A DNA stretch of 64,000 nt, from positions 288,001 to 352,000 of the forward strand of contig JAPDJW010000002.1 in the NCBI GenBank assembly GCA_029258885.1, written 5' to 3'. Below the pieces are notes generated by a model. It was not told where the DNA came from. It saw only the letters and a list, made by a program, of their open reading frames with translations, and made no database searches. Positions 1 through 64,000 of this stretch are shown in pieces. Numbering within the stretch: the stretch's first letter is position 1; every line of letters starts with the position of its first letter. The position numbers and the translations under genes were made by a program. The DNA comes from Thermoproteota archaeon. Lineage in GTDB: Archaea; Thermoproteota; Thermoprotei; Thermofilales; B9-G17.

Positions 1-1857
1 AGGTGCTCGCCGCCTGCGTAGTATAATAATAATGACTGCCGCTGCACATACAACAGCTATGGCTATAGCAGCTATCAGGTAGATGTTAAATGGTAATCCA
101 GCTTTTACCTCCACCTCTATTGTATGGGAGTACTGGAAATTATTTTCGCCTTCAGGAATGGTAATAGTTATGCTCCATTTACCCTCTTCATTAAACTTAA
201 ATGAATCTTGGAAGCATCCATGGTTGTCCGTTACTTCATGATGTACATACTCCTTACCGCTAGGCGACATATACTTAATAGTTACGGTTATGCCAGCTAT
301 GGAGGGAGATGTACATCCGTAGATGCTCCATTCGCTATTAACTTGTGTACTCGTCTTAATCTCCGGGAAACTTACGGTTACAGTAGCTTTCGCAACCTGA
401 ACTTCAACGATATTAGAAACTGTGGCCTCATACTCTTCTGTCCCATTCCACCTAACTCTAAACCTCCATACGCCAGCTCTATACGCCTTCCACTTAAATG
501 AGAATAAGCCATTTTCATCAGTTATCCCGGTACCTACCAGCTCCCAATCTTCACCATCGTACTTCTCCTCTATAATCACCGTAGCCTTCATTTTAGGCTC
601 AAGTTGCACGGTAAACGATACCTCATCGCCGTAGACAACTTGGCTTTCGGCCACTGAGAGGCTTAGACTGGAGGCTTTCTTAAACCTACCAAATATTATT
701 AAAAGCTCCTGTTCTGTGCTCGTAAAGTTCTCGCCTATTATAAACACGCATCCCTCAGCTACAACAGGGCTTGAGGTAACGGTCTGCCGTTCAGCTAAAC
801 CATACTGTATAGTGGTATAGTTCCAGAGCAACTCTCCCGTATTAGCGTCGAAACAGTATAGTCCAGTGTAAAGGATCGATACAAACACCTTGCCATCAGC
901 AACAGCTAGGTGATTAACGCCCCATCCCTCAGGTAGAGGCTTCTTCCATACAACATCACCAGTCGCCAAGTCCAATGCATATAAAGCATTCTCCCCAGGA
1001 GGAGTACAGAAGCTAACCTTTTCAGTAGCAAAATACACGCGGCCATACGCTATACATGCAGAAGGCGGAAGATAGCATCCCGAGAGATTAGCGGTCCAGA
1101 TAGTCTCGCCAGTATAGGGATCGAGGGCATATACACACGCAACGCTTGAACCCTTACAAGTATAAAATATAATCAGCTTATCCTCCCCAATAGCTGGGAA
1201 GGCTTCTGTCTTCAAATCCTCCCTAGACCAGATTTTCTCGCCAGTACTTATATTTATACACTGTAATCCATCAAGGCATGCAAAGTACACCATGCCCTTA
1301 TATATTGCTGGGCTCCAGCAGGCATAGCCAGAAGTACTCCAGAGAACTTTTCCCGTAAACCTATCCAGGCATTTAACAAACAATCCTTCAGCTACAATAA
1401 CTCTATTCTTCCATACAGCTACAGGAAGTCCTCTAATTGCTCCCTCAACCCTCCAGACTTCCTCACCAGTACTTGCATTAAGGCATACGACATCTGTATC
1501 GTCAACCGTATAGAGGAATCCGCCGTAGTAGGTGGGGACAGCGAAGTCGCCATCCCTCTTCCAGAGAACAATATTAGACTTATAGTCTATACATATGAGC
1601 GAGCCGTTCCCACATACAATATATACTCTCCCCTTACATACGATAGGCGGTCTATCTTCAGGCGTAGGATTATTTCCAAACACTATTATCTTAGGCTCAC
1701 AGAAGGTATCCGGAGCCTTACTTGAGCTAAAGCCTGTACCCTCCATTCTCCCCCTGAAAAACGTCCATGAAGCAGGTGGCTGACCTACTACGGCGGATGA
1801 ATACAGTACTATGCTCAATGCTAAAACTATAGCCGTTATAACTGTTATTAATCGCAT
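1..1857 (-). CDS. Secreted PQQ-type beta-propeller protein with Ig-like domains and C-terminal membrane anchor (3' end runs off the window)
   Basis: Manual translation from ATG 1857 gives MRLITVITAIVLALSIVLY (signal-like), repeated CxD/N..G..vW propeller motifs (CLNASTGEEVW, CLDRFTGKVLW), beta-rich Ig-like segments, then LIAAIAIAVVCAAAVIIIILRRRRAP at the window edge. Absent from the ORF track because its stop lies outside the window. Confidence 0.8.
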   Translation of the reverse strand, partial: MRLITVITAIVLALSIVLYSSAVVGQPPASWTFFRGRMEGTGFSSSKAPDTFCEPKIIVFGNNPTPEDRPPIVCKGRVYIVCGNGSLICIDYKSNIVLWKRDGDFAVPTYYGGFLYTVDDTDVVCLNASTGEEVWRVEGAIRGLPVAVWKNRVIVAEGLFVKCLDRFTGKVLWSTSGYACWSPAIYKGMVYFACLDGLQCINISTGEKIWSREDLKTEAFPAIGEDKLIIFYTCKGSSVACVYALDPYTGETIWTANLSGCYLPPSACIAYGRVYFATEKVSFCTPPGENALYALDLATGDVVWKKPLPEGWGVNHLAVADGKVFVSILYTGLYCFDANTGELLWNYTTIQYGLAERQTVTSSPVVAEGCVFIIGENFTSTEQELLIIFGRFKKASSLSLSVAESQVVYGDEVSFTVQLEPKMKATVIIEEKYDGEDWELVGTGITDENGLFSFKWKAYRAGVWRFRVRWNGTEEYEATVSNIVEVQVAKATVTVSFPEIKTSTQVNSEWSIYGCTSPSIAGITVTIKYMSPSGKEYVHHEVTDNHGCFQDSFKFNEEGKWSITITIPEGENNFQYSHTIEVEVKAGLPFNIYLIAAIAIAVVCAAAVIIIILRRRRAP

Positions 1858-2241
1858 AGTATATATAAGCACAATTAATAATAAAAATCTTACCTTAAAA
1901 CAAAACATTATTATCTAAAACCTTCAATTACATAATGGAATGCTTAAAACTTTAACATTTAATGGGTATAGATTAAATTAAGAATAAAAATACAGTATAG
2001 TGAGGCGACAGTTTCACAGATGACGCAGCTATGTAACACGTTTACCTTAGATATTATTACCGTCTTTAAGTGAAGTATATTTGTTATTAAGAGCTATACC
2101 AAGACGTGTATGCTGTTCAGTTGCATCGAGGTATGTAGTTAGATATTATGGTAAGTTATGTAAGTGAAGTTTTCCGATAACATAAGCCCTAGTATATATT
2201 TCCCTGAAATTGAGTTCATTCAAAGTTAGCTTCATATGTAG

Positions 2242-2272
2242 TGTTTAGCATAAATGCTAAACATTTAGCATT
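2242..2272. promoter_or_regulatory. Overlapping palindromes, candidate transcription-factor operator
   Basis: TGTTTAGCAT-AA-ATGCTAAACA (2242-2263) overlaps AATGCTAAA-CA-TTTAGCATT (2253-2272) in a ~750-bp intergenic region. Confidence 0.35.
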
Positions 2273-2616
2273 TTGGGCAAAGGCTGTTTTAATAATACCT
2301 TAGACTACGAGAGATTCTGAAAAAGAGTATATATAAGGTTATCTTGAGTATCTATTTCAACGATTTAGGGGGATTAGCGCGTTTTCCTAGCGCTAGAAGC
2401 TGAACATACGCTGAAATAAAGGAAATTTCGATCATGTAGACATACTCTATCTTCCTAGAGGCAATCCTATTCTATTGCTTAAAGAACTCAGGAAATTCTG
2501 GGCTATCTAATGGAGGCATTATTGCTCTAAAGGAGAGTAGAATTGTTTGGGGTAGAGTAATTAGGATAGCTGATGGAGATGTATTAAGCCTAGGGTAGAG
2601 TGTTAGCATAAATAAA

Positions 2617-4383
2617 TTATTTTAGATATTTTCTAAGAAATATTATTGCAGGCAGCAGTATCTTAAACATATCCTCTACTGTAACTATCGCATGCCCTAT
2701 ATCTGGCACTATGTGTGCTTCAAACGTCCTGCCCAGCTTCAGTAGCTTACTGATGTACTTTAGGACAGGCTTTAATGGAGTTCTCGTATCGTTCTGTGGA
2801 TGAATGATACATAGTGGAACCTTAACGTTCTCAATGTAAGTTATTGGGGATCTTTCCTTCCAAAGCTCCCTCCTGCCCGCGAAGAGTACGTCTATGAACT
2901 GTTTGAAGAGTGCGTCGCTGAGTCCATACATTTCCTCCCAGTCTATCACGCTTGCTCCAGCTACGCCGCACTGCCAGATGTCGGGATGCTTTCCAGTTGC
3001 TAGGAGGGTCATATATCCACCATAGCTGTAGCCCATAATAGCTACCTTAGATGCAATTCCCAATTCAACAGCCCACTTCCTAGCGTGAACAACGTCCTCA
3101 AGGTCTCCTCCACCAGGATCACCTATATCCATGAGCCTAAACTCCTCCCCGTATCCCGTTGAACCCCTAAAGTTGGGTGCAACAACATGATACCCTAAGG
3201 CAACGAGAGAGGCTATTATAACGCTCCAGTAGTCCGCAACCTCAGACCAGGGACCGCCATGAACATATATTATTGTAGGCCCAGGCTTGGGCGCAACATT
3301 GCTTTCAGCGATGTATGCAGGTATCTCAAGCCCGTCAAACGACTTATATCTAATGAAGTATACTTTACCAAACCTCTTCTCAATATCTTCTGGAAGCCTA
3401 TTATCAATAATCACCCTTACCTCAACATTAATCTCCTTATCGCTTAGCTTCTTCAAATCCACCTCATAGATCTTAAAGGGAGTAGTGAGGGAGGAGTGGG
3501 CAGCATAGAGTTTCCCATTATGAAGCGTTACGCTACCTATAGAGCCTCTAGGTAAAGGTATTGATATTCCGTCGAGGAATACCCTAGATCTTCCATCCCT
3601 ACTACCTATAGTCCAAATTCTCGAATCCTTTGTCCATCCATAATCGTCATGAGCCAGTGGATCATAGCTGTAGTAGTCCTTCCCACTAAACTTGACTTCA
3701 CTAAGCTTTTCATCCTCAATATCGTATATAGCCAGCCTATTCTTCCCCCAGATATTCGTTTCAAAAAGCATTCTAGAGCCGAAGAGCTTTGGATATTTAT
3801 TTATGCTCCTATCCTTGGGAGTATAAACCGTAAACTCACTGGTCTCAAAGCTATAGATGAATAGCTCGGACGATAGCGGATTTCTTCTCAGCATTCCCGA
3901 GCCAACTATATACTTCTCATTCAGGTCCGAAACAGAGGCTATAGCATTAATTGAATACAGCTTCTCAAAGCTACCATCCGGTTTAACGAGATAGAGTGCA
4001 ATCTCCTTCTCGCTAGCAGCCGTGAAAGCAACTTTTTCTCCGTCGAAAGCTATTCCAAAGATCCTCATTGGAGTAAATTCGGCCAGTTTCCTTTCCTCAC
4101 CGCCCCTACAGTCGACGGCAAAGACCTGATGCTGCTCCCTACCTTTAGTTACATCACGAGTATATATGACAAGTGGGGACTTCTCGGAGGGAACAGCTAC
4201 TCCATGCACACCGCCAGTAGTAAGCCTGGTTTTCTCTAAAGTCCTTAAATCAATAGACCAGATATCCGATGCTCCCTCACTAGTAGACCTATAGATAAGC
4301 CTGCCAGACGTTACACCGTAGACCCTATACGTAGGCGTCTTCACGATAGCCTCCAAAACCCTAATACTATCAACTAGACTCAT
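2617..4383 (-). CDS. S9 family serine peptidase (acylaminoacyl-peptidase-like)
   Basis: N-terminal propeller, then HGGP, NFRGSTGYG, nucleophile GYSYGG, NDTRT Asp and late GH His. Confidence 0.9.
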   Translation of the reverse strand: MSLVDSIRVLEAIVKTPTYRVYGVTSGRLIYRSTSEGASDIWSIDLRTLEKTRLTTGGVHGVAVPSEKSPLVIYTRDVTKGREQHQVFAVDCRGGEERKLAEFTPMRIFGIAFDGEKVAFTAASEKEIALYLVKPDGSFEKLYSINAIASVSDLNEKYIVGSGMLRRNPLSSELFIYSFETSEFTVYTPKDRSINKYPKLFGSRMLFETNIWGKNRLAIYDIEDEKLSEVKFSGKDYYSYDPLAHDDYGWTKDSRIWTIGSRDGRSRVFLDGISIPLPRGSIGSVTLHNGKLYAAHSSLTTPFKIYEVDLKKLSDKEINVEVRVIIDNRLPEDIEKRFGKVYFIRYKSFDGLEIPAYIAESNVAPKPGPTIIYVHGGPWSEVADYWSVIIASLVALGYHVVAPNFRGSTGYGEEFRLMDIGDPGGGDLEDVVHARKWAVELGIASKVAIMGYSYGGYMTLLATGKHPDIWQCGVAGASVIDWEEMYGLSDALFKQFIDVLFAGRRELWKERSPITYIENVKVPLCIIHPQNDTRTPLKPVLKYISKLLKLGRTFEAHIVPDIGHAIVTVEDMFKILLPAIIFLRKYLK

Positions 4384-4492
4384 ACCTCATCATCTAGAGC
4401 ATATTATCCTTGAACTAATTTATTATTTTCCAATGTTAAAACTGTGGGAGCCGTGTACTCTGTAAGAGAGAGTATAAAGCTAATATAACTTT

Positions 4493-5599
4493 ATGTTAGA
4501 AGCTATTTGTGGTGCTTTAATGAAGAACTTAAGGAGAAGAGTATGGGTTTACCTTCCAACAGTATATAGGGAGGTGGGGTTCGAAAAAGCCGTGAAGGAG
4601 CTAAAGGACATGGGATTTGAGGAGCTAAATCTCCTGATTTGTAGCAGCGGTGGAGCCCTATTTCTAAGTAAGGTTAGACCCCAAACACCGGAGTTTAAGG
4701 GGAAGGACATCGTTACACCGTTTGTTAAGATGGCTAGAAGGGAGGGATTCAAACTACATGCCTGGATCGTAACGCTAAATTTCCCGTGCACGGAATTCTC
4801 CAGTAAGCATAGGGAGTGGTACGTCGTAAATAGGCTTGGAGAAAACTGCATTGATAAGTCCCCATACGTATCCAACTACAAGTGGCTCTGCCCCTCCCGA
4901 CATGAGGTAAAGGATTTCGTTGCCGATTTCTTCCTAGAGGTAGCTTCATCCTTCGACGTAGATGGAGTACACTTCGACTACATAAGGCTACCCGACATAA
5001 TCCTGCCAGAAGGCGTTAGACGGCAATACAGGGATGTTCCAAGGAAGGAGATATTAAAGCCTCAATTCGACTACTGCTACTGCCACTCATGCAGAATGAA
5101 GTTCATGGATGAATTCGGCGTAGACCCACTGGAGATAAGCTACGAGGATCCTCTCTACATGAAGTGGTTTAAATGGAGAGCAGACAGAATAACAGAGCTG
5201 GTCAAATACGTCTATAGGAAAGTTAAAAACTACGACTCGACGATAGAGGTAAGCGCCGCAGTATTCGCTACGCCGAGCCTAGCATACAAATACGTATTCC
5301 AGAGATGGCCTGAGTGGAACCTCGATTTCTACGACCCAATGATATACCACAAGTACTACAATAGGGACGTGGAGTGGATAGGCGAAGCAGTTAAAGAAGG
5401 AGTCTCGGCTGGAGTAAAACTCTCAGCAGGAATACTAGTCGACTTCATGGAAAGCCTAAACGAGTTAGCTAGAGGCTTTAGGCTGGCAGTTAAAAATGGG
5501 GCATCAGGAGTAACGGTCTTCGTATATCCGCCGCCGAGGGAGGAGCTGAAGGAATGGATTAAAAAAGCCTGTAGACTCCTTAAAGACCGTGACTCCTAA
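4493..5599 (+). CDS. Glycoside hydrolase-like 10 (DUF187/GHL10) TIM-barrel protein
   Basis: KLHAW, WLCPS, VDGVHFDYIR and W.KWR...IT motifs; likely start ATG 4520. Confidence 0.75.
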   Translation: MLEAICGALMKNLRRRVWVYLPTVYREVGFEKAVKELKDMGFEELNLLICSSGGALFLSKVRPQTPEFKGKDIVTPFVKMARREGFKLHAWIVTLNFPCTEFSSKHREWYVVNRLGENCIDKSPYVSNYKWLCPSRHEVKDFVADFFLEVASSFDVDGVHFDYIRLPDIILPEGVRRQYRDVPRKEILKPQFDYCYCHSCRMKFMDEFGVDPLEISYEDPLYMKWFKWRADRITELVKYVYRKVKNYDSTIEVSAAVFATPSLAYKYVFQRWPEWNLDFYDPMIYHKYYNRDVEWIGEAVKEGVSAGVKLSAGILVDFMESLNELARGFRLAVKNGASGVTVFVYPPPREELKEWIKKACRLLKDRDS

Positions 5600-6354
5600 A
5601 CCATTTTTCCAGAAATATACTTCACGAGGGCCCTATACCTGGAGAAGGTATCAGCTTGTTCTTCGAGAATATCCCTAATATTCGATAGATCTCTACCTGT
5701 AAATCCAAGCTTAAGAGCAAGCTTCTTCAGAACATCTCCCAAATTCAGAACCTCCTCTAGAGGTAGAAGCTGAAGGAATACTTTAAAGTCGGAGAAACCG
5801 TAACTCGAATCTTCAACTAGAAGCTCAACAAGCGGCTCCTGGAATCTTCCCAGCTCTAAGTTAACGAGAAGCCTCGATACCTCATAATCCTTAACACCCA
5901 TAAACGCTACGTAGACATCGTTGGGTTTCACGTCAACATCAACTACTGGAGGAATATAATATAGTGGGCTGGGATGAAGCACGCTATGTCCAGCCTCATG
6001 ATGTATAACGGCTCTCAATATATCGACGCCGTATTTCTCAGCTATCTGAGTAGAAGTATATATAGTGGGTATGCCGCTCCATGCCTCATAGTATGATAGC
6101 ATGCCAAAACCTATAGCGCTAACACCATAATGGAGAGCCTTAACGTATACTGCATCCTCCATATCACCTATCCTATCAAATATCTTAACATGGACAACTC
6201 CATCATAGCTCACTTTACCATAGACCTCATTAAGGAAACCGATAATATCGTCAAGCAGTCCCGAAACATCGCCGTGTAAGTGTATAACTAAACGCGTTCT
6301 TCCCAGAGTTAAAGTCTTCATATTACTCCCAGCTCTAGATATCGGATGGAACAA
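5596..6354 (-). CDS. Hypothetical protein with HExxH (zincin-like) motif
   Basis: AVIHHEAGHSVLH; downstream of and overlapping the HEPN-MNT pair; the true start may be MKTLTLG. Confidence 0.55.
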   Translation of the reverse strand: MFHPISRAGSNMKTLTLGRTRLVIHLHGDVSGLLDDIIGFLNEVYGKVSYDGVVHVKIFDRIGDMEDAVYVKALHYGVSAIGFGMLSYYEAWSGIPTIYTSTQIAEKYGVDILRAVIHHEAGHSVLHPSPLYYIPPVVDVDVKPNDVYVAFMGVKDYEVSRLLVNLELGRFQEPLVELLVEDSSYGFSDFKVFLQLLPLEEVLNLGDVLKKLALKLGFTGRDLSNIRDILEEQADTFSRYRALVKYISGKMV

Positions 6355-6739
6355 TTATCGATACACTTGTACGTTTAAGCCCCTTCTCCTTCAGCCTATG
6401 GAATAGCTCGATCAGCTTATTCAGCTCCTCGGTTTTATAGAGTATAACTCCCTCCTCTAAGGCATCAACTATAGTTGGACAGCCTTTCCTAAGCATAGAT
6501 AGTGCCTCATCCAGCGTATAGGGATGAGGCTCAATAGGCTCCTTAACATCACTTAAAGCATCAAGTAAATCCTTAATCCTATCCAGATACGGCTTATCAA
6601 AGTCGCCTATAACTAAGATATCATAGTCGCTCCACGGCCCCCAATCACCTCTAGCTCTAGAACCAAACAAAATTATCCCATAAATCCTAAACCTACTAAC
6701 AATACATTTCACAACTGTGTCAAGGACGCTATCCGACAT
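6335..6739 (-). CDS. Minimal nucleotidyltransferase (MNT) antitoxin-like protein
   Basis: LFGSRARGD...SDYDILV (GS-x10-DxD). Confidence 0.9.
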   Translation of the reverse strand: MSDSVLDTVVKCIVSRFRIYGIILFGSRARGDWGPWSDYDILVIGDFDKPYLDRIKDLLDALSDVKEPIEPHPYTLDEALSMLRKGCPTIVDALEEGVILYKTEELNKLIELFHRLKEKGLKRTSVSIIVPSDI

Positions 6740-7140
6740 TAATTCACCTGAATAAACCTTCTAACAAAGGCTATAATTCTCTCAGCCGCGTCTATAGCTC
6801 TAAGTGAAGTTGTTTCATCGTAGGCTTCATGCGGGGTACCCGATGGATGAGCATTTGGATACCTTGAGGGAATATAGTGTCTATCGAGTTCTCTAGCATA
6901 ATTTAAAAGCTCTTCACTAGCTGAAAGCCCTCTAGAAGAAAAGAACCTTTCAAGCAGTACTCTAATACTATGTCCCCATGCAGCTTCATTTATACTATAC
7001 AATAGTGCCTTAACAGCTTTTTCAGCTGCCTGATGAGCATAAAAAGCAGCAGAATTATACCTTCCTTCTCGATGCAGTATCTTAGCTGTCTCTAGATCCC
7101 ATAAGCTCTCTGAAAGCCACCTCGATGCCTCATCTCGCAT
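6739..7140 (-). CDS. HEPN domain protein (partner of MNT)
   Basis: AAFYAHQAAEKAVKA, WGHS and RHYIPSRYP motifs; abuts the MNT gene. Confidence 0.9.
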   Translation of the reverse strand: MRDEASRWLSESLWDLETAKILHREGRYNSAAFYAHQAAEKAVKALLYSINEAAWGHSIRVLLERFFSSRGLSASEELLNYARELDRHYIPSRYPNAHPSGTPHEAYDETTSLRAIDAAERIIAFVRRFIQVN

Positions 7141-7192
7141 ATTAAACCCCGAACAATAATATTTAGGATATTCAAAATAATTAAATTACTGG

Positions 7193-7241
7193 ATGATGAG
7201 GGTGGACCGGTAATGAGCAGTGATTTACCAGTCCTTTCTGA
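7193..7241 (+). ncRNA. Candidate C/D-box guide sRNA
   Basis: C ATGATGA (7193), 13-nt guide, D' ATGA, 3-nt linker, C'-like GTGATTT, 11-nt guide, D CTGA (7238-7241). Confidence 0.5.
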
Positions 7242-7243
7242 CG

Positions 7244-8638
7244 CTAAGGTATCCCAGATAGCTCGTAGAGTAGCTGAAGTATCCTCTTCCTCTCAACCTC
7301 CCTCCTTAAAGCGCGTAGCATACAGTATTTCGAGAGCATAGACGCCAACCCTCTAGCTACTTCCCTCTCCTCCTCGATGAGGTTATTCTTCTCCAATGGA
7401 TCCCTTTTTAAGTTGTAGAGCTTATGATCACCCTTAGGGCTGAATATTAGGCTCCACTCCTCAGTCCTAATGTTCCTGTAAAGCGATGCATGATATCCAG
7501 TCACTATATAGCTTCTAACTCTATCCTTCTCACCCTCAAGCACAGGGAGAATGCTTTTGCCGTGCATATCAATACACTCCTTCTCAAGCCCAAGGTAGCT
7601 AAGTATAGTTGGGAGGATATCGTGCCCCTGAACTAGAGCCTCAACCTTTCTTCCAGCGTAGCGTCCCTCAGGAAACTTAATCATCAGCGTCATCCTAACC
7701 AGTTCGTACCATAGGGTATGAGGATGCTTCAGAATCCAGCCGTGCTCGCCAATAGGCACGCCATGGTCGGACATTAAAACTATCAAAGTCCTATCATAGA
7801 GATCCTTCTCCTTAAGCTTATCGATAAGCACTCCAAACCATCTATCAACGAACGTAACCTCACCAGCATAGAGGCTACGCATATACTTCAACTCATCCTC
7901 AGTATAGATATCCGTCCTACCATACTTAGGCTGAATCAAGTTCCTGCCGCTATAGCTTGGATCCACGTATATCCTATAGTTGGGCGGCGGATCCCAGGGC
8001 TCATGCGGGTCAAACATATCAACCACTAGGAAGAACTTGGAGCCACTATTCCTATCAAGCCACCTCAACGCCTCCCTAACAACCATAGCAGCGAAATAGT
8101 CCTCCTCACCACGCCTACCAATATAGGAGATGTTCCTAAGATACTGCGTAAGAATCCGTTCAGCATCAGTACCCCTCATCTCAGGCTTCAAAAACTCATC
8201 TAAATCATACCCGATGGGTCCAGAGGCGTAGGCGTCAGCCTCCTGCCCCCTAATCCACCTAAAGGCGTGAAAGCCCTTATGCAGGTTCATGCCGGGCTTA
8301 AATAAGTGATAGGTGTCGGTTATAAGGGCGCAGACGTAGCCGTATTGACCAAAAATCTCAGGCGCAGTAATATCCTCATCCTCCAGAGGCCTCCAGGGCC
8401 TAAATGGAAGAGTACGCTGACCGGTAAGAACAGCAGTCCTAACGGGAATCGTTGGAAGACCCTCAGGATAAGCATTGAGAAACACCACGGAATCCCTAGC
8501 AAACCTATCAACATTTGGAGTCCTAACCCACTCGTTCCCATATGTGCCGAGGTAGTCCGGCCTCATACTGTCGGCAATAACTATAAGAACATTATACCCA
8601 TGCACACAGATCACCAGTAATACCTTACCCCAATTCAT
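7244..8638 (-). CDS. Sulfatase-like hydrolase (alkaline phosphatase superfamily)
   Basis: IADSMRPD, PTIPVRTAVLTG, DPHEPWDPP, YAGEVTFVD, SDHG...GEHG, LYNLKRDPLEKNNL. Confidence 0.85.
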   Translation of the reverse strand: MNWGKVLLVICVHGYNVLIVIADSMRPDYLGTYGNEWVRTPNVDRFARDSVVFLNAYPEGLPTIPVRTAVLTGQRTLPFRPWRPLEDEDITAPEIFGQYGYVCALITDTYHLFKPGMNLHKGFHAFRWIRGQEADAYASGPIGYDLDEFLKPEMRGTDAERILTQYLRNISYIGRRGEEDYFAAMVVREALRWLDRNSGSKFFLVVDMFDPHEPWDPPPNYRIYVDPSYSGRNLIQPKYGRTDIYTEDELKYMRSLYAGEVTFVDRWFGVLIDKLKEKDLYDRTLIVLMSDHGVPIGEHGWILKHPHTLWYELVRMTLMIKFPEGRYAGRKVEALVQGHDILPTILSYLGLEKECIDMHGKSILPVLEGEKDRVRSYIVTGYHASLYRNIRTEEWSLIFSPKGDHKLYNLKRDPLEKNNLIEEEREVARGLASMLSKYCMLRALRREVERKRILQLLYELSGIP

Positions 8639-8787
8639 TAATAAGCTAGAGCACCTAAAACTTCAATTCAAATATGGGAGAGACGTTAAATTACATTAAT
8701 CTAAAACTAGCAGCTAATTTACATTATTTAATATAAATTAAATTTTGTAAAGGAAAAATCCTTATATGCAACGCCACCTAAATCTAC

Positions 8788-10281
8788 GTGATGATTAAAA
8801 AACCAGCACTATTCTGGATATTCTGGCTAATCCTAACATGTATTACCCTACTACTCACGCATGCGCCACTCATAGCCGTAGAGGAGAAGGAGTATAGAGT
8901 GGAATACACCATCTGGACGTACATGGGCTACACCGCTAGCAACGGCACGAAAGTATATATAGGTTCATGGGAGGATGAGGTTAAATGTAAAATTAATGAG
9001 CTAGAAATAGGCCCCGTGTCTCATAGGCTCGACATTAAAAGCGGAACAGAGGCAGCTCCAGTAATAACCAAGGAGCTTTACCACGTTTTAATATATTTAA
9101 TTGCAGATGAGGAAGTTTACTTTCTTAACCTATCGCATTTTAAATATGAATCATATACGCTATTAGACTACCTCTCTAACACGCCTCTTAAGCCTGAGCC
9201 GATCTACACTACAGCACGTAACCTTATGTATATGCCCTTCTGGAAGAATGAGTTTTATGGTGAGGAATGCTATGCCGAGAAAGATATGTTAAGCCTACTA
9301 GTGGAAGAATACTATCAGCTTACGGGTAGGGAAAGCGGCGTAGTAGATGCATACATTAACGTAACTTCCCTACTTATGATATATACGGGCCATCAATTCC
9401 TGTCGGTAATTCACAAATGGAATATTGTTAAATTAAAAATCCATTATAGAAACCTTACCGTAGTTGAAGCCTACCTAGAGGGTAGGCCGCATCATATGGA
9501 GAAGATAAAGCTTAAGGTCATTCCGCCTACAGCAATAGTCTTTGCTGGCATAGCTTGTAAGATACTGTTTCCTCTATCAATCGTATTACTGCTAATAGGC
9601 CTATACGTGAAGTCAACTAGAAGTATTATTAGAATACACCTACGTAAGGTAGCAGTTATAATTGGTCTAATACTTTTACTCCTAGCCTTTACACTTAGGC
9701 TTGGTGAGCATAACACGTACATGCTGTGCATCGGATTCTACGATCTAACCGTGAATGGAGAGCCGTGGCCGGGACGCGTGGAAGGCGATACGCTAGTACT
9801 CGATAATATTGGGAATGGAACACTGCGAGCGCCGCTGATACTCTACCAGGTATCCGATAGGATATCTTACACGTACGTATTCCTCACCTTAGAGGTTGAT
9901 GGAGAACGTGAGAGGCTATATAGAACAGCCTATCCATGGGAGAATGTAGGCTACAACTGTCTTCTCATAAGCAAAGTAGGCGTACCTCTTAAAGCGGAGA
10001 ATGCCACCGTAAGGTTGAGGGTGAAAGCTCCTACAATCGGCTATCAAGAGGATAGGGTATATGATATATTGACGTTCAGACGCAACGGCAGTATAGTTAG
10101 GATAAAGCTATCTCCCATGTTGATAGTGTACTATGAGAGGCCTCCACTTAACGAAATCAATCTACTGCTAGCAGCAATGGGAGCTGGAATACTCGTATAC
10201 TCCATTAAATCTCCAGTAGTAAATAAGAAATATACGGATAAGACTAACCTCACCAGCACTAATAATTCAACCCCTAACTAA
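8788..10281 (+). CDS. Uncharacterised multi-pass membrane protein, paralog 1 of 3
   Basis: 497 aa; hydrophobic N-terminus, central pair and C-terminus; shares KPEP, YINVT, IYTGHQ, NGEPWPG and NEINLLLAA with both neighbours. Confidence 0.8.
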   Translation: MMIKKPALFWIFWLILTCITLLLTHAPLIAVEEKEYRVEYTIWTYMGYTASNGTKVYIGSWEDEVKCKINELEIGPVSHRLDIKSGTEAAPVITKELYHVLIYLIADEEVYFLNLSHFKYESYTLLDYLSNTPLKPEPIYTTARNLMYMPFWKNEFYGEECYAEKDMLSLLVEEYYQLTGRESGVVDAYINVTSLLMIYTGHQFLSVIHKWNIVKLKIHYRNLTVVEAYLEGRPHHMEKIKLKVIPPTAIVFAGIACKILFPLSIVLLLIGLYVKSTRSIIRIHLRKVAVIIGLILLLLAFTLRLGEHNTYMLCIGFYDLTVNGEPWPGRVEGDTLVLDNIGNGTLRAPLILYQVSDRISYTYVFLTLEVDGERERLYRTAYPWENVGYNCLLISKVGVPLKAENATVRLRVKAPTIGYQEDRVYDILTFRRNGSIVRIKLSPMLIVYYERPPLNEINLLLAAMGAGILVYSIKSPVVNKKYTDKTNLTSTNNSTPN

Positions 10282-10444
10282 CCGTAGCCTGCTTTCAATA
10301 ACCGCTTTAAGAACTATTTAAGTTCGTGTCTCCGAGTTGAAGTTATTACGAACCCACCAGGCTGTATTGATGAATGCTATAAAAAGCTATCTACTTACCT
10401 ATTAAGGGGGATAACTTAATATACCAGACTTCAATATATAAAAC

Positions 10445-11905
10445 TTGATGGATAAAAAACCGTTATTATTCTGGATTTTCTGGGTATCCTTAACATGTAC
10501 AATGGTGTTCCTGATATTCTCTCCATCCCTAGTAGCGCTGGAGGAAGATTATAGGATAAAGTACACTATCTGGATGAGAATGCACTATAGGGCTAGTAAC
10601 GGCTCGGATGTACCTATAATTCCATGGAACGGCACCGTTAAATGCGAAATCGATGGGACGCTATACTCCAGTCACGGAATATTCTATAGTCTCGATATCG
10701 AAAATGGGGCTGGAACAGCTCCAGTAATCCTTAGGGCATTACACTATATCCTGGCATACATTGATATTAACGGTAGCCCGATACACGTCCTCAACCTATC
10801 AGCCATAACCCACAGTATGGATGTATTAATAGATAATCTCTCAGCCATACCGTTTAAGCCGGAGCCAATCTATACCGTAGCACGTAGCCTCAAAGACGTA
10901 CGGTTCTGGGAATTAAAGCTATACAAGGTCAGTAGTAGTTCCAATGAGGATCTTGCAGGACTACTAGTAAGGAAATACTATGAGATTACTGGTGAGGAGA
11001 GCGGTATAGTTAACGCCTACATTAACGTTACATCTCCACTAATAATATACACAGGCCACCAGCTAGTACTCTATGTACATAAGTGGACTATGGCTAAGCT
11101 CAAAATATACTATGAAAACCTGACAGTAGCTAAGGTTCATCTGGAGGCCACACCATACCACGTTGAGACGATAAAACTTAAGATAATACCGCCAGCGGTA
11201 ATAGCCTACAGTAGTATATCAGGTAGGATTCTCTTGCCAGCATCAATTATAGTACTACTAATAGGCCTGTGCTTACGGGAGACTAGGAAAATCGTTAGGA
11301 GATATTTAAGGGAGATAGCGGCTATATTCGGTCTAATACTGCTAGTATTATCTTTCACACTTAGACTTGGAGCCCATAACATCTGCATAACGTACGCCGG
11401 CTTATACAACCTAGCGGTTAATGGAGAGCCATGGCCAGGACACGTAGAAGACGATGCGCTTATTCTGGAGGAGAGGGAGGGGACGCTACAGGCATCGATA
11501 GAGTTCTACCAGGTATCGGATGAGGTATTATATGTACATGCACTCCTCACTCTGGAAGCCGATGAAGAGTACGAGGAGCTGTATAGGACTAATCATCCAT
11601 GGGAATACGGAGCCTTCACACACATCTACATACCCAGCGTATTCATACCTCTAAAGACGGGAAATGCAACAATAAGGTTAAGAGTGAAAATACCCGGTAT
11701 TGGTGGATACTATGAGAGGGAGTACAGGATACTAACGTTAAGCTATAGCGACGGGGGAGTGAGAATTAATGTTAAGCCAGCGATAGTGGTAGGCTACAGG
11801 AGGCCGATGTTTAATGAAGTAAACATACTACTGGCAGTAGCTGGAACAGGATTAGTTTTGATTTTAGTAAGAAGGCTAAGAGGTGACATAAAGTCTATTA
11901 AATGA
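10445..11905 (+). CDS. Uncharacterised multi-pass membrane protein, paralog 2 of 3
   Basis: 486 aa; same motifs and topology as its neighbours. Confidence 0.8.
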   Translation: MMDKKPLLFWIFWVSLTCTMVFLIFSPSLVALEEDYRIKYTIWMRMHYRASNGSDVPIIPWNGTVKCEIDGTLYSSHGIFYSLDIENGAGTAPVILRALHYILAYIDINGSPIHVLNLSAITHSMDVLIDNLSAIPFKPEPIYTVARSLKDVRFWELKLYKVSSSSNEDLAGLLVRKYYEITGEESGIVNAYINVTSPLIIYTGHQLVLYVHKWTMAKLKIYYENLTVAKVHLEATPYHVETIKLKIIPPAVIAYSSISGRILLPASIIVLLIGLCLRETRKIVRRYLREIAAIFGLILLVLSFTLRLGAHNICITYAGLYNLAVNGEPWPGHVEDDALILEEREGTLQASIEFYQVSDEVLYVHALLTLEADEEYEELYRTNHPWEYGAFTHIYIPSVFIPLKTGNATIRLRVKIPGIGGYYEREYRILTLSYSDGGVRINVKPAIVVGYRRPMFNEVNILLAVAGTGLVLILVRRLRGDIKSIK

Positions 11906-11953
11906 GGTGCACTACGGGGTAACTTAAAATATATCGTTGTATATATTAAAGCG

Positions 11954-13381
11954 ATGGATAGAAAACCAACATTATTTTGGATTATATGGTTGATATTAAC
12001 GATATCCGTAATCCCTCCCTCTTCCCTAATATTCCTATTTTCTAGCGATGAGGAAGTTCAAGTAGAGTATTGCCTATGCCTGGATTTAGGCTATATTAGT
12101 AATAACGGTTCAATGAAATACATGGTTGTAAGCGATGGAGAGGCCGACTATAAAGTTAATGGAACAATATATACTATCGGCATATGCGGCTACATGATAT
12201 ATGTAGTAAGGGAACAGCCTGTATTTATCGGATTGAGATGCTTTGCTCCACTATATGTTTTAGTAGATAATAGATCTATCTTTGTCCGTAATCTAGCTGA
12301 AATACCCTGTGCACGTAATTTACTGGGATACTATTTTTCAGGCCTACTATTTAAGCCTGAACCATGGTATAGCATAGCCTCCTGTCTAGAAGCTCCATAC
12401 TATAATCTATGGGATGGATATTTTGAGAGGAACTGCGACTTAGGGAGGCTACTGGTGGATGCCTACTATAGAGCTACGGGAGAGGACAGCGGAGTATTTG
12501 AGGCATATATCAACGTTACAGCCTACGCACTTATATACACAGGACACCAGTTCACGTCCACTATATACAGGTGGACTATCACTAGGCTTAAAATCCACTA
12601 CAGCAATTTAACGGTGGATAAGACGTATGTACATATCCAGCCGTTCTATAAAGATACTATTAAACTTAAGACAATACCGCTACCGTTGATAGGATACACG
12701 TTCCTAGCCTATAATATACTGCTACCGCTATCTATCATAATGCTCCTAATAGGATTAGTCATGGGGAAAACTAGGGCATTAATTAAGAAACACTTTAGGA
12801 TAGTACTGGCGGCTATTGGAGTAGCACTAATAGTAGCCAGCCTAAAATTAAGTATAGGCACATACAACGTGTATGTGACGTACGTGGGGATTAAAAGCCT
12901 ATCAATAAACGGTGAGCCGTGGCCAGGTACACTGCAAAATAACACGATAATACTAAGGGATGTAGAGGGTACACTTAAAGCTAAGGTAGGCGTATCCTAT
13001 ACACGCTACGAGTCAATAGTCATTGAACTGCTAACCTATACGGATGGAAGAATAAAGGAGCTATATAGAAAGTATAGTTCATATGAAATCCATAGCAAGG
13101 ATGTATCAATAATACCCATAAGCCCTGAAGGCTGCTTTGGCGATATAGTGCTTAGGGCAACGTACATAGATCATGGAACACTAAAGAATATTCAGGCCAA
13201 AATACTATCCGTAGACTGCTCTAAAGATGTAGTAAAGATAAAGCTGAACCCACAGCTGATAGTAGGCTATATTGGGCCAAAATTCAATGAAATAAACCTA
13301 CTCTTAGCTGCAATTGGATCAGGAATGCTTGTCACAGCTATACTAGGACTTAAAATTAGAAGACCAGCAGCATGCAGCTAG
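11954..13381 (+). CDS. Uncharacterised multi-pass membrane protein, paralog 3 of 3
   Basis: 475 aa; same motifs and topology as its neighbours. Confidence 0.8.
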   Translation: MDRKPTLFWIIWLILTISVIPPSSLIFLFSSDEEVQVEYCLCLDLGYISNNGSMKYMVVSDGEADYKVNGTIYTIGICGYMIYVVREQPVFIGLRCFAPLYVLVDNRSIFVRNLAEIPCARNLLGYYFSGLLFKPEPWYSIASCLEAPYYNLWDGYFERNCDLGRLLVDAYYRATGEDSGVFEAYINVTAYALIYTGHQFTSTIYRWTITRLKIHYSNLTVDKTYVHIQPFYKDTIKLKTIPLPLIGYTFLAYNILLPLSIIMLLIGLVMGKTRALIKKHFRIVLAAIGVALIVASLKLSIGTYNVYVTYVGIKSLSINGEPWPGTLQNNTIILRDVEGTLKAKVGVSYTRYESIVIELLTYTDGRIKELYRKYSSYEIHSKDVSIIPISPEGCFGDIVLRATYIDHGTLKNIQAKILSVDCSKDVVKIKLNPQLIVGYIGPKFNEINLLLAAIGSGMLVTAILGLKIRRPAACS

Positions 13382-13562
13382 TTAGCGAATAAAATTTCCC
13401 TACTTAGAGGGAAATTTTTTATAATTCTTTCCCTCTAAATAATACGTGATAAATAGGGACGATTTTAGCTAAGCTAATATAGAGGATTCTCATGACAATC
13501 CTATGGAAGCTCATACGTAGAGCCTTAAACAATTATATAATATATTTAATGATTATATTCAC

Positions 13563-14771
13563 GTGAAATACTATAGGGTCATTGTGGACAAGGATAAGTG
13601 TGTTGGATGCAACTTCTGCCTAGAGGTAAACCTCTGCCAGAATCCGGATGCATGCATAGGCTGTTTAAGCTGCTACTGGGCATGCCCCTACGAGGCTAGA
13701 AGGATAATTGAAGTAGAGGAGGATAGGAAGACTATAGAGATAACGGTTGACGGAGTAAAACATAGGGTGCCCGAGAGAATATCGATAAAGAGAGCCCTAG
13801 AGCTAATAGGCTACTCCTTCAACGTATTTCCTAGGAGAAAGGGTTTATCAGCGCCCTGCGGCACGGGTGGATGCTGGAGCTGTGCAGTACTAGTTAACGG
13901 GAAGCTCATGAGGTCATGTATAAACGCCGTAAGGGAGGGCATGGTCATCGAAACCAACGTGGAGGATAGGGAGCCGCTTAGGATAATTCATGGACCACAG
14001 CCACACACGGTTGGAGGAAAGGCAACCCCATGGTTCGAGAAGGGAGGTGGAAGATACATTGAAGTAGCGATATGGACTGCAGGCTGCAACCTAAGGTGTC
14101 CACAGTGCCAGAACTTCCATACAACATACGACAACGTAACCCATCCAGTAACCCCGAGGAGGGCGGCCGAGATTCTTACACTCCACAGGAGGCTATACAA
14201 CGTAAACGGGCTGGCAATAAGCGGCGGAGAACCCACGCTCAACAGAAGGTGGCTCATAGAATACTTCAAACATCTCAGGAAGCTCAACCCGGACAAGAAG
14301 GCTAGGCTACACCTGGACAGCAATGGAACCCTACTAACGGAGGACTATATAGACGACCTAGTTGAGGCTGGCTGCAACAACATGGGAGTAGAGCCTAAGG
14401 GAATAAGAGTTGAAACATTCATGAAGATAACCGGCATAAACGATAGGGAACTAGCCAGAAAATACCTGGAGAACTCCTGGAGGGCAGCTGAATACATAGC
14501 TACAAACTATTCGGATAAGGTATACCTGGGAATAGGCATACCATACAACAGAAGCTTCATGAGCTTCGAGGAGCTAGCCGAAATAGGGGAGAAGATAGCC
14601 TCAATAGACCCGAAGATACAGGTATGCGTACTAGACTACTTCCCAACATTCAGAAACAGACGAATCAAAAGACCATCAGTAAGGGAAATGCTAAGGGTAA
14701 AGAAGATACTGAACGATGCAGGGCTAAAGACGGTCATAGTACAGACGAAAATAGGGCATATAGGGCCGTAG
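13563..14771 (+). CDS. Radical SAM protein (PFL-activase-like) fused to N-terminal 4Fe-4S dicluster and 2Fe-2S-like domains
   Basis: CVGCNFC and CIGCLSCYWACP; CGTGGCWSC...C; CNLRCPQC (CxxxCxxC); SGGEP; LDSNG. Confidence 0.85.
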   Translation: MKYYRVIVDKDKCVGCNFCLEVNLCQNPDACIGCLSCYWACPYEARRIIEVEEDRKTIEITVDGVKHRVPERISIKRALELIGYSFNVFPRRKGLSAPCGTGGCWSCAVLVNGKLMRSCINAVREGMVIETNVEDREPLRIIHGPQPHTVGGKATPWFEKGGGRYIEVAIWTAGCNLRCPQCQNFHTTYDNVTHPVTPRRAAEILTLHRRLYNVNGLAISGGEPTLNRRWLIEYFKHLRKLNPDKKARLHLDSNGTLLTEDYIDDLVEAGCNNMGVEPKGIRVETFMKITGINDRELARKYLENSWRAAEYIATNYSDKVYLGIGIPYNRSFMSFEELAEIGEKIASIDPKIQVCVLDYFPTFRNRRIKRPSVREMLRVKKILNDAGLKTVIVQTKIGHIGP

Positions 14772-14772
14772 C

Positions 14773-14821
14773 TCAGCCTACCTGCATCTCAGCACCAGTC
14801 AGCGTCGCCTGAGTACATCAC
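14773..14821 (-). ncRNA. Candidate C/D-box guide sRNA
   Basis: Minus strand: C GTGATGT, guide ACTCAGGCGACG, D' CTGA, linker CTG, C' GTGCTGA, guide GATGCAGGTAGG, D CTGA. Both guides are 12 nt; lies directly after the radical SAM stop. Confidence 0.65.
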
Positions 14822-15101
14822 AGCCATAATCATATTCTAAAGGAAACTTTAAAACCTTGACGCAAAATAACTTTAATCTTCCGGTAGAATCCGCTGGCTA
14901 TAAGTATTTAATTAAAACATCCCAATATAACGCTATGGAATACCACATAGGAAAACTGCTCCTGCCAATAACCTATTTCATACAGACGCTAGTAACGATC
15001 TCTGTAGAATAAGTAGGCTTCAAGACGTATGCCTCGATAATAGTCACGATACTCTACTGGCCACGCTGGCACCGCTATAGGCAAGGAAGTATAAACTGAA
15101 A

Positions 15102-15668
15102 CTATGATTTTTCGCCTAGCTTCTCCCTAAACACTTCTAGGAAAACCCTGTAGGCCTCGTCTCTATATAGGCAGACAATAACCTTTTCAATATTGGAAAG
15201 CTTATCTAGTGTATCCTTAAATACATCAACCATAATCTCGGCGCACCTTCTGTAGGGATATCCGTAGGCTCCAGTAGATATCGCTGGAAGAGCGACAGTC
15301 TTAGCTCCGAGCTCATCAGCCTTCTTCAAAGCGTTAGCAATAGCAGAGTAGAGCTTCTTATCTCCATCGGGAGTTCCGTATTCAGGGCCGACGGCGTGGA
15401 CGATATACTTAGCTCTAAGCTTTCCGGCGCCGGTAACGGCGACGCCGCCCACTGGGACTGGTCCATACCGTATAACGTATTCATCGCTTTCCCTCTGAAT
15501 CTCAGCACCACCCTTCAATACTATTGCACCAGCCACACCGCCGCCATGTTTAAGGTAAGGATTAGCTGCATTAACTATAACATCAACTCTAAGCCTTGTA
15601 ATATCGCCCTTAACGACCTCTACCACCTTACCGCTAACCTTAAACGTTACAGCCATATAAACCACCAA
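15102..15668 (-). CDS. Macro domain protein (ADP-ribose binding/hydrolase)
   Basis: GDIT, VNAAN, HGGGVAGAI, HAVGP, PAISTGAYG. Confidence 0.92.
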   Translation of the reverse strand: MVVYMAVTFKVSGKVVEVVKGDITRLRVDVIVNAANPYLKHGGGVAGAIVLKGGAEIQRESDEYVIRYGPVPVGGVAVTGAGKLRAKYIVHAVGPEYGTPDGDKKLYSAIANALKKADELGAKTVALPAISTGAYGYPYRRCAEIMVDVFKDTLDKLSNIEKVIVCLYRDEAYRVFLEVFREKLGEKS

Positions 15669-15760
15669 TATTTAAACGGGTTTAATAAATATACATTTTA
15701 TTGTCGGAAGTCAAACCTTGCAAAAGAATTTAAATCAATAAAACCTTAGGTAATACGCAG

Positions 15761-16243
15761 GTGAGATGGATGAGGTTCCCTCCACCTGAGAGATTCGGAC
15801 CAAGGCCTAGGAGACCAGCATTAGAAGCTTTTAGACAACAGCTACTCCGAGATATAAGGAGAGAAATAAGAGCTGAACTAAGGATAGGGCTAGTTAAGCT
15901 ATACAGACACTTAAGGAGGGATATAAGGGCAGCCGTTCTAGAGGCTAAAGGACTAACTCCAGAAAAGGCTAAACAAGAGGCCGAGAAGGAGGAGGAAAAG
16001 GAGGATGAAAAAAGCATTCTAGATAGAATATTTGGAGGACTGGACATAGATATGGGAGATATACTGAAGTACGGTGGAGCGGCGCTGGCCGGCGCACTGG
16101 CAGTACTGCTAATAACCCACATAGACGACATATATAATTTCATAAACCAGAAGAAGGCTAGCGGAGCATCTATAGATGAAATAAAGAATGAGCTTACAAA
16201 GCTAATACAGGAGAAACTATCTGGAGGTCAGCAAACATCATAA
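15761..16243 (+). CDS. Hypothetical protein
   Basis: 160-aa ORF divergent from the macro gene; Arg-rich N-terminus, acidic linker, one hydrophobic segment. Confidence 0.6.
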   Translation: MRWMRFPPPERFGPRPRRPALEAFRQQLLRDIRREIRAELRIGLVKLYRHLRRDIRAAVLEAKGLTPEKAKQEAEKEEEKEDEKSILDRIFGGLDIDMGDILKYGGAALAGALAVLLITHIDDIYNFINQKKASGASIDEIKNELTKLIQEKLSGGQQTS

Positions 16244-17142
16244 ACCTTACTACCGCTACTCTGAGATATCTCCGCTAAGAACCTCCTGGCCTGATCAATA
16301 ACGGATTTGAAATCCATTACAGCTATATCCCTAATATCCATATTTCTTTCCAAATACCTTATAAATTCATGACCTAGGAAATATCCTGTCTGACTTCTAC
16401 CATTAACGCTAAGCCATGAACCATAAAAGTCGTTAACAGGTCTACCCTCATCAACATACTTCAGGTATTTCCGAGCGAGCAAGCCTAGATTACTCCTACA
16501 CCACTCAATCCACGAGTCGTCGGGAGCCATCCTCCATAACTCATAGCCTAGAGTAAGATGCTCACATCTAGTAGCAAACCCCTCACTATACAATAGGAAG
16601 AGGGGATTACTTTCAAGCTCCTCAAGCTCCCTACAGGATATCCCCCTAAGATAGGCGTGAACAACGTGGGAAAGCTCGTGTAGTATAAGCCCCTCCAGAC
16701 TCTCCACATCATGCCAGTTAAGCTCAGCAATATTCTCAAGCCCAAGCAGTATAGAGTGTCCATCCCAATAGTCGGTAGCCCAGCCAGCTCCACACCCAAT
16801 CCCAACATAAATCACAAAAAGAACGCCAACATCAAAGCCCCAGAAAGACCTAAACTTATCATAAGCACTAAAGATAGCCTTAGAAATATTATCATAAGCT
16901 ACGTCAATTACAGGAACTAAATCATTTAACCTAGAGAAAACCCTAAACCTAGCAACATCCCGCCATCTATCACCATAACAACTCACCAAAAGATTAAAAA
17001 GGCTGGGAAAAGACGACATATACTCCCTAACCCAAGCCTCCAAAAACTGGTCAACACCACTATCAGAATAACTCATCCAAACAACCTTAAAGCAAGGATA
17101 AGTATCAACTATAACAAACCCCACTAATAACACCCAACGCAA
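16228..17142 (-). CDS. Predicted Zn-dependent protease (DUF2268-like)
   Basis: ILHELSHVVH, downstream EGFA and GYFLG motifs. Confidence 0.7.
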   Translation of the reverse strand: MRWVLLVGFVIVDTYPCFKVVWMSYSDSGVDQFLEAWVREYMSSFPSLFNLLVSCYGDRWRDVARFRVFSRLNDLVPVIDVAYDNISKAIFSAYDKFRSFWGFDVGVLFVIYVGIGCGAGWATDYWDGHSILLGLENIAELNWHDVESLEGLILHELSHVVHAYLRGISCRELEELESNPLFLLYSEGFATRCEHLTLGYELWRMAPDDSWIEWCRSNLGLLARKYLKYVDEGRPVNDFYGSWLSVNGRSQTGYFLGHEFIRYLERNMDIRDIAVMDFKSVIDQARRFLAEISQSSGSKVYDVC

Positions 17143-17500
17143 CCGCTAAGGTATAAGTCGCGTAAAACTCTATAAATATAATGTTTAAATTAACATCCAC
17201 ACCAAACAATCCAGCCCAGGATACGACGAGCCCTGATTCTGGCCCCTAACGTAACTATAGGAAGTCCCCTCTATGAGGTCTTCACAAAAACTAACCCAAA
17301 TATCCTCTAGACAGCCTTCATACGTACCCCTAGACCCTTGTTTACCAAGTTTATTAGATTAGTTAGAGAAATTCAGCCAGTATATTTTAATGGACTAAAA
17401 CGATACGAATGTCCTAGGATTGTATTGGCAGAAGGATCCACATCAACTTCCAAACGCGAAAGATTTTATCTTTCGTTTCTGGCAGACTTTAAGTTTTTCA

Positions 17501-17989
17501 CTACACGTACTTTTTGAGAAGCTTCACAATCTCCGAAGTTTCCTTGTACAAATAAAACCTCCTTAAGTAAGAGATTGCATCAACCTCTTCCGCAAGCACC
17601 TTCATTTTATCCAAGTAATTTTCCATATCTCGTAGTATGAACCTAAGCGGTCTTACTCGAACACTTAATTCATCAACATTCAAATCCTCGTACACATCAA
17701 AAGGTGGAACTAAGTAATAACATTGAGGTGTACCTATATACAGGTCAGCTTTTTCCCATCTCAATATTTCAGAGCTTAAATACTCGTGAAAATCCTTGTG
17801 CATTCTCTTAAACTCATTGAATTTGAAGTCCTTCGGAATAACCAAATCCACAATTTCTGTTTCCTTCACAACAACATCCTGTAACAGTAGTGCTGTTCTA
17901 TCGACTACAACAAAATCTCTGAGGGAAAAACTGGGATCTAACGACTTAGAAAATTCCTTCAAAAGGGAGATTACTTCCGTTTTTCTCAT
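17501..17989 (-). CDS. Hypothetical protein, possibly a degenerate nucleotidyltransferase fold
   Basis: The likely start is ATG 17989 (MRKTEVISLL), preceded by a GGGGTGTGA SD-like motif; the extension to 18169 in the ORF track reads through CRISPR repeats. VVVDRTALLLQD...IVDLVI resembles the NTase GG.A...G..DxD motif. Confidence 0.6.
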   Translation of the reverse strand: MRKTEVISLLKEFSKSLDPSFSLRDFVVVDRTALLLQDVVVKETEIVDLVIPKDFKFNEFKRMHKDFHEYLSSEILRWEKADLYIGTPQCYYLVPPFDVYEDLNVDELSVRVRPLRFILRDMENYLDKMKVLAEEVDAISYLRRFYLYKETSEIVKLLKKYV

Positions 17990-18027
17990 ACAAGTCACAC
18001 CCCAATTATTTTTAATACAAGGAAAAA

Positions 18028-21000
18028 CTTTCAATATTCTCTTAAAATACACTATGTCGACTCTTGTCAGAGGCTTTAGGTCTGTTTTAACTCTTTTAAT
18101 ATTCTCTTGAAATACACCCATCTGCTGGAGCGCAGTACAGGGGTTGTAGTAAGATGTGCAATCTTTCAATATTCTCTTGAAATACTCCTAAAGAAGCTGA
18201 GAAGCTGACAAGGGAGTATGGTGACTTAGTATCTTTCAATATTCTCTTGAAATACTCTTATTGTGGGTGATAGTGTGGAGAGGTTTAGGCTACTTATTGC
18301 TTTCAATATTCTCTTGAAATACTCCACGTGGATATCGTGCTGGCTGTTATGGTTGAGTTCGCTATACTTTCAATATTCTCTTGAAATACTCGTGATGATG
18401 AAGTTTATACATTTAAAGTAAGTCGGAAGACGCTTTCAATATTCTCTTGAAATACTCCTGAAGAAGGAGGCTGAGAGGAAAAAGGTTTCTGTTAGCCTTT
18501 CAATATTCTCTTGAAATACTCAAGCCACGACGGTACAGCATACGTGGACAACATTAAGTTAAGCTTTCAATATTCTCTTGAAATACTCAGCTCTGTATAT
18601 CTATTATACAGCCAGTTAACTACTTCCCCTTTCAATATTCTCTTGAAATATTCTGTCGTGGCGTTCGTATCCGCCGCTAGAATGACCCTGCCCTCCCAGC
18701 CCGTCTTTCAATATTCTCTTGAAATACTCTAAGCTGAAATGCCACTACTATCCGGGCGGAAGATGTACACTTTCAATATTCTCTTGAAATACTCTGGTTT
18801 TTGTGGTAAGGAGACGGGAGACGACCGTGTATATATACTTTCAATATTCTCTTGAAATACTCGAAGTAATAGAATTGACAGTACGCTGGGCAAAACTCAG
18901 CCTACCTTTCAATATTCTCTTGAAATACTCCCTCTACACCAGTCATCCAATAACGGGCAATATTTGGCCTTTCAATATTCTCTTGAAATACTCTATCCGA
19001 TTGTTATTAGGGAGGATAGAGTTAAAGCGATGATTAATCTTTCAATATTCTCTTGAAATACTCTGACTGTGAGTGAATATCTGGATCTCCTGAAACTCGT
19101 TCACGTCTTTCAATATTCTCTTGAAATACTCTCAGCTACCTTTTCGCTCTCCTTGATTACATCTTCTAAATACTTTCAATATTCTCTTGAAATACTCTGA
19201 TAGCGTGCAGATCGAGTATCGAATAATTATATCTAACTTTCAATATTCTCTTGAAATACTCCTAAATTCGCTGGGAGACGCTGGAAGCTCGCCAAGTGAT
19301 CACTCCTTTCAATATTCTCTTGAAATACTCTCAACCATACGTCTAGCGAGTGGGGTGGACATGTTCTCACCTCCTACTTTCAATATTCTCTTGAAATACT
19401 CTGGAGAGCCTTCTCCGGTGGTTTGACAGAAGATTTATAGCTTTCAATATTCTCTTGAAATACTCCCCCCAAATCCCATACCGATGAAATATATTCAGTA
19501 TTTGCTGATAGCTTTCAATATTCTCTTGAAATACTCGCGAGCTCTCTCCTCAGTAAACCCTTGATGACTACAACCTTTCAATATTCTCTTGAAATACTCT
19601 TGAGATTGACGATTTCACGTATAAGTATGAGCGGTTCCTACTTTCAATATTCTCTTGAAATACTCGAGGGTAGGCTAGTATACTATGCAAAGCATGAGGA
19701 AGATCTTTCAATATTCTCTTGAAATACTCGATAATGGCGGGGGAAGTTTCTAAGGAAGTTTGGGAGTCTTTCAATATTCTCTTGAAATACTCGACTATAC
19801 ATCACCCGTAGCACACCTTCCAATGCGCGCTAGAGAAGACTTTACTTTCAATATTCTCTTGAAATACTCCTCCTCCCGCCCCACGATCCCAACCCCAAGA
19901 TAGTATTGTGTTCTTTCAATATTCTCTTGAAATACTCCGAGCATTATTACGATGCACACCCAAGGTTCATTTGTCCACTTTCAATATTCTCTTGAAATAC
20001 TCTAAAGTGGATGTGGGTTTACGCTAGGGAAAGAAAGGACACACTTTCAATATTCTCTTGAAATACTCTACATCACCTTATATTGTTATCCTTCTACCCA
20101 GTCTAAATACTTTCAATATTCTCTTGAAATACTCGTCCAAATGCTCAGATATTGTTATAAGTGTTTCATCAATTTCTTTCAATATTCTCTTGAAATACTC
20201 TCGGATTTTCTCGATTATCTACGGACAATACTATTCCACCTTTCAATATTCTCTTGAAATACTCGGAAAAGCCTTTTTTTCTTCACATGCTCCAGTGATT
20301 TAACTTTCAATATTCTCTTGAAATACTCTACTGTAAGTACTACATGGCCTACGCGGTAGCAATAATGAGGAGGCGGGTTCACTTTCAATATTCTCTTGAA
20401 ATACTCGCATCTACGACCCCCCACAACCCACGAGCAAGGAATTAGAAGCTTTCAATATTCTCTTGAAATACTCGCTGACTAGATTTTTAGCAGGTGGGGC
20501 ATTTGAATAATGACTTTCAATATTCTCTTGAAATACTCCTCCTAGGGATGTTGGGGAGTTGGTTGCTGAGAGGCTTGGTAAGCGACTTTCAATATTCTCT
20601 TGAAATACTCTAAACACTACAAGACCATGCTAACAGAGGAAGAGATCATAGAGAAGCTTTCAATATTCTCTTGAAATACTCTCAATATTCTCTTTGAGGA
20701 AAGAGGGGGAAATATCCGAGGAAGAATATATTCTTTCAATATTCTCTTGAAATACTCCCCCATGAAGCCGTTAAACCGAACAACGTATACGTTAAATTAC
20801 TTTCAATATTCTCTTGAAATACTCTGTTAGCTAAATATGAAAATTCATAGCTAAAATAAACACTTTCAATATTCTCTTGAAATACTCCACTGACTTTCTT
20901 CAGGTTTTTAACTCTGCGTTCTTGGACTTTCTTTCAATATTCTCTTGAAATACTCTTCCTCTATCTTATCCTTTTTGTCCTTCTTCACGGACTTCACTTT

Positions 21001-24000
21001 CAATATTCTCTTGAAATACTCAGGGCATGGCTCTAGACGTACCTAAGAATGAATATACACCAGCTTTCAATATTCTCTTGAAATACTCATCTTCTTCTCT
21101 AGGTCCTTAACCCTTTTAGACGACTTTCCTTTCAATATTCTCTTGAAATACTCAGATATCCAGGCATTTAGGTTCCGTTTCGGTAACGCCTTTCAATATT
21201 CTCTTGAAATACTCTAAAAGAAGAGGAAAAGTTAGCTATGCTGGATCTGCTTACTAACTTTCAATATTCTCTTGAAATACTCTCTTATTCACCCGAGCCA
21301 CGGCCTCTCTATTTTTTTTCACTTTCAATATTCTCTTGAAATACTCTTTACATCCTTGAACATTATACGCCATTCATCTACATCTTTCAATATTCTCTTG
21401 AAATACTCTTAGTGTCTCCATTTTTATCTTATATTGTTTCTGCAGCTGGAGTCTTTCAATATTCTCTTGAAATACTCTGCTGGTGTTTTCTTCGATGGTG
21501 GCTGCTGGCGTTGAATGGCTTTCAATATTCTCTTGAAATACTCAGTACGTATTTACACATATAGATGAATTCATAGTACTTGCGACTTTCAATATTCTCT
21601 TGAAATACTCGCGTGAAGTCTAGTTTTTTGAATGTTGTCTTATTATCAACTTTCAATATTCTCTTGAAATACTCGAGGAAAACTCTGAAAGAGGTTCAAA
21701 CCAGCAGTGTAACACCTTTCAATATTCTCTTGAAATACTCCCGCTGCAGTAAACAACTGTGTAAATTCACACTAGAAGAAATAACTTTCAATATTCTCTT
21801 GAAATACTCGTTACAATCAGCAGACCAGACTTCGAATACGCAGTTCTATACTTTCAATATTCTCTTGAAATACTCGTTTCAGAGGGGATGATGATCTTCA
21901 TCGGTTACAGTCTCAGCCTTTCAATATTCTCTTGAAATACTCTTTATACTCCCTTCTATATCTTATTTCTGAAAAACTAACTTTCAATATTCTCTTGAAA
22001 TACTCACAAGAAAAACGAGAACTACTAAGCATATGTAAAAGCTATGAGACTTTCAATATTCTCTTGAAATACTCCGGGGTTAGGCGGATACTTCCTCTGC
22101 TTAAGCTCCCACGCTTTCAATATTCTCTTGAAATACTCAAACTAAAATTCGAGGAATTCTGGGGAGTTTCTCCGGAGACTTTCAATATTCTCTTGAAATA
22201 CTCAATGAAGAAGGTGCCATGCCTCGTCGAGAAGATGACTACTTTCAATATTCTCTTGAAATACTCACTTAATGTTATCCACGTGTGTTGTACCATCGTG
22301 GCTTCTGACTTTCAATATTCTCTTGAAATACTCCTTAAAAAGTATATCTACGACCCGGAGTGCCACTGGGTTGCTTTCAATATTCTCTTGAAATACTCGC
22401 CACTAATAGATACGGTGGGGGCCCCCGCACAGAACATTATACTTTCAATATTCTCTTGAAATACTCAAACCAGAGAACCTCAGGGTAGACGTTACGGAAT
22501 TACCTGCTACTTTCAATATTCTCTTGAAATACTCGATTCGTAACTGTGTTAATGCAACCGCCATCCTTCGTATATACGACTTTCAATATTCTCTTGAAAT
22601 ACTCTCCTACAATCCTTCTCTCCTATATTCAAGTCCATCCCGACTTTCAATATTCTCTTGAAATACTCAATTCAATTAGCTCATCAAGGATAGTAGGGAT
22701 TACTCCTCTCTTTCAATATTCTCTTGAAATACTCCAAGAGGATAGTTAAAGCTGGTATCCATCCATTAGAGAAGAGCTTTCAATATTCTCTTGAAATACT
22801 CTACCGAGAAGAACAATAGCATTATTGTGCTAACATGCATTTCTTTCAATATTCTCTTGAAATACTCCGACAGCGTAAACAAAACGTGCAGCATGAAGCC
22901 GTGTAAACTGCTTTCAATATTCTCTTGAAATACTCATCGAATGTTGCATCAATGGTTGTTCAGAGCGGTACATCTTTCAATATTCTCTTGAAATACTCGA
23001 CAGGTCAAGTGTCTTACCTATGAAATTAACCTCTACCTCTACAGAGTACTTTCAATATTCTCTTGAAATACTCAACTAGTAACTATTAAGGTTAGAGGAG
23101 AGAATGGTAGAGCTTTCAATATTCTCTTGAAATACTCGTATGGTCGCAATCCGACCTCTTAAGGATATAGTAGATAAGTCTTTCAATATTCTCTTGAAAT
23201 ACTCTCCAGCGTTCATTTATGTGAAAAAATTGGAGGTGGGAGTACTTTCAATATTCTCTTGAAATACTCGTCATGTCCAACTGTCCTATGGACGCGGCCT
23301 CTAAAAGCACTTTCAATATTCTCTTGAAATACTCTCATACGTACCCGTCACGTATGTCTTGTAACTGTTAAACCTTTCAATATTCTCTTGAAATACTCAA
23401 TTGCTAGGTATCATATTGCATCTACCCAGCATCTAGCATCTTTCAATATTCTCTTGAAATACTCAAGAAGGGTGAACTTACACTAGGTGAGTTACTGACT
23501 ACTTTCAATATTCTCTTGAAATACTCTTACCCGAGAATGTCATTATCGTTACTTCTCGGGCGAATTCCTTTCAATATTCTCTTGAAATACTCAAGTTTTC
23601 TTCATTTCTGCGACCACCCTATAGATTTTTTAACTTTCAATATTCTCTTGAAATACTCGGAGCCAGCGAAAGTGAAGCCGAAGATACCCCGCGGAATAGC
23701 TTTCAATATTCTCTTGAAATACTCTAATCCAGATAGGATAAATATGGTGATTGTAGACACAAACTTTCAATATTCTCTTGAAATACTCTAAGGAGAAAAT
23801 GTGGAAGGAATGGGGGGAGTATCCAACTTTCAATATTCTCTTGAAATACTCCGAGAAATACACCGCGTTTCAAAAACTCTAAGGCCTGCTACTGAGCTTT
23901 CAATATTCTCTTGAAATACTCTTCACGATTTTTACCGTTATTGAATCGATATCCTGCTTTCAATATTCTCTTGAAATACTCGGACGCCACATTCGACGAC

Positions 24001-25227
24001 CAAATACAGACGCTAATAAATGACTTTCAATATTCTCTTGAAATACTCGAAGCTGTCGCCTAAAACATTAAAGCGGCTTAAAGTACTTTCAATATTCTCT
24101 TGAAATACTCAGAGGGCGTCAAGAGGTCGAGGGAGAAATGAGTGAGGTTATCTTTCAATATTCTCTTGAAATACTCCCTCTGCAGATAACAGGCGGCACA
24201 GTGAATGTTTCAGTAGCTCTTTCAATATTCTCTTGAAATACTCAGCTGGATATTAAAAGTGCTAGAAGAACGTTATAGAATTAGGACGGCTTTCAATATT
24301 CTCTTGAAATACTCCTTCTCGAGCCATTTTCTCCTATCTATTTTTAATACGCCCTTTCAATATTCTCTTGAAATACTCTTCGTCTGCGGGAAGCGTAGCT
24401 GGATATATAACTATATTTGTCTTTCAATATTCTCTTGAAATACTCTTGTGCTTACGGCTCCTGTGGGCGCAAGATATGCATGGTACTTTCAATATTCTCT
24501 TGAAATACTCCCCTGATATTTTCAATAATATACTTTAGATACTCTGGTTTATCTAGCGTATCTTTCAATATTCTCTTGAAATACTCCAAGTGAATAATTA
24601 TACACTCGGAGTATATAATAATGATGAAACCTTTCAATATTCTCTTGAAATACTCCTATAATACCAAACTGCCTACAGGTTCTCTCGATTTCCTTTCAAT
24701 ATTCTCTTGAAATACTCTCCAAATTTATTTTAACCATGCCTTCACCTACAGCTTCTTTCAATATTCTCTTGAAATACTCTCGCTTAATACTAAGCAGCAT
24801 GACATTATAACATGCACTTTCAATATTCTCTTGAAATACTCCTGGCGGTAGTATCGGTGTGGAGGCTTATGTCGGCGACTACTTTCAATATTCTCTTGAA
24901 ATACTCATGTAGCTATATTCTCCGTGTGGTCGATAAGATGATCTTTCAATATTCTCTTGAAATACTCTTGTCCACGTACGCCGAACCGTCGTGGCTTTGT
25001 ATCTTTAGTTCTTTCAATATTCTCTTGAAATACTCGAGTGTAAATACAAATGTCCGTACTGCGGTCAAGAATTCCTTTCAATATTCTCTTGAAATACTCG
25101 TGGTGCATTATCTAGGTCTAGTGTTCTGCTTTCCTTAGCTCTTTCAATATTCTCTTGAAATACTCTGGCTTACGCTGATGTTTCCGCAGTACAGAATCAT
25201 TACTTTCAATATTCTCTTGAAATACTC
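18028..25227 (-). CRISPR. CRISPR array 1: about 109 repeats and 108 spacers, transcribed leftward
   Basis: 25-bp repeat GAGTATTTCAAGAGAATATTGAAAG on the minus strand (plus: CTTTCAATATTCTCTTGAAATACTC); spacers mostly 36-47 bp; AT-rich leader on the right; degenerate repeats at 18028 and 18093. Confidence 0.99.
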
Positions 25228-25351
25228 CTATATGTTATTTTTCTCTTTTTGTATTTATTTGTTTTTATGAAATGGTTAGGTTCTTTTAAATTGTGCGCGT
25301 CTCTATCCTGTTATGATTGTAGCATGGATGCGCACGTTTTATTTTTTCTCT
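25228..25351 (-). promoter_or_regulatory. CRISPR leader of array 1
   Basis: AT-rich; shares CGTGCGCAT, GATAGA, ATTTAAA and AAAAGAGAAAAATAA with leader 2 at similar distances from the first repeat. Confidence 0.85.
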
Positions 25352-26035
25352 TTATATTATTTTTGAGTATGTTTCTAGGAGTATTCTCCCTAGTGGTGTT
25401 AGTTTTAGTGTTTTTGGTCGTTTTGATAACTCCTCTAGTAGTCCTGCGTATATTAGGTCTTGGGCTTGTCGGCTTATGCTTGATAGATCCTTATTCATCT
25501 TCCTTGCTAGCTCGTTCATAGGTATCTCGCCAACATTCGCTACCGTTTCTAATAGCTTAATTTTGCCCTTAGTTAATTCATCTATCGCGAATATTAGCTC
25601 CGATAGCATTGATATGTCCACTATATTCTCGAAATTCTCTGTCTCAACTTCTATCTTAATGTTTGGATTTCTATAGGATCTACAGGCAAGCATTACCGCT
25701 AATAGCAACTCTATTATGAGTATACGCATACCACCGCTTAAATTAACCACAACCTCATCGTATGTTTCAACTATACCCCTTATCGCTGGTATAAGTTTGA
25801 GCAATGCATCCGCAAAATCGTATACATTCACTGTATCCTCCTTAACCTCTACCTCCCTGCCATGATATTTGAAAACAAAATCCTTAACTGACCTAATAGC
25901 CTTCAAAGCCTTCTCCCCGATTGGCTCAAGAGTGAATAGAAAGAGTTTATCACCAGGATTCAAGCCCTCCCTAGTAATCATCCTTATTATAAATTTTTCA
26001 TCAAACCCTACGGTAGCCACTAAGGCTTTAGCCAT
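25352..26035 (-). CDS. csa3: CARF plus wHTH transcriptional regulator Csa3
   Basis: ATVGFDEKFIIR, NLSGGMR CARF motifs; C-terminal HTH (ELARKMNKDLSSISR). Confidence 0.9.
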   Translation of the reverse strand: MAKALVATVGFDEKFIIRMITREGLNPGDKLFLFTLEPIGEKALKAIRSVKDFVFKYHGREVEVKEDTVNVYDFADALLKLIPAIRGIVETYDEVVVNLSGGMRILIIELLLAVMLACRSYRNPNIKIEVETENFENIVDISMLSELIFAIDELTKGKIKLLETVANVGEIPMNELARKMNKDLSSISRQAQDLIYAGLLEELSKRPKTLKLTPLGRILLETYSKII

Positions 26036-26325
26036 AGCAACACCACAATATTAACAATTTAACTGAAACATAAATTTACTGAAAATTATCCTTTATGGCT
26101 TTTAAGTTACTAAAGATATAGCGATTCAGTTTAAATAATAGTGTTATGGATAGATGAAAGCTAATAATTAGCTACCCAATTTACTTGAATTATTTTTGCA
26201 TTTTTCCTTCTAAATTGTATCTGTCATACATAATTTTATGTTTTTGTCTTTTAATTTTTTGATATTTACAAATTTTTCATCTAAAAGAATATAAGTCAGT
26301 TTTACCATAAATATGAGGGGGTTCG

Positions 26326-26730
26326 ATGAACTCTCATAATAGAGAAATTATTTCAAGGATTTTTTCAGAGGAAGATTTAAAAAAAGCATTTGATAAATGT
26401 GTACGCTATCTTGCTGCTTATAGAATTGTTGAGGGTAACTTAGGTCTATTTGATAAGATGGCTAGATGTAGAGACTATAATGATTTTGTTAGCGCCATCT
26501 ATGAAGCTATGCGTGTAAAAGACAGAGTCCTCTCAAAACTTATCGAGGGAGTCGAGAAAAATCAATACGAGTTAATATTTAGGATTGAGGGCGATCTAAG
26601 AAAAGTCTTTGATATAGGCCAAGAGGATGTTGAAAAAATCTTTAAGTCTGCACTGGAAAACCCCCGAGTTGTTGGAACTGTTTTAGCCTCTCTCGCTTTA
26701 GCTTATAGTGGAATTCGTGTTAAGGGGTGA
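26326..26730 (+). CDS. csa5: Type I-A small subunit Csa5 (Cas11)
   Basis: 134-aa helical protein first in the Cascade operon, directly upstream of cas7. Confidence 0.75.
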   Translation: MNSHNREIISRIFSEEDLKKAFDKCVRYLAAYRIVEGNLGLFDKMARCRDYNDFVSAIYEAMRVKDRVLSKLIEGVEKNQYELIFRIEGDLRKVFDIGQEDVEKIFKSALENPRVVGTVLASLALAYSGIRVKG

Positions 26731-26736
26731 GAAAAT

Positions 26737-27702
26737 ATGGTTTATATACGGGTTTCGGGTAGGGCTATCGTAAATATTCATAGCGCTAATGCTGAAGGAT
26801 CTGTCGGAAACTATATGGGCTTAACAAAAATGTTTATTGTTCGCAGGACTCAGGATGGATACAATATTGTAGAGGATGTAGTAATTTCAGGTAACATGCT
26901 TAAACATTGGCATGCAGTCCGAGTAGTTGAAAGATTAAGAGATTTGAAATATAAAAAACTATGTAAATATTGTTCTAGATTTGTAATGTACAGATCTACG
27001 CTTGGATTTAAAGATGAATATGAGTTTATTAATGCTTGTGCTATAGAGGATCTTCACGGATTTCTTCAGCCGGATACTCAGGTTAGGAGAGAAAGTCTCG
27101 TGAAATTTGCTTTTATGATACCTATTGAGGAGATGAGAGCAGAATATGCTTCGGTAACTCATAATAGGGTAGTGGTAACGGAGAAAGGCAATATTCCTGC
27201 AAGAGAGCAGGCTATGATGGTTTTCAAGAGGGAATACGCGAGTGGAATCTATGGTTTTCTCTGTACAATGGATTTAGCATATGTGGGACGGCCCTTAGCT
27301 GATCCTCTTAACCCTAATAAAACTCTACCATTAGATGATCGTAAAATTAGGGCAAAACAAGCTATTCTTGCATTATCAGACATACTTACTGGCAGGTTTG
27401 GTGCAGCGGCTTCAAGAGCTATACCTACAATTAAGACTGAGGAATTTCTAGGAGTTATTAGTAAGCAGGCAATACCTAACCTTATTCACGGTTTCTATAA
27501 GGACTATATTGAGGAAAGCGGCAGAATATTAAAGAATATTATTGAAAATAAAGGCATCGAAAATATTAAAGTTTACGTTTCTGGCAACAAACCCATCGCT
27601 ATCATGAAGAAAATTTTACCAGGAGAGGCTTTAGAGGTTTGTAATTCCCCACTAGAAGCCTTAGCTAAGATGGCTAAGGTGTCCGAAACTTGGCTTACGT
27701 AG
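26737..27702 (+). CDS. cas7: Type I-A Cas7 (Csa2/DevR family)
   Basis: NIHSANAEG, ISGNMLKHWH, EDLHGFL, RRESLVKFAF, REYASGIYGF. Confidence 0.93.
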   Translation: MVYIRVSGRAIVNIHSANAEGSVGNYMGLTKMFIVRRTQDGYNIVEDVVISGNMLKHWHAVRVVERLRDLKYKKLCKYCSRFVMYRSTLGFKDEYEFINACAIEDLHGFLQPDTQVRRESLVKFAFMIPIEEMRAEYASVTHNRVVVTEKGNIPAREQAMMVFKREYASGIYGFLCTMDLAYVGRPLADPLNPNKTLPLDDRKIRAKQAILALSDILTGRFGAAASRAIPTIKTEEFLGVISKQAIPNLIHGFYKDYIEESGRILKNIIENKGIENIKVYVSGNKPIAIMKKILPGEALEVCNSPLEALAKMAKVSETWLT

Positions 27703-28514
27703 TTTTTGCTAAAATAAGATTTCCGATTTTTTCTATTAAACATCCAGAGGCATTTCAAATTAGATCATCGCTGTTCTTACCTCAACCTTCCACATTAATA
27801 GGAGCTTTAGCCTACTGTCTTGGAGTAAGTCAAAATATTGGATTAAATGCCTACAAGAGAGTTTTAGAGTATGTTTCAAACAAAAAAATCTTAGCAGCAA
27901 AGCCTTCACTTCTTAAAGATATTCCTCCCTTAACAGTTTCATCCATTGTTTTACGTAGATTTAGGATCGTTGATAAAGCATTTGAAACGAAGGAAAAGGG
28001 AGGAAGACCACCCATAAAGATACTTTATGAATATATCAATAAAGGAGAGATAGAGTCTGCAAGGAAAATAATCGAAGTTCAGCTAACTGATGCTTTTTAT
28101 AGAGAGTATATTTCTGGCTATGAAATTTTATGTGCTTGGGCTTTTAGAGATGACTTTGATTTTAATGAGGAACTGATCTACTTAATTCATAGGCTAGGAG
28201 ATACCGAATCTCTATGTAGCGTGATTAAAGTCTGGAAAGAGGAAGCTAAAGAAGCACGGAAGAAGATTATAGAAACTACTTTTGTTTCTCCTCTTAAGAA
28301 CGTGAAAACGTTGATTGGAAATTATGTAGCCATCAAAATGTGCAATGAACTGAGGAAGAAAGAGCTCTTCGCCATTCCGTATGAAATTACATACAGGAGT
28401 AGTGATGGTAAGCGCATTATGGTGATTAAGCCTACTACTATAAAAATTGAGTATGCATCTGAGGTGCCGGTTTTATGCACAAGCTATGGTGATATTGTTC
28501 AATTTCTGGGGTGA
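27690..28514 (+). CDS. cas5: Type I-A Cas5
   Basis: N-terminal FSIKHP...PQPSTLIGALAY and late RLGDTES RAMP motifs. Confidence 0.9.
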   Translation: MAYVVFAKIRFPIFSIKHPEAFQIRSSLFLPQPSTLIGALAYCLGVSQNIGLNAYKRVLEYVSNKKILAAKPSLLKDIPPLTVSSIVLRRFRIVDKAFETKEKGGRPPIKILYEYINKGEIESARKIIEVQLTDAFYREYISGYEILCAWAFRDDFDFNEELIYLIHRLGDTESLCSVIKVWKEEAKEARKKIIETTFVSPLKNVKTLIGNYVAIKMCNELRKKELFAIPYEITYRSSDGKRIMVIKPTTIKIEYASEVPVLCTSYGDIVQFLG

Positions 28515-28518
28515 AAAT

Positions 28519-29613
28519 ATGGTTTCCATATATACTCCAGGCCACTCCCTTTATACTGATTCCCTTATTATGTATGCAATAGTTTATTCTCTAAGAAACT
28601 TTTTTAATGAAAAATTCGACTTTAACGAAGATTTCGTAGCCGTAAATAGCATAGGTTCGGGCTTTAGAATTGATGTTAAAGACTTAGAATACGTGGATAT
28701 AGCTGAAGCTATCAGCAATGTTTTGATTGAGGAAAAAAGCGCTATTATAAGCTACCTATCTACTACTACAGAAGAGGCGCCATCTATAGGCCTATTTAAA
28801 GATAAAGATCTAAAGGTACTTGATTGTCTAACTAATTCACGCGAAGTTCTTAATTATCTTAGTAGGGAGCTAGCTACTCCTGGACACGCTCTTAAGGAGG
28901 GTAGAGAAGGAAAAGGTATTACTTTTAAGCTTCCTACCATGCCTTATGCTGGAAAATATCTTCATGCTGATATTACTAAATTTAGAAAGTATCCTGCTAA
29001 ATCCTATAAGACATGTAAATATTGTTTATCATTAGCTCTATTTGGATTAAAAGTTTCTTCTATGGTATTACGGTGGAGCAGGTCTAGATTTATAAACATA
29101 TTTTCCTTTGATGGTGAAGTAAATTCTGAATATTTTCGCGCCTTTTTTGAGTATATTAAGAGCGAGGAATACAAAGATGTCATTAGAACCTATGGTAAAG
29201 CAGTAGAAGATATACCTATGAGGAATCTAGCCTACTTCTTAGTATTGGAAGCTGGTAGTGATCTGCTTAGTATAATGAAGTCGATGTGTGCACGTTGGAT
29301 TACGTGTAGCGTTCTCTTTGAAATATCACGTGGAGTTCCTCAAATCCGAGGATATCAGGAAAATGATGTAAGTAGCATCGTTGAAAATAGCGTAAAAATG
29401 TTTGAATTGATTACATCACCTATCGAAATAATCCGATTAATAGGTAACTTAGTGAGGAGAGGTGAAGCTGAGGCATTAGATCATTTCTTCAACTTCCTGC
29501 GCTCTCCTAACTTAAATCATTTATACAATTTTGTGAGAGAATCTTATGTTTCTCGGAGCGAAACATTAATTTCAAGTAGTATTGTTTGGAACCTTATTAA
29601 ATTAGTTATATAG
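28519..29613 (+). CDS. cas8a2: Type I-A large subunit Cas8a2 (Csa4-like)
   Basis: MVSIYTPGH N-terminus, CxxC (CKYC), position between cas5 and cas3; start taken at ATG 28519. Confidence 0.75.
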   Translation: MVSIYTPGHSLYTDSLIMYAIVYSLRNFFNEKFDFNEDFVAVNSIGSGFRIDVKDLEYVDIAEAISNVLIEEKSAIISYLSTTTEEAPSIGLFKDKDLKVLDCLTNSREVLNYLSRELATPGHALKEGREGKGITFKLPTMPYAGKYLHADITKFRKYPAKSYKTCKYCLSLALFGLKVSSMVLRWSRSRFINIFSFDGEVNSEYFRAFFEYIKSEEYKDVIRTYGKAVEDIPMRNLAYFLVLEAGSDLLSIMKSMCARWITCSVLFEISRGVPQIRGYQENDVSSIVENSVKMFELITSPIEIIRLIGNLVRRGEAEALDHFFNFLRSPNLNHLYNFVRESYVSRSETLISSSIVWNLIKLVI

Positions 29614-29616
29614 ATT

Positions 29617-31353
29617 ATGGCTATGTCCTCTTTTTCTGAGTATTGGTCGGCTGTAGGAAAAATAGTTAAAGCTAGGGGGCATTCCCTTAAACGTTATAAG
29701 TTCTTTGAAGATGTCTGGGAGGCATTAGATGATGGGAAAAATGTTATTTTAATAGCTCCAACTGGCTGTGGCAAGACTGAGGCTACAACAGTACCATTTC
29801 TATATAACTTAATAAATGGTAATCGGCAGGCCTTTTCCTTAGTGTATACGTTACCTGCAAGATCCCTCGCATCCAACATGTATGATAGATTATGTAAATC
29901 GCTAAGGATTCTAGAATCTAAGGATATTGTTTGTAATATAGATTACGGAGAATTTTTAGAATTTAAACCCTATCTAGAAGGCGACGTTGTTGTAACAACA
30001 TATGACACACTTTTCTATACTTTCTATGGCTTTCGCAGATTAGGCTTTCACGTGCTACTTCATACAGGTAAAATTGCCGGCTCATACATAATATTTGATG
30101 AAGCCCAACTGTTACAAGATAACTTCTGGTATTCTCTAAGCCTTCTGCCAAAACATATTAGGGCTTTATGTAAGTGGAGGGCTCAGATAGTTGTTATGAC
30201 GGCAACGCTTCCAGATGTTTTATTGAAAGAGCTCAATAAATTTATGAAAAATAACGTTGAGGTTATATTTGCTGAAGATAAGCCCTCGAGGGGAAAACTT
30301 AGCGTTACAATAATGAATTCTAAAATTCCCATTAATGGTGAGGAATTACTGAAATTAATTTCTGGAGAGTTACCAGCTCTAATTGTTGTAAATACTGTTA
30401 GTAAGGCAGTTAAAATATATAAAAGCTTATATAATTGTGTTCATGGTAAGGGTATCGATTTGTTACTATTGCATTCTAGACTTAGGCTTGGAGTAAGGAA
30501 AGAAAGAGAGAAGTTTTTCGAGAGAAATAAGAAAGACAATATTATTGTTATTGCAACCCAAGTGGTTGAGGCTGGGTTAGATTATCATTTTAAGACGCTT
30601 TTAACAGAGCTGTCTCCTATAGATTCCTTAATACAGAGGCTGGGACGATGTGCTAGGAAAAGCGACGGTAAGGCATATGTGTTCATTAATCTTGATAAAG
30701 ATAGTAAAAAGATTTATCCGGATAATATCTTGAACATTTCTAAGGAGACTATCCTAAGATACCAAGATATTTTATGTGAGTCTGTTAGAAATGTTTTTAT
30801 CGCAAGTAAGTTAGTAAACGAGGTCTATACTGAGAGAGTAATTAACGAGCTCACTAAGCCTGTGATGAAAGAGATAAATAATGTTTCAATATTTATAGAC
30901 AACTTCTATGAATATATTTTCAAGGGTAGATTTGACAAAGACTTAAACTTGCTTAGATTAGGATTTGAAATAATATGCTGGTATGCTTCAGAAAATATTT
31001 TCAAGAGATTAATTAAGGGCGAAACTGTTGAATGCAGTATAGAAGATTTTAGAGATAACATTGTTAGGTTATCTTGTATGCTAAATATGAACAATAAAAA
31101 CATTCGTCTTCCTAAAGCGGTGTTGATTAATATAGAGGGGAATGAATGTTTACTGCTATTAGAAACTAATTTTATGCAGGAAAAAGTATATTTAAGGGTT
31201 AAGGAGAAGATTAGTAAAAATAATTTTCGTTTTCTTGAAGCAAAAAGTAGATATCCTAGGATCTTCCTCTTAAATCCGCATTTCTATGAAAGAAATACCT
31301 ATGGAGATCTTGGTGTTATTAGTCTTTGGAGGCCGGCGAGCTATGTTTCCTGA
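29617..31353 (+). CDS. cas3: Cas3' helicase
   Basis: APTGCGKT, DEAQ, MTAT, LLHSR, ATQVVEAGLD, QRLGRCAR. Confidence 0.95.
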   Translation: MAMSSFSEYWSAVGKIVKARGHSLKRYKFFEDVWEALDDGKNVILIAPTGCGKTEATTVPFLYNLINGNRQAFSLVYTLPARSLASNMYDRLCKSLRILESKDIVCNIDYGEFLEFKPYLEGDVVVTTYDTLFYTFYGFRRLGFHVLLHTGKIAGSYIIFDEAQLLQDNFWYSLSLLPKHIRALCKWRAQIVVMTATLPDVLLKELNKFMKNNVEVIFAEDKPSRGKLSVTIMNSKIPINGEELLKLISGELPALIVVNTVSKAVKIYKSLYNCVHGKGIDLLLLHSRLRLGVRKEREKFFERNKKDNIIVIATQVVEAGLDYHFKTLLTELSPIDSLIQRLGRCARKSDGKAYVFINLDKDSKKIYPDNILNISKETILRYQDILCESVRNVFIASKLVNEVYTERVINELTKPVMKEINNVSIFIDNFYEYIFKGRFDKDLNLLRLGFEIICWYASENIFKRLIKGETVECSIEDFRDNIVRLSCMLNMNNKNIRLPKAVLINIEGNECLLLLETNFMQEKVYLRVKEKISKNNFRFLEAKSRYPRIFLLNPHFYERNTYGDLGVISLWRPASYVS

Positions 31354-32176
31354 ATGTCAAGTGCTACAGGAAGTTTTAGGACTTAAACGTATCCCCTGTA
31401 AGCCCTGTATTGCTAAGCATTTTCCCTCATATTACAAGAAAAATTCCGGTATACAATTTATGGGCTGTTGGATAGCCCATACCGCTTTAGCGTATTATGA
31501 ATTGAAAAGATGTAGACGGTGCATAGAAAGAATTCTAAATAAGTTAGGGATTTCATGGAACGCTTTAGAGTTACTAGTGCTATTACACGATGCAGGAAAA
31601 CTTTCAGAGAAATACGGCTTTTCAAATATTCAGCATAACATCTTATCAGCTGTCATCTCGATAAAATGTTTGGAAGATTCTAAGATATTGAATAAACGAG
31701 AAAGATATGCTGTCTCCTTGGCTATAGCTCTACATCATGAGGCATATCATTGGAGAGAAGTCTGTAGATATAATTTACACTTTGCAAGTAGCATTAAAAT
31801 ACAACCTTTTACCTTAAGAAAAAACTATCAACAGGCACTTATCTGTTTATCTAAGATCGTCTCTAAGATTCAATGCTCGGAGGAGGTCTTAGAAATACTA
31901 ACAAGGATTAAGCCAACATATAGCAGAGCCGATGTGGAAACAGTCAAAATAAATTTAATTCCACTTAAAAATCTGAGACCGTTAGCTATCCCCTTATATT
32001 GGCTTTTATTTCTGGCAGATAATAGAGCGGCAAGTGCAAGAAATGGGGTAGAAAAATATTGGAGGAATATTCTGAACAGATTATCAGAAGATATTAGAAA
32101 GAACCCAGAGAAACTTGGAAAAGAACTTTTTAGTAAACTTTCGCACGGGTATATTGCGTTAAGCCTGCTTTGCTGA
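31343..32176 (+). CDS. cas3'': Cas3'' HD nuclease
   Basis: AH...LHDAGK...HNILSA...HHEA, ADNRAAS; start taken at ATG 31343. Confidence 0.9.
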   Translation: MFPECQVLQEVLGLKRIPCKPCIAKHFPSYYKKNSGIQFMGCWIAHTALAYYELKRCRRCIERILNKLGISWNALELLVLLHDAGKLSEKYGFSNIQHNILSAVISIKCLEDSKILNKRERYAVSLAIALHHEAYHWREVCRYNLHFASSIKIQPFTLRKNYQQALICLSKIVSKIQCSEEVLEILTRIKPTYSRADVETVKINLIPLKNLRPLAIPLYWLLFLADNRAASARNGVEKYWRNILNRLSEDIRKNPEKLGKELFSKLSHGYIALSLLC

Positions 32177-32416
32177 TTAACTAGAAAAACTGTAATATGA
32201 TAATAGCATGGAGTTATCGGCTAAGATTATTGATATGAAAGGTTAATTAGTTTCCTTAACAAATAGTTTATAGCATTATAATGGAATATAGGCATATTGC
32301 TTTTTAATGGATATTGCTTACCATTCATTAAGGATGTTTAATTGCATATATTAAGCAAGAAATACCATAATTATAATCTTTTTACCATTTATTAAAGATG
32401 TTTTCTGGTATTTAAT

Positions 32417-33364
32417 ATGATGATTCTCTATCGTTTGGATAGTGCTTTGAAGCGTGTTAATTTGTTGGTTTCTCGTGTTGGGGTTTCTAGTGAGCTTAGG
32501 GGTTGGTGTTGGGATAGGCCTCCTGTTGAGCCTCCTGTTCATGGTGTTTATTTGCCGATTTATGAGCTTGCTAATAGGTATTGTGAGAGTATGCGTGATA
32601 TTTATTTGAGGTATGTTGAGGGTGTTGAGGTTAAGCCTAATGTTGCTATGGTTGAGGGTAGGGTTTATCATGAGGTTGTGAAATCTGTTCTTACACTTGC
32701 TAAGAAGGTTGTGTATGGCTTGGATATTGTTGAGGGCTTTAGGCTTCTTCAGATTATGTCTTCCAGGAGGAAAAGCTATCTTAATGGCATCTTGAAGTCC
32801 TGTTTGAAGCCTATTGATGCATCTGATGTTGAGAGTGAGGTTGCTAGGCTTAAGGCTAGGGCGTGTAATTTATGGAACTACTTGACGCTCTACGTCTCAT
32901 CTAACCTGGATTTGGTTAGGTCCCGCTATAGGACTATTGAGCTCGACTCTCTGGTTGCTCTCGCTATCCCCCATATTGTTGAGTTTAAGGTTGATGGTAC
33001 GTTGCTTGGTTTGAGCCGTGAGCTTTCTGTTGATGTATTTAATCCACAGAATGTTGTTCTCGAGATTAAGACGGGTAGGAGGATGCGTTTCCATAGGTTT
33101 GTTGTCGGAGGCTATGCTTTAGCTCTTGAGTCCGCTAATGAGGTTCCGGTTAATCTTGGCGCTGTAATGTACATACACTTTGATCAACGTAATCTGCCGG
33201 TTGTAACATTGAACTATCATTTCATTGGTGATGAGATTAGGAGGGATTTCCTGGAGCTTAGGGATACTGCTCTCGAGATAATCTATAATGAGAGAGATCC
33301 AGGACTCCCTCCAAAGTGCTACAAGTACTGTGTCTATAGGGAGTATTGTAGGGGAAGGCGTTGA
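32417..33364 (+). CDS. csa1: Cas4-like protein Csa1 (Cas4a)
   Basis: LRGWCWDRPPV, YCESMRDIYL, EIKTG, C-terminal CYKYCVYREYC. Confidence 0.9.
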   Translation: MMILYRLDSALKRVNLLVSRVGVSSELRGWCWDRPPVEPPVHGVYLPIYELANRYCESMRDIYLRYVEGVEVKPNVAMVEGRVYHEVVKSVLTLAKKVVYGLDIVEGFRLLQIMSSRRKSYLNGILKSCLKPIDASDVESEVARLKARACNLWNYLTLYVSSNLDLVRSRYRTIELDSLVALAIPHIVEFKVDGTLLGLSRELSVDVFNPQNVVLEIKTGRRMRFHRFVVGGYALALESANEVPVNLGAVMYIHFDQRNLPVVTLNYHFIGDEIRRDFLELRDTALEIIYNERDPGLPPKCYKYCVYREYCRGRR

Positions 33365-34389
33365 AGGTTCTCGTTGTTGAGAGGTATGGATGCTTTATCG
33401 GCTGTAGAAACGGTAAGGTCGTGGTTAGGAGTAAGCGTGAAAAGCTCGCCGAGGAGCCAGCCGTTAACTTGAGGGTTGTCCGCGTTAAATGTAGGGGTAC
33501 ATCTATTTCAGGGGATTTTATTAGGCTTGCTGTTAGACACGGTATTTTTACGGTTTTTACCTCTAGCTCTGGTAGGCCTATAGGTGTTGTAGCACCATTT
33601 ATTCCTAAGTCGAGTATTCTCGTCCGTAGGGAGCAGTATAAGGCCTATAGCGACTATAGGTGTATTGAGCTTGCGAGGGGCTTCATATATGGGAAGATAC
33701 ATAACCAGGAGAGCCTGCTTAGGAGCGTTATTAAGAGTAAACGTAGCCTGAATACGGGGGTAAAGCTTATTCTAGTGAGTACTATTGAGGAGTTAAGGGA
33801 TCTTAGGAACAGCCTATACGCTAGGAGTTTTAATGATGTACAGGAGGCTCGAACTGAAATATTGTCCATTGAGGCTATAGCTGCGGAGAAGTATTGGAGC
33901 TGCTGGAAGACGATACTTCCCGAGGAATTGGAGTTTCCGGGCAGGAGGAAGCGCTCCGATATGCCCGAGGATCCGGTTAACATTATGCTCAACTATCTGT
34001 ATTCGATTCTCGCCTCAGAGGTGTGGATAGCGTTGCTGGTATCTGGATTGGATCCGATAGCAGGCTTTCTACATATGGATAGCCCTAGGCGGCCTGGATT
34101 AGTATATGATTTGATGGAGGAGTTTAGAGCGCCGATTGTCGATAAGGTTGTTTTGAATATAGCGTTGAAGGAGGGTGGTTCACTTAAGTCCTGGATAGAT
34201 GATAGGATGAGGCTGACTAAGGAGGCACGTATGTTGCTGAGCAGTAGTATGCTGGAGAGGCTTGAGGTTAAGTACAGCTATGGTGGGGTTAAGCTGCCGT
34301 TTAGACTGCATATTTTAAGGCAGAGTAGGAAGATTGTACGTTATCTACGTGGAATGTCTCCACGATACGTCCCGTTTAGGTGGAAGTAG
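33361..34389 (+). CDS. cas1: Cas1 integrase
   Basis: IEAIAAEKYW, DPVNIMLNYLY, GFLH, LVYDLMEEFR. Confidence 0.96.
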   Translation: MKVLVVERYGCFIGCRNGKVVVRSKREKLAEEPAVNLRVVRVKCRGTSISGDFIRLAVRHGIFTVFTSSSGRPIGVVAPFIPKSSILVRREQYKAYSDYRCIELARGFIYGKIHNQESLLRSVIKSKRSLNTGVKLILVSTIEELRDLRNSLYARSFNDVQEARTEILSIEAIAAEKYWSCWKTILPEELEFPGRRKRSDMPEDPVNIMLNYLYSILASEVWIALLVSGLDPIAGFLHMDSPRRPGLVYDLMEEFRAPIVDKVVLNIALKEGGSLKSWIDDRMRLTKEARMLLSSSMLERLEVKYSYGGVKLPFRLHILRQSRKIVRYLRGMSPRYVPFRWK

Positions 34390-34686
34390 TTGGCTAGGGA
34401 AACCCTAGTTATATACGATATAAGCGATGACGGGTTAAGGCTTAAGGTAAGCAAGGTCTGCGAGTCGTTCGGCCTCGTTAGGATACAGAAGAGCGCGTTC
34501 TTGGGGAAGATGGAGAGTAGCTATAGGAAGGAGCTTATAGCTAAGCTTAGAATGTTGCTTAACAGGGAGGGGTGTGATAGGGACAATATACAGGTATTCG
34601 TCTTCAGCAGCCAATGCCTATGCGATAGGGTAATTATAGGCAGACAGTTCGGTGTAAAAGTTGAGGAGAGACTGCTATACATCTGA
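34390..34686 (+). CDS. cas2: Cas2
   Basis: LVIYDISDD, RIQKSAF. Confidence 0.95.
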   Translation: MARETLVIYDISDDGLRLKVSKVCESFGLVRIQKSAFLGKMESSYRKELIAKLRMLLNREGCDRDNIQVFVFSSQCLCDRVIIGRQFGVKVEERLLYI

Positions 34687-35269
34687 AATCCTAATCGATG
34701 TAACGGATGTAAAACAGTACTTCTTCTGCCCGAGAATAGTATACTTCAACCACGTATTAGGCTACTACGAGAGAACAACGGAAAGTGAGGTTGAGGGAAA
34801 GGAGGTACACGAGGAACTATGGAATAAGGAGAAAAGGAGAAAGACGATCCTGAAGAAGAGAAGACTAAGCGGCTACGAGAAGATATTCGGCTTAAGGCTC
34901 TACTCAAGAAGACTAAGGCTTAAGGGGATATTGGACTGCCTAGCATATAGGGATAAAGAGTACGTACCGATAGAGTATAAGGAGACAAACTATCCAGGAT
35001 ACCTACCTGCAAACCATAAGTATCAGCTAGTAGCCTACTCACTATTAGTCGATGAGACGTACAATACGATAGTCAGATACGGATATATATACTACTCAAA
35101 ATCCGATAAACTAGCTAAAGTAAAGCTAACGATCGATATGAAAAGATACGTTAGGGAAACAGTGGATAAGATAATTAATATAATTATTAATGAATATCTA
35201 CCACCTGTAAGAACTAGGAAAAGCCGATGCATAAACTGTGGATACTATAAAATATGCCAGAGAGTATAA
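34661..35269 (+). CDS. cas4: Cas4 nuclease
   Basis: DVKQYFFCPR, GILD, PIEYK, QLVAY, CINCGYYKIC. Confidence 0.95.
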   Translation: MRRDCYTSEILIDVTDVKQYFFCPRIVYFNHVLGYYERTTESEVEGKEVHEELWNKEKRRKTILKKRRLSGYEKIFGLRLYSRRLRLKGILDCLAYRDKEYVPIEYKETNYPGYLPANHKYQLVAYSLLVDETYNTIVRYGYIYYSKSDKLAKVKLTIDMKRYVRETVDKIINIIINEYLPPVRTRKSRCINCGYYKICQRV

Positions 35270-35400
35270 CATATTTTAAGCAGACGCCAGAATTATAGAC
35301 ATTATTAAAAGCCTAAATTTCAGTCAAGCTACTAAAGAACTTTAAGTTAATGCGTTTTAATAGGTAAGTATATTTAAGCAACCGTTTATTCATAGTGAAA

Positions 35401-35534
35401 TATTTAAAAAGAAAAACAATAATGCGTGCGCATTCTAACTCAGCATAGTACGAGATAGAAAACGGCACGGTATTTAAATAACTCGCAGAACGAAAATAAT
35501 GCTTAAATAATCAAAAGAGAAAAATAAACATAAT
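35401..35534 (+). promoter_or_regulatory. CRISPR leader of array 2
   Basis: AT-rich; homologous to leader 1 (CGTGCGCAT at 35425, AAAAGAGAAAAATAA near the first repeat). Confidence 0.85.
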
Positions 35535-38500
35535 GTGTATTTCAAGAGAATATTGAAAGCATATACATCACGATTCTCCTTACGTCTTTCAATTAAATAC
35601 TGTGTATTTCAAGAGAATATTGAAAGTCCTCAATCCAAGTCGGCCGTCCAACGTAGAATGGAATCGTGTATTTCAAGAGAATATTGAAAGTTCACGGAAC
35701 TGTGGATCCTCAACCAGAAGTTTCGGTATGTCGTGTATTTCAAGAGAATATTGAAAGCCAGCTCAAATGCCACATATGCGGTAAGGTGTTTGAGGGGGTG
35801 TATTTCAAGAGAATATTGAAAGCTTATAAACCTCCTCGACCGCCCCGGTTAAAGTGTTGGTGTATTTCAAGAGAATATTGAAAGGATATTTGGCACATAT
35901 CCTCTACAGCTTTAACGTATATGTCGTGTATTTCAAGAGAATATTGAAAGTCAAATTCCAGTAGTGCGAAAACTCCGGGGTCTCGGTGTATTTCAAGAGA
36001 ATATTGAAAGAAAACAGCTAGAGGGTCAGGGACATGATTAGTAGGCGTGTGTATTTCAAGAGAATATTGAAAGTACGCTTATCAGAGCGGTGTAGTCGCC
36101 GCCGTTTGTGAGTGTGGGTGTATTTCAAGAGAATATTGAAAGCTGCGCTTATGAATTCTTCTAGGAACTCACGTACCTTAGGTGTATTTCAAGAGAATAT
36201 TGAAAGCTATTCCATACAGCAACGAAGGGGAAAATACTATGCCAAGGTGTATTTCAAGAGAATATTGAAAGATGTATAATTATTTCTCCATCCACCCACC
36301 ATCACCCCGCATGGGTGTATTTCAAGAGAATATTGAAAGTCTTTTGAAAATAGATCAAACATACTTAATTTAAAGCCTTCTTTAGTGTATTTCAAGAGAA
36401 TATTGAAAGGCCATCACTCGTAATAGCCTGTATAGCTAGGCGGCCGTGTATTTCAAGAGAATATTGAAAGCTGAAACACTGTGCAATTTATCTTAAACGA
36501 AAATGCTAAAGTGTATTTCAAGAGAATATTGAAAGGCGTACTCGTACACGTTTACACTGTGCAATCTATTAAACGTGTATTTCAAGAGAATATTGAAAGA
36601 TCTATCCAGCGCCCTAAACTGATGCTCCGTAATATGGAGTGTATTTCAAGAGAATATTGAAAGTGTTTAATCATGATATCACTGAACTTTATTTTGTTGT
36701 CTCCGGTGTATTTCAAGAGAATATTGAAAGTCCTTAACGCTAATACGTTAGTTAGAGTCTCTGAACTTACTGTGTATTTCAAGAGAATATTGAAAGTAGA
36801 ATGCTTCTCAGCATCCGCCGACACTTCACAAGTGTATTTCAAGAGAATATTGAAAGGCGGGTAGCGTTTGCTCAAAAGTGATTTCTACATTAGTCCATTC
36901 GTGTATTTCAAGAGAATATTGAAAGTTATAACAAGCTGATTCGCTGAAGCATTAACAATAATCCTAGTGTATTTCAAGAGAATATTGAAAGTTTTTTAAT
37001 TGTTTGCGATAGCCGCGGCTAGAGCGATGGTGTATTTCAAGAGAATATTGAAAGAGGAAGGTTGAGACGCCGAGTAAAGAGATTGTTAGTGAGAAGTGTA
37101 TTTCAAGAGAATATTGAAAGCTCCCCGAAAACGATTTCCTCCATTATGCTTAGAATTAGGTGTATTTCAAGAGAATATTGAAAGTTATCATTCAATAGTG
37201 GCTTTAAACTAACAATAACAAATAGTGTATTTCAAGAGAATATTGAAAGGAATTATTTATACTCCGCCCCCACTTCTCCCGGACACGGCCGTGTATTTCA
37301 AGAGAATATTGAAAGTCTAACTTAACATGGACCTTAAGCGGTTTAAAGACTTGTGTATTTCAAGAGAATATTGAAAGCTTCAATAAGATAACGGACTATC
37401 GCTATTTCATCAAGTAGTGTATTTCAAGAGAATATTGAAAGTCTACTACGTCAACCCGGGCTTCATAATTGCGGATGCTAAGGCGTGTATTTCAAGAGAA
37501 TATTGAAAGGAGCTTATCGTAAATACGGCAAGGGGAATAGTAGCAACAGTGTATTTCAAGAGAATATTGAAAGGGACAGAATAAACCACCGCTACATCAA
37601 ACAATTCATAACAGTGTATTTCAAGAGAATATTGAAAGAGTTGTATAAATCTAATAATGCTAGAATATCTTCTCTCTTGTGTATTTCAAGAGAATATTGA
37701 AAGTGTATTGTTTCACCTGTGCTATTAACTACTTTAAGAGTGTATTTCAAGAGAATATTGAAAGTAAGTCGAAAACTGCATCGGCATTGAAAAACCACCT
37801 TGCATAGGTGTATTTCAAGAGAATATTGAAAGAGACACCGGCGGCGTACTCACTAACGTAGCAGCGCTTAAGTGTATTTCAAGAGAATATTGAAAGCCTA
37901 ATACCCAAACACACCACCCAATAAACCCAAAAACCCCAGTGTATTTCAAGAGAATATTGAAAGTATTATATCGGGGCTATGTGTATGGCCACCAGTCGGC
38001 GCGGGTGTATTTCAAGAGAATATTGAAAGATGGTAGAACTTTAATCTACCCACCAAAGGAGTATCAAAAGAAGTGTATTTCAAGAGAATATTGAAAGGTA
38101 ACACTCCAGCTGTCAACATAATCCCAATTAGGTGTATTTCAAGAGAATATTGAAAGTCTTTCTTAGCTTTTTTATTGCATCCTCTGGCTGCATAATAGTG
38201 TATTTCAAGAGAATATTGAAAGGTTCTAGTAACGGGCGTAGGTCATGGAAATCAAACGACTTTCAGTGTTATTTCAAGAGAATATTGAAAGGCAAGTGCT
38301 GATGCAAGCGGTGATTTCTACGTTACAGCAGAGTGTATTTCAAGAGAATATTGAAAGATCTATCTTGAGTACGCCCGGCATATATAATCACCCTTTCGTG
38401 TATTTCAAGAGAATATTGAAAGTTGAACCATCTTATCCACCTTTCAGCTTTTCAGTCTCAAGGTGTATTTCAAGAGAATATTGAAAGTTGGATGATTTAT

Positions 38501-39660
38501 ATAGCGATAAAAAGCTTATAGCAGTTTTTGGTGTATTTCAAGAGAATATTGAAAGAATCAGTATGATTATACGGGAAATGGAGATTGGTGGACTCCTAGT
38601 GTATTTCAAGAGAATATTGAAAGGCTATCTCCTTACCGAAATCAGTAAGCCTTATAATCCTAGGTGTATTTCAAGAGAATATTGAAAGAGTAATCTCGCT
38701 TATCTCCTCCATAAGCCAGACTAACATGTGTATTTCAAGAGAATATTGAAAGGTGTCCATTTTCGTGGCATACTATCACTTTTAACTTAAAAGTGTATTT
38801 CAAGAGAATATTGAAAGACAGTCCTGAAGCATTTCTATTTCCATCGCCTAGAAGTCCGTGTATTTCAAGAGAATATTGAAAGACCAAACCGGTCTCGTTT
38901 AGATAGTCGTAGAGATCCATTAGTGTATTTCAAGAGAATATTGAAAGTAACTGAGAGGGGGATGAGAGTGCTTGAGCTGGTTATTGAAAGTGTATTTCAA
39001 GAGAATATTGAAAGGGTGGCTGCTTTAATAGACCCAGACACGATTGAACGCTGTCGGTGTATTTCAAGAGAATATTGAAAGATACTTAAATATACGTTTT
39101 CGAAGGCATGTAATGTGCTAGGTGTATTTCAAGAGAATATTGAAAGCATACACTAGAGGTTACCAAACAAGGTTTCGAGCCATAGTGTATTTCAAGAGAA
39201 TATTGAAAGGAGATACAGTTGAGTGTCGTAGTATTCCAGTTCATCTGTATTTCAAGAGAATATTGAAAGCTTCCCCTGTAACTTTTTTCACGAAATCCTT
39301 AGCCCACCCGTGTATTTCAAGAGAATATTGAAAGGCCGCCGCAAAAGCCATGCATCCCGAACTCCCAGAAAGCTGGGTGTATTTCAAGAGAATATTGAAA
39401 GCGTCCACGACGAGCATCCCACGTACGTCTGTCCATTCTGCGTGTATTTCAAGAGAATATTGAAAGACTTATCTACTATATCTTTAAGAGGTCTGATTGC
39501 GACCATACGTGTATTTCAAGAGAATATTGAAAGTTTTGAACATGCCAGTTTCTTCCCGCATTCTCCCATGCCTAGAGTATTTCAAGAGAATATTGAAAGG
39601 TAATTAGGTTGCTTACGTAGCTGTTGCTGTAGCCCGAGTATTTCAGGAGAATATTGAAAG
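35535..39660 (+). CRISPR. CRISPR array 2: about 64 repeats and 63 spacers, plus a degenerate terminal repeat near 39696-39722
   Basis: 25-bp repeat GTGTATTTCAAGAGAATATTGAAAG; the last two repeats (39575, 39636) begin GAG. Confidence 0.99.
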
Positions 39661-39914
39661 TAAGCCTTCCAAGAGGCATTAAAACTGTATATCGATAGCA
39701 ATTTCAAAAGAATTATTGAATTTTCAAAATACAGTCATTACAAGTATAGTTAAGGTATGATTTTTGGCGTATATGTTAATGCTATGATTAGAGTACCTGA
39801 TATGTGGATATCTATAGATGGAGTGTAAAGATTGTTTGTTTAGTAGGGTATCAAATGTTTTAGACAAATATTCTTATCAGTTCCTATAGAATTGTAATAA
39901 TTGGGTATTGGCGA

Positions 39915-40607
39915 ATGGCTGAGGCAATTAATGAGGATATTTTTAGAGCCTTAGCTAATAAGCATAGAAGAACAATTGTAAAAGTATTGTTTGTTAGGGG
40001 ACCCTGTAGCTATTCCGAGCTTATGAGGGAGAGTGGATTTAAGATGGGTGAAAGTGGAAGATTTGCTTATCATCTTAATAGGTTATTGGATACTGGTTTG
40101 GTTAAGCAACTTAGAGATGGTAGGTATATGCTTACAAGGCTTGGAGATAAAGCCTATAGAATTCTTAAAGAGGAGGAGGAAAAAAGCAACTATGACATAA
40201 TAAATGCCCTAGAGGGAATAACTAGGAGAATAGATGAGGATAGATTTTTCCTCGGCGGTCTATTGCTTATCCCTGCACTCTTCATACTTATTATCGGTGT
40301 CACTAATCTAGCACTTATAATAATGGGTATCCCATACAGGGTCGTAGTCGGTGGTCAAGTCTTCTACAAACATCCTAACCTACCGTTAACAATAATGTAC
40401 TTAGCGGTGGGTATTCTTCTCCTTCCTCTATCCATAAGTATTCTTAGGTCCTCATCAAAGGAGCTTTCTATACTTGAACTCTTGATATACCAAAGATACC
40501 TATTCTTGTTCCTAGCTAGGACTCCTAAACTTAAAAAGTATTTGATAGGCTATCTAATGGTAGCGGCCCTGTGCGCGTTCATCATTCTCTTTCAGATTAT
40601 TATTTAA
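39915..40607 (+). CDS. ArsR-type winged-helix protein with C-terminal transmembrane helices
   Basis: IFRALANKHRRTI...YHLNRLLDTGLV, followed by three to four hydrophobic segments. Confidence 0.8.
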   Translation: MAEAINEDIFRALANKHRRTIVKVLFVRGPCSYSELMRESGFKMGESGRFAYHLNRLLDTGLVKQLRDGRYMLTRLGDKAYRILKEEEEKSNYDIINALEGITRRIDEDRFFLGGLLLIPALFILIIGVTNLALIIMGIPYRVVVGGQVFYKHPNLPLTIMYLAVGILLLPLSISILRSSSKELSILELLIYQRYLFLFLARTPKLKKYLIGYLMVAALCAFIILFQIII

Positions 40608-40883
40608 ATTATCCTGTAAGTTATGCTTCAGTAGGAGAAGTTATATGGAAATAGGGGAAAGTGGGGTGCTTCAATAATAGAGCATATATATAACGTGATT
40701 AACGAAAGAACGGCATTTCCAGCGATTATTAGATTCTAGTATGTTATAAAATTCATTAGTTTTAAGTTAGCGGAGAATTCGCCAATAAATTGTTTTATGT
40801 GGAAGGCAAGCTAGAGTATTATATGATTGATGTTTGGGTTATTTTTATTAGTGTTTTCGGTGTTTTTATTGCTGGCTGATACT

Positions 40884-41705
40884 ATGTTTTTGACTTATAC
40901 AGTTTTTAGGTTTATATTAAATAAGGATGTTATTTTGCCTAGGTTTACTGGAGGTATTGTTCTTTCTCTTGTTTTGAATCTTATCTCTATAGTTGATGAG
41001 GAGCTTGCTCGTAAGCTTCATGAGTCTAAGGCTGTTAAGCCCTACTCTGTTTCTCCCTTTATGTCTGGGGGTAGGGTTATTTTTCCACCTAAAAGTAGCT
41101 TTACCCATTTGTATGCTGGTAGAATGTATTCTTTTAGAGCCTGTTTTATCGGTGGCTTGGCTAGGACTATATTGGAGGCTTTCTCTATTCTACCAGAGGG
41201 TAGCGTTAAACTGATGAACGCCGACATGTATATTTCAGAGGTTGAGGTTAAGAGCTTAAGTTTTAGGGAGATTAAGCCTGTTGAGGCTAGCGGTGAAGGC
41301 GACGTTAAAGTAGTTTTCCTTACGCCTACTAGGTTTGCTGTTAGGAGAAGTAAGCCTATGAGGAAGCCTAAGTTCTCCCTGTTTCCAGCTCCCGAGAGGC
41401 TTTTCCACAGTATTGTTCATCACTGGAATAGTTTTGCTGGGGATAGAGTGTCGGAGCAGAAGTTCATTGACTGGGTTATAGATAACGTATACGAGGTCGA
41501 CTACCACACTAGATCCTGTAGCGTTGATATAGGTAAGGGGAGGAAGGCCGTAGGCTTTACGGGATATGTAATCTATAGGATTGAGGGATCTAAGTCTAAG
41601 AGGGACTTCGCATTAAAGCTACTAAGGTACGCGGAGTACGTCAACGTAGGCAATGCAAAATCAATGGGACTGGGAGTGGTAAGGATAGAGAAGCCCGTAA
41701 AGTAA
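40884..41705 (+). CDS. cas6: Cas6 endoribonuclease
   Basis: KPYSVSP, FLTPTRF, GFTG, C-terminal G-rich loop VGNAKSMGLG; start taken at ATG 40884. Confidence 0.93.
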   Translation: MFLTYTVFRFILNKDVILPRFTGGIVLSLVLNLISIVDEELARKLHESKAVKPYSVSPFMSGGRVIFPPKSSFTHLYAGRMYSFRACFIGGLARTILEAFSILPEGSVKLMNADMYISEVEVKSLSFREIKPVEASGEGDVKVVFLTPTRFAVRRSKPMRKPKFSLFPAPERLFHSIVHHWNSFAGDRVSEQKFIDWVIDNVYEVDYHTRSCSVDIGKGRKAVGFTGYVIYRIEGSKSKRDFALKLLRYAEYVNVGNAKSMGLGVVRIEKPVK

Positions 41706-42148
41706 TTGAAAGCCGAAATTTCTACTCCTTAAATTCACTTATGTAATTCCTTGGCATACCTACGTTAAAGGAGTAGAGTTTAATTATCTGAGGGATTCTT
41801 GAATGTCGGCTTAGTCTGTGGTCTGATGGTGTTAATTATCCTCTATCTATGACAAATGTACAGAAGATACGATTACTTTATTTCTTTTTCAATTTTATCT
41901 ATTAGTTCTTGTGCTTTATTTTCCAATTCTTCCGCTTTTCTTCTCATGTCTGCTGCCTGCTTGAGGAGGCTCTCTATAATCTGGAACATGAAGATGGTTT
42001 TCCAACACGTCTTAAACCGGTTGGGATGATTATCTGTCTATACCTATTGAATGTATTCAGGATTATAGGGAAGATTCTCCTCTATACTCTCTGCATGTAC
42101 ATATATAGAGATTCTTTAGTTGCGTTTGGCGTGGAGCTGACGATAACG

Positions 42149-43297
42149 CTATGCTTTCGGAAAATCTCCATAAAAGACGATTTTTGGGCGCTCCTCCCTA
42201 AGTTCTGGAGGCGTTTCCACCGAGAACTCAGGCCATTCATTCTCCAGAATAGGGTTTATGCACCTTACATTTAGATGAATTTCATTAAGCCTTAGAGTTG
42301 AACTAGCGTCTCTGAGTTTCAGGCCATGAAGCTTCATATTATCCATATATTCCCTCAGCAGGAATATTATGAATCCTCCAGCGTTAGAGCCTCCACAAAT
42401 AAATATTCCTTCATTAGCCGCTCTAACTTTTAAAATTTCGGCTGAACCGTCCCCAATGTTTACCTCAAGTCCTCTAACGTATTTTCCTGAATATCTATCT
42501 AGTATTGCAAGGTATTTACTGCAGGCTAAATATAGGTATTTCTTATCTAAAGCTATTGATGGAGTACATTCCTCAAGTAACTTAGGATCGCCATTAGCTA
42601 GCATGCATCCCCACAGAAAGTTACCGTCAAGGCTGAAACAGGAGACACTAGGCGGCGTAGCACATACATATACTTGATCGCCGCTTAAACGTACGGCAGA
42701 CGGATAGGTGAGCCATAATCCCTCCTTAGTCTCGGTGAAGTCAATACACCATCTAACGTTAAAGTCTTCATCGAGAAGCATGAGAATTGAATTATCGTAG
42801 TATAATCGGCTTCCAGCCACAACATATCCTCCTGAACGATATATAGAGTATAGGCGTAGAGGATTCCTTTCGGTTGAGGACTCTAATGTAACAGCAAATC
42901 CAGTGATATTATCCATTGAGGCTTTAACAATTAGTCCGTCCTCATTACATGTAACGACGAAGTCCTCAGCACAGCAAATATCATTAATAACGTGATACTC
43001 ACCGTCGAGCTCAAATGTAGCCCAACACCTCTTAAAAACTCCACTATAATCAAGGAATCCTAGCAGAAAGCTGCCTGAAACAGCGATGACATCCCTTAAG
43101 CCGCATAGCCTATTAAAGACGAAGCCATCAACCCTGGGAATAGGCGTAGATTTAAACCACACCAAATTATCATCAGCTAGACATCCAATGAAAGTGTTTG
43201 AGCTAGAAATGCCGCAAAAATAAAGACTGCCGCCGTAGGGAATAACATCATAAATCCAGCTTTCACCTCTCCCAATCAAACACAGCCAGCCAGACAC
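42149..43297 (-). CDS. Hypothetical beta-propeller-like protein
   Basis: 382-aa ORF with repeated beta strands and D/N.G...W motifs. Confidence 0.6.
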   Translation of the reverse strand: MSGWLCLIGRGESWIYDVIPYGGSLYFCGISSSNTFIGCLADDNLVWFKSTPIPRVDGFVFNRLCGLRDVIAVSGSFLLGFLDYSGVFKRCWATFELDGEYHVINDICCAEDFVVTCNEDGLIVKASMDNITGFAVTLESSTERNPLRLYSIYRSGGYVVAGSRLYYDNSILMLLDEDFNVRWCIDFTETKEGLWLTYPSAVRLSGDQVYVCATPPSVSCFSLDGNFLWGCMLANGDPKLLEECTPSIALDKKYLYLACSKYLAILDRYSGKYVRGLEVNIGDGSAEILKVRAANEGIFICGGSNAGGFIIFLLREYMDNMKLHGLKLRDASSTLRLNEIHLNVRCINPILENEWPEFSVETPPELREERPKIVFYGDFPKA

Positions 43298-43524
43298 ATA
43301 CTAAATAAAGGGAGGAAAACATATAAAAATAAAACAGGCGAAGCTGGCATCGATTTATTCACCTTAACCAAAGAAGGTATTCAGTAGCAAATATATGAAA
43401 ATTAATGTGTATTAAAAGTAAGATAAACATATATTAGCTTCCTCGAGGCTTTATAGGGGGAAGAGATTTATTTCTTCTATCTCATTTTCATGTTAGTGAT
43501 AGAATATTTGCCCCGTAGGGAAGG

Positions 43525-44281
43525 ATGAAAATGTATACGATTAAAAGGAAGCGTTTTTTGAAGAATATAATTCTAGAAAGTATACTTCCTCCATACGAGG
43601 TCGATGAGGCCTATGAGGAGGAGCTTATTGGTGAATTCCAAAATGGTGTTGAGAGAACGTACTTTGACCACTTCATCAAGCTTGTTGGATTAAACGGTTT
43701 CATACTGGATTTAGCTTGCGGGGATGGTAGACATACACTCCGTCTTTCTGAAAAAATGCGTTACGTAACAGCGCTGGATCTATCCTCTAAGCAATTATAT
43801 AAGGCCAGAATAAAGTGTCAACTTAAGGAAAATATATCGTTTATTAGGGGCTCTATGTTCAATCTTCCCTTTAGAGAAAAAAATATTCGACGGTATCTGG
43901 CTCTCACAAGCCTTCGAGTATGTACCTCCAGACATGAGGGACAGATTCATTGAATACATTATAGGAATATTAAAGTCAGGAGGCATCCTGTTTATGAGCG
44001 TAGAAACCTGGCTGTATCCCAGTTTTCTCAAATCTATAAAGAATTTCATGAAAGACTTTATGCTTTATCTCTATTGGAAGTTTCTAAAACGTAAACCGCT
44101 TTTATGGGGCGAGTACCTGTATAAGCTAACAGTTAATGACGGATATACAATATATCACTATCACGTACATACGGACAAAAGAACTCTGCTCAAGCCAGTC
44201 AAAAAACATAAACTAAAAATACTTGATTTAGACCTCCACGATGGCTATATCTATATACTCTGCAGGAAATATTATACTTAA
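43525..44281 (+). pseudogene. Class I SAM methyltransferase split by a frameshift in an A7 run
   Basis: LDLACGDG and ALDLS motifs; removing one A from 43877-43883 gives LPFREKIFDGIWLSQAFEYVPPDMRDRF and joins the two ORFs. Confidence 0.8.
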
Positions 44282-44335
44282 GGTTTTATGTTTTGTCAAA
44301 ATATTCAAAATTAATAGAAAATAGAATTTATTATC

Positions 44336-44710
44336 TTATTGAATCTTTTCTACGAATTTCTCTTTATCTATTATATGTCTCTCATGTATTCCATGCGCTA
44401 TTTTTGCTTGGTTGTACCATGCTTCTACCCAGAAGGTTAGCCGTTTTCCGTCTACCGATATTAGTTCCGCTTTAACCTCTACTTCTCCGCCTAATGGTGT
44501 TGGTTTGAAATGTTTTATGTCTACGTGTACTCCTACTGTTGTCTGGTTTTCCGGCAGATATTTATCTGCTAGTGTTCTGCATGTTTTCTCCATAAATGCT
44601 ATTAATGATGGTGTTGATAGTACGGCTAGTTCTCCGCTTCCAACGTGTTTCGCTAAATGTTTTTCCTCTACCTTGAATTTCTCGGTGTGGGTTAGTCCTT
44701 TTCTGAGCAT
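44336..44710 (-). CDS. Hotdog-fold thioesterase (FlK-like)
   Basis: AKHVGSG, VLSTPSLIAFME, TTVG, HFKPTPLG, G.HER. Confidence 0.88.
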   Translation of the reverse strand: MLRKGLTHTEKFKVEEKHLAKHVGSGELAVLSTPSLIAFMEKTCRTLADKYLPENQTTVGVHVDIKHFKPTPLGGEVEVKAELISVDGKRLTFWVEAWYNQAKIAHGIHERHIIDKEKFVEKIQ

Positions 44711-44756
44711 GTTAATCCCCCTTAAATATTTAAAATATCATATTTAATGATTATTT

Positions 44757-45686
44757 ATGGGTAGGGTTCTGTATGTTCCTGCTAAGCTTAGGAAGCTTGA
44801 TAAGAGGTTTAGTCTTCCGTTTAAGTTTAGGGAGGCTTTGGAGCTTTCGCCTCTGAGGGATATGGTTGAGGAGGGTAATATCGTTGCTATAAAAATTCAT
44901 GTTGGCGATATGTCTGGAGGCGGCTTTAGGTATATTAGGCCTGTATTCGTTAGGATTCTCGTTGAATACGTTAAGGGTTTAGGCGGGCTTCCTTTTGTTA
45001 CTGATACTTGGGGATTGAAGCACGTCTACGTGGGTTTGAGGAATGGCTTTAACTACGCTACGCTGGGCTGTCCATTGATTCCCGCTAACGGTATTAAGGA
45101 GAACTTCTTCTATGAGGTTGAGATTACGAAATATTTCCATCTGAACAAAATTCAGGTTGCAGGCAACATATACGACGCTGATGTTCTAATAGACTTTGCT
45201 CACGCTAAGGGCCATGTTTCCCCTGGTTTTGGTGCCTGTATTAAGAATATTGCTATGGGATGTACATCCTATAGGACTAGGCATGAGATTCATAGGTTTG
45301 AGAAGAGTGATAATGTAGGGAAGGCTTTTCAGGAGGCTATGGCTGACGCCGTCTCGGCTGTGCTTAAGAATAAGAGGGGTAAGTGTCTCCACATAAACTA
45401 TGTTATGGATGTTCAGCCGTCCTGTGACTGTGCTCCATGGTCTGATATACCGGTTGTCCCCGATATAGGGATTCTTATATCGGATGACATTGTAGCTGTT
45501 GATCACGCTGCGATTAAGATGGTTGATGAAGCACCTATTGTTCCTAATTCTATTGCTGCTAAGCTAGATCTTAAGCCTGGGGATAATAAGTGGCTTAAAA
45601 TACATGGTAAGGATCCATATATTCAGGTTGAGGCGTGTGAGAAGCTTGGCTTAGGATCCACAAATTACGAGCTTGTGGAGGTCTAG
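44757..45686 (+). CDS. DUF362 Fe-S protein
   Basis: VAIKIHVG, HAKGH, GACIKNIAMGC, PSCDC, SDDIVAVD. Confidence 0.85.
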   Translation: MGRVLYVPAKLRKLDKRFSLPFKFREALELSPLRDMVEEGNIVAIKIHVGDMSGGGFRYIRPVFVRILVEYVKGLGGLPFVTDTWGLKHVYVGLRNGFNYATLGCPLIPANGIKENFFYEVEITKYFHLNKIQVAGNIYDADVLIDFAHAKGHVSPGFGACIKNIAMGCTSYRTRHEIHRFEKSDNVGKAFQEAMADAVSAVLKNKRGKCLHINYVMDVQPSCDCAPWSDIPVVPDIGILISDDIVAVDHAAIKMVDEAPIVPNSIAAKLDLKPGDNKWLKIHGKDPYIQVEACEKLGLGSTNYELVEV

Positions 45687-45690
45687 CCCG

Positions 45691-45912
45691 ATGCCTAAGG
45701 TAATAGTTGATCATGAGAAATGTATTGGATGCGCTAGATGCTGCGCTGTATGTCCATCGAAGGTGTTTGTAATTAAGGAGGGTAAATCCTATCCGGTTAA
45801 TGAGGATAGGTGCGTGATGTGTAGGGCGTGTGTAACCCATTGTCCTGTTGGTGCGATAACTCTAGCTCATAGGGAAGTTACGGGGGCTTTTTCGAGGCTG
45901 TATGAAGATTAG
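45691..45912 (+). CDS. 2[4Fe-4S] ferredoxin
   Basis: CIGCARCCAVCP and CVMCRACVTHCP; start ATG 45691. Confidence 0.92.
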   Translation: MPKVIVDHEKCIGCARCCAVCPSKVFVIKEGKSYPVNEDRCVMCRACVTHCPVGAITLAHREVTGAFSRLYED

Positions 45913-46018
45913 ATGTTTTGTCGCTGGATGAGGGTTTGGCTTCATTGAATGGGTGGGGGCTCTTCACAGCTTGTGATTGAGGGAAAATATATTATGTTCT
46001 ATAGCTATAGTTATAGTT

Positions 46019-46219
46019 ATGAGCACTACTATTCAGGTTAGTAGGAAAACTCTGCAGTTGCTTAATATGTTGAAGGAGAGGCTGTCGGTTAAGAGTTATG
46101 ATGAGCTTATAAGGATGATGGCTCTTGAAAAGCTTAATTTACCAAAGTCGATGTTCGGCGTTAATCCAAGGCTTTCATCGTTTAAGGAGGAGGATGAGGC
46201 TGAGTTTCATGAGCTATAA
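46019..46219 (+). CDS. vapB: VapB-type antitoxin
   Basis: MSTTIQVS...SYDELI; overlaps the PIN gene; start ATG 46019. Confidence 0.8.
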   Translation: MSTTIQVSRKTLQLLNMLKERLSVKSYDELIRMMALEKLNLPKSMFGVNPRLSSFKEEDEAEFHEL

Positions 46220-46619
46220 GTATGTAATAGATTCCTATGCTTGGATAGAGTACTTTAAGGGTACTGAGGCTGGTCTGAAGGCTAAACGTTACATTGAGGT
46301 TGAGCTGTCAGCTACGCCTACAATCGTTGTTGCTGAGTTATGTAGAAAGCTGTTAAGGGAGGTTAATGCTGGTAGGGAAACAATCTATGGAATGAATAAG
46401 ATGTTAAAGTTTGTTAGATCGTCGACTATTATTGTTGACCTAAACTATGATATTGCGTTGTTAGCTGGAGAAATTGATGTTAGAAGAAAGCGCAGGGTTA
46501 GGGGCTGGGGGCTTGCAGATTCAATAATTCTAGCCACCGCAAGGATATGCAATGCTAAGGTAGTTACTGGAGATGGGCATTTCAGTGATCTCAAGGATGA
46601 AGTTATAATGATTAAATAG
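46209..46619 (+). CDS. vapC: VapC PIN-domain toxin
   Basis: VIDSYAWIEY, AE, LADSIILATA, VVTGD.HF; start ATG 46209. Confidence 0.9.
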   Translation: MSYKYVIDSYAWIEYFKGTEAGLKAKRYIEVELSATPTIVVAELCRKLLREVNAGRETIYGMNKMLKFVRSSTIIVDLNYDIALLAGEIDVRRKRRVRGWGLADSIILATARICNAKVVTGDGHFSDLKDEVIMIK

Positions 46620-46648
46620 GAAACCTGTGGATGGCAAGAATTCAGTAA

Positions 46649-47128
46649 TTAGGATCTTACCCTTATTTCACCTATAAATCTAGCTTTCCTTAGTACTGCG
46701 AATTTGCTTATATGTTTAGGTATTTCAACTACCCTACAGTTTATTATCCTCAATACTCTGTTTCTGAAGTCCTTCTCGGTGACATCATCCTCGAATATCA
46801 GCTCATTTATACCTAGGAATACTATCGGTGAATCAACTGAATACAGGTCGGCTTTGCTGACGCTTAGCTTACCTATATGCCTAATGACCGTAGGTACTAT
46901 TTTTCTGAGAGGCCTAGGCGCCATCTCCTTCATCTTTCTAACTATATTTACTGGTACAAGCATCAGTTCTTCACTCTCATCAACCACCGATACGAATAGT
47001 TTAAATGCTTGGGAGGCTACAGTTCCCACGTTCATTCTCATCCTCTTAGCTAGGTCCGCCAGCTCTCTGTATGCCTCCTCCTCAACCCCCCTTATAACAA
47101 CAGTCTTCTTCCTCTCCTCATTCGACAT
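46649..47128 (-). CDS. Hypothetical protein with ribbon-helix-helix-like N-terminus
   Basis: TVVIRGVEEEAYRELADLAKRMRMNVG; coupled to the upstream gene. Confidence 0.6.
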   Translation of the reverse strand: MSNEERKKTVVIRGVEEEAYRELADLAKRMRMNVGTVASQAFKLFVSVVDESEELMLVPVNIVRKMKEMAPRPLRKIVPTVIRHIGKLSVSKADLYSVDSPIVFLGINELIFEDDVTEKDFRNRVLRIINCRVVEIPKHISKFAVLRKARFIGEIRVRS

Positions 47129-48927
47129 TATTCATCACCATTAAGTTTATCTATTTCAGTTATAACTGTATCTATCTCATCTAGTAAGTCCTTGCACTTT
47201 ATCTTCCTGTTGTTTCTCACGTATACTCCTGTAAATCCTATAGCCATAACCACGGCTATTAAAGCCGCTATTACGAGGTTAAGTCTACTCACGTAACTAT
47301 ATCCCACGTCATCCTTTGGCTGATTACTGGGTAGGGATACTTTAGCCGGATCCCTGACGACCAAGTTGTATGTTTTAACGCTTACTTCGCTGGTAAAGAA
47401 CTTCGCCTCAATGGTATTGCCGCTGAATTCAAGCACTGGCTGCTCCGTCTCGTACATTATATTTAATGCTTCAATAGCTGTCTTTCTCTCCTCGATTAAT
47501 TTAAGGTTTAATTCAATAGTCTCCCTGTAACTGTAGAATTCAGCGATATTTTCATCCAGTAGCTTCCTCCTCTCCACTATTTCCTCGGCGTAGCCCTTAG
47601 TCTGCTCGGCCATTGCCCGTGTGTACATACTTGCGTTGCGTAGCCCCTCGGCAAGCTCCATTAAATACCCGGATGAGGTCTTTAAAGCTGAACTAAACTC
47701 CCTTATATTGCTGGATACGTTACTATCGAGCAGGTTGTCTAGAGTATTCAGTAGGCTCCGTACCTCAGATAGGTCGTCTATCGCCTCCTTCAAGTTCTTC
47801 TTGACATTGCCTAGATAATTGTCTGAAAGGGGCAGGGAGTCCAATATACCGTATATTTTCTCCAGTAGAGTTATAGCCTTATCCACGTAACCTAAAGCAG
47901 TACTTAATGTATCTCTGGCGTCGCTTAATCTGGCTGTAAGCTCCTCAACATCGTCCGCAAGCTTCTCAGCCTCCATTGATGCATTCATTAGACCGGATGC
48001 AGCCCTAGACGATATGTTAGCGCACTCCTCCAACATATCAGCGTATTTCGTAAAATTTTCGCTTAGAATATTCAGTATGTTTGTCATGTTATCGAGTGCA
48101 ATAGTTATGTTGCCCATGAGGGAATCAAGCAACTTAAATCCTTTAATCATATCCTCGAGCTCTGACATCGAGGGCGTGCTTCCATTGTATAGGCTTGGAT
48201 CTATGAAGACCTCCACCCTAGGGGCTGTTAGCGTAGCCTCCTTCCACTCGCTCATCCCGCTGACCTTCAACCTTAAGCTTATCGTATAGTTGTCGTCTAG
48301 TACGGTGAACCAGGAGAGAAGGAAGTATTCTCCAACCATAGTTATGATGTTAGGCTTCGGATGTACATCAAGCATCGTAAACCTCGATGAATCAATAGTC
48401 CACGAAATGAATGCGAACAATGGGGGTGTAACGTTACCTAAGCTTAAATTATTCTTCAGGTGTAGGACGTAGGATATTTCGCATCCACTGCTCCTGTTCA
48501 CCAGGTAGAAGCTGCCGATATTCGCTGGAGACGTGGACGCATTATCAACGTTTATCTCGCTCCAAACTATAACCGGAACTATAAGGGACTCAGCCGAATA
48601 CCTTATCTTAAGCCTTCCATCAACCCTAACGTTACGCCAGTAAAGCTCAACCACACTACCATTAACCCTAACCTCACTGGGCTGGAGGCCATAGAATTCC
48701 AAGCTATTTTCCTTTATGTACATAATCCTATCGGTGAGATTGACAACGCCGTAACCTTCGACGCTTAACGTAACGTAAACCCTAGATTCAACTGATTCAC
48801 CGTTAAATGTAACTAGTATGCTTCTGCAGACCGATTTCTCGAGTATAAACTCTGGGCTACCGCTAGCTATTGAACTGAAGATTGTCGTTATCACTATTAA
48901 AGCCAGCACATACGCCTTAGCTTTCAT
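47128..48927 (-). CDS. Secreted or membrane-anchored protein with long coiled-coil region
   Basis: Signal-like N-terminus, beta-rich domain, extended heptad helices, C-terminal TM. Confidence 0.7.
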   Translation of the reverse strand: MKAKAYVLALIVITTIFSSIASGSPEFILEKSVCRSILVTFNGESVESRVYVTLSVEGYGVVNLTDRIMYIKENSLEFYGLQPSEVRVNGSVVELYWRNVRVDGRLKIRYSAESLIVPVIVWSEINVDNASTSPANIGSFYLVNRSSGCEISYVLHLKNNLSLGNVTPPLFAFISWTIDSSRFTMLDVHPKPNIITMVGEYFLLSWFTVLDDNYTISLRLKVSGMSEWKEATLTAPRVEVFIDPSLYNGSTPSMSELEDMIKGFKLLDSLMGNITIALDNMTNILNILSENFTKYADMLEECANISSRAASGLMNASMEAEKLADDVEELTARLSDARDTLSTALGYVDKAITLLEKIYGILDSLPLSDNYLGNVKKNLKEAIDDLSEVRSLLNTLDNLLDSNVSSNIREFSSALKTSSGYLMELAEGLRNASMYTRAMAEQTKGYAEEIVERRKLLDENIAEFYSYRETIELNLKLIEERKTAIEALNIMYETEQPVLEFSGNTIEAKFFTSEVSVKTYNLVVRDPAKVSLPSNQPKDDVGYSYVSRLNLVIAALIAVVMAIGFTGVYVRNNRKIKCKDLLDEIDTVITEIDKLNGDE

Positions 48928-49054
48928 AGTTATCTTCGTAATACTCGTATATCAAATATATAAATTTTACTATAGGCATTCACCTCTAGGCGTATAGTAT
49001 TTTGGAAAAGTATTTACTTTTCTGTAGGTATAATTGTTGTATGAATAATGCATA

Positions 49055-49291
49055 GTGATAGGGTTGGAAACGGAAGTATTTTGTATTAGGATTAGGAGGG
49101 AGTTAAAAGATAAGATTAGGAAGTATAGTGATATTGACTGGAGGAAGCTAATAGAGGAATTCATCGAAGATGTAGTGGCTCGTAGAGAGATGGAGGAGGC
49201 TTTTAAAAGGCTGGACGAAATATTGAAGGATATTCCTCCATCAAAGGAACCTGCATGTAAGCTCATAAGGGAAGATAGAGGTAAATTGTAA
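49055..49291 (+). CDS. VapB/RHH-type antitoxin (orphan)
   Basis: FCIRIRRELKDKI...WRKLIEEFIE...LIREDR; followed by a short VapC-like stub. Confidence 0.75.
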   Translation: MIGLETEVFCIRIRRELKDKIRKYSDIDWRKLIEEFIEDVVARREMEEAFKRLDEILKDIPPSKEPACKLIREDRGKL

Positions 49292-49321
49292 TAGATACTT
49301 CTATATATGCTAGCGTAGCCA

Positions 49322-50212
49322 TTATGCTGTCTTCTGAAGTCTTCTAATAGCTTGTTTAATACGTACTACCTCTTTCTCAGCCTCATTTCTAGGCAGTATT
49401 CCTTCAATCATTAGTCTCCTCAGGCTTTGAGCGCGTGTTTTAAGTAGGTTTAGCTGTGCATTCTTCATGAGGTCTGATTTCCTTATTCTTGTTAGCTCTT
49501 CGCTCAGCTTGGAGGATAGCAGGTCTCTCGGCGGGTTTTCATATAGTATTCCATCCCTGATGTATACTACCCTCGTAGCTATTTCGGTAAGCTCTAGGTT
49601 GTGGGTTACTATTAGGAATGTTTGTCCATATACCTCGTTGAGCCATTTAACTAGCGAAATGACCTTCGCTGAGGAGCGTGTATCGAGGTTTCCAGTGGGC
49701 TCATCCATAAATACTATTTCGGGATCGTTAGCCAGTGCTCTGGCGATGGCTACTCTCTGTTGCTGTCCGCCGCTCAGCTGCGACGGAAACTTGTTGTAGT
49801 GTTCCCTAAGTCCTACGAGACTAAGCAGCTCGAGAGCCCTACTCCTAGCTTCATCAACCGCGTATAGGCCTGACAGGATCATTGGAGCCATAACGTTCTC
49901 CAGTGCGGTAAAGTTTCTTATTAGATTGTACGTCTGGAATACGAATCCAAGTTTCCTGCTCCTTAGAGCTGTAAGCTCCTCCTCATTCAATTCAGTGACG
50001 TTTACATCCCCTATATAGACGCTCCCCATAGATGGCTTATCAAGAGTGCTAGCGATACTTAGCAACGTGGATTTACCGCTTCCGCTTGGGCCCATGACTA
50101 CCACTAGTTCTCCAGCCTCTACCTCAAAGTTAATGTTCTTAAGCACGGCCATCCTTTTGTCCCCGTATCCATAGAACTTCCACACGTTAACGAGCCTGAG
50201 CACGCTACTCAT
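49322..50212 (-). CDS. ABC ATPase, LolD/MacB family
   Basis: GPSGSGKST, LSGGQQQRVAIARAL, MDEPTGNLD, VTHN. Confidence 0.95.
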   Translation of the reverse strand: MSSVLRLVNVWKFYGYGDKRMAVLKNINFEVEAGELVVVMGPSGSGKSTLLSIASTLDKPSMGSVYIGDVNVTELNEEELTALRSRKLGFVFQTYNLIRNFTALENVMAPMILSGLYAVDEARSRALELLSLVGLREHYNKFPSQLSGGQQQRVAIARALANDPEIVFMDEPTGNLDTRSSAKVISLVKWLNEVYGQTFLIVTHNLELTEIATRVVYIRDGILYENPPRDLLSSKLSEELTRIRKSDLMKNAQLNLLKTRAQSLRRLMIEGILPRNEAEKEVVRIKQAIRRLQKTA

Positions 50213-51368
50213 TCTTCAACACCTCAAGAGGCTTTACCCTACTTGCCTTGAGAACGGGATATGTTGAGGATAGTATGCTTACAGCTATGGATGAGGTAAA
50301 ACCTAAGGCTATAACTAAAGGATCAAGCTTTAAGGACATCGTAAGGATACCTGAAGACTCAATATACCTCCTAAGAAGCTCCGCCAACATAACTCCAAGG
50401 AGCGACCCTATTGCCCCGCCAGCTGCCCCGAAGATGGTGGCTTCAAGCATAAACATCACTACTACGTCACGTGACTTTGCTCCAATAGCCCTTAAGACAG
50501 CTATCTCCCTAGCATGTTCCCTAACGCTGGACATTATCGTGTTTGATGTCCCAAAGACTGCTACGGCAACTCCTATAATAGTTACTGCTGAAAGTAGACC
50601 ATCGATGACCGAGATAATCTGTGTGATAGCTCCTAGAACCTCCTCCCTTCTCAGGATGTTGGCGTTAGGATAAAGTGTTTTCAGGTTCTCCTCAACTTGA
50701 TCGGTGTCCCATTCCTTATCGGCGATTATCATAACCATTGTTACAAAGCCATCCTTATCGATAAGCTTCTGTGCATCCTTCAGGGGAATTACTACGTATG
50801 TACTGAAGGCCGATAAACCCTGAAGCTTCATCCCAATATTGGCTATCCCCACAACCTTAAAGGGATACGCTATGGATCCAATCTGCGACTTCAGGAAGAC
50901 CGTATCTCCAACGCTTATATTCCTCCTCTCAGCGAAGAGCTCGTCAACAATTACAACATTCTCCTCGCCGTCAGCAAACTTACGGCCGACTTTACACTCC
51001 AAAATATAGTCCAGATCCTCCGGCTTCACACCAAATATGAAAGCCATAACACCCTCCATATACCCAGTAACGAAAACCATTGGAATAGCTCTATCAACCC
51101 CAGGAGCATCTTCAACTTCATGGACTATAAACTCGGGTATATCGCAGAGCCCCTCCCCGTATATGGCAAGCTCACCTACAAAAACCTGCTCAATAACTCC
51201 TCCAGCCGCCGCCCTAGCGCTAGCACTAACAATACGGAGTGAAACCAAGGCGGCTACTCCACACGCTATAGCTAGGACTGCAAGCATCGAAATAAACTTC
51301 CTAAACCTTATATCCCTCAAAACGAACCTCAACGATAGCCACAGCAAGCTCATAGTAATCATCGTCAT
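50205..51368 (-). CDS. ABC permease, FtsX/MacB family
   Basis: N-terminal TM, extracytoplasmic domain, REIAVLRAIGA, three C-terminal TMs, YP..KAS.V.P. Confidence 0.92.
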   Translation of the reverse strand: MTMITMSLLWLSLRFVLRDIRFRKFISMLAVLAIACGVAALVSLRIVSASARAAAGGVIEQVFVGELAIYGEGLCDIPEFIVHEVEDAPGVDRAIPMVFVTGYMEGVMAFIFGVKPEDLDYILECKVGRKFADGEENVVIVDELFAERRNISVGDTVFLKSQIGSIAYPFKVVGIANIGMKLQGLSAFSTYVVIPLKDAQKLIDKDGFVTMVMIIADKEWDTDQVEENLKTLYPNANILRREEVLGAITQIISVIDGLLSAVTIIGVAVAVFGTSNTIMSSVREHAREIAVLRAIGAKSRDVVVMFMLEATIFGAAGGAIGSLLGVMLAELLRRYIESSGILTMSLKLDPLVIALGFTSSIAVSILSSTYPVLKASRVKPLEVLKNE

Positions 51369-51509
51369 ACATGTATGACAAATATATAAATCTTTCTATA
51401 AACTATTTTACTTATCAACAGCTATCCCATCTATAGCCGTAGAGGATAGTTGGAGTTAGCTGCTAAAATATAATTAGCAGTATTAATCCCCGCTAGTGGT
51501 AAGCGCACC

Positions 51510-52580
51510 CTATAAAGCGTATCTTAACACAGGATCCGGTATATAATACATGTTATTCTTCTTCGCTATAAAACCTGAGTCCATTAGATTTTGAAGTAGT
51601 CTTGATAATGCTGAGCTATATATTTTCTCTCCTGTTTTAAGTTCTAGATATCGCGTAATTTCGCTCCATGTAGCTCCATCCTTTACGGCCTTCATAATCT
51701 CTAAATATCTTCTTGAACCCCTTAGCCTGACAAAGTTATGGAGTTCTTCTAATGCCAGCTTAGAGGCTTTCTCCAAAACCTTCATTATTGTTTCATCGCT
51801 TAACCCCTCCCTTAATGCTATTAACCCAAAATAGCTTAGCCAGCCAATTATTCCATTAAGCCTATCCACCGCCTTGGCAAGTATTTCTTCATTAGGCTCT
51901 ATTCCAGCCTGTCTAAAGCCTATTCGTAGAAACTCCAGTGACTGCTCCCTAGTTAACGGCTTTAGCTCTATCTCCTCCATGTATCTCCCGTAGGGGGGAT
52001 GAAGGGTCATCGATTTTAAGGAAATTGTATAGCATGCCTATTTTAGATCCAGCGAATATGAACGATATATTGCTTAGGTTATCGTATGCATAGGATATAA
52101 TGGGTATCATATTAAATCCCTTAAGTTTAACGAACTCCTGAGCTTCATCAAATACTATCACGAGTTTTACACCTCTATCACGAGCCCAATTATTAAGGCA
52201 GTCTAATATCGAGGCAAGGGAGGGTCTTCCCTCCCTCCAATTAAACTCTATTCTAACCCCAACAACATTTACCCCAGCTACGTACCTCAGGTAGTCAGCT
52301 ATCTTTCTAAATTTAGGCATTAGCTCGCTTAACCCTCTTCTAAATTCACGTAAAAATCTCTATACGTTAGATAGCTCCTCTCCTCAAACTTCCTTGCATC
52401 AATATATATCCTAGGCATATCCCTCGTCGCTACCTTTATAAGCGAGGTCTTCCCGGTGCGTCGAAGCCCTATAATTAATGTAATGGATCTTTTAGCAATA
52501 GATTCAATTAAAGCCTTAAGCTCCTCCTCTCTATCATATAAATCCTTCGGATCCTCTATCGGTCTATCCGTGAAGAACAT
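51510..52580 (-). pseudogene. Archaeal AAA ATPase (P-loop plus wHTH) with two frameshifts
   Basis: LYDREEEL, GLRRTGKTS, FDEAQE, AGS, SPL/YGR. Breaks at the T5 run (plus 52352-52356) and at C6-TA (plus ~51991-51998). Confidence 0.85.
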
Positions 52581-52670
52581 AGTACATACCTCTGTACTTA
52601 GTACATACCTATGTACTTATATATCATTTACAATCATACACCCACGATTCCGTGAAAATAGTTAAGGAAA

Positions 52671-53011
52671 ATGCATCATGTCCAATGTGGACGCCGAGAA
52701 ATGCAACATGTCCTCGTTGTTGACATGGAAAATGTCCTCGTTGATAAGGACGCCGAGAATCTGTATATACGTGATGCTTCCAGGCTTCAGGAAGGAGGAT
52801 ATAGAGGTCTACACTAACGGCAGAATAGTTAGGGATCGAAGCTAAGGTCCCGGAGGTATTAAGGAAGTTCATAAAGTCGGAGAAGTTGGTCAGGAGGATA
52901 CCTGTAGCCTCAACAGTTGACGTGGATAAGGCTAAATCCAAGTTTAAGAATGGATTATTAATAGTAACGTTACCGAAGAAGGCTAAGGGGAAGAAGATAG
53001 CAGTCGAGTAG
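52671..53011 (+). pseudogene. Hsp20 small heat-shock protein with two frameshifts
   Basis: ATG 52671 MHHVQ...DKDAENLY, shift at TATATA 52764-52769, VMLPGFRKEDIEV, shift at AGGG 52831-52834, then AKSKFKNGLLIVTLPKK...IAVE stop. Confidence 0.8.
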
Positions 53012-53086
53012 AGCCGCCACCTATGGATGCAGAGTATGTATGAATAATACATAATGAATAAATATCATACTTTTCTCCCCCATAAT

Positions 53087-55222
53087 ATGAGCAGGGGTAT
53101 CCTGTTACTCATAATTATATTAATTGCTACTTCCTCGATTTTCGGCTTCATACTAGTAAGGCGCTTCTTCTTGGGGGATAGGGAGGACAGGGTAGTTCAC
53201 AGCTACGTTGATGTGGTGGATGGCAATGCCAAGCTTTTCATAAACGGGAAGCCCGTGGATATTCTGGGGTTCTATGCAACAACTGAGGTTGAGGAGTATA
53301 TAGATAAGACTGCCAAGTATGATGCTCTCTTCTGCTGCGTTAGTGTAGGGTGGGTGAGCGTGGATAGGGTTTCCGTAGAGTTTATCGAGAATAACCGGCA
53401 ACTATACCTTAGAGTTAAGAAGCTGAATAGCGAGGGCAGGCTGAGGGACGCTATCAAACTTTTACCCGATTTTCCAGTTCCAAAGAATGCTGCTGAGCTT
53501 ATAGACTTCGAGCACATAGATAAGATATTGGATTATGCTGCGTCGAAGAAGGTATACATAATCTTATTCTTCAAATACTTCTTGCCTCCCTTCTGGTGGA
53601 TTAAGAACTTCCCCGACCAACTCCAGGCCAATAGCACCGGCGCATTATCCTACATGCCAGCCTTCAATTCACCAGCTTTTCTAAAGTATGCGGATCAAGT
53701 AGTTACAGCTGTAGTGAAGCGCTATAGGAACCATCCAGCCCTACTCGGGTGGGGCTTAGCGTTCGGGTGGACTAACGAGGACAATTATCCGGGAGCTAAC
53801 TACTACTCTTCCTGGGGCATGTACGACTACTCGCCCATAGCGGTAGAGAGGTTCAGGGAATGGCTTAGGGAGAAATACAGGAATAACGTTACGGCGTTAA
53901 GGGAGGCCTGGAAAAACTACACTATAACGTTCGAAAACGTAGTGCCCCCGAAGCCCCTAGATCCTCCAGCTAGTCAAGCTGAACTCATAGAGTTTATAAA
54001 TTCGCCGGGAGATGCTAGGAGGAGCTGGCTAGATTGGATGGAGTTTCGCCTAGCTGAGAAGACGAAGTGTATGCTACACTTCGCAAACCTCATTAAAAGC
54101 CTCGACCCAAACCACATTCTAGTTCAGACGCCAGCCTCTCCTCTATCGATCGTTATGGGAAACGCTTACTACCTCAGCATAGACTGCTACAGCTACGTGA
54201 AGTCCCCAATAGACGTAGTCTACGTCAACCCGGGGCTCGATGAGAAGACTGCGATGTTGATCAAGCTTGCAGGCTACGCCATCTTCCTAAAGTACTTCGA
54301 GCAGCGAGGTAAGGCGGCATTCATAAAGTGGGAGGGGAGACCTGGAGCGGACTACGATAAACATCCAGAGATGATAGAGCTCGTTGCCAGAATGGCTAGA
54401 AGGACTGGCACCGGACTGGTTATATGGGGAGGACACGTGCCTATGCCGGGGTCGGGCGAGGAACAGCCTGAATTCACCGATCAGCAGATAGAGTTATTCA
54501 TAAATACCTTTAGGTCGACCCTCGAGGGGAGGATTAATAAGTCGAGTATAGCCATAGTCGACGATCCGAGGCTATGCTTCTTCACATACTATTCGCTTCG
54601 ACCCTACAAGCGGCAGGATGCATGCCTGTTCTGGGTACTGATACGTATGGCCGGGCTGGACTGCGATATATTGACTGTGGATGAAATCAAGGAGAACCCA
54701 GACGTATTGAAGGGGTATAAGGCATTAATACTGGATAACCTGTACAGGATGGACGACGAGCTCGTTAATATACTTGTAGACTACGCTAATTCAGGCGGCG
54801 GGCTCTTCATAGTAGGCAGGACGGGAGTATACGACTGGTATGGAGGCAGAAAATTCGAGAATCTCAGGAAGCTACTAGGAATAAACTCTTCGATTAATGA
54901 GGTTAAGGTCGTCGAATACTCCTGGAGCTTCACAGACACCGACGACTTTCTTCTCGAGCAAATACACGGGAGAAAGGGTGATAAAGGAGGTCAATACAGC
55001 CTATTCTACATTCCTGTATTCGACTACGAGAAGGAGGGATATACTATCCTGGCGACGCTCGACCAAAACAGTAGCGTAGCCGTGGTGGGACGCAAGGGAA
55101 AAATAGTGTTCTGGTTCCCAAGACTTGGACTACAGCTACTAGACAAAGACTTTAATCAACTCCAGATAGTACTACAGTTCCTAAGAAACCTGTTTAGCTT
55201 CTTCAACGAAGATCAATTATGA
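53087..55222 (+). CDS. Membrane-anchored GH42-like beta-galactosidase (clan GH-A) with trimerisation-type domain
   Basis: N-terminal TM; RYRNHPALLGW...TNE; FREWLREKY.NNVTALREAW; W.DW.EFR; C-terminal GATase-like ILDNLYRMD...YANSGG. Start ATG 53087. Confidence 0.75.
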   Translation: MSRGILLLIIILIATSSIFGFILVRRFFLGDREDRVVHSYVDVVDGNAKLFINGKPVDILGFYATTEVEEYIDKTAKYDALFCCVSVGWVSVDRVSVEFIENNRQLYLRVKKLNSEGRLRDAIKLLPDFPVPKNAAELIDFEHIDKILDYAASKKVYIILFFKYFLPPFWWIKNFPDQLQANSTGALSYMPAFNSPAFLKYADQVVTAVVKRYRNHPALLGWGLAFGWTNEDNYPGANYYSSWGMYDYSPIAVERFREWLREKYRNNVTALREAWKNYTITFENVVPPKPLDPPASQAELIEFINSPGDARRSWLDWMEFRLAEKTKCMLHFANLIKSLDPNHILVQTPASPLSIVMGNAYYLSIDCYSYVKSPIDVVYVNPGLDEKTAMLIKLAGYAIFLKYFEQRGKAAFIKWEGRPGADYDKHPEMIELVARMARRTGTGLVIWGGHVPMPGSGEEQPEFTDQQIELFINTFRSTLEGRINKSSIAIVDDPRLCFFTYYSLRPYKRQDACLFWVLIRMAGLDCDILTVDEIKENPDVLKGYKALILDNLYRMDDELVNILVDYANSGGGLFIVGRTGVYDWYGGRKFENLRKLLGINSSINEVKVVEYSWSFTDTDDFLLEQIHGRKGDKGGQYSLFYIPVFDYEKEGYTILATLDQNSSVAVVGRKGKIVFWFPRLGLQLLDKDFNQLQIVLQFLRNLFSFFNEDQL

Positions 55223-55275
55223 GTTTTATCGCTGTGGAGAACATTTATTACATAAGATACTCATTAGAAGGAACG

Positions 55276-55328
55276 ATGATGATCAGTATTTAGGTCCGAA
55301 TAATCATGAGGATGAGCCTGAGTACTGA
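55276..55328 (+). ncRNA. Candidate C/D-box guide sRNA
   Basis: C ATGATGA, guide TCAGTATTTAGGT, D' CCGA, linker, C' ATGAGGA, guide TGAGCCTGAGTA, D CTGA. Confidence 0.65.
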
Positions 55329-55822
55329 ATCATCAAGATTTCAAGAAGCATTGTTTTACACATATAAGGTGGCATTTTATAGATTTGAATAATCAGACCC
55401 AAAGTCTATTACTCTATGGATTAGCTAAGGTTTGTTTTATAGTTTAGCGAGCCTATTACATTGCCTGCCGTTATAGGGGTTTCGCTGATAAAAATGTAGG
55501 CTTTTTCTTTATTTTTCCGCATTTGTGGGGATTAGGAACAGTATTAGTAAGTACTCGTCTACGATAAAGCACTCAGTATATATAGAGTGTGGAATGCTGT
55601 GTAAGGTGATACAAAGTAAATTAGAAGAGTAATGCTAGCGAGAAAGGTCCACAGAGAGTATTTATCAGCGGCCATAAACAGGTAAAATTCGAGTTGTAGC
55701 TCCAGTATATTTTGTGAAAGTAAACATTTTCAGTAAATAAGAGTTTATGCAATACTTGATATCTGCTTTCCTTAAAATCCCTACTATATAGGTGTTAATG
55801 AAAAGCTTCTTAGCATAAAATG

Positions 55823-55872
55823 TCAGGCCGGAAACCTTTTCTTCATATTTCTGCGCTGCAATGGCTCATCAT
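55823..55872 (-). ncRNA. Candidate C/D-box guide sRNA
   Basis: Minus strand: C ATGATGA, guide GCCATTGCAGCG, D' CAGA, AAT, C' ATGAAGA, guide AAAGGTTTCCGGC, D CTGA. Confidence 0.75.
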
Positions 55873-55923
55873 TCACTGTAAAGGTTATCAATGCAATATA
55901 TATCCGTTGTGTTAGATAGTTAT

Positions 55924-56373
55924 ATGGTGGTGGGTGTGTCCATTAAGGTCTACTATGCAGCCGCCATGTTAGGCGATAGAAGCAATTTTGAGGATAATGT
56001 CAAGATAGTTAAGATGCTTGAGGAGAAGGGGTTTAAAATTCTAACCAAGCACGTTGTCGAGGAGGTTTTAGATATTGAGAAGGGGCTTACGGTTGAGGAG
56101 GTGTTTGAAAGGGATATTAGGCTTCTGAACGAGGCTGACGTATTGATAGCTGATGTATCCTATCCAAGCCTAGGAGTCGGGTTCGAGGTAGCCTATGCTC
56201 TGCTTAAGGGTAAAAGGGTCTACGCTATCTGTAGGAGTGATAGGTATGAGAGGACTTCAGCACTTATAAGAGGTATAAGGTGGAGCAACTTTAAGCTGAT
56301 AACCTACAGTAGCCCCGAGGAGGCCGTAGATAAACTTATGGAAGCTATTCAAAGAGATTTCAGCAGGCTATAG
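55924..56373 (+). CDS. Nucleoside 2-deoxyribosyltransferase / DNPH1-like N-hydrolase
   Basis: KVYYAAAM, FERDI..L.EADVLIADVS.PSLGVGFEVAYA. Confidence 0.85.
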   Translation: MVVGVSIKVYYAAAMLGDRSNFEDNVKIVKMLEEKGFKILTKHVVEEVLDIEKGLTVEEVFERDIRLLNEADVLIADVSYPSLGVGFEVAYALLKGKRVYAICRSDRYERTSALIRGIRWSNFKLITYSSPEEAVDKLMEAIQRDFSRL

Positions 56374-56907
56374 CTGTAGGAAGTTCACGATAATTTCCTC
56401 GTTTAATACTTCCGGATGGAAGGATACTCCATAGAACTCCCTGCCAACAACCTTAAAGATGCATGCTTCATCATCCTGTAGTGCGATGAGCTCCATATAC
56501 CTGTTTAATTTCCTTAATGCATAGATATGTAGAAAGTATGCCTGAAAGCTATCGCTATGAACTAGCGGATTCTCCCTAACAGTTTTAACCGGATAAACCC
56601 CTATCTTCCTGATGTTCTCCAGCATACCGCCGTAGAGCTTAGCTAAAATCCGATATCCAGCGCAGATTCCGAGCACCTTACCATCATATCCGGTTAATAT
56701 CCTAAAGTTGTCGACATAGTTTAGGTAGTCGGAATCCATTAGCGCTGTGCCGCAGATTATTACTCCAGAATACCCGTTAAATCTAAGTTTCTCATAGTAT
56801 CTCCTTATCTCATAGCTAATCCCGAGTTTTTCCATAATCGACGTAATTGGCTTAACGAACTCCTCCTCGCTGAAGCGGTGCCTACAGCACGAAACAACTA
56901 GAATCAT
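56368..56907 (-). CDS. Class I glutamine amidotransferase
   Basis: LGICAG nucleophile Cys and FHPE His-Glu; ATGA overlap with the upstream Dph6-family gene. Confidence 0.85.
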   Translation of the reverse strand: MILVVSCCRHRFSEEEFVKPITSIMEKLGISYEIRRYYEKLRFNGYSGVIICGTALMDSDYLNYVDNFRILTGYDGKVLGICAGYRILAKLYGGMLENIRKIGVYPVKTVRENPLVHSDSFQAYFLHIYALRKLNRYMELIALQDDEACIFKVVGREFYGVSFHPEVLNEEIIVNFLQL

Positions 56908-57578
56908 TTCTCAATCAACTCCGCTCTCCTAACTATTAGGGTGGCATCGTAGTCCTCTCCAACTACATCGTAGTCCAGAATCTTTATTCTCCTCCTAAAC
57001 AGCGGCATATCCAGCACAAGCGTCTCATACTCACCGCCTTCACCCGATGGATTCACAAAACGTCTAATACGCTCGAAAAACCCTATAATGTCGTGGTCAA
57101 GCCTCCTGCCAAGCAAGGATTTCCTCAAGGGATATCCCGCCACCCTAGTGAATATTACTTCAAAGCCGAGCTCCAAGACCTCCCTTAAAAGGGATATCTC
57201 ATCCTTCAGCCATAGAGGATTAAAACACCAAAGCTTTAAATCCCAGCAAACACGCTGAAACCTCGAGGCCTGGTAAGTCGATCTAATAGCACCAGTAACA
57301 ACGCCCTCAACGCCATATTTCTCCCTAGCCTTCTTCAGGACATAACGTAAAGCTTCAATGCTACCAGCTTCATCATCGGGGGTATCCTCCATAACCAAGG
57401 GTATATTCAGTGCCTCAGCCTGAAGCTTAACTAAATTAACGTTAGGGTAATGGAAGAGAAAGCTCTCCTCAGACCTAGGGATAAGTGTAACTAGACAGAC
57501 AACCTTAAATTCCTGATAGGCTTTGTATAGCGCTAAATTAGAGTCCTTTCCACCAGAGTACAGCACGCACACCCTCAT
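56904..57578 (-). CDS. dph6: Diphthine-ammonia ligase family PP-loop ATPase (Dph6/DUF71)
   Basis: LYSGGKDS, GAIRSTYQ, FNPLW, NPSGEGGEYETLV. Confidence 0.85.
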   Translation of the reverse strand: MRVCVLYSGGKDSNLALYKAYQEFKVVCLVTLIPRSEESFLFHYPNVNLVKLQAEALNIPLVMEDTPDDEAGSIEALRYVLKKAREKYGVEGVVTGAIRSTYQASRFQRVCWDLKLWCFNPLWLKDEISLLREVLELGFEVIFTRVAGYPLRKSLLGRRLDHDIIGFFERIRRFVNPSGEGGEYETLVLDMPLFRRRIKILDYDVVGEDYDATLIVRRAELIEK

Positions 57579-57883
57579 CTACTACACCACATACACTTCA
57601 TAGAAACTGGAAACGTGTATGCTGGAACTATAGCTATATTTCCCCCTCTAATGTACTCAAGTTTTTCTATAGACGCAGGAATTTTACTCCTTAACCCACT
57701 ATTAACATGGCCTTTTATATTAAGCATACCAGTCAGACTTACATGTGATACCACTATTTCCTCCACCGAAGATTCTGTAAATTTAATGTGAAATATTCCT
57801 CGACAATATAATGTCAAAAGGATATAAATAGCTCTTGACATTGAGCCATCAAGGCTCACGCTTCCTCTCATGCTAGGGAACAT
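57575..57883 (-). CDS. Possible small hypothetical protein
   Basis: 102-aa ORF whose TGA overlaps the dph6 ATG; no recognisable motif, so it may be spurious. Confidence 0.25.
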   Translation of the reverse strand: MFPSMRGSVSLDGSMSRAIYILLTLYCRGIFHIKFTESSVEEIVVSHVSLTGMLNIKGHVNSGLRSKIPASIEKLEYIRGGNIAIVPAYTFPVSMKCMWCSR

Positions 57884-58967
57884 CCCCCGGATAAAATATC
57901 TTAATTACCCTATTTTAAATAATGTAGAACCTATGAGTGGTATCATGAAGATGAAATTTCTAGTTATTGGATGTGGATTTATAGGGCGAATATACCTCGA
58001 TGCTTTAACACGAATTGATGATGCTGAAGCCGTGGCGGTAGTAGATACTGATTTGGATAAGGTAAAAAGCGTAGCTAAACGCTATAATATACCAAAATAC
58101 TTTACGGATTGGAGGGATGCATTAGAATTAGACGTGGATGTAGCCGCAGTCTGTGTTCCAGTAAAATATCATAAGGAAATTACGTTGGAGGCATTGAAGA
58201 GGGGCATAAATGTTCTATGTGAAAAGCCTCCAGCATTAAACAGCAGTGAAGCAGTTGAAATGATGAATGCAGCTACAAAATACAGGCGTATACTAATGTA
58301 TGGATTCCAGTGGAGGTTCATTGAGAGGTGTATATACGCTAAAAGGCTCATAGAATCAGGCGTTCTCGGGAAGATATACAAGGTGAGGATCCACTACCTC
58401 AGGAAGGAGGGTTTTCCATCGTGGTCGGGGAGCTGGCTTTTCAGGAAGGAGCTTGCTGGAGGAGGAATACTCATAGACTGTGGAGTACACTTCATAGATT
58501 TAATATATTGGCTATTAGGTAGACCTAAGCCTAAGGCCGTTTTCGGAGTCCAGCACGACTACCTTGGCAGAAATATTGAGGGCTTTGACGTGGAGGATAC
58601 GTATAGCGGGGTAGTAGTGTTCGAGGACGATGTATGTGTGTCGATGGAGTATTCATGGAGCCAGATATGGCACGAGGAATTTACGCTGAACATCTACGGC
58701 ACGAGAGGTAGCATCCGCCTATTCCCCGAGGTCGAGCTAGTGAGGAAGGAGGATGAAACCTACCTCAAGATTATTCCGGAGCTGAAGGAGCCTGAAGACT
58801 ACTGGCTTGAAGCAAACTATCAGAAAATTAGACACATGGTAGGTCTCCTAAAGACGGGGGAATATCAGGATATAACTCCAAATCCTGAAGATGGTGTAGA
58901 GGTTATGAGAATTATCGACGGATTATATGAATCATCCAGGAAGCTAGTCTCAGTTAAGCTCAGCTAA
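57870..58967 (+). CDS. Gfo/Idh/MocA family oxidoreductase
   Basis: VIGCGFIG, LCEKP, GGGILIDCGVHFID; the true start is likely near 57945-57951. Confidence 0.92.
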   Translation: MLGNIPRIKYLNYPILNNVEPMSGIMKMKFLVIGCGFIGRIYLDALTRIDDAEAVAVVDTDLDKVKSVAKRYNIPKYFTDWRDALELDVDVAAVCVPVKYHKEITLEALKRGINVLCEKPPALNSSEAVEMMNAATKYRRILMYGFQWRFIERCIYAKRLIESGVLGKIYKVRIHYLRKEGFPSWSGSWLFRKELAGGGILIDCGVHFIDLIYWLLGRPKPKAVFGVQHDYLGRNIEGFDVEDTYSGVVVFEDDVCVSMEYSWSQIWHEEFTLNIYGTRGSIRLFPEVELVRKEDETYLKIIPELKEPEDYWLEANYQKIRHMVGLLKTGEYQDITPNPEDGVEVMRIIDGLYESSRKLVSVKLS

Positions 58968-60151
58968 TCCGTGGGCCTATAGCCTCTAGTTGAATAGATG
59001 AACAGTGGTATGGAGGCGAATACTAGTAGCGAGGATGTTAGATAGGGTAAGCCAGCGTGTATTGTAGCTAGATACCCAGCTATTGCTGGACACGTTATCC
59101 CTATTAGTCCGTTTACGGCGGATAAACCTCCAAGGAGAGTCCCCTTGATATCCTCCGGTATCGTTGAAAAAAGTATGCTTCTAAAGAATGGAATGTATAT
59201 ACTGTTCCCGACCGAGAAGAGTATTGATGACAGAAAAGCTAGGGCTACGCTGTTGGATAGATAAAGCATCATGTATGCTGTTCCGAATAAAGCTAGACTA
59301 AGGATGACGAGTCTTCTCCCGTGCTTCTTCTTAGCCTTAAATAGTGCCAGTGTACATATAATTACGGTTAATGAGCCTATACACTCGTATACTCCTATTT
59401 CAAATAGTCCTCCGCCGATATGCTTCATAAATAGGTTTACGAGCGTGAAGATAGGCGCTAGAGATAGCGAGAACGTAAATAATATCGCTGTCAGCGAGAC
59501 CATAATGAATCTCCTCGGAATACTTATGGGGCCTTCCTCCTCTTCAAACACTACTTTCTCTCCTATTTTAGGTAGCCAGAGGAGCGGTGTAGCAGATAGG
59601 AGGATGAAGGCGGCTGAGAATAGGATGAGTGTATGCATTAACGTGTTAACCTCCATCCTGCTGACGATGTATCCTAGTATTGGATAGCCTATAGCCGATG
59701 ATGTAAACGGCAGCAGATTATGGTATAGGAAGGCTTTTTCCCTAATATCCTCTGGATACGCTGAATACTCGTACACGGAGTATGCTGGGTAGAATGCGCT
59801 TGAAAGCTCTCCTACAATCGATGCGATAAGCAGTAGATCCAGCCTTAGATACAGTAATCCAAGGTAATATAGCAGGGTTTCAAGCCCCTCCGTCATAAGG
59901 TCTAGAGCTATGATAATGTTTGGGCTCTTTCTATCCAGTATTCTTCCGATAGGCGCCTTAAGAATAGAGCCCGCGGCTGAGCTCAAGGTATAGATTAAAC
60001 CTATCTCAAATACTGAAATATTTCTCGCTATCATCAAATATGGAATTATGTACCATTCGAAGAGCACGGGGGATATAATGCAATGCATAAGTATGTATCT
60101 CCTAGCGGCCTGCGGCAGCTTCTCCCATTCGCCGAAGAACATTGGGAACAC
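58964..60151 (-). CDS. MFS transporter
   Basis: About 12 hydrophobic segments, GRILDRKS loop motif. Confidence 0.85.
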   Translation of the reverse strand: MFPMFFGEWEKLPQAARRYILMHCIISPVLFEWYIIPYLMIARNISVFEIGLIYTLSSAAGSILKAPIGRILDRKSPNIIIALDLMTEGLETLLYYLGLLYLRLDLLLIASIVGELSSAFYPAYSVYEYSAYPEDIREKAFLYHNLLPFTSSAIGYPILGYIVSRMEVNTLMHTLILFSAAFILLSATPLLWLPKIGEKVVFEEEEGPISIPRRFIMVSLTAILFTFSLSLAPIFTLVNLFMKHIGGGLFEIGVYECIGSLTVIICTLALFKAKKKHGRRLVILSLALFGTAYMMLYLSNSVALAFLSSILFSVGNSIYIPFFRSILFSTIPEDIKGTLLGGLSAVNGLIGITCPAIAGYLATIHAGLPYLTSSLLVFASIPLFIYSTRGYRPTD

Positions 60152-60179
60152 CTATATAGTTTAGGAGATATTATAGTTT

Positions 60180-61493
60180 ATGCCTGAAGTTAAATATAGG
60201 CTGTATCGAGATGGTGATGAAGTAGGAATAGTAGATGTTATTAATAAATGCTTTAGCTCGTTTAATGGTTGGGGATTAACTGCCGATAAGTGGCTTGAAT
60301 ACGAGAAACTGGATTACGCATTTAGGAAGGATATGGCTTTAGTAGCTGAGTATAATGGCAGAGTAGTGGGGCATGTACAGCTTATTTTAAGAAAGCTTAA
60401 AATGGGCACCTGGAAGTACCTGTTGAACGGTGGGATAGCGAACGTATCTACGGATCCAGAGTTTAGGAGGCGGGGGATAGCTACAAACCTCATGAGGCTT
60501 GCTATTAAGGTCTGTAGGGAAAGGGGTATACCTCTATCCGGACTTTTTACTGGCTATCCGGGGACGGCTCATAGGGTCTATAGGAGGGTTGGATACGCCA
60601 ATACGTATTTCATGTTCACGTTTATAGCGGAGCTTGATGAGATCGATGAAGTGAAGGATGTATACCCAGTAGTTGAGGGCATTAAGATAGAGGAAATAGA
60701 GCCCAACGACGTCAATAGGCTCGATGAGCTTTATAGAAGCCTACATGAGGGGTGTGCTGGAGTAGCACTTAGAACTAGAAGCTACTGGCTCAATAAGATA
60801 CTGGGAGATAAAGTTTCCTTCCACACATTCTTCTACGATAATCCTGAGGCCTATATCCGAGTGAAGGCTATGTTGGGGAATAGAATAGTTGGATACGCGT
60901 TGGCGTTCCTACCCTATAAGGCCAGGTATACGTATGATCCTAAGGATAGGGGCATAATACTTGAGATACTTGGGGAGAACAGCGGAATAGTGGGGTCTCT
61001 AGCTCTGCACCTATTCAAAGCGTTTAGGGAGCACGGGTTAAAAACGGTCTCAGGAAGTTTCCCCGCTGCGGATCCGTATTTGAATGTCTTTGAGGGATTT
61101 AACGTATTCAGGTGCGGAGGAATATATATGGAGGCACTGCCTAGGCTTGATGTATACCTTAGGGAGATGAGCGAGGAGTTTTCATCAAGGCTAGAGGATA
61201 ACGGCGTTAAGCTAGACGCTAAGATCCTCTTTACTTCAAAGCATGCGGAGGCTGGCATAAGGATCCGTGGCCACCAGGTAGAATTATATGATGGAAACAA
61301 ATATGACGTAGTGGTTCGTGTCGACTGGGACGGCCTAACTAGGATGATATATGGTATTGAGGGATTTATTGACCTCTACTCAAGCGGATATATTTCGGTG
61401 GAATCTAAGTTTGATCCAAGAAAAGTTTTAACGGCGCTAGCTACAATGTTTCCATTGAGGGTGTTCCATATATGGAGGATAGACCACTGGTAA
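60180..61493 (+). CDS. Eis-like tandem GNAT acetyltransferase with SCP2-like C-terminus
   Basis: IANVSTDPEFRRRGIATNLM, YRRVGY, second GNAT repeat. Confidence 0.8.
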   Translation: MPEVKYRLYRDGDEVGIVDVINKCFSSFNGWGLTADKWLEYEKLDYAFRKDMALVAEYNGRVVGHVQLILRKLKMGTWKYLLNGGIANVSTDPEFRRRGIATNLMRLAIKVCRERGIPLSGLFTGYPGTAHRVYRRVGYANTYFMFTFIAELDEIDEVKDVYPVVEGIKIEEIEPNDVNRLDELYRSLHEGCAGVALRTRSYWLNKILGDKVSFHTFFYDNPEAYIRVKAMLGNRIVGYALAFLPYKARYTYDPKDRGIILEILGENSGIVGSLALHLFKAFREHGLKTVSGSFPAADPYLNVFEGFNVFRCGGIYMEALPRLDVYLREMSEEFSSRLEDNGVKLDAKILFTSKHAEAGIRIRGHQVELYDGNKYDVVVRVDWDGLTRMIYGIEGFIDLYSSGYISVESKFDPRKVLTALATMFPLRVFHIWRIDHW

Positions 61494-62230
61494 AGCCTCT
61501 GGAGTTGGCTAAGATCTCCTACGTTGATGCCCGGAAGTACTTTGGAGAAATGGATGTAGTGCTTCTTCCAATAGGCTCCACTGAGCAGCATGGCCCACAT
61601 AATCCTCTGGGTACCGACCACATAATTGCCTACGAGCTAGCTAAGGAGGCATCAAGGAGAACGGGCGTTATGGTGCTTCCAGTAATACCGTATGGTATGA
61701 GCGAACATCACATGCATTTCCCCGGGACAGTATCGGTCAGTCCCGATGCATTGAAACTGTATGTTAAGGAGGTATGTTTGTCTCTTAAGAGGCATGGAGT
61801 TAGGAAGATTGTTATCGTAAATGGACACGGTGGAAACCTTAACCCACTGTTAGACCTAGCTCGGGAGCTAAGGAGGGATCACGGCATGCTCATCTTCATC
61901 TTCCAGTGGTGGACTGCTATAAGCGATAAACTCACAAACATATACACTGCCAAGGAGAGGGGGCATGCAGCAGCTGAGGAGACTTCAATGATAATGTATA
62001 TAGATGAAGACCTTGTTAATAGGGAGCGAATGGTCGATGAAGAAGTTAGAGATCCTCTTAGCGGGGCTAGAGCCTACTTCCCCGGATACACCGACGACTA
62101 CACTAAAAGTGGAGTTTTTGGAGTTGCTAAAACTGCCTCCAGAGAGAAGGGAGAGCTTTCCTTTGAGGAATCAGTCAGAGAACTTGTGAAACTTATAGAT
62201 AAGGTCCGCGAAGTTAAGATAATAGAGTAA
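61472..62230 (+). CDS. Creatininase family amidohydrolase
   Basis: PIGSTEQHGPH.PLGTD, S.HH..FPGT, NGHGGN, HA..EETS. Confidence 0.92.
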   Translation: MEDRPLVKPLELAKISYVDARKYFGEMDVVLLPIGSTEQHGPHNPLGTDHIIAYELAKEASRRTGVMVLPVIPYGMSEHHMHFPGTVSVSPDALKLYVKEVCLSLKRHGVRKIVIVNGHGGNLNPLLDLARELRRDHGMLIFIFQWWTAISDKLTNIYTAKERGHAAAEETSMIMYIDEDLVNRERMVDEEVRDPLSGARAYFPGYTDDYTKSGVFGVAKTASREKGELSFEESVRELVKLIDKVREVKIIE

Positions 62231-63242
62231 TTTTCTTTATACCCAGCTTTCTTTTCACAAGTTCTATCATATCTTCCTTAACGCCAAGGTATATATCCAG
62301 AGTATGGCTTGCAACGGAGACGTATCTCCTATGGACGTAGACCGCTGGTCTAAAGTGAAGCTCTATCTCTCCAAAGGATAGCTCGGGATTGGAGTTGTAC
62401 GACTGTACAGCGCCTCGAGGACCTTTGGGATCGTATTTAGCTACATCAAGGCATTCGCTTTGACTCCTAGGTAGATCATGGCTTGACGAAACTATTAGAC
62501 AATATCTTCCATCATGTTGCCTAAATAGATAGCTGATTAATTCCATCCTTAAGTCCTCAGGCCTTACGCCAAGCTTAAATACGCTACGTCCATCAATTAG
62601 AAACTCCACGTGGTCATCCGCTACTACAAGCCTATCCTCCGGAATAGGTCCAAAGTAATGGACAGGCTTTGAATCAGTAACTGTTGGGACGATTACCACG
62701 CCGTATCCATCCTCACCAGGATAAACTTGAGTTAAGGTCCATAGGTTAACGGTGGAGGATGATCTAACGTTAATAGCTTCCATGACCTCTATCCTACAGT
62801 AACTGATTCCATTAACTATTCCATCCTCTAGGAGCCTTATCTGCCGTATAAGCCCCCCAGTAACGAACTTCTCAGCAATCCAATCATAGACTTTCACAAG
62901 TGTTTCGAGTACGGCCAACCTATCCGTAGCCTCCCTGAACCTATAGTATGCTGGATCAAGCCCTCTCGGACAATACCATCCCTCAAACTCCTCGGGCTTC
63001 TTGTAGAAGAACCTGCGTTCAGGGGATATCCATATCCTATTACCGCCGATATTCCATTCTCTACGCCTAATTAAGTACCCTAAGCTCCTATTAGTCCAAA
63101 AAACGTTAGGCGAATCGCCGATAAACACGCCTAGAATTCTGGCTCCATGCTCCGTAACAACAATCCTGGATATATCTCCCTTCAGTATTTTGTATACAGT
63201 CCTACCGGATAATTCTCCAATTAGCTCTCTAATCAAATACAT
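62214..63242 (-). CDS. Hypothetical protein (DUF6786/aldose-epimerase-like beta sandwich)
   Basis: WNIGGNRIWISPE, F.ELE.H-like SFGEIELH. Confidence 0.6.
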   Translation of the reverse strand: MYLIRELIGELSGRTVYKILKGDISRIVVTEHGARILGVFIGDSPNVFWTNRSLGYLIRRREWNIGGNRIWISPERRFFYKKPEEFEGWYCPRGLDPAYYRFREATDRLAVLETLVKVYDWIAEKFVTGGLIRQIRLLEDGIVNGISYCRIEVMEAINVRSSSTVNLWTLTQVYPGEDGYGVVIVPTVTDSKPVHYFGPIPEDRLVVADDHVEFLIDGRSVFKLGVRPEDLRMELISYLFRQHDGRYCLIVSSSHDLPRSQSECLDVAKYDPKGPRGAVQSYNSNPELSFGEIELHFRPAVYVHRRYVSVASHTLDIYLGVKEDMIELVKRKLGIKKITLLS

Positions 63243-63243
63243 G

Positions 63244-64000
63244 CTACCACGGCCTAGAATCTAAATTAAGCTTATCGAGCTGGCTTAAAACGTACTCCCT
63301 CTCCTCCCTTGGATCCGGAAACTCCATTACTACTTTGCCATCTAGTATCAATGGTTTAAGCATGTTATCCATTTCTCCGCCACACTTTGGACACTTAGGA
63401 GCCTCCTCACCCGTAAGCCTAACGATATCTATTAGGCACTTCGGACACCTATAGACCTTCTTCACTCCCGAAAGCTTACCCCTCTTAGCAGCTGGAATCC
63501 ATCTTCCATCCTTCTTAACGGCAACTATATCCATAGCTATATCGATAATCCTAGCGTTAGCTATAGCCGAGCCTACTCCAAAACCGTCCGCTCCAGCCGC
63601 CTTAAGCCTAGGTATAGAGTACTCGTTAATTCCACCCGAGACAAAAACTTTCACATTGCTGTATCCCCTAACCTTAAGCTCCCACTTAACCTCCCTAATA
63701 ATATCCTCAAAACTACCTCTCCTAGAAGAGGGCGTATCCAGCCTAACACCCCACAGTTTGCTGGCTCCTACCGCCTGAACTGCACGTAACGTCTCTCTAA
63801 CTTCATCACTATAGGTGTCCACGAGCATTATCCTTGGCACATCCGGAGGCATAACTCTATCATAGGCCTTCCACGCCTCCTCCTGACTCCCCCTCACTAT
63901 AGTATATATTATTATGAGGCTGTGGGGCATAGTTCCGGTAGGCTTAATACCTAGGAACTTCTCAGCTCCCAGAACGCAGGAAACTCCGTCACAACCGCCT
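63244..64000 (-). CDS. pncB: Nicotinate phosphoribosyltransferase (5' end outside the window)
   Basis: TGTMPHSLII, LVDTY, VRLDTPSSRRG, VSGGI, DGFGVG, KLSG.K, C-terminal CxxC...CxxC. Confidence 0.9.
   Translation of the reverse strand, partial: GGCDGVSCVLGAEKFLGIKPTGTMPHSLIIIYTIVRGSQEEAWKAYDRVMPPDVPRIMLVDTYSDEVRETLRAVQAVGASKLWGVRLDTPSSRRGSFEDIIREVKWELKVRGYSNVKVFVSGGINEYSIPRLKAAGADGFGVGSAIANARIIDIAMDIVAVKKDGRWIPAAKRGKLSGVKKVYRCPKCLIDIVRLTGEEAPKCPKCGGEMDNMLKPLILDGKVVMEFPDPREEREYVLSQLDKLNLDSRPW

Follow-up and report, generated by a model that had tools for sequence, protein, structure and literature searches.

The cas cassette of a type I-A CRISPR-Cas module in a hydrothermal-vent archaeon lies between two inverted CRISPR arrays whose repeat types change over reciprocally near the two trailers, and the reading that we favour, at a probability of about 0.6, is that a crossover between one repeat of each array flipped the cassette as a single intramolecular event. 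The features on which this reading is built are given below, with coordinates and strand, as positions in the window, which is the whole stretch of 64,000 nt that was analysed.

17501-17989 (-): left-flank gene, 162 aa from the ATG at 17989, with no Pfam match
18028-18117 (-): the two trailer-most repeats of array 1 (18093-18117 and 18028-18052) and the spacer between them; GTG-type, probably the remnant of an original left GTG array
18163-18187 (-): left junction repeat, which starts GAG; the crossover would lie within its positions 3-25
18163-25227 (-): GAG block of array 1, 107 repeats, leader-proximal end at 25227
25228-25351 (-): leader of array 1, on the csa3 side, A/T-rich
25352-26035 (-): csa3, a CARF/wHTH regulator
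26326-32176 (+): interference genes, namely csa5-like, cas7 (csa2), cas5, cas8a2/csa4, the cas3' helicase and a 296-aa putative cas3''
32417-35269 (+): adaptation genes csa1, cas1, cas2 and cas4
35270-35534 (+): leader of array 2, on the cas4 side, A/T-rich
35535-39533 (+): GTG block of array 2, 62 repeats
39509-39533 (+): right junction repeat, which starts GTG; candidate site of the reciprocal crossover
39575-39599 and 39636-39660 (+): the two trailer-most repeats of array 2; GAG-type, probably the remnant of an original right GAG array
39698-39724 (+): degenerate terminal repeat, orthologous to the terminal repeat GAGTGTTTCAAGAGAATATTGAATT of the relatives
39915-41705 (+): right flank beyond the inverted block, with an ArsR-like DUF7347 gene and cas6

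The module carries the type I-A signature by Pfam (DevR/Csa2, Cas5, Csa4, Cas3 helicase, Csa1, Cas1, Cas2, Cas4, Csa3_N and Cas6), with cas3 split into a helicase gene and a separate putative HD gene. Neither the 296-aa gene after cas3' nor the 134-aa gene before cas7 has a Pfam match, and the names cas3'' and csa5 are putative ones given from position only. The public gene call for the left-flank gene (P0004, 206 aa) begins at 18121, within the array trailer. A first, sequence-only reading of this DNA had placed cas6 outside the flipped segment, and cas6 and the ArsR-like gene do indeed lie beyond the inverted block.

An exhaustive mismatch scan gave 109 repeats for array 1 (18028-25227, transcribed on the minus strand), 106 of them exactly GAGTATTTCAAGAGAATATTGAAAG, and 64 for array 2 (35535-39660, plus strand), where 60 are exactly GTGTATTTCAAGAGAATATTGAAAG; genome-wide the family has 173 copies, all of them within these two arrays, and there is no third array of this family. 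The two repeat types are identical at 24 of 25 positions and differ at the second base. Array 1 begins with 107 GAG-type repeats, one of which (18629) has a private G>A at position 3, and turns to GTG at its two trailer-most repeats, 18093 and 18028, which have one further private change apiece. Array 2 begins with a block of 62 GTG repeats, two of them (38267 and 39245) with private changes in positions 1-3, and turns to GAG-type at its own two trailer-most repeats, of which 39575 matches that type exactly and 39636 departs from it at one further base. Each array changes between GAG and GTG at a single boundary, and the two boundaries are mutually reciprocal. This is no chance drift, given the single boundary in each array, their reciprocity and the fact that the trailer types match the types which relatives carry on the same flanks. 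A GAG array 1 and a GTG array 2 with trailer pairs of the opposite type had been described from the letters, and the scan found all the coordinates then given to be correct.

The two arrays are mutually inverted and read outwards with their leaders inside, and this orientation and the position of the leaders are confirmed in three ways: by the 8-nt ATTGAAAG handle at the 3' end of the repeat, by the leaders of arrays 1 and 2, which are paralogous, and by an extra spacer found at the csa3-proximal end of array 1 in other assemblies of the same strain (L017, L018). The degenerate terminal repeat ties the end of its array to one common flank in all strains; its position 2 was left unused as a marker of type, as the alignment there is ambiguous by one base.

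Support for a flip comes from related strains, which are represented by contigs from public metagenomes, including the assembly ERZ584659. On the left the sequence in common with relatives is limited to 17421-18027 (~610 nt, 95.7% identity), and on the right 40787-50724 is 99.2% identical to a relative (L025) over 9.9 kb. In the relatives every array on the left flank is GTG (L014 with 13 repeats, L015, L021, and L020 with 43 repeats) and every array on the right flank is GAG (L016/L026 with 19, L025 with 28, L027 with 11, L028 and L029). Within ERZ584659 the array fed by the cas4 leader (L023) is GTG...GAAAC in six of six repeats, and its private last-base C recurs only in the left-flank array of that assembly (L020), where 34 GAAAC repeats are followed by nine ending GAAAG; the array fed by the csa3 leader (L030) is GAG...GAAAG, as is found in the right-flank array L025. 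The window has the reverse connectivity, with the array of the cas4 leader running to the right flank and that of the csa3 leader running to the left.

The leaders themselves can be matched one to one. The leader of array 1 is orthologous to that of L030, which feeds GAG repeats, and the leader of array 2 to those of L023 and L024, which feed GTG repeats. The Csa3 protein of the window is 92.5% identical to that of a relative, csa3 with leader 1 is 93.3% identical as DNA, and csa1-cas4 with its leader is 97.4% identical to L023, so that the same leaders have switched sides. Relatives therefore appear to keep the opposite, parental arrangement, which is pieced together through repeat variants: no contig of any relative runs from a flank through an array into the cas genes, and their connectivity thus rests on position 2 and on the private last-base C. 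Overlap between the contigs L023 and L020, and between L030 and L025, was looked for and gave only repeat-derived words in common. The three relevant contigs of ERZ584659 are unequal in coverage (6.8, 12.3 and 19.2) and the assembly may hold more than one strain.

An all-against-all BLAST of spacers found none that the window and the relatives have in common by descent, even at the trailers, so the spacers offer no step-by-step record of how the arrays evolved. Matching spacers were considered as a sign of shared ancestry and set aside; the only ones found were overlapping protospacers, that is independent acquisitions, for example spacer 12 of array 2 and spacer 29 of L020, which have the same start and are 43 and 39 nt long. 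Among 60 species-representative relatives, none of them of the window's genus, there was at best a weak match of 65-72% to part of the left flank, and a repeat scan of genome contigs gave no match.

The original layout would have been the left-flank gene, a GTG array, a leader, cas4-cas2-cas1-csa1, the interference genes, csa3, a leader, a GAG array, the ArsR-like gene and cas6. The event proposed for the lineage of this genome is a single reciprocal crossover, by homologous recombination, in which one repeat from each of the two arrays took part. It would have inverted what is now 18188-39508, a block that comprises both leaders, every cas gene from csa3 through to cas4 and the leader-proximal part of each array. 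Over their positions 3-25 (23 nt) the junction repeats 18163-18187 and 39509-39533 have the same sequence, and it is within these bases, downstream of the variable second base, that the crossover may be placed. Each array would have left only a trailer stub at its flank, with two good repeats per side and the degenerate terminal repeat on the right, and each stub would have acquired the body, the leader and the repeat type that had belonged to the opposite array. As the leaders would have travelled with the cassette nothing would have been broken, and spacer acquisition would have continued. The stubs may be small through the later loss of old internal spacers, with the polymorphic trailer "anchor" repeats persisting.

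If the flip is undone, each array has one and the same base throughout at position 2, and the window contains what is expected of an inversion, namely inverted repeats, a tract of homology at both junctions and a reciprocal exchange of linked markers. The sequence-only reading had proposed an inversion of ~21.4 kb, with both leaders and the genes from csa3 to cas4, together with an exchange of trailers, and this gains support from the connectivity in ERZ584659, which is reversed in the window. The crossover sites that it named, 18163-18187 and 39509-39533, are upheld by the repeat types and the 23-nt identical tract, and the comparison with related genomes that it suggested has revealed a cassette of opposite orientation, as linked by repeat variants. 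Both crossovers fall at the third repeat from the trailer. With random crossovers in long arrays this position would call for arrays that were short at the time, or for later loss of spacers.

One crossover within a molecule and a double crossover with incoming DNA in flipped orientation would leave the same product, so that the sequence alone reads alike for both. According to the latter explanation, DNA from another strain or another copy of the chromosome (part of an array, leader, cas genes, leader, part of an array) entered the wrong way round by two crossovers, one in each array; the module is pseudo-symmetric, with outward arrays and near-identical repeats, and would let a donor pair either way round. 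The result would look like an inversion, but the inner block, the interference module and the inner spacers would be of donor origin. We regard this as possible, if rather unlikely. The interference genes speak for it, as the block 26074-32377 is not shared with the relatives at the DNA level, and their Cas7 and Cas3' are only 27-29% identical to those of the window and are encoded on the other strand with respect to csa3. An unrelated module inside the flipped block implies at least one further event, perhaps part of the same exchange. The lack of spacers common by descent points the same way, as does a 314-nt contig of low depth from an unrelated 2017 marine run (X3, record 20), which is identical to the cas3' region of the window and indicates that this type of interference module circulates; furthermore, inter-strain reassortment of CRISPR loci has been reported in populations of Sulfolobus islandicus (PMC2946923). 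Against it, such a replacement requires at least 10-20 kb of DNA to be taken up and a crossover to occur twice, independently, in homologies of 23 nt. The divergence of csa3 (93%) and of csa1-cas4 (97%) is about that of the flanks (92-99%), which gives no clear signature of a donor, and a separate replacement between csa3 and csa1 can account for the difference in module.

A wider version of this idea, which we offer only tentatively, is that the arrays serve as orientation-agnostic homology arms for the exchange of cas cassettes between strains, with the flip being one such exchange that also brought in the interference module at 26074-32377. If this were so, the inverted-array layout that is common in Thermoproteota would both guard the cas genes from array-array deletion and double as a landing pad for the swapping of cassettes.

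It seems very improbable that the single flip which we prefer is instead one state of a programmed, recurrent switch, in which the cassette would turn to and fro with CRISPR repeats as its inversion sites. Substrates would not be wanting, since the 109 and 64 repeats make thousands of inverted pairs (109 x 64), and in run X1 there is a 19-nt loose end with a head-to-head join of repeats at 23971. A simple snap-back at 23971 does not account for this join, but its 19 nt are too few for any interpretation and no weight was given to it. Repeated flips at arbitrary repeats would leave several alternating GAG and GTG blocks, whereas each array of the window has one boundary and the arrays on the relatives' contigs, which reach 43 and 28 repeats, have none. 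All three assemblies of the strain have one and the same orientation. Nor is there a recombinase gene in or adjoining the block: none of the recombinase families was found among the scanned ORFs of at least 80 aa at 25352-35269, which are cas genes or have no match, or among the scanned ORFs of the flanks. X1 is the run in which the strain occurs; its contigs, which drop rare variants, contain no alternative junction at 18163-18187, and there is no informative loose end at the left junction among them. The suggestion that the cassette is possibly still switchable thus finds no support in the single boundary per array, the lack of boundaries in relatives or the contigs, from which a rare minority form could escape.

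We give still less credence to mutation without any rearrangement, in which the leader-proximal repeat changed T>A in array 1 and A>T in array 2, at the same position, and each change spread as the repeat was duplicated at spacer uptake. Polarised one-base sweeps of this kind are known in this repeat family, L020 having changed its last base from G to C in all 34 of its newer repeats. It would however need two exactly reciprocal changes at one position out of 25, and it predicts that the cas4 leader of the relatives feeds the right-flank array, whereas it feeds the GTG...GAAAC array of the left flank, and their csa3 leader feeds GAG, which is the type of the right flank.

An assembler jumping from one array to the other at a repeat could in principle have produced a false inversion, as the arrays have a 25-nt repeat in common and the genome may have come from the best-matching run, in which case the re-assemblies are not fully independent, but this is hardly credible: the repeat is shorter than the assembler word (31 for Logan), the re-assemblies have one new spacer that the window lacks, the SNP pattern within the junction repeats is not something that a false join can produce, and both junctions recur with no mismatches in Logan contigs and in a separate ENA assembly. 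The left junction is reproduced in the Logan contig L019, and a 9058-nt contig of run X1 (record 1) bridges it with zero differences; the right junction is reproduced in L031 (ENA assembly ERZ25515786), with no mismatches over 11.5 kb. The extra leader-end spacer of array 1 suggests that these other assemblies do not derive from the one to which the window belongs. Misassembly had been named at the outset as something to check, and with two other assemblies reproducing both junctions an artefact is unlikely.

Inverted copies of repeated elements, such as rRNA operons and IS copies, invert the chromosomal DNA between them by homologous recombination. The flip in the window resembles these inversions, as a reciprocal crossover of inverted homologous sequences turns over the DNA that intervenes. 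It differs from them in that the homology tract is only 25 nt long but present in many copies, and in that the flipped segment is the immune system's own cassette. Clusters of CRISPR-like "LCTR" repeats reportedly lie near the borders of rearrangements in Pyrococcus, as Zivanovic and colleagues are said to have observed in 2002. A search of the full-text literature, incomplete in its coverage, turned up no earlier case in which a cas cassette lying between inverted arrays had been inverted. The process is homologous recombination of the ordinary kind, and it is the setting that is new and well documented.

Spacer deletion and duplication within arrays likewise use CRISPR repeats as the substrate, presumably by homologous recombination, and leave persistent polymorphic trailer repeats (PMC8047081); these events involve direct repeats of one array, whereas in the window two opposite arrays took part and 21 kb including the cas genes was rearranged. 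Units at the trailer end are the most stable part of an array according to the same work, which fits the survival of just two old-type units per side (PMC8047081). Recombination of CRISPR loci between strains has been described in Sulfolobus islandicus (PMC2946923) and as order-divergence events by Kupczok et al. 2015 (PMC4524480). It too results in mosaic arrays whose leader-side and trailer-side histories differ, but both studies concern the same locus in the same orientation, and neither has the paired arrays of a single module exchanging parts, or the cassette being turned round (PMC2946923, PMC4524480). After a flip the trailer and the body of an array have separate histories, and chronological reading of arrays, strain typing by trailer spacers and the use of repeat variants to infer the orientation or ownership of an array can all mislead.

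The closest known case is that of Haloferax volcanii, where experiments have established that recombination between the CRISPR loci P1 and P2 deletes the cas cluster that they flank (Stachler et al. 2017, PMC5435918, citing earlier work). There, as in the window, repeats of two arrays that flank cas genes recombine, short homology suffices and array content is rejoined at a repeat. In Haloferax the cas operon is lost under self-targeting selection, which implies direct arrays; the arrays of the window are inverted and all the cas genes have been kept, unlike in a deletion of that type, with a harmless inversion and a reciprocal exchange of trailers in its place. The two arrays of one CRISPR-Cas module would thus recombine in nature, with inverted arrays giving a viable flip of the cassette and not the loss of cas genes, and this is an argument that paired arrays which read outwards with their leaders inside may be a safe layout. 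A further difference from Haloferax is that the event in the window took place in a natural population and was recorded by a one-base polymorphism of the repeat; a one-base difference between sister arrays that switches near both trailers could serve as a cheap marker with which to screen other genomes for events of the same kind.

A mismatch-tolerant scan of the window for the 25-nt repeat resolves two arrays, and the repeat coordinates and sequences of the sequence-only reading are exact. Genome-wide the repeat family has 173 copies, all 173 of which lie within these two arrays, and a third array sought across the genome was not found. The CRISPR-Cas system between the arrays is of type I-A, and the features of the locus are as follows.

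Features of the CRISPR-Cas locus (window coordinates)
18028-25227, minus strand: array 1, 109 repeats
25228-25351: leader 1, csa3 side, on the inner side of array 1
25352-26035, minus strand: csa3
26326-35269 (joint span), plus strand: csa5-sized gene, cas7/csa2, cas5, cas8a2/csa4, cas3' helicase and a 296-aa gene at the cas3'' position, then csa1, cas1, cas2 and cas4
35270-35534: leader 2, cas4 side, on the inner side of array 2
35535-39660, plus strand: array 2, 64 repeats
39915-41705: ArsR-like DUF7347 gene and cas6, outside the block on its right side

Both leaders have a common conserved end (AAAAGAGAAAAATAA.CATA) and a CGTGCGCAT motif, and the polarity of the arrays is confirmed by the repeat end ATTGAAAG, by degenerate repeats at the outer ends and by an extra csa3-side spacer in other assemblies. 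In array 1, 106 of the 109 repeats read GAGTATTTCAAGAGAATATTGAAAG (minus strand, transcribed sense), one (18629) has a private change at position 3, and the two most distant from the leader (18093 and 18028) start GTG, with one further private change each. Array 2 mirrors this: 60 of its 64 repeats read GTGTATTTCAAGAGAATATTGAAAG, those at 38267 and 39245 have private changes within the first three bases, and the final two (39575 and 39636) start GAG.

The sequence-only reading took these stray repeats for the trace of a crossover between the arrays that flipped the cas cassette and swapped the trailers, a claim on which related strains bear directly. A species-level relative was sought among representative genomes and none was found; the contigs that a repeat scan of metagenome contigs and exact look-ups of flank and cas proteins brought up, out of several data sets from hydrothermal vents and sediments, belong to strains very close to the window's. 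Their right flank matches the window at 99.2% over 9.9 kb, and the shared 610 nt of their left flank at 95.7%; the ArsR-like gene is 92% identical, csa1-cas4 with leader 2 97.4% and csa3 with leader 1 93.3%. The relatives' left-flank arrays are GTG-type from end to end (L014 with 13 repeats, L015, L021 and L020 with 43), and those at the ArsR-like/cas6 flank are GAG-type from end to end (L016, the same as L026, with 19; L025 with 28; L027 with 11; L028; L029 with 9), so the window's two stray repeats at each end match the type of their flank exactly.

As in the window, the cas4 leader runs into GTG repeats in relatives L023 and L024 and the csa3 leader into GAG repeats in L030. In assembly ERZ584659 the cas4-side array, L023, has C instead of G as last base in six of six repeats, a private variant found elsewhere only in the left-flank array L020 (positions 51-2834; ERZ584659 NODE_14207), where the 34 leader-side repeats end ...GAAAC and the nine oldest ...GAAAG. 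This strain's cas4-side array therefore runs out to the left flank, and its csa3-side GAG array matches the right-flank array L025; in the window it is the csa3-side array that reaches the left flank and the cas4-side array that reaches the right. Between the two strains the orientation of the intervening block is thus reversed, as the proposed flip and trailer swap would have it, and it is the window's lineage that was rearranged, given its mismatched trailer stubs and the uniform arrays of the relatives. The L020 array is itself a clean polarised single-base sweep, the changed base being the last of the repeat, within the conserved ATTGAAAG handle. A further contig, L013 (Ga0180302_10127242), has two GTG-type repeats ending ...GAAAT beside unrelated coding sequence, resembles neither the leaders nor the flanks of the window, and may be a further array variant or a different organism.

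We consider a single crossover in situ the best account of the flipped cassette, with a probability of about 60%. In its simplest form one reciprocal crossover between one repeat of each array, at the junction repeats first proposed (18163-18187 and 39509-39533), would have fallen within the 23 bases downstream of position 2 that are common to both repeat types, inverting the present-day 18188-39508. Leaders, promoters and genes would have moved jointly and function would so be preserved. Both crossovers now lie at the third repeat from the array end; short arrays when the event took place would account for this most easily, or else a later loss of old internal units with the polymorphic trailer 'anchor' repeats kept, such persistence being a known property of arrays (PMC8047081). 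The degenerate terminal repeat on the right is orthologous in the window and its relatives and no trailer spacers common to them were found, which shows that old spacers were lost in these lineages. Two other assemblies of the window's strain (L017 and L018) have one additional spacer (TACTTGAAATGCTTTCGG...) at the csa3-side leader relative to the window (25203-25227), so that array 1 went on acquiring spacers after the inversion; the first 14 spacers of array 2 are unchanged in other assemblies.

An identical arrangement would result had incoming DNA with the complete inner block paired with the arrays in flipped alignment and been integrated by two crossovers, an alternative that we regard as less likely. 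The module is symmetric enough for such pairing, and the window's interference genes (26074-32377) are covered by no relative's contig at 88% identity or above, homology stopping at ~26073 and resuming at ~32378, between csa3 and csa1. Relative L030 (1-5728) has a different type I-A interference set, with Cas7 27% and Cas3' 29% identical to the window's, encoded on the strand of csa3, whereas the window's set is read away from csa3, in the same direction as csa1-cas4. The interference module is strain-specific even at 99% flank identity, and at least one module replacement between strains must have occurred, which may or may not belong to the flip. csa3 and csa1-cas4 have diverged to degrees also seen in the flanks, which gives no clear signal of a donor. 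Two independent reciprocal mutations are very improbable: single-base sweeps do happen in this repeat family (G>C in L020), but the relatives' leader-to-flank connectivity contradicts this origin.

Misassembly, which the sequence-only reading had wished to see excluded, is equally improbable. The left junction recurs in L019, a Logan contig of run SRR22064146 with four GAG repeats, two GTG repeats, the flank and the window's spacers (the same 9058-nt contig, in run X1, lies on window 17001-18391 with zero differences), and the right junction in L031, a 40-kb contig of ENA assembly ERZ25515786 with seven GTG-block repeats, two GAG repeats and 11 kb of right flank at 0 mismatches. The 25-nt repeat is shorter than the 31-nt words of Logan, so spacer-repeat-spacer paths are read directly. 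These assemblies have a spacer missing from the window, which suggests that they were not derived from its own assembly, although they may come from the same campaign.

The further idea that the cassette is possibly still switchable finds no support. Repeated flips at arbitrary repeats would give several alternating blocks, and each array has one type boundary; the relatives' contigs, with as many as 43 and 28 repeats, have no GAG/GTG boundary, the cassette points the same way in all three assemblies of the strain, and the scanned ORFs yielded no recombinase gene. No other junction turned up at the left boundary in contigs of the strain-bearing run, a level of evidence that a rare minority form could escape.

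Several other features of the locus deserve mention. Spacer 32 of array 1 and spacer 61 of array 2 (39467-39508, immediately leader-side of the right junction repeat) are identical at 40 of 42 positions, over their full length and in the same orientation, and are probably separate acquisitions from related viruses. At 23971 the last 19 nt (AGAGTATTTCAAGAGAATA) of one contig of X1, a source-like run, form a head-to-head, palindrome-like join inside a repeat; a simple snap-back of the locus is ruled out as base 23982 misfits, and 19 nt are too short to interpret. As annotated publicly, the left-flank protein (P0004, 206 aa, 18121-17501) starts within the array trailer, its first 44 residues being a translated spacer and two CRISPR repeats; in relatives the protein is called as 162 aa from the ATG at 17989. 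Synteny with relatives extends for this one gene and then ends (window 17421 leftwards; L020:3482-4963): their next gene, an alpha/beta-hydrolase, is absent from the window's whole genome, and the window has a 282/304-aa ORF, a Macro-domain gene and a radical SAM gene. A SAM-dependent methyltransferase, intact in L025 (251 aa), is split in the window near 43880 (ORFs 43525-43953 and 43934-44281) by one extra A in an A-run, with 755 of 757 positions otherwise identical, and the split sequence is identical in the independent assembly L031.

Early Pyrococcus comparisons reportedly placed CRISPR-like clusters near rearrangement borders. The chemistry here is ordinary homologous recombination between inverted repeats and is no new mechanism; what is new is a well-supported instance in nature of one module's two arrays swapping trailers and flipping the cas cassette, with a one-base polymorphism in the repeat as its record. 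Full-text literature searching, incomplete in coverage, found no published account of such an event. The case bears on the question of why Thermoproteota commonly have paired arrays in inverted orientation and is a warning when array histories are interpreted. Recombination between directly oriented arrays, as in Haloferax volcanii (PMC5435918), is a known route to cas deletion, whereas with the inverted arrays found here the same reaction gives inversion.

Follow-up and report, generated by a model that had tools for sequence, protein, structure and literature searches.

In a vent archaeon belonging to Thermoprotei, two CRISPR arrays probably captured one protospacer separately from two strains of a virus-like element

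Independently acquired matching spacers have been found in populations of Sulfolobus islandicus, and some of the matching pairs carry SNPs (Held et al. 2010, PMC2946923). Repeat capture is thus already known from hot-spring archaea, and the case described here introduces no new principle. The host studied here is a vent archaeon belonging to Thermoprotei but not to Sulfolobales. As in the Sulfolobus populations, the crenarchaeal system is of type I-A and uses a CC PAM, and leader-side and trailer-side positions are mixed among the pairs (PMC2946923). In contrast, the pairs of Held et al. connect different strains, with an offset in 37 of 41 (PMC2946923), whereas the two spacers described below reside in two arrays of a single genome with the same ends and the same length, and the invader allele was recovered, which fixes the reading frame. 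The type I-A systems of Sulfolobales share with the present locus a CCN motif 5' of the protospacer, two arrays flanking one adaptation cassette, and variable spacer length (PMC4390879). In primed adaptation, as in the type I-B system of Pyrococcus furiosus (PMC7293040), an older matching spacer is followed by new ones from the same target region. A similar succession is seen here, but the protospacers show no overall clustering, and for type I-A priming is unproven. As in the S. islandicus rod-shaped viruses, mismatches between spacers and protospacers can be used to trace the past of host and virus (Pauly et al. 2019, PMC6452263).

The window, namely the whole stretch of 64,000 nucleotides analyzed, carries two inverted type I-A arrays, A and B, with 171 spacers together. 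Array A (18028-25227, minus strand; leader end at 25227) comprises 109 repeats, each 25 nt long (GAGTATTTCAAGAGAATATTGAAAG in the crRNA sense), ending in the handle ATTGAAAG on the minus strand, and 108 spacers. Its approximately 99 leader-side repeats, about 2,500 nt in sum, contain no mutation, and the last two repeats at the trailer (18028-18117) are degenerate, carrying mutations, and belong to the GTG type. Array B (35535-39660, plus strand; leader end at 35535, trailer end at 39660) comprises 64 repeats and 63 spacers. Its repeats are of the GTG variant except the last two, which are GAG, and this mirrored arrangement of the trailer repeats suggests that the two arrays recombined at least once. 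The lengths of the spacers in the host arrays range from 34 to 53 nt. The A-rich leader of array A (25228-25420, minus strand) and the leader of array B (35342-35534, plus strand) have sequence blocks in common.

Between the arrays lies a cas cassette (25352-35269, plus strand, with csa3 on the minus strand) comprising csa3, cas7/csa2, cas5a, a weak cas8a2/csa4-like gene, cas3', cas3'' (HD), csa1, cas1, an ORF of 98 aa, and cas4. The type I-A backbone was recognized by Cas7/Csa2 (TIGR02583, 222.7 bits; cutoff 212.6) and Cas5a (TIGR01874, 91.1 bits; cutoff 23.05), and Cas3' exceeded its cutoff as well (TIGR01587, 183 bits; cutoff 102). The HD domain protein Cas3'' scored slightly below the cutoff (TIGR01596, 40.0 bits; cutoff 43.45), and the Cas8a2/Csa4-like protein gave a weak match (TIGR01914, 35 bits; cutoff 232.5), albeit over its full length and with its gene in the expected position. 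The adaptation module adjoins the arrays and contains Csa1 (TIGR01896, 223 bits), Cas1 (TIGR00287, 227 bits), and Cas4 (TIGR00372, 124 bits). The 98-aa ORF (34390-34686) occupies the position of Cas2 and is a candidate for it on that ground. The relatives of this Cas1 among GTDB genomes share at most 49% identity with it.

The subject of this study is a pair of 42-nt spacers, A32 in array A (23138-23179, minus strand) and B61 in array B (39467-39508, plus strand), which have identical ends and are oriented alike as crRNAs; in the crRNA sense, they differ at positions 17 and 28. The preliminary description had given both sequences, their lengths, shared ends, and two differences, and all of these were read exactly so at 23138-23179 on the plus strand and in the reverse complement of 39467-39508. 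Likewise, the array positions proposed there were reproduced, with A32 in place 32 counted from its leader in array A and B61 the third from last, on the trailer side of array B. Logan contigs assembled from the run that is probably the source showed no differing letter on the stretch covered, both spacers included, although they represent the same data through another assembler and do not count as independent support. No contig of run X3 covered the region, which is no sign that the sequence is missing there. In an all-against-all BLAST of the 171 spacers, A32 and B61 were the sole near-identical full-length pair (40/42, E 7e-16), and their likeness is far beyond chance. Each spacer is flanked on both sides by the repeat of its own array: GAG at 23113-23137 (trailer side) and 23180-23204 (leader side) for A32 on the minus strand, and GTG at 39442-39466 (leader side) and 39509-39533 (trailer side) for B61 on the plus strand, with the variable base of the latter 2 nt from the spacer end. 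The neighbors of A32 (A31 and A33) are unrelated to those of B61 (B60 and B62), and thus no neighboring spacer is shared.

Direct searches for the protospacer of A32 and B61 found no match in INPHARED phages, PLSDB plasmids, JGI metagenomes, or GTDB genomes, and neither its exact pattern nor a wobble-degenerate pattern was matched in IMG/VR. In the host genome and 60 relatives, nothing was found beyond the two array copies. The whole arrays gave no match to phages, and pattern scans of IMG/VR for two further spacers, A9 and A25, found none. The invader was reached through a chimeric query of 81 aa, made of the open frames of spacers and a loose end. This query retrieved nothing among proteins of similar length, but among longer proteins it retrieved P0001, a divergent 157-aa gene product, which led to L003, a complete circular element of approximately 17.07 kb recovered from a public assembly. 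B61 matches L003 at 42 of 42 positions (6820-6861) with a CCC PAM at 6817-6819, and A32 matches the same site at 40 of 42. The sequence of B61 also occurs in L004, a 3.2-kb piece of the L003 element that is a contig from a sister sample of the same vent study as the host; the evidence on habitat thus comes from a single campaign. We regard the L003 lineage as a circular, virus-like element. The preliminary description had anticipated both alleles and a common PAM in foreign DNA. This was borne out for the B61 allele with its CCC PAM in L003 and L004, but searches of INPHARED, PLSDB, IMG/VR, JGI metagenomes, GTDB genomes, and the P0002 protein cluster did not find the A32 allele.

The protospacer covers 2 nt of the 5' UTR and codons 1-13 of a conserved gene for a 149-aa protein, P0002 (L003:6410-6859, minus strand; the product starts with MVAIRPLKDIVDKW). 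Frame +3 alone is open on the strand quoted in the preliminary description, and the coding frame and ATG proposed there agree with the gene on L003, in which this ATG is the real start codon. The two differences between the spacers had been described as synonymous, and they are so in the frame defined independently by the L003 gene: Arg5 is AGA in the B61 type and CGA in the A32 type, and Lys8 is AAA and AAG, respectively. If two substitutions were placed at random, the probability of both being silent would be 7.8% in the true frame and 20% with any open frame admitted, figures that concern a sample of only two changes. Across 24 aligned homologues, the N-terminus of P0002 is conserved, with K13 invariant and W14 present in at least 90%, and the codon of Trp14, TGG, places two G's opposite PAM positions -1 and -2. 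The non-repeat flanks of the protospacer site are TGGGCA on one side and GGAGGTGGGAGT upstream on the other. P0002 forms a single-member cluster at 90% identity, and its nearest homologue is 69% identical. No Pfam or PHROG family was found for it, and the sole named relative is a Huginn virus protein with a weak tblastn match (E 4e-3). The AlphaFold model (pLDDT 76) is all-helical and retrieved nothing significant from BFVD or PDB with Foldseek.

The two spacers are not alone in targeting this element: L003 is matched at 62-100% identity by at least 28 spacers of arrays A and B. They range from the oldest to the newest and extend, in each array, from its trailer end to its leader end, so that the invader lineage is long-lived, as had been claimed earlier, and diverse. 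An extra leader-end spacer in the contig X1 has no match to L003. CC at positions -3/-2 was found in 23 of the 28 matches against a background of 4.8% (1633 CCN sites in approximately 34,000 positions), and a CCN PAM located 5' to the protospacer, read on the crRNA-like strand, is as expected for type I-A. A31 (23205-23244, minus strand), the array neighbor of A32, targets L003:6859-6898 with a 3-nt overlap with the A32 site, and its CCA PAM lies within the A32 protospacer. The first 22 nt of A31 match L003 at 21 positions, while the remainder, which is intergenic, diverges; therefore, the source of A31 was a different strain. A25 (23593-23633, minus strand) matches the start region of the next gene (40/41 at L003:6363-6403; PAM CCT), and A9 (24656-24692, minus strand) matches inside the P0001 gene (31/37 at L003:7476-7512; PAM CCG). 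B59 and B60 (39335-39441, plus strand) target the same element with CCA as the PAM of both; B60 matches at 37 of 40 positions, and B59, at 28 of 42 in a wobble-like pattern, encodes AAAKAMHPELPESW of P0001.

Recapture of a site with the same ends was also found elsewhere in the genome. C30 and C40, both 42 nt, differ at 7 positions, 5 of which are wobble positions, and A38 is identical to C24 across arrays having different repeat families. The invader of A38 and C24 was sought in IMG/VR and JGI and was not found. All three pairs sharing a PAM (A32/B61, C30/C40, and A38/C24) are exactly 42 nt long. Because of this shared length, the distal cut looks site-determined rather than imprecise, which differs from the imprecise ruler of the Sulfolobales type I-A systems (PMC4390879). 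The same length in all three pairs could also hint at an unknown copying route.

The repeats flanking each spacer, the source of A31, the targeting of the lineage by many spacers, and the frame and PAM supplied by L003 together give good support to independent acquisition from two strains. Thus, we propose with considerable confidence that A32 and B61 go back to separate captures of one protospacer, from two strains within a single mobile-element lineage. The preliminary description had reached the same reading; the repeats, neighbors, A31, and L003 speak for it, while the A32 allele was absent from the invader DNA searched. Cas1-Cas2(-Cas4) would have taken the protospacer behind the CCN PAM twice, once per array. 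B61, among the oldest spacers of array B, would have been captured from an L003-type strain and A32 later, into array A, from a strain differing at two synonymous sites. The next spacer, A31, would have come from the neighboring site, in a strain that was unlike L003 in the upstream intergenic region. The identical ends would reflect PAM-anchored cutting combined with a site-determined distal cut, and not copying between arrays. The existence of an invader bearing the A32 allele is our inference, as is a common source for A31 and A32.

The pair could instead descend from a single acquisition, copied between the arrays by recombination or gene conversion via the shared repeats and altered afterward by two point mutations in the array. 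The repeats of the two arrays are nearly identical and inverted, their mirrored trailers suggest past recombination, and the two spacers agree in length and at both ends, all of which would suit such copying. Nevertheless, the conversion tract would have had to stop within 1 nt of the spacer, given that the array-specific repeat base is 2 nt distant, and neither of the adjoining spacers was transferred with it. Furthermore, B61 is the natural allele, so that the younger A32 must be the mutated copy, and two mutations within A32 are unlikely because the leader-side repeats of array A, which are younger, show none over about 2,500 nt. The adjacent site represented by the next acquired spacer, A31, belongs to a strain unlike L003, both changes would be silent by chance in only 7.8% of cases in the true frame, and C30/C40 show that independent recapture with the same ends occurs in this genome. 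We therefore consider copying very unlikely. Marginally less probable still is that the L003-type allele was captured twice and A32 then mutated twice in the array. The site has a good PAM, and a same-site pair of any length among 28 spacers on 1633 CCN sites has a P of 0.21. Against this stand the two mutations required within 42 nt next to repeats without any, the need for both to be silent (P 0.078), and A31, which shows that a strain unlike L003 was sampled at that time.

A further possibility refines the preferred reading of two separate captures rather than excluding it: the crRNA of B61 recognized the variant despite two non-seed mismatches, and type I-A interference supplied Cas1-Cas2 with fragments of the local DNA, yielding A32 and then A31 by primed, or interference-driven, adaptation. 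A32 falls exactly on the older B61 target, and A31 and A32 adjoin in the array as well as on the invader (the chance of a distance of at most 50 nt among 11 array-adjacent pairs is estimated at approximately 0.06 on a 17-kb circle). In addition, six spacers fall in the 1.15 kb of L003:6363-7512 against approximately 1.9 expected, a count that, like the other local statistics, is post hoc. On the other hand, nearest-neighbor distances of the 28 protospacers compared with random CCN sites did not reveal the overall clustering that priming would predict (P about 0.4-0.5), no priming was found in Sulfolobales type I-A (PMC4390879), and P. furiosus primes via type I-B only, not type I-A (PMC7293040). 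We regard priming as doubtful, and slightly more so the fuller proposal that B61-guided interference locally primed A32 and A31 and was coupled to two-ended, site-determined cutting giving identical 42-nt spacers such as A38 and C24.

Two other claims of the preliminary description fared less well. It had proposed a precise acquisition hotspot, but this is not demonstrated by a same-site pair with a P of 0.21 (approximately 0.02 with equal length as a further requirement) and no overall clustering. It had also proposed silent escape mutation. The escape signatures described by Pauly et al. (2019, PMC6452263) are concentrated in the PAM and the PAM-proximal seed, whereas A32 and B61 differ at positions 17 and 28; escape is unlikely because these positions lie outside the seed, and the type I-A of Sulfolobus is tolerant of several mismatches (PMC4390879, PMC6452263).

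If local priming were true, the locus would be natural evidence of interference-driven adaptation in type I-A, where experiments so far found none, and a two-ended cutting rule would give identical spacers even across arrays with different repeats. The pair shows that repeated sampling with identical ends can occur at a PAM constrained in part by a near-invariant tryptophan codon in the start region of a conserved gene. The value of the pair lies in a well-resolved example and a host-virus link for a vent archaeon, as an uncharacterized circular genome of approximately 17 kb is now tied to its host via 28 spacers. Altogether, the arrays hold a natural record of one host facing diverged strains of one mobile element across its whole CRISPR history.

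Two large CRISPR arrays, A (18028-25227; 109 repeats, 108 spacers) and B (35535-39660; 64 repeats, 63 spacers), lie within the window and are built on one common 25-nt repeat, inverted in one array relative to the other. Between them sits a type I-A cassette comprising csa3, cas7/csa2, cas5a, a weak csa4-like gene, cas3', cas3'', csa1, cas1, and cas4. The repeat in the crRNA sense, G[A/T]GTATTTCAAGAGAATATTGAAAG, ends with the usual ATTGAAAG handle, and therefore array A is transcribed on the minus strand and array B on the plus strand, both outward from the cassette. This polarity is supported by mutated terminal repeats at the outer ends of both arrays, related A-rich leaders at the inner ends, and a Logan contig (assembled public reads) of the probable source run, X1, in which array A, at its inner end (25201-25227), has two repeat copies separated by ~40 letters that the window lacks. 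The extra letters, flanked by copies of the leader-proximal repeat, amount to one spacer more than in the window and suggest either ongoing acquisition or assembly collapse; no match was found when this spacer was compared with the invader element L003 (see below). The repeats of array A are all GAG variants except for the last two at the trailer (18028-18117), which are GTG, and array B mirrors this pattern (all GTG except for the last two, GAG; 39575-39660). The mirrored variants fit one inversion, which would have flipped the cassette and both array bodies through recombination of inverted repeats close to the two trailers. Spacer A69 (20682-20732) is 51 nt long and ends with CAAAGAGAATATTGA, which resembles the repeat's 3' portion; the spacer probably represents what is left of a damaged repeat-spacer unit. 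Spacer B17 (36600-36638) matches the host chromosome 4.6 kb past the window end (C1:356601-356634; 34 nt, 4 mismatches, E = 7e-4); this locus may be a self-target that has decayed or belong to an integrated element. The host genome is a 2.1-Mb assembly of 26 contigs.

Spacers A32 (23138-23179) and B61 (39467-39508), numbered from the leaders, are each 42 nt long, share both ends and the crRNA orientation, and differ only at crRNA positions 17 (C/T) and 28 (G/T), as direct comparison confirmed. Among the 171 spacers of the two arrays, they are the sole full-length near-identical pair, and their neighboring spacers are unrelated to each other. The strand quoted in the preliminary description holds a single open frame, in which both changes are silent. 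With all six frames considered, a pair of random substitutions is silent in at least one open frame 20% of the time; the silence read from the spacer sequence alone would be weak evidence.

Direct DNA searches for the protospacer in INPHARED, PLSDB, IMG/VR, JGI metagenomes, and GTDB genomes gave no match. The spacer was present in one run only, labeled as a hydrothermal vent metagenome. We then compared the Logan contigs of X1 and two sister runs with positions 23100-39550. In a contig of the sister run X2 (depth 9.49), matches to A25, B61, and A9 were joined without repeats and continued into non-repeat sequence. The open frames of its pieces were translated into a single 81-aa query, and the search against proteins longer than the query returned one match only, the 157-aa protein P0001. 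Two contigs encode P0001, namely L003 (ENA ERZ25515408 NODE_719, 1-17122; 17,122 bp) and L004 (Logan SRR24791474; 3,172 bp), the latter from a sister sample of the same vent study. L004 reproduces the geometry of the X2 contig exactly (A25 site, 1935-1975; B61 site, 2392-2433; A9 site, about 3047-3082), and the 90 nt from the A9 site to its end equal the 90-letter loose end of the X2 contig. L003 has a terminal direct overlap of 55 nt and is thus a complete circle of ~17.07 kb. Most of its ~35 ORFs are small. Among the encoded proteins are a C2H2 zinc-finger protein, a ParB-like and a methyltransferase-like protein, and a coiled-coil protein of 668 aa; L003 is a virus-like or plasmid-like element that could be assigned to no known virus family. 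Two relatives, L005 (from a 16.4-kb scaffold) and L007, share local gene order with L003. The X2 sample contains a related host strain, of which the cas genes are a few percent different and the array spacers are mostly others (23100-39550), as well as an L003-type element that B61, A104, and A105 of the present genome match perfectly.

B61 matches L003:6820-6861 at 42/42 positions and A32 at 40/42, behind a CCC PAM (the three bases 5' on the crRNA-like strand). On the opposite strand, the gene at L003:6410-6859 encodes the 149-aa protein P0002 (N-terminus, MVAIRPLKDIVDKWATV). This independently called gene starts at the very ATG, and in the frame, that had been proposed from the spacers; the spacer therefore spans 2 nt of the 5' UTR and codons 1-13, with a GGAGGTG Shine-Dalgarno-like box just upstream of those 2 nt. 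Both differences are indeed silent in this frame (Arg5, AGA/CGA; Lys8, AAA/AAG), for which the chance with two random changes is 7.8%. Metagenomes yielded 28 homologues of P0002 (45-69% identity). The N-terminus is conserved across 24 aligned members of the family, with K13 invariant and W14 in at least 90%. In the Trp14 codon (TGG), both G's lie opposite PAM positions -1 and -2, and the first base of codon 15 faces -3; the PAM is thus partly fixed by protein constraint. No family was found for P0002 in Pfam or PHROG, fold comparison gave no significant match, and a Huginn virus protein gave a weak match only.

The proposal of a long-lived invader was borne out. In total, 28 spacers of arrays A and B match L003 with 62-100% identity, from the oldest array positions (A104 and A105, both 42/42; A100; B59-B61) to the newest (A9, B3, and B5), and a CCN PAM precedes 23 of the 28 protospacers against a background of 4.8%. 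A4 (24968-25010), A45 (22267-22308), and A101 (18522-18563) are of different ages and overlap one 55-nt stretch of a 248-aa gene (L003:4780-4834); both strands are represented and the alleles differ (38/42, 31/42, and 27/43, respectively), although A4 is sub-threshold and outside the 28. This spot has been sampled repeatedly from several strains. The A43 (22399-22441) protospacer, L003:8013-8055, matches at 42/43 positions but has GTA as its 5' flank instead of CCN, and those of A29 (TCA) and A30 (CAG) likewise lack a CCN PAM. For PAM escape in L003, these three sites make stronger candidates than do the differences between A32 and B61.

Five lines of evidence favor A32 and B61 being independent captures, as had been suggested, over one spacer having been copied between the arrays and then mutated. 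Each spacer lies between repeats of its own array (A32, GAG; B61, GTG). With just 2 nt separating the variable base from the spacer, conversion would require a tract that ends with single-nucleotide precision. As B61 is a natural allele, it is the younger A32 that must have mutated under the copy model; no mutation is present, however, in the ~99 leader-side repeats of array A. The next acquisition after A32, A31, aligns with L003:6859-6898; this site shares 3 nt with that of A32, and its PAM (CCA) is inside the A32 protospacer. The first 22 nt of A31 match L003 at 21/22 positions, after which, within the intergenic promoter region, the two sequences part; the strain from which the host was then taking spacers at the same place was therefore not L003. 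The repeated encounters with the lineage point the same way. Finally, two other pairs are positive controls for same-end recapture within this genome. C30 and C40 (C1:549044-549085 and 549833-549874), in an array outside the window, are both 42 nt with common ends; of their 7 differences, 5 fall at wobble positions of the single open frame (encoding PVLKLLEEKYNLR and PILKILEEKYNLR); they are a second same-site capture, from diverged invaders. A38 (22735-22776) and C24 (C1:548583-548624, also outside the window) are identical 42-mers in the same crRNA orientation, but the 35-nt repeat of the latter (GCTACAGAAATACTCTCAAAAAAGAGAATTGAGAG) is of a different family from the 25-nt type I-A repeat, making repeat-mediated exchange unlikely, so the same prespacer seemingly entered two array families; searches of IMG/VR and JGI did not reveal their invader. 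Of the two alleles sought in invader DNA, only that of B61 was recovered: the A32 allele was absent from INPHARED, PLSDB, IMG/VR, JGI metagenomes, and GTDB genomes, and P0002 is the sole member of its 90%-identity cluster. B61 could, with low probability, have locally primed the acquisition of A32 and A31; the evidence for this is post hoc, and type I-A priming was not found in published tests (PMC4390879; PMC7293040).

Two further proposals were not supported. In Sulfolobus type I-A systems, the annealing of the first few PAM-proximal bases is critical and several mismatches are tolerated (PMC4390879), and in population studies a host was still counted as immune with as many as four mismatches (PMC6452263). 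The mismatches at positions 17 and 28 are beyond those bases, which argues against silent escape mutation; by this reasoning, the variant strain would probably still be targeted by B61. Nor was a precise acquisition hotspot supported: with 1633 CCN sites in L003, the probability of at least one same-site pair among 28 spacers is 0.21 (about 0.02 if also of equal length, with a length-match probability of 0.108), and in nearest-neighbor distance the 28 protospacers are spaced just as random CCN sites are. In each of the genome's three same-PAM pairs, the two spacers are of exactly equal length. This looks non-random and suggests a distal cut set by the site, unlike the imprecise ruler reported from Sulfolobus (PMC4390879).

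Independent capture is thus supported as the core interpretation. Held et al. (2010; PMC2946923) reported 41 pairs of matching spacers that had been acquired independently within a population of Sulfolobus islandicus; most pairs were offset, and some had SNPs. The phenomenon is the same and already known, so its novelty here is low; the present case differs in that the pair resides within one genome, has identical ends, and its invader was recovered. Two useful by-products are a new archaeal mobile element, complete and linked to a host, and a hint that both ends of the spacers are precisely cut here.
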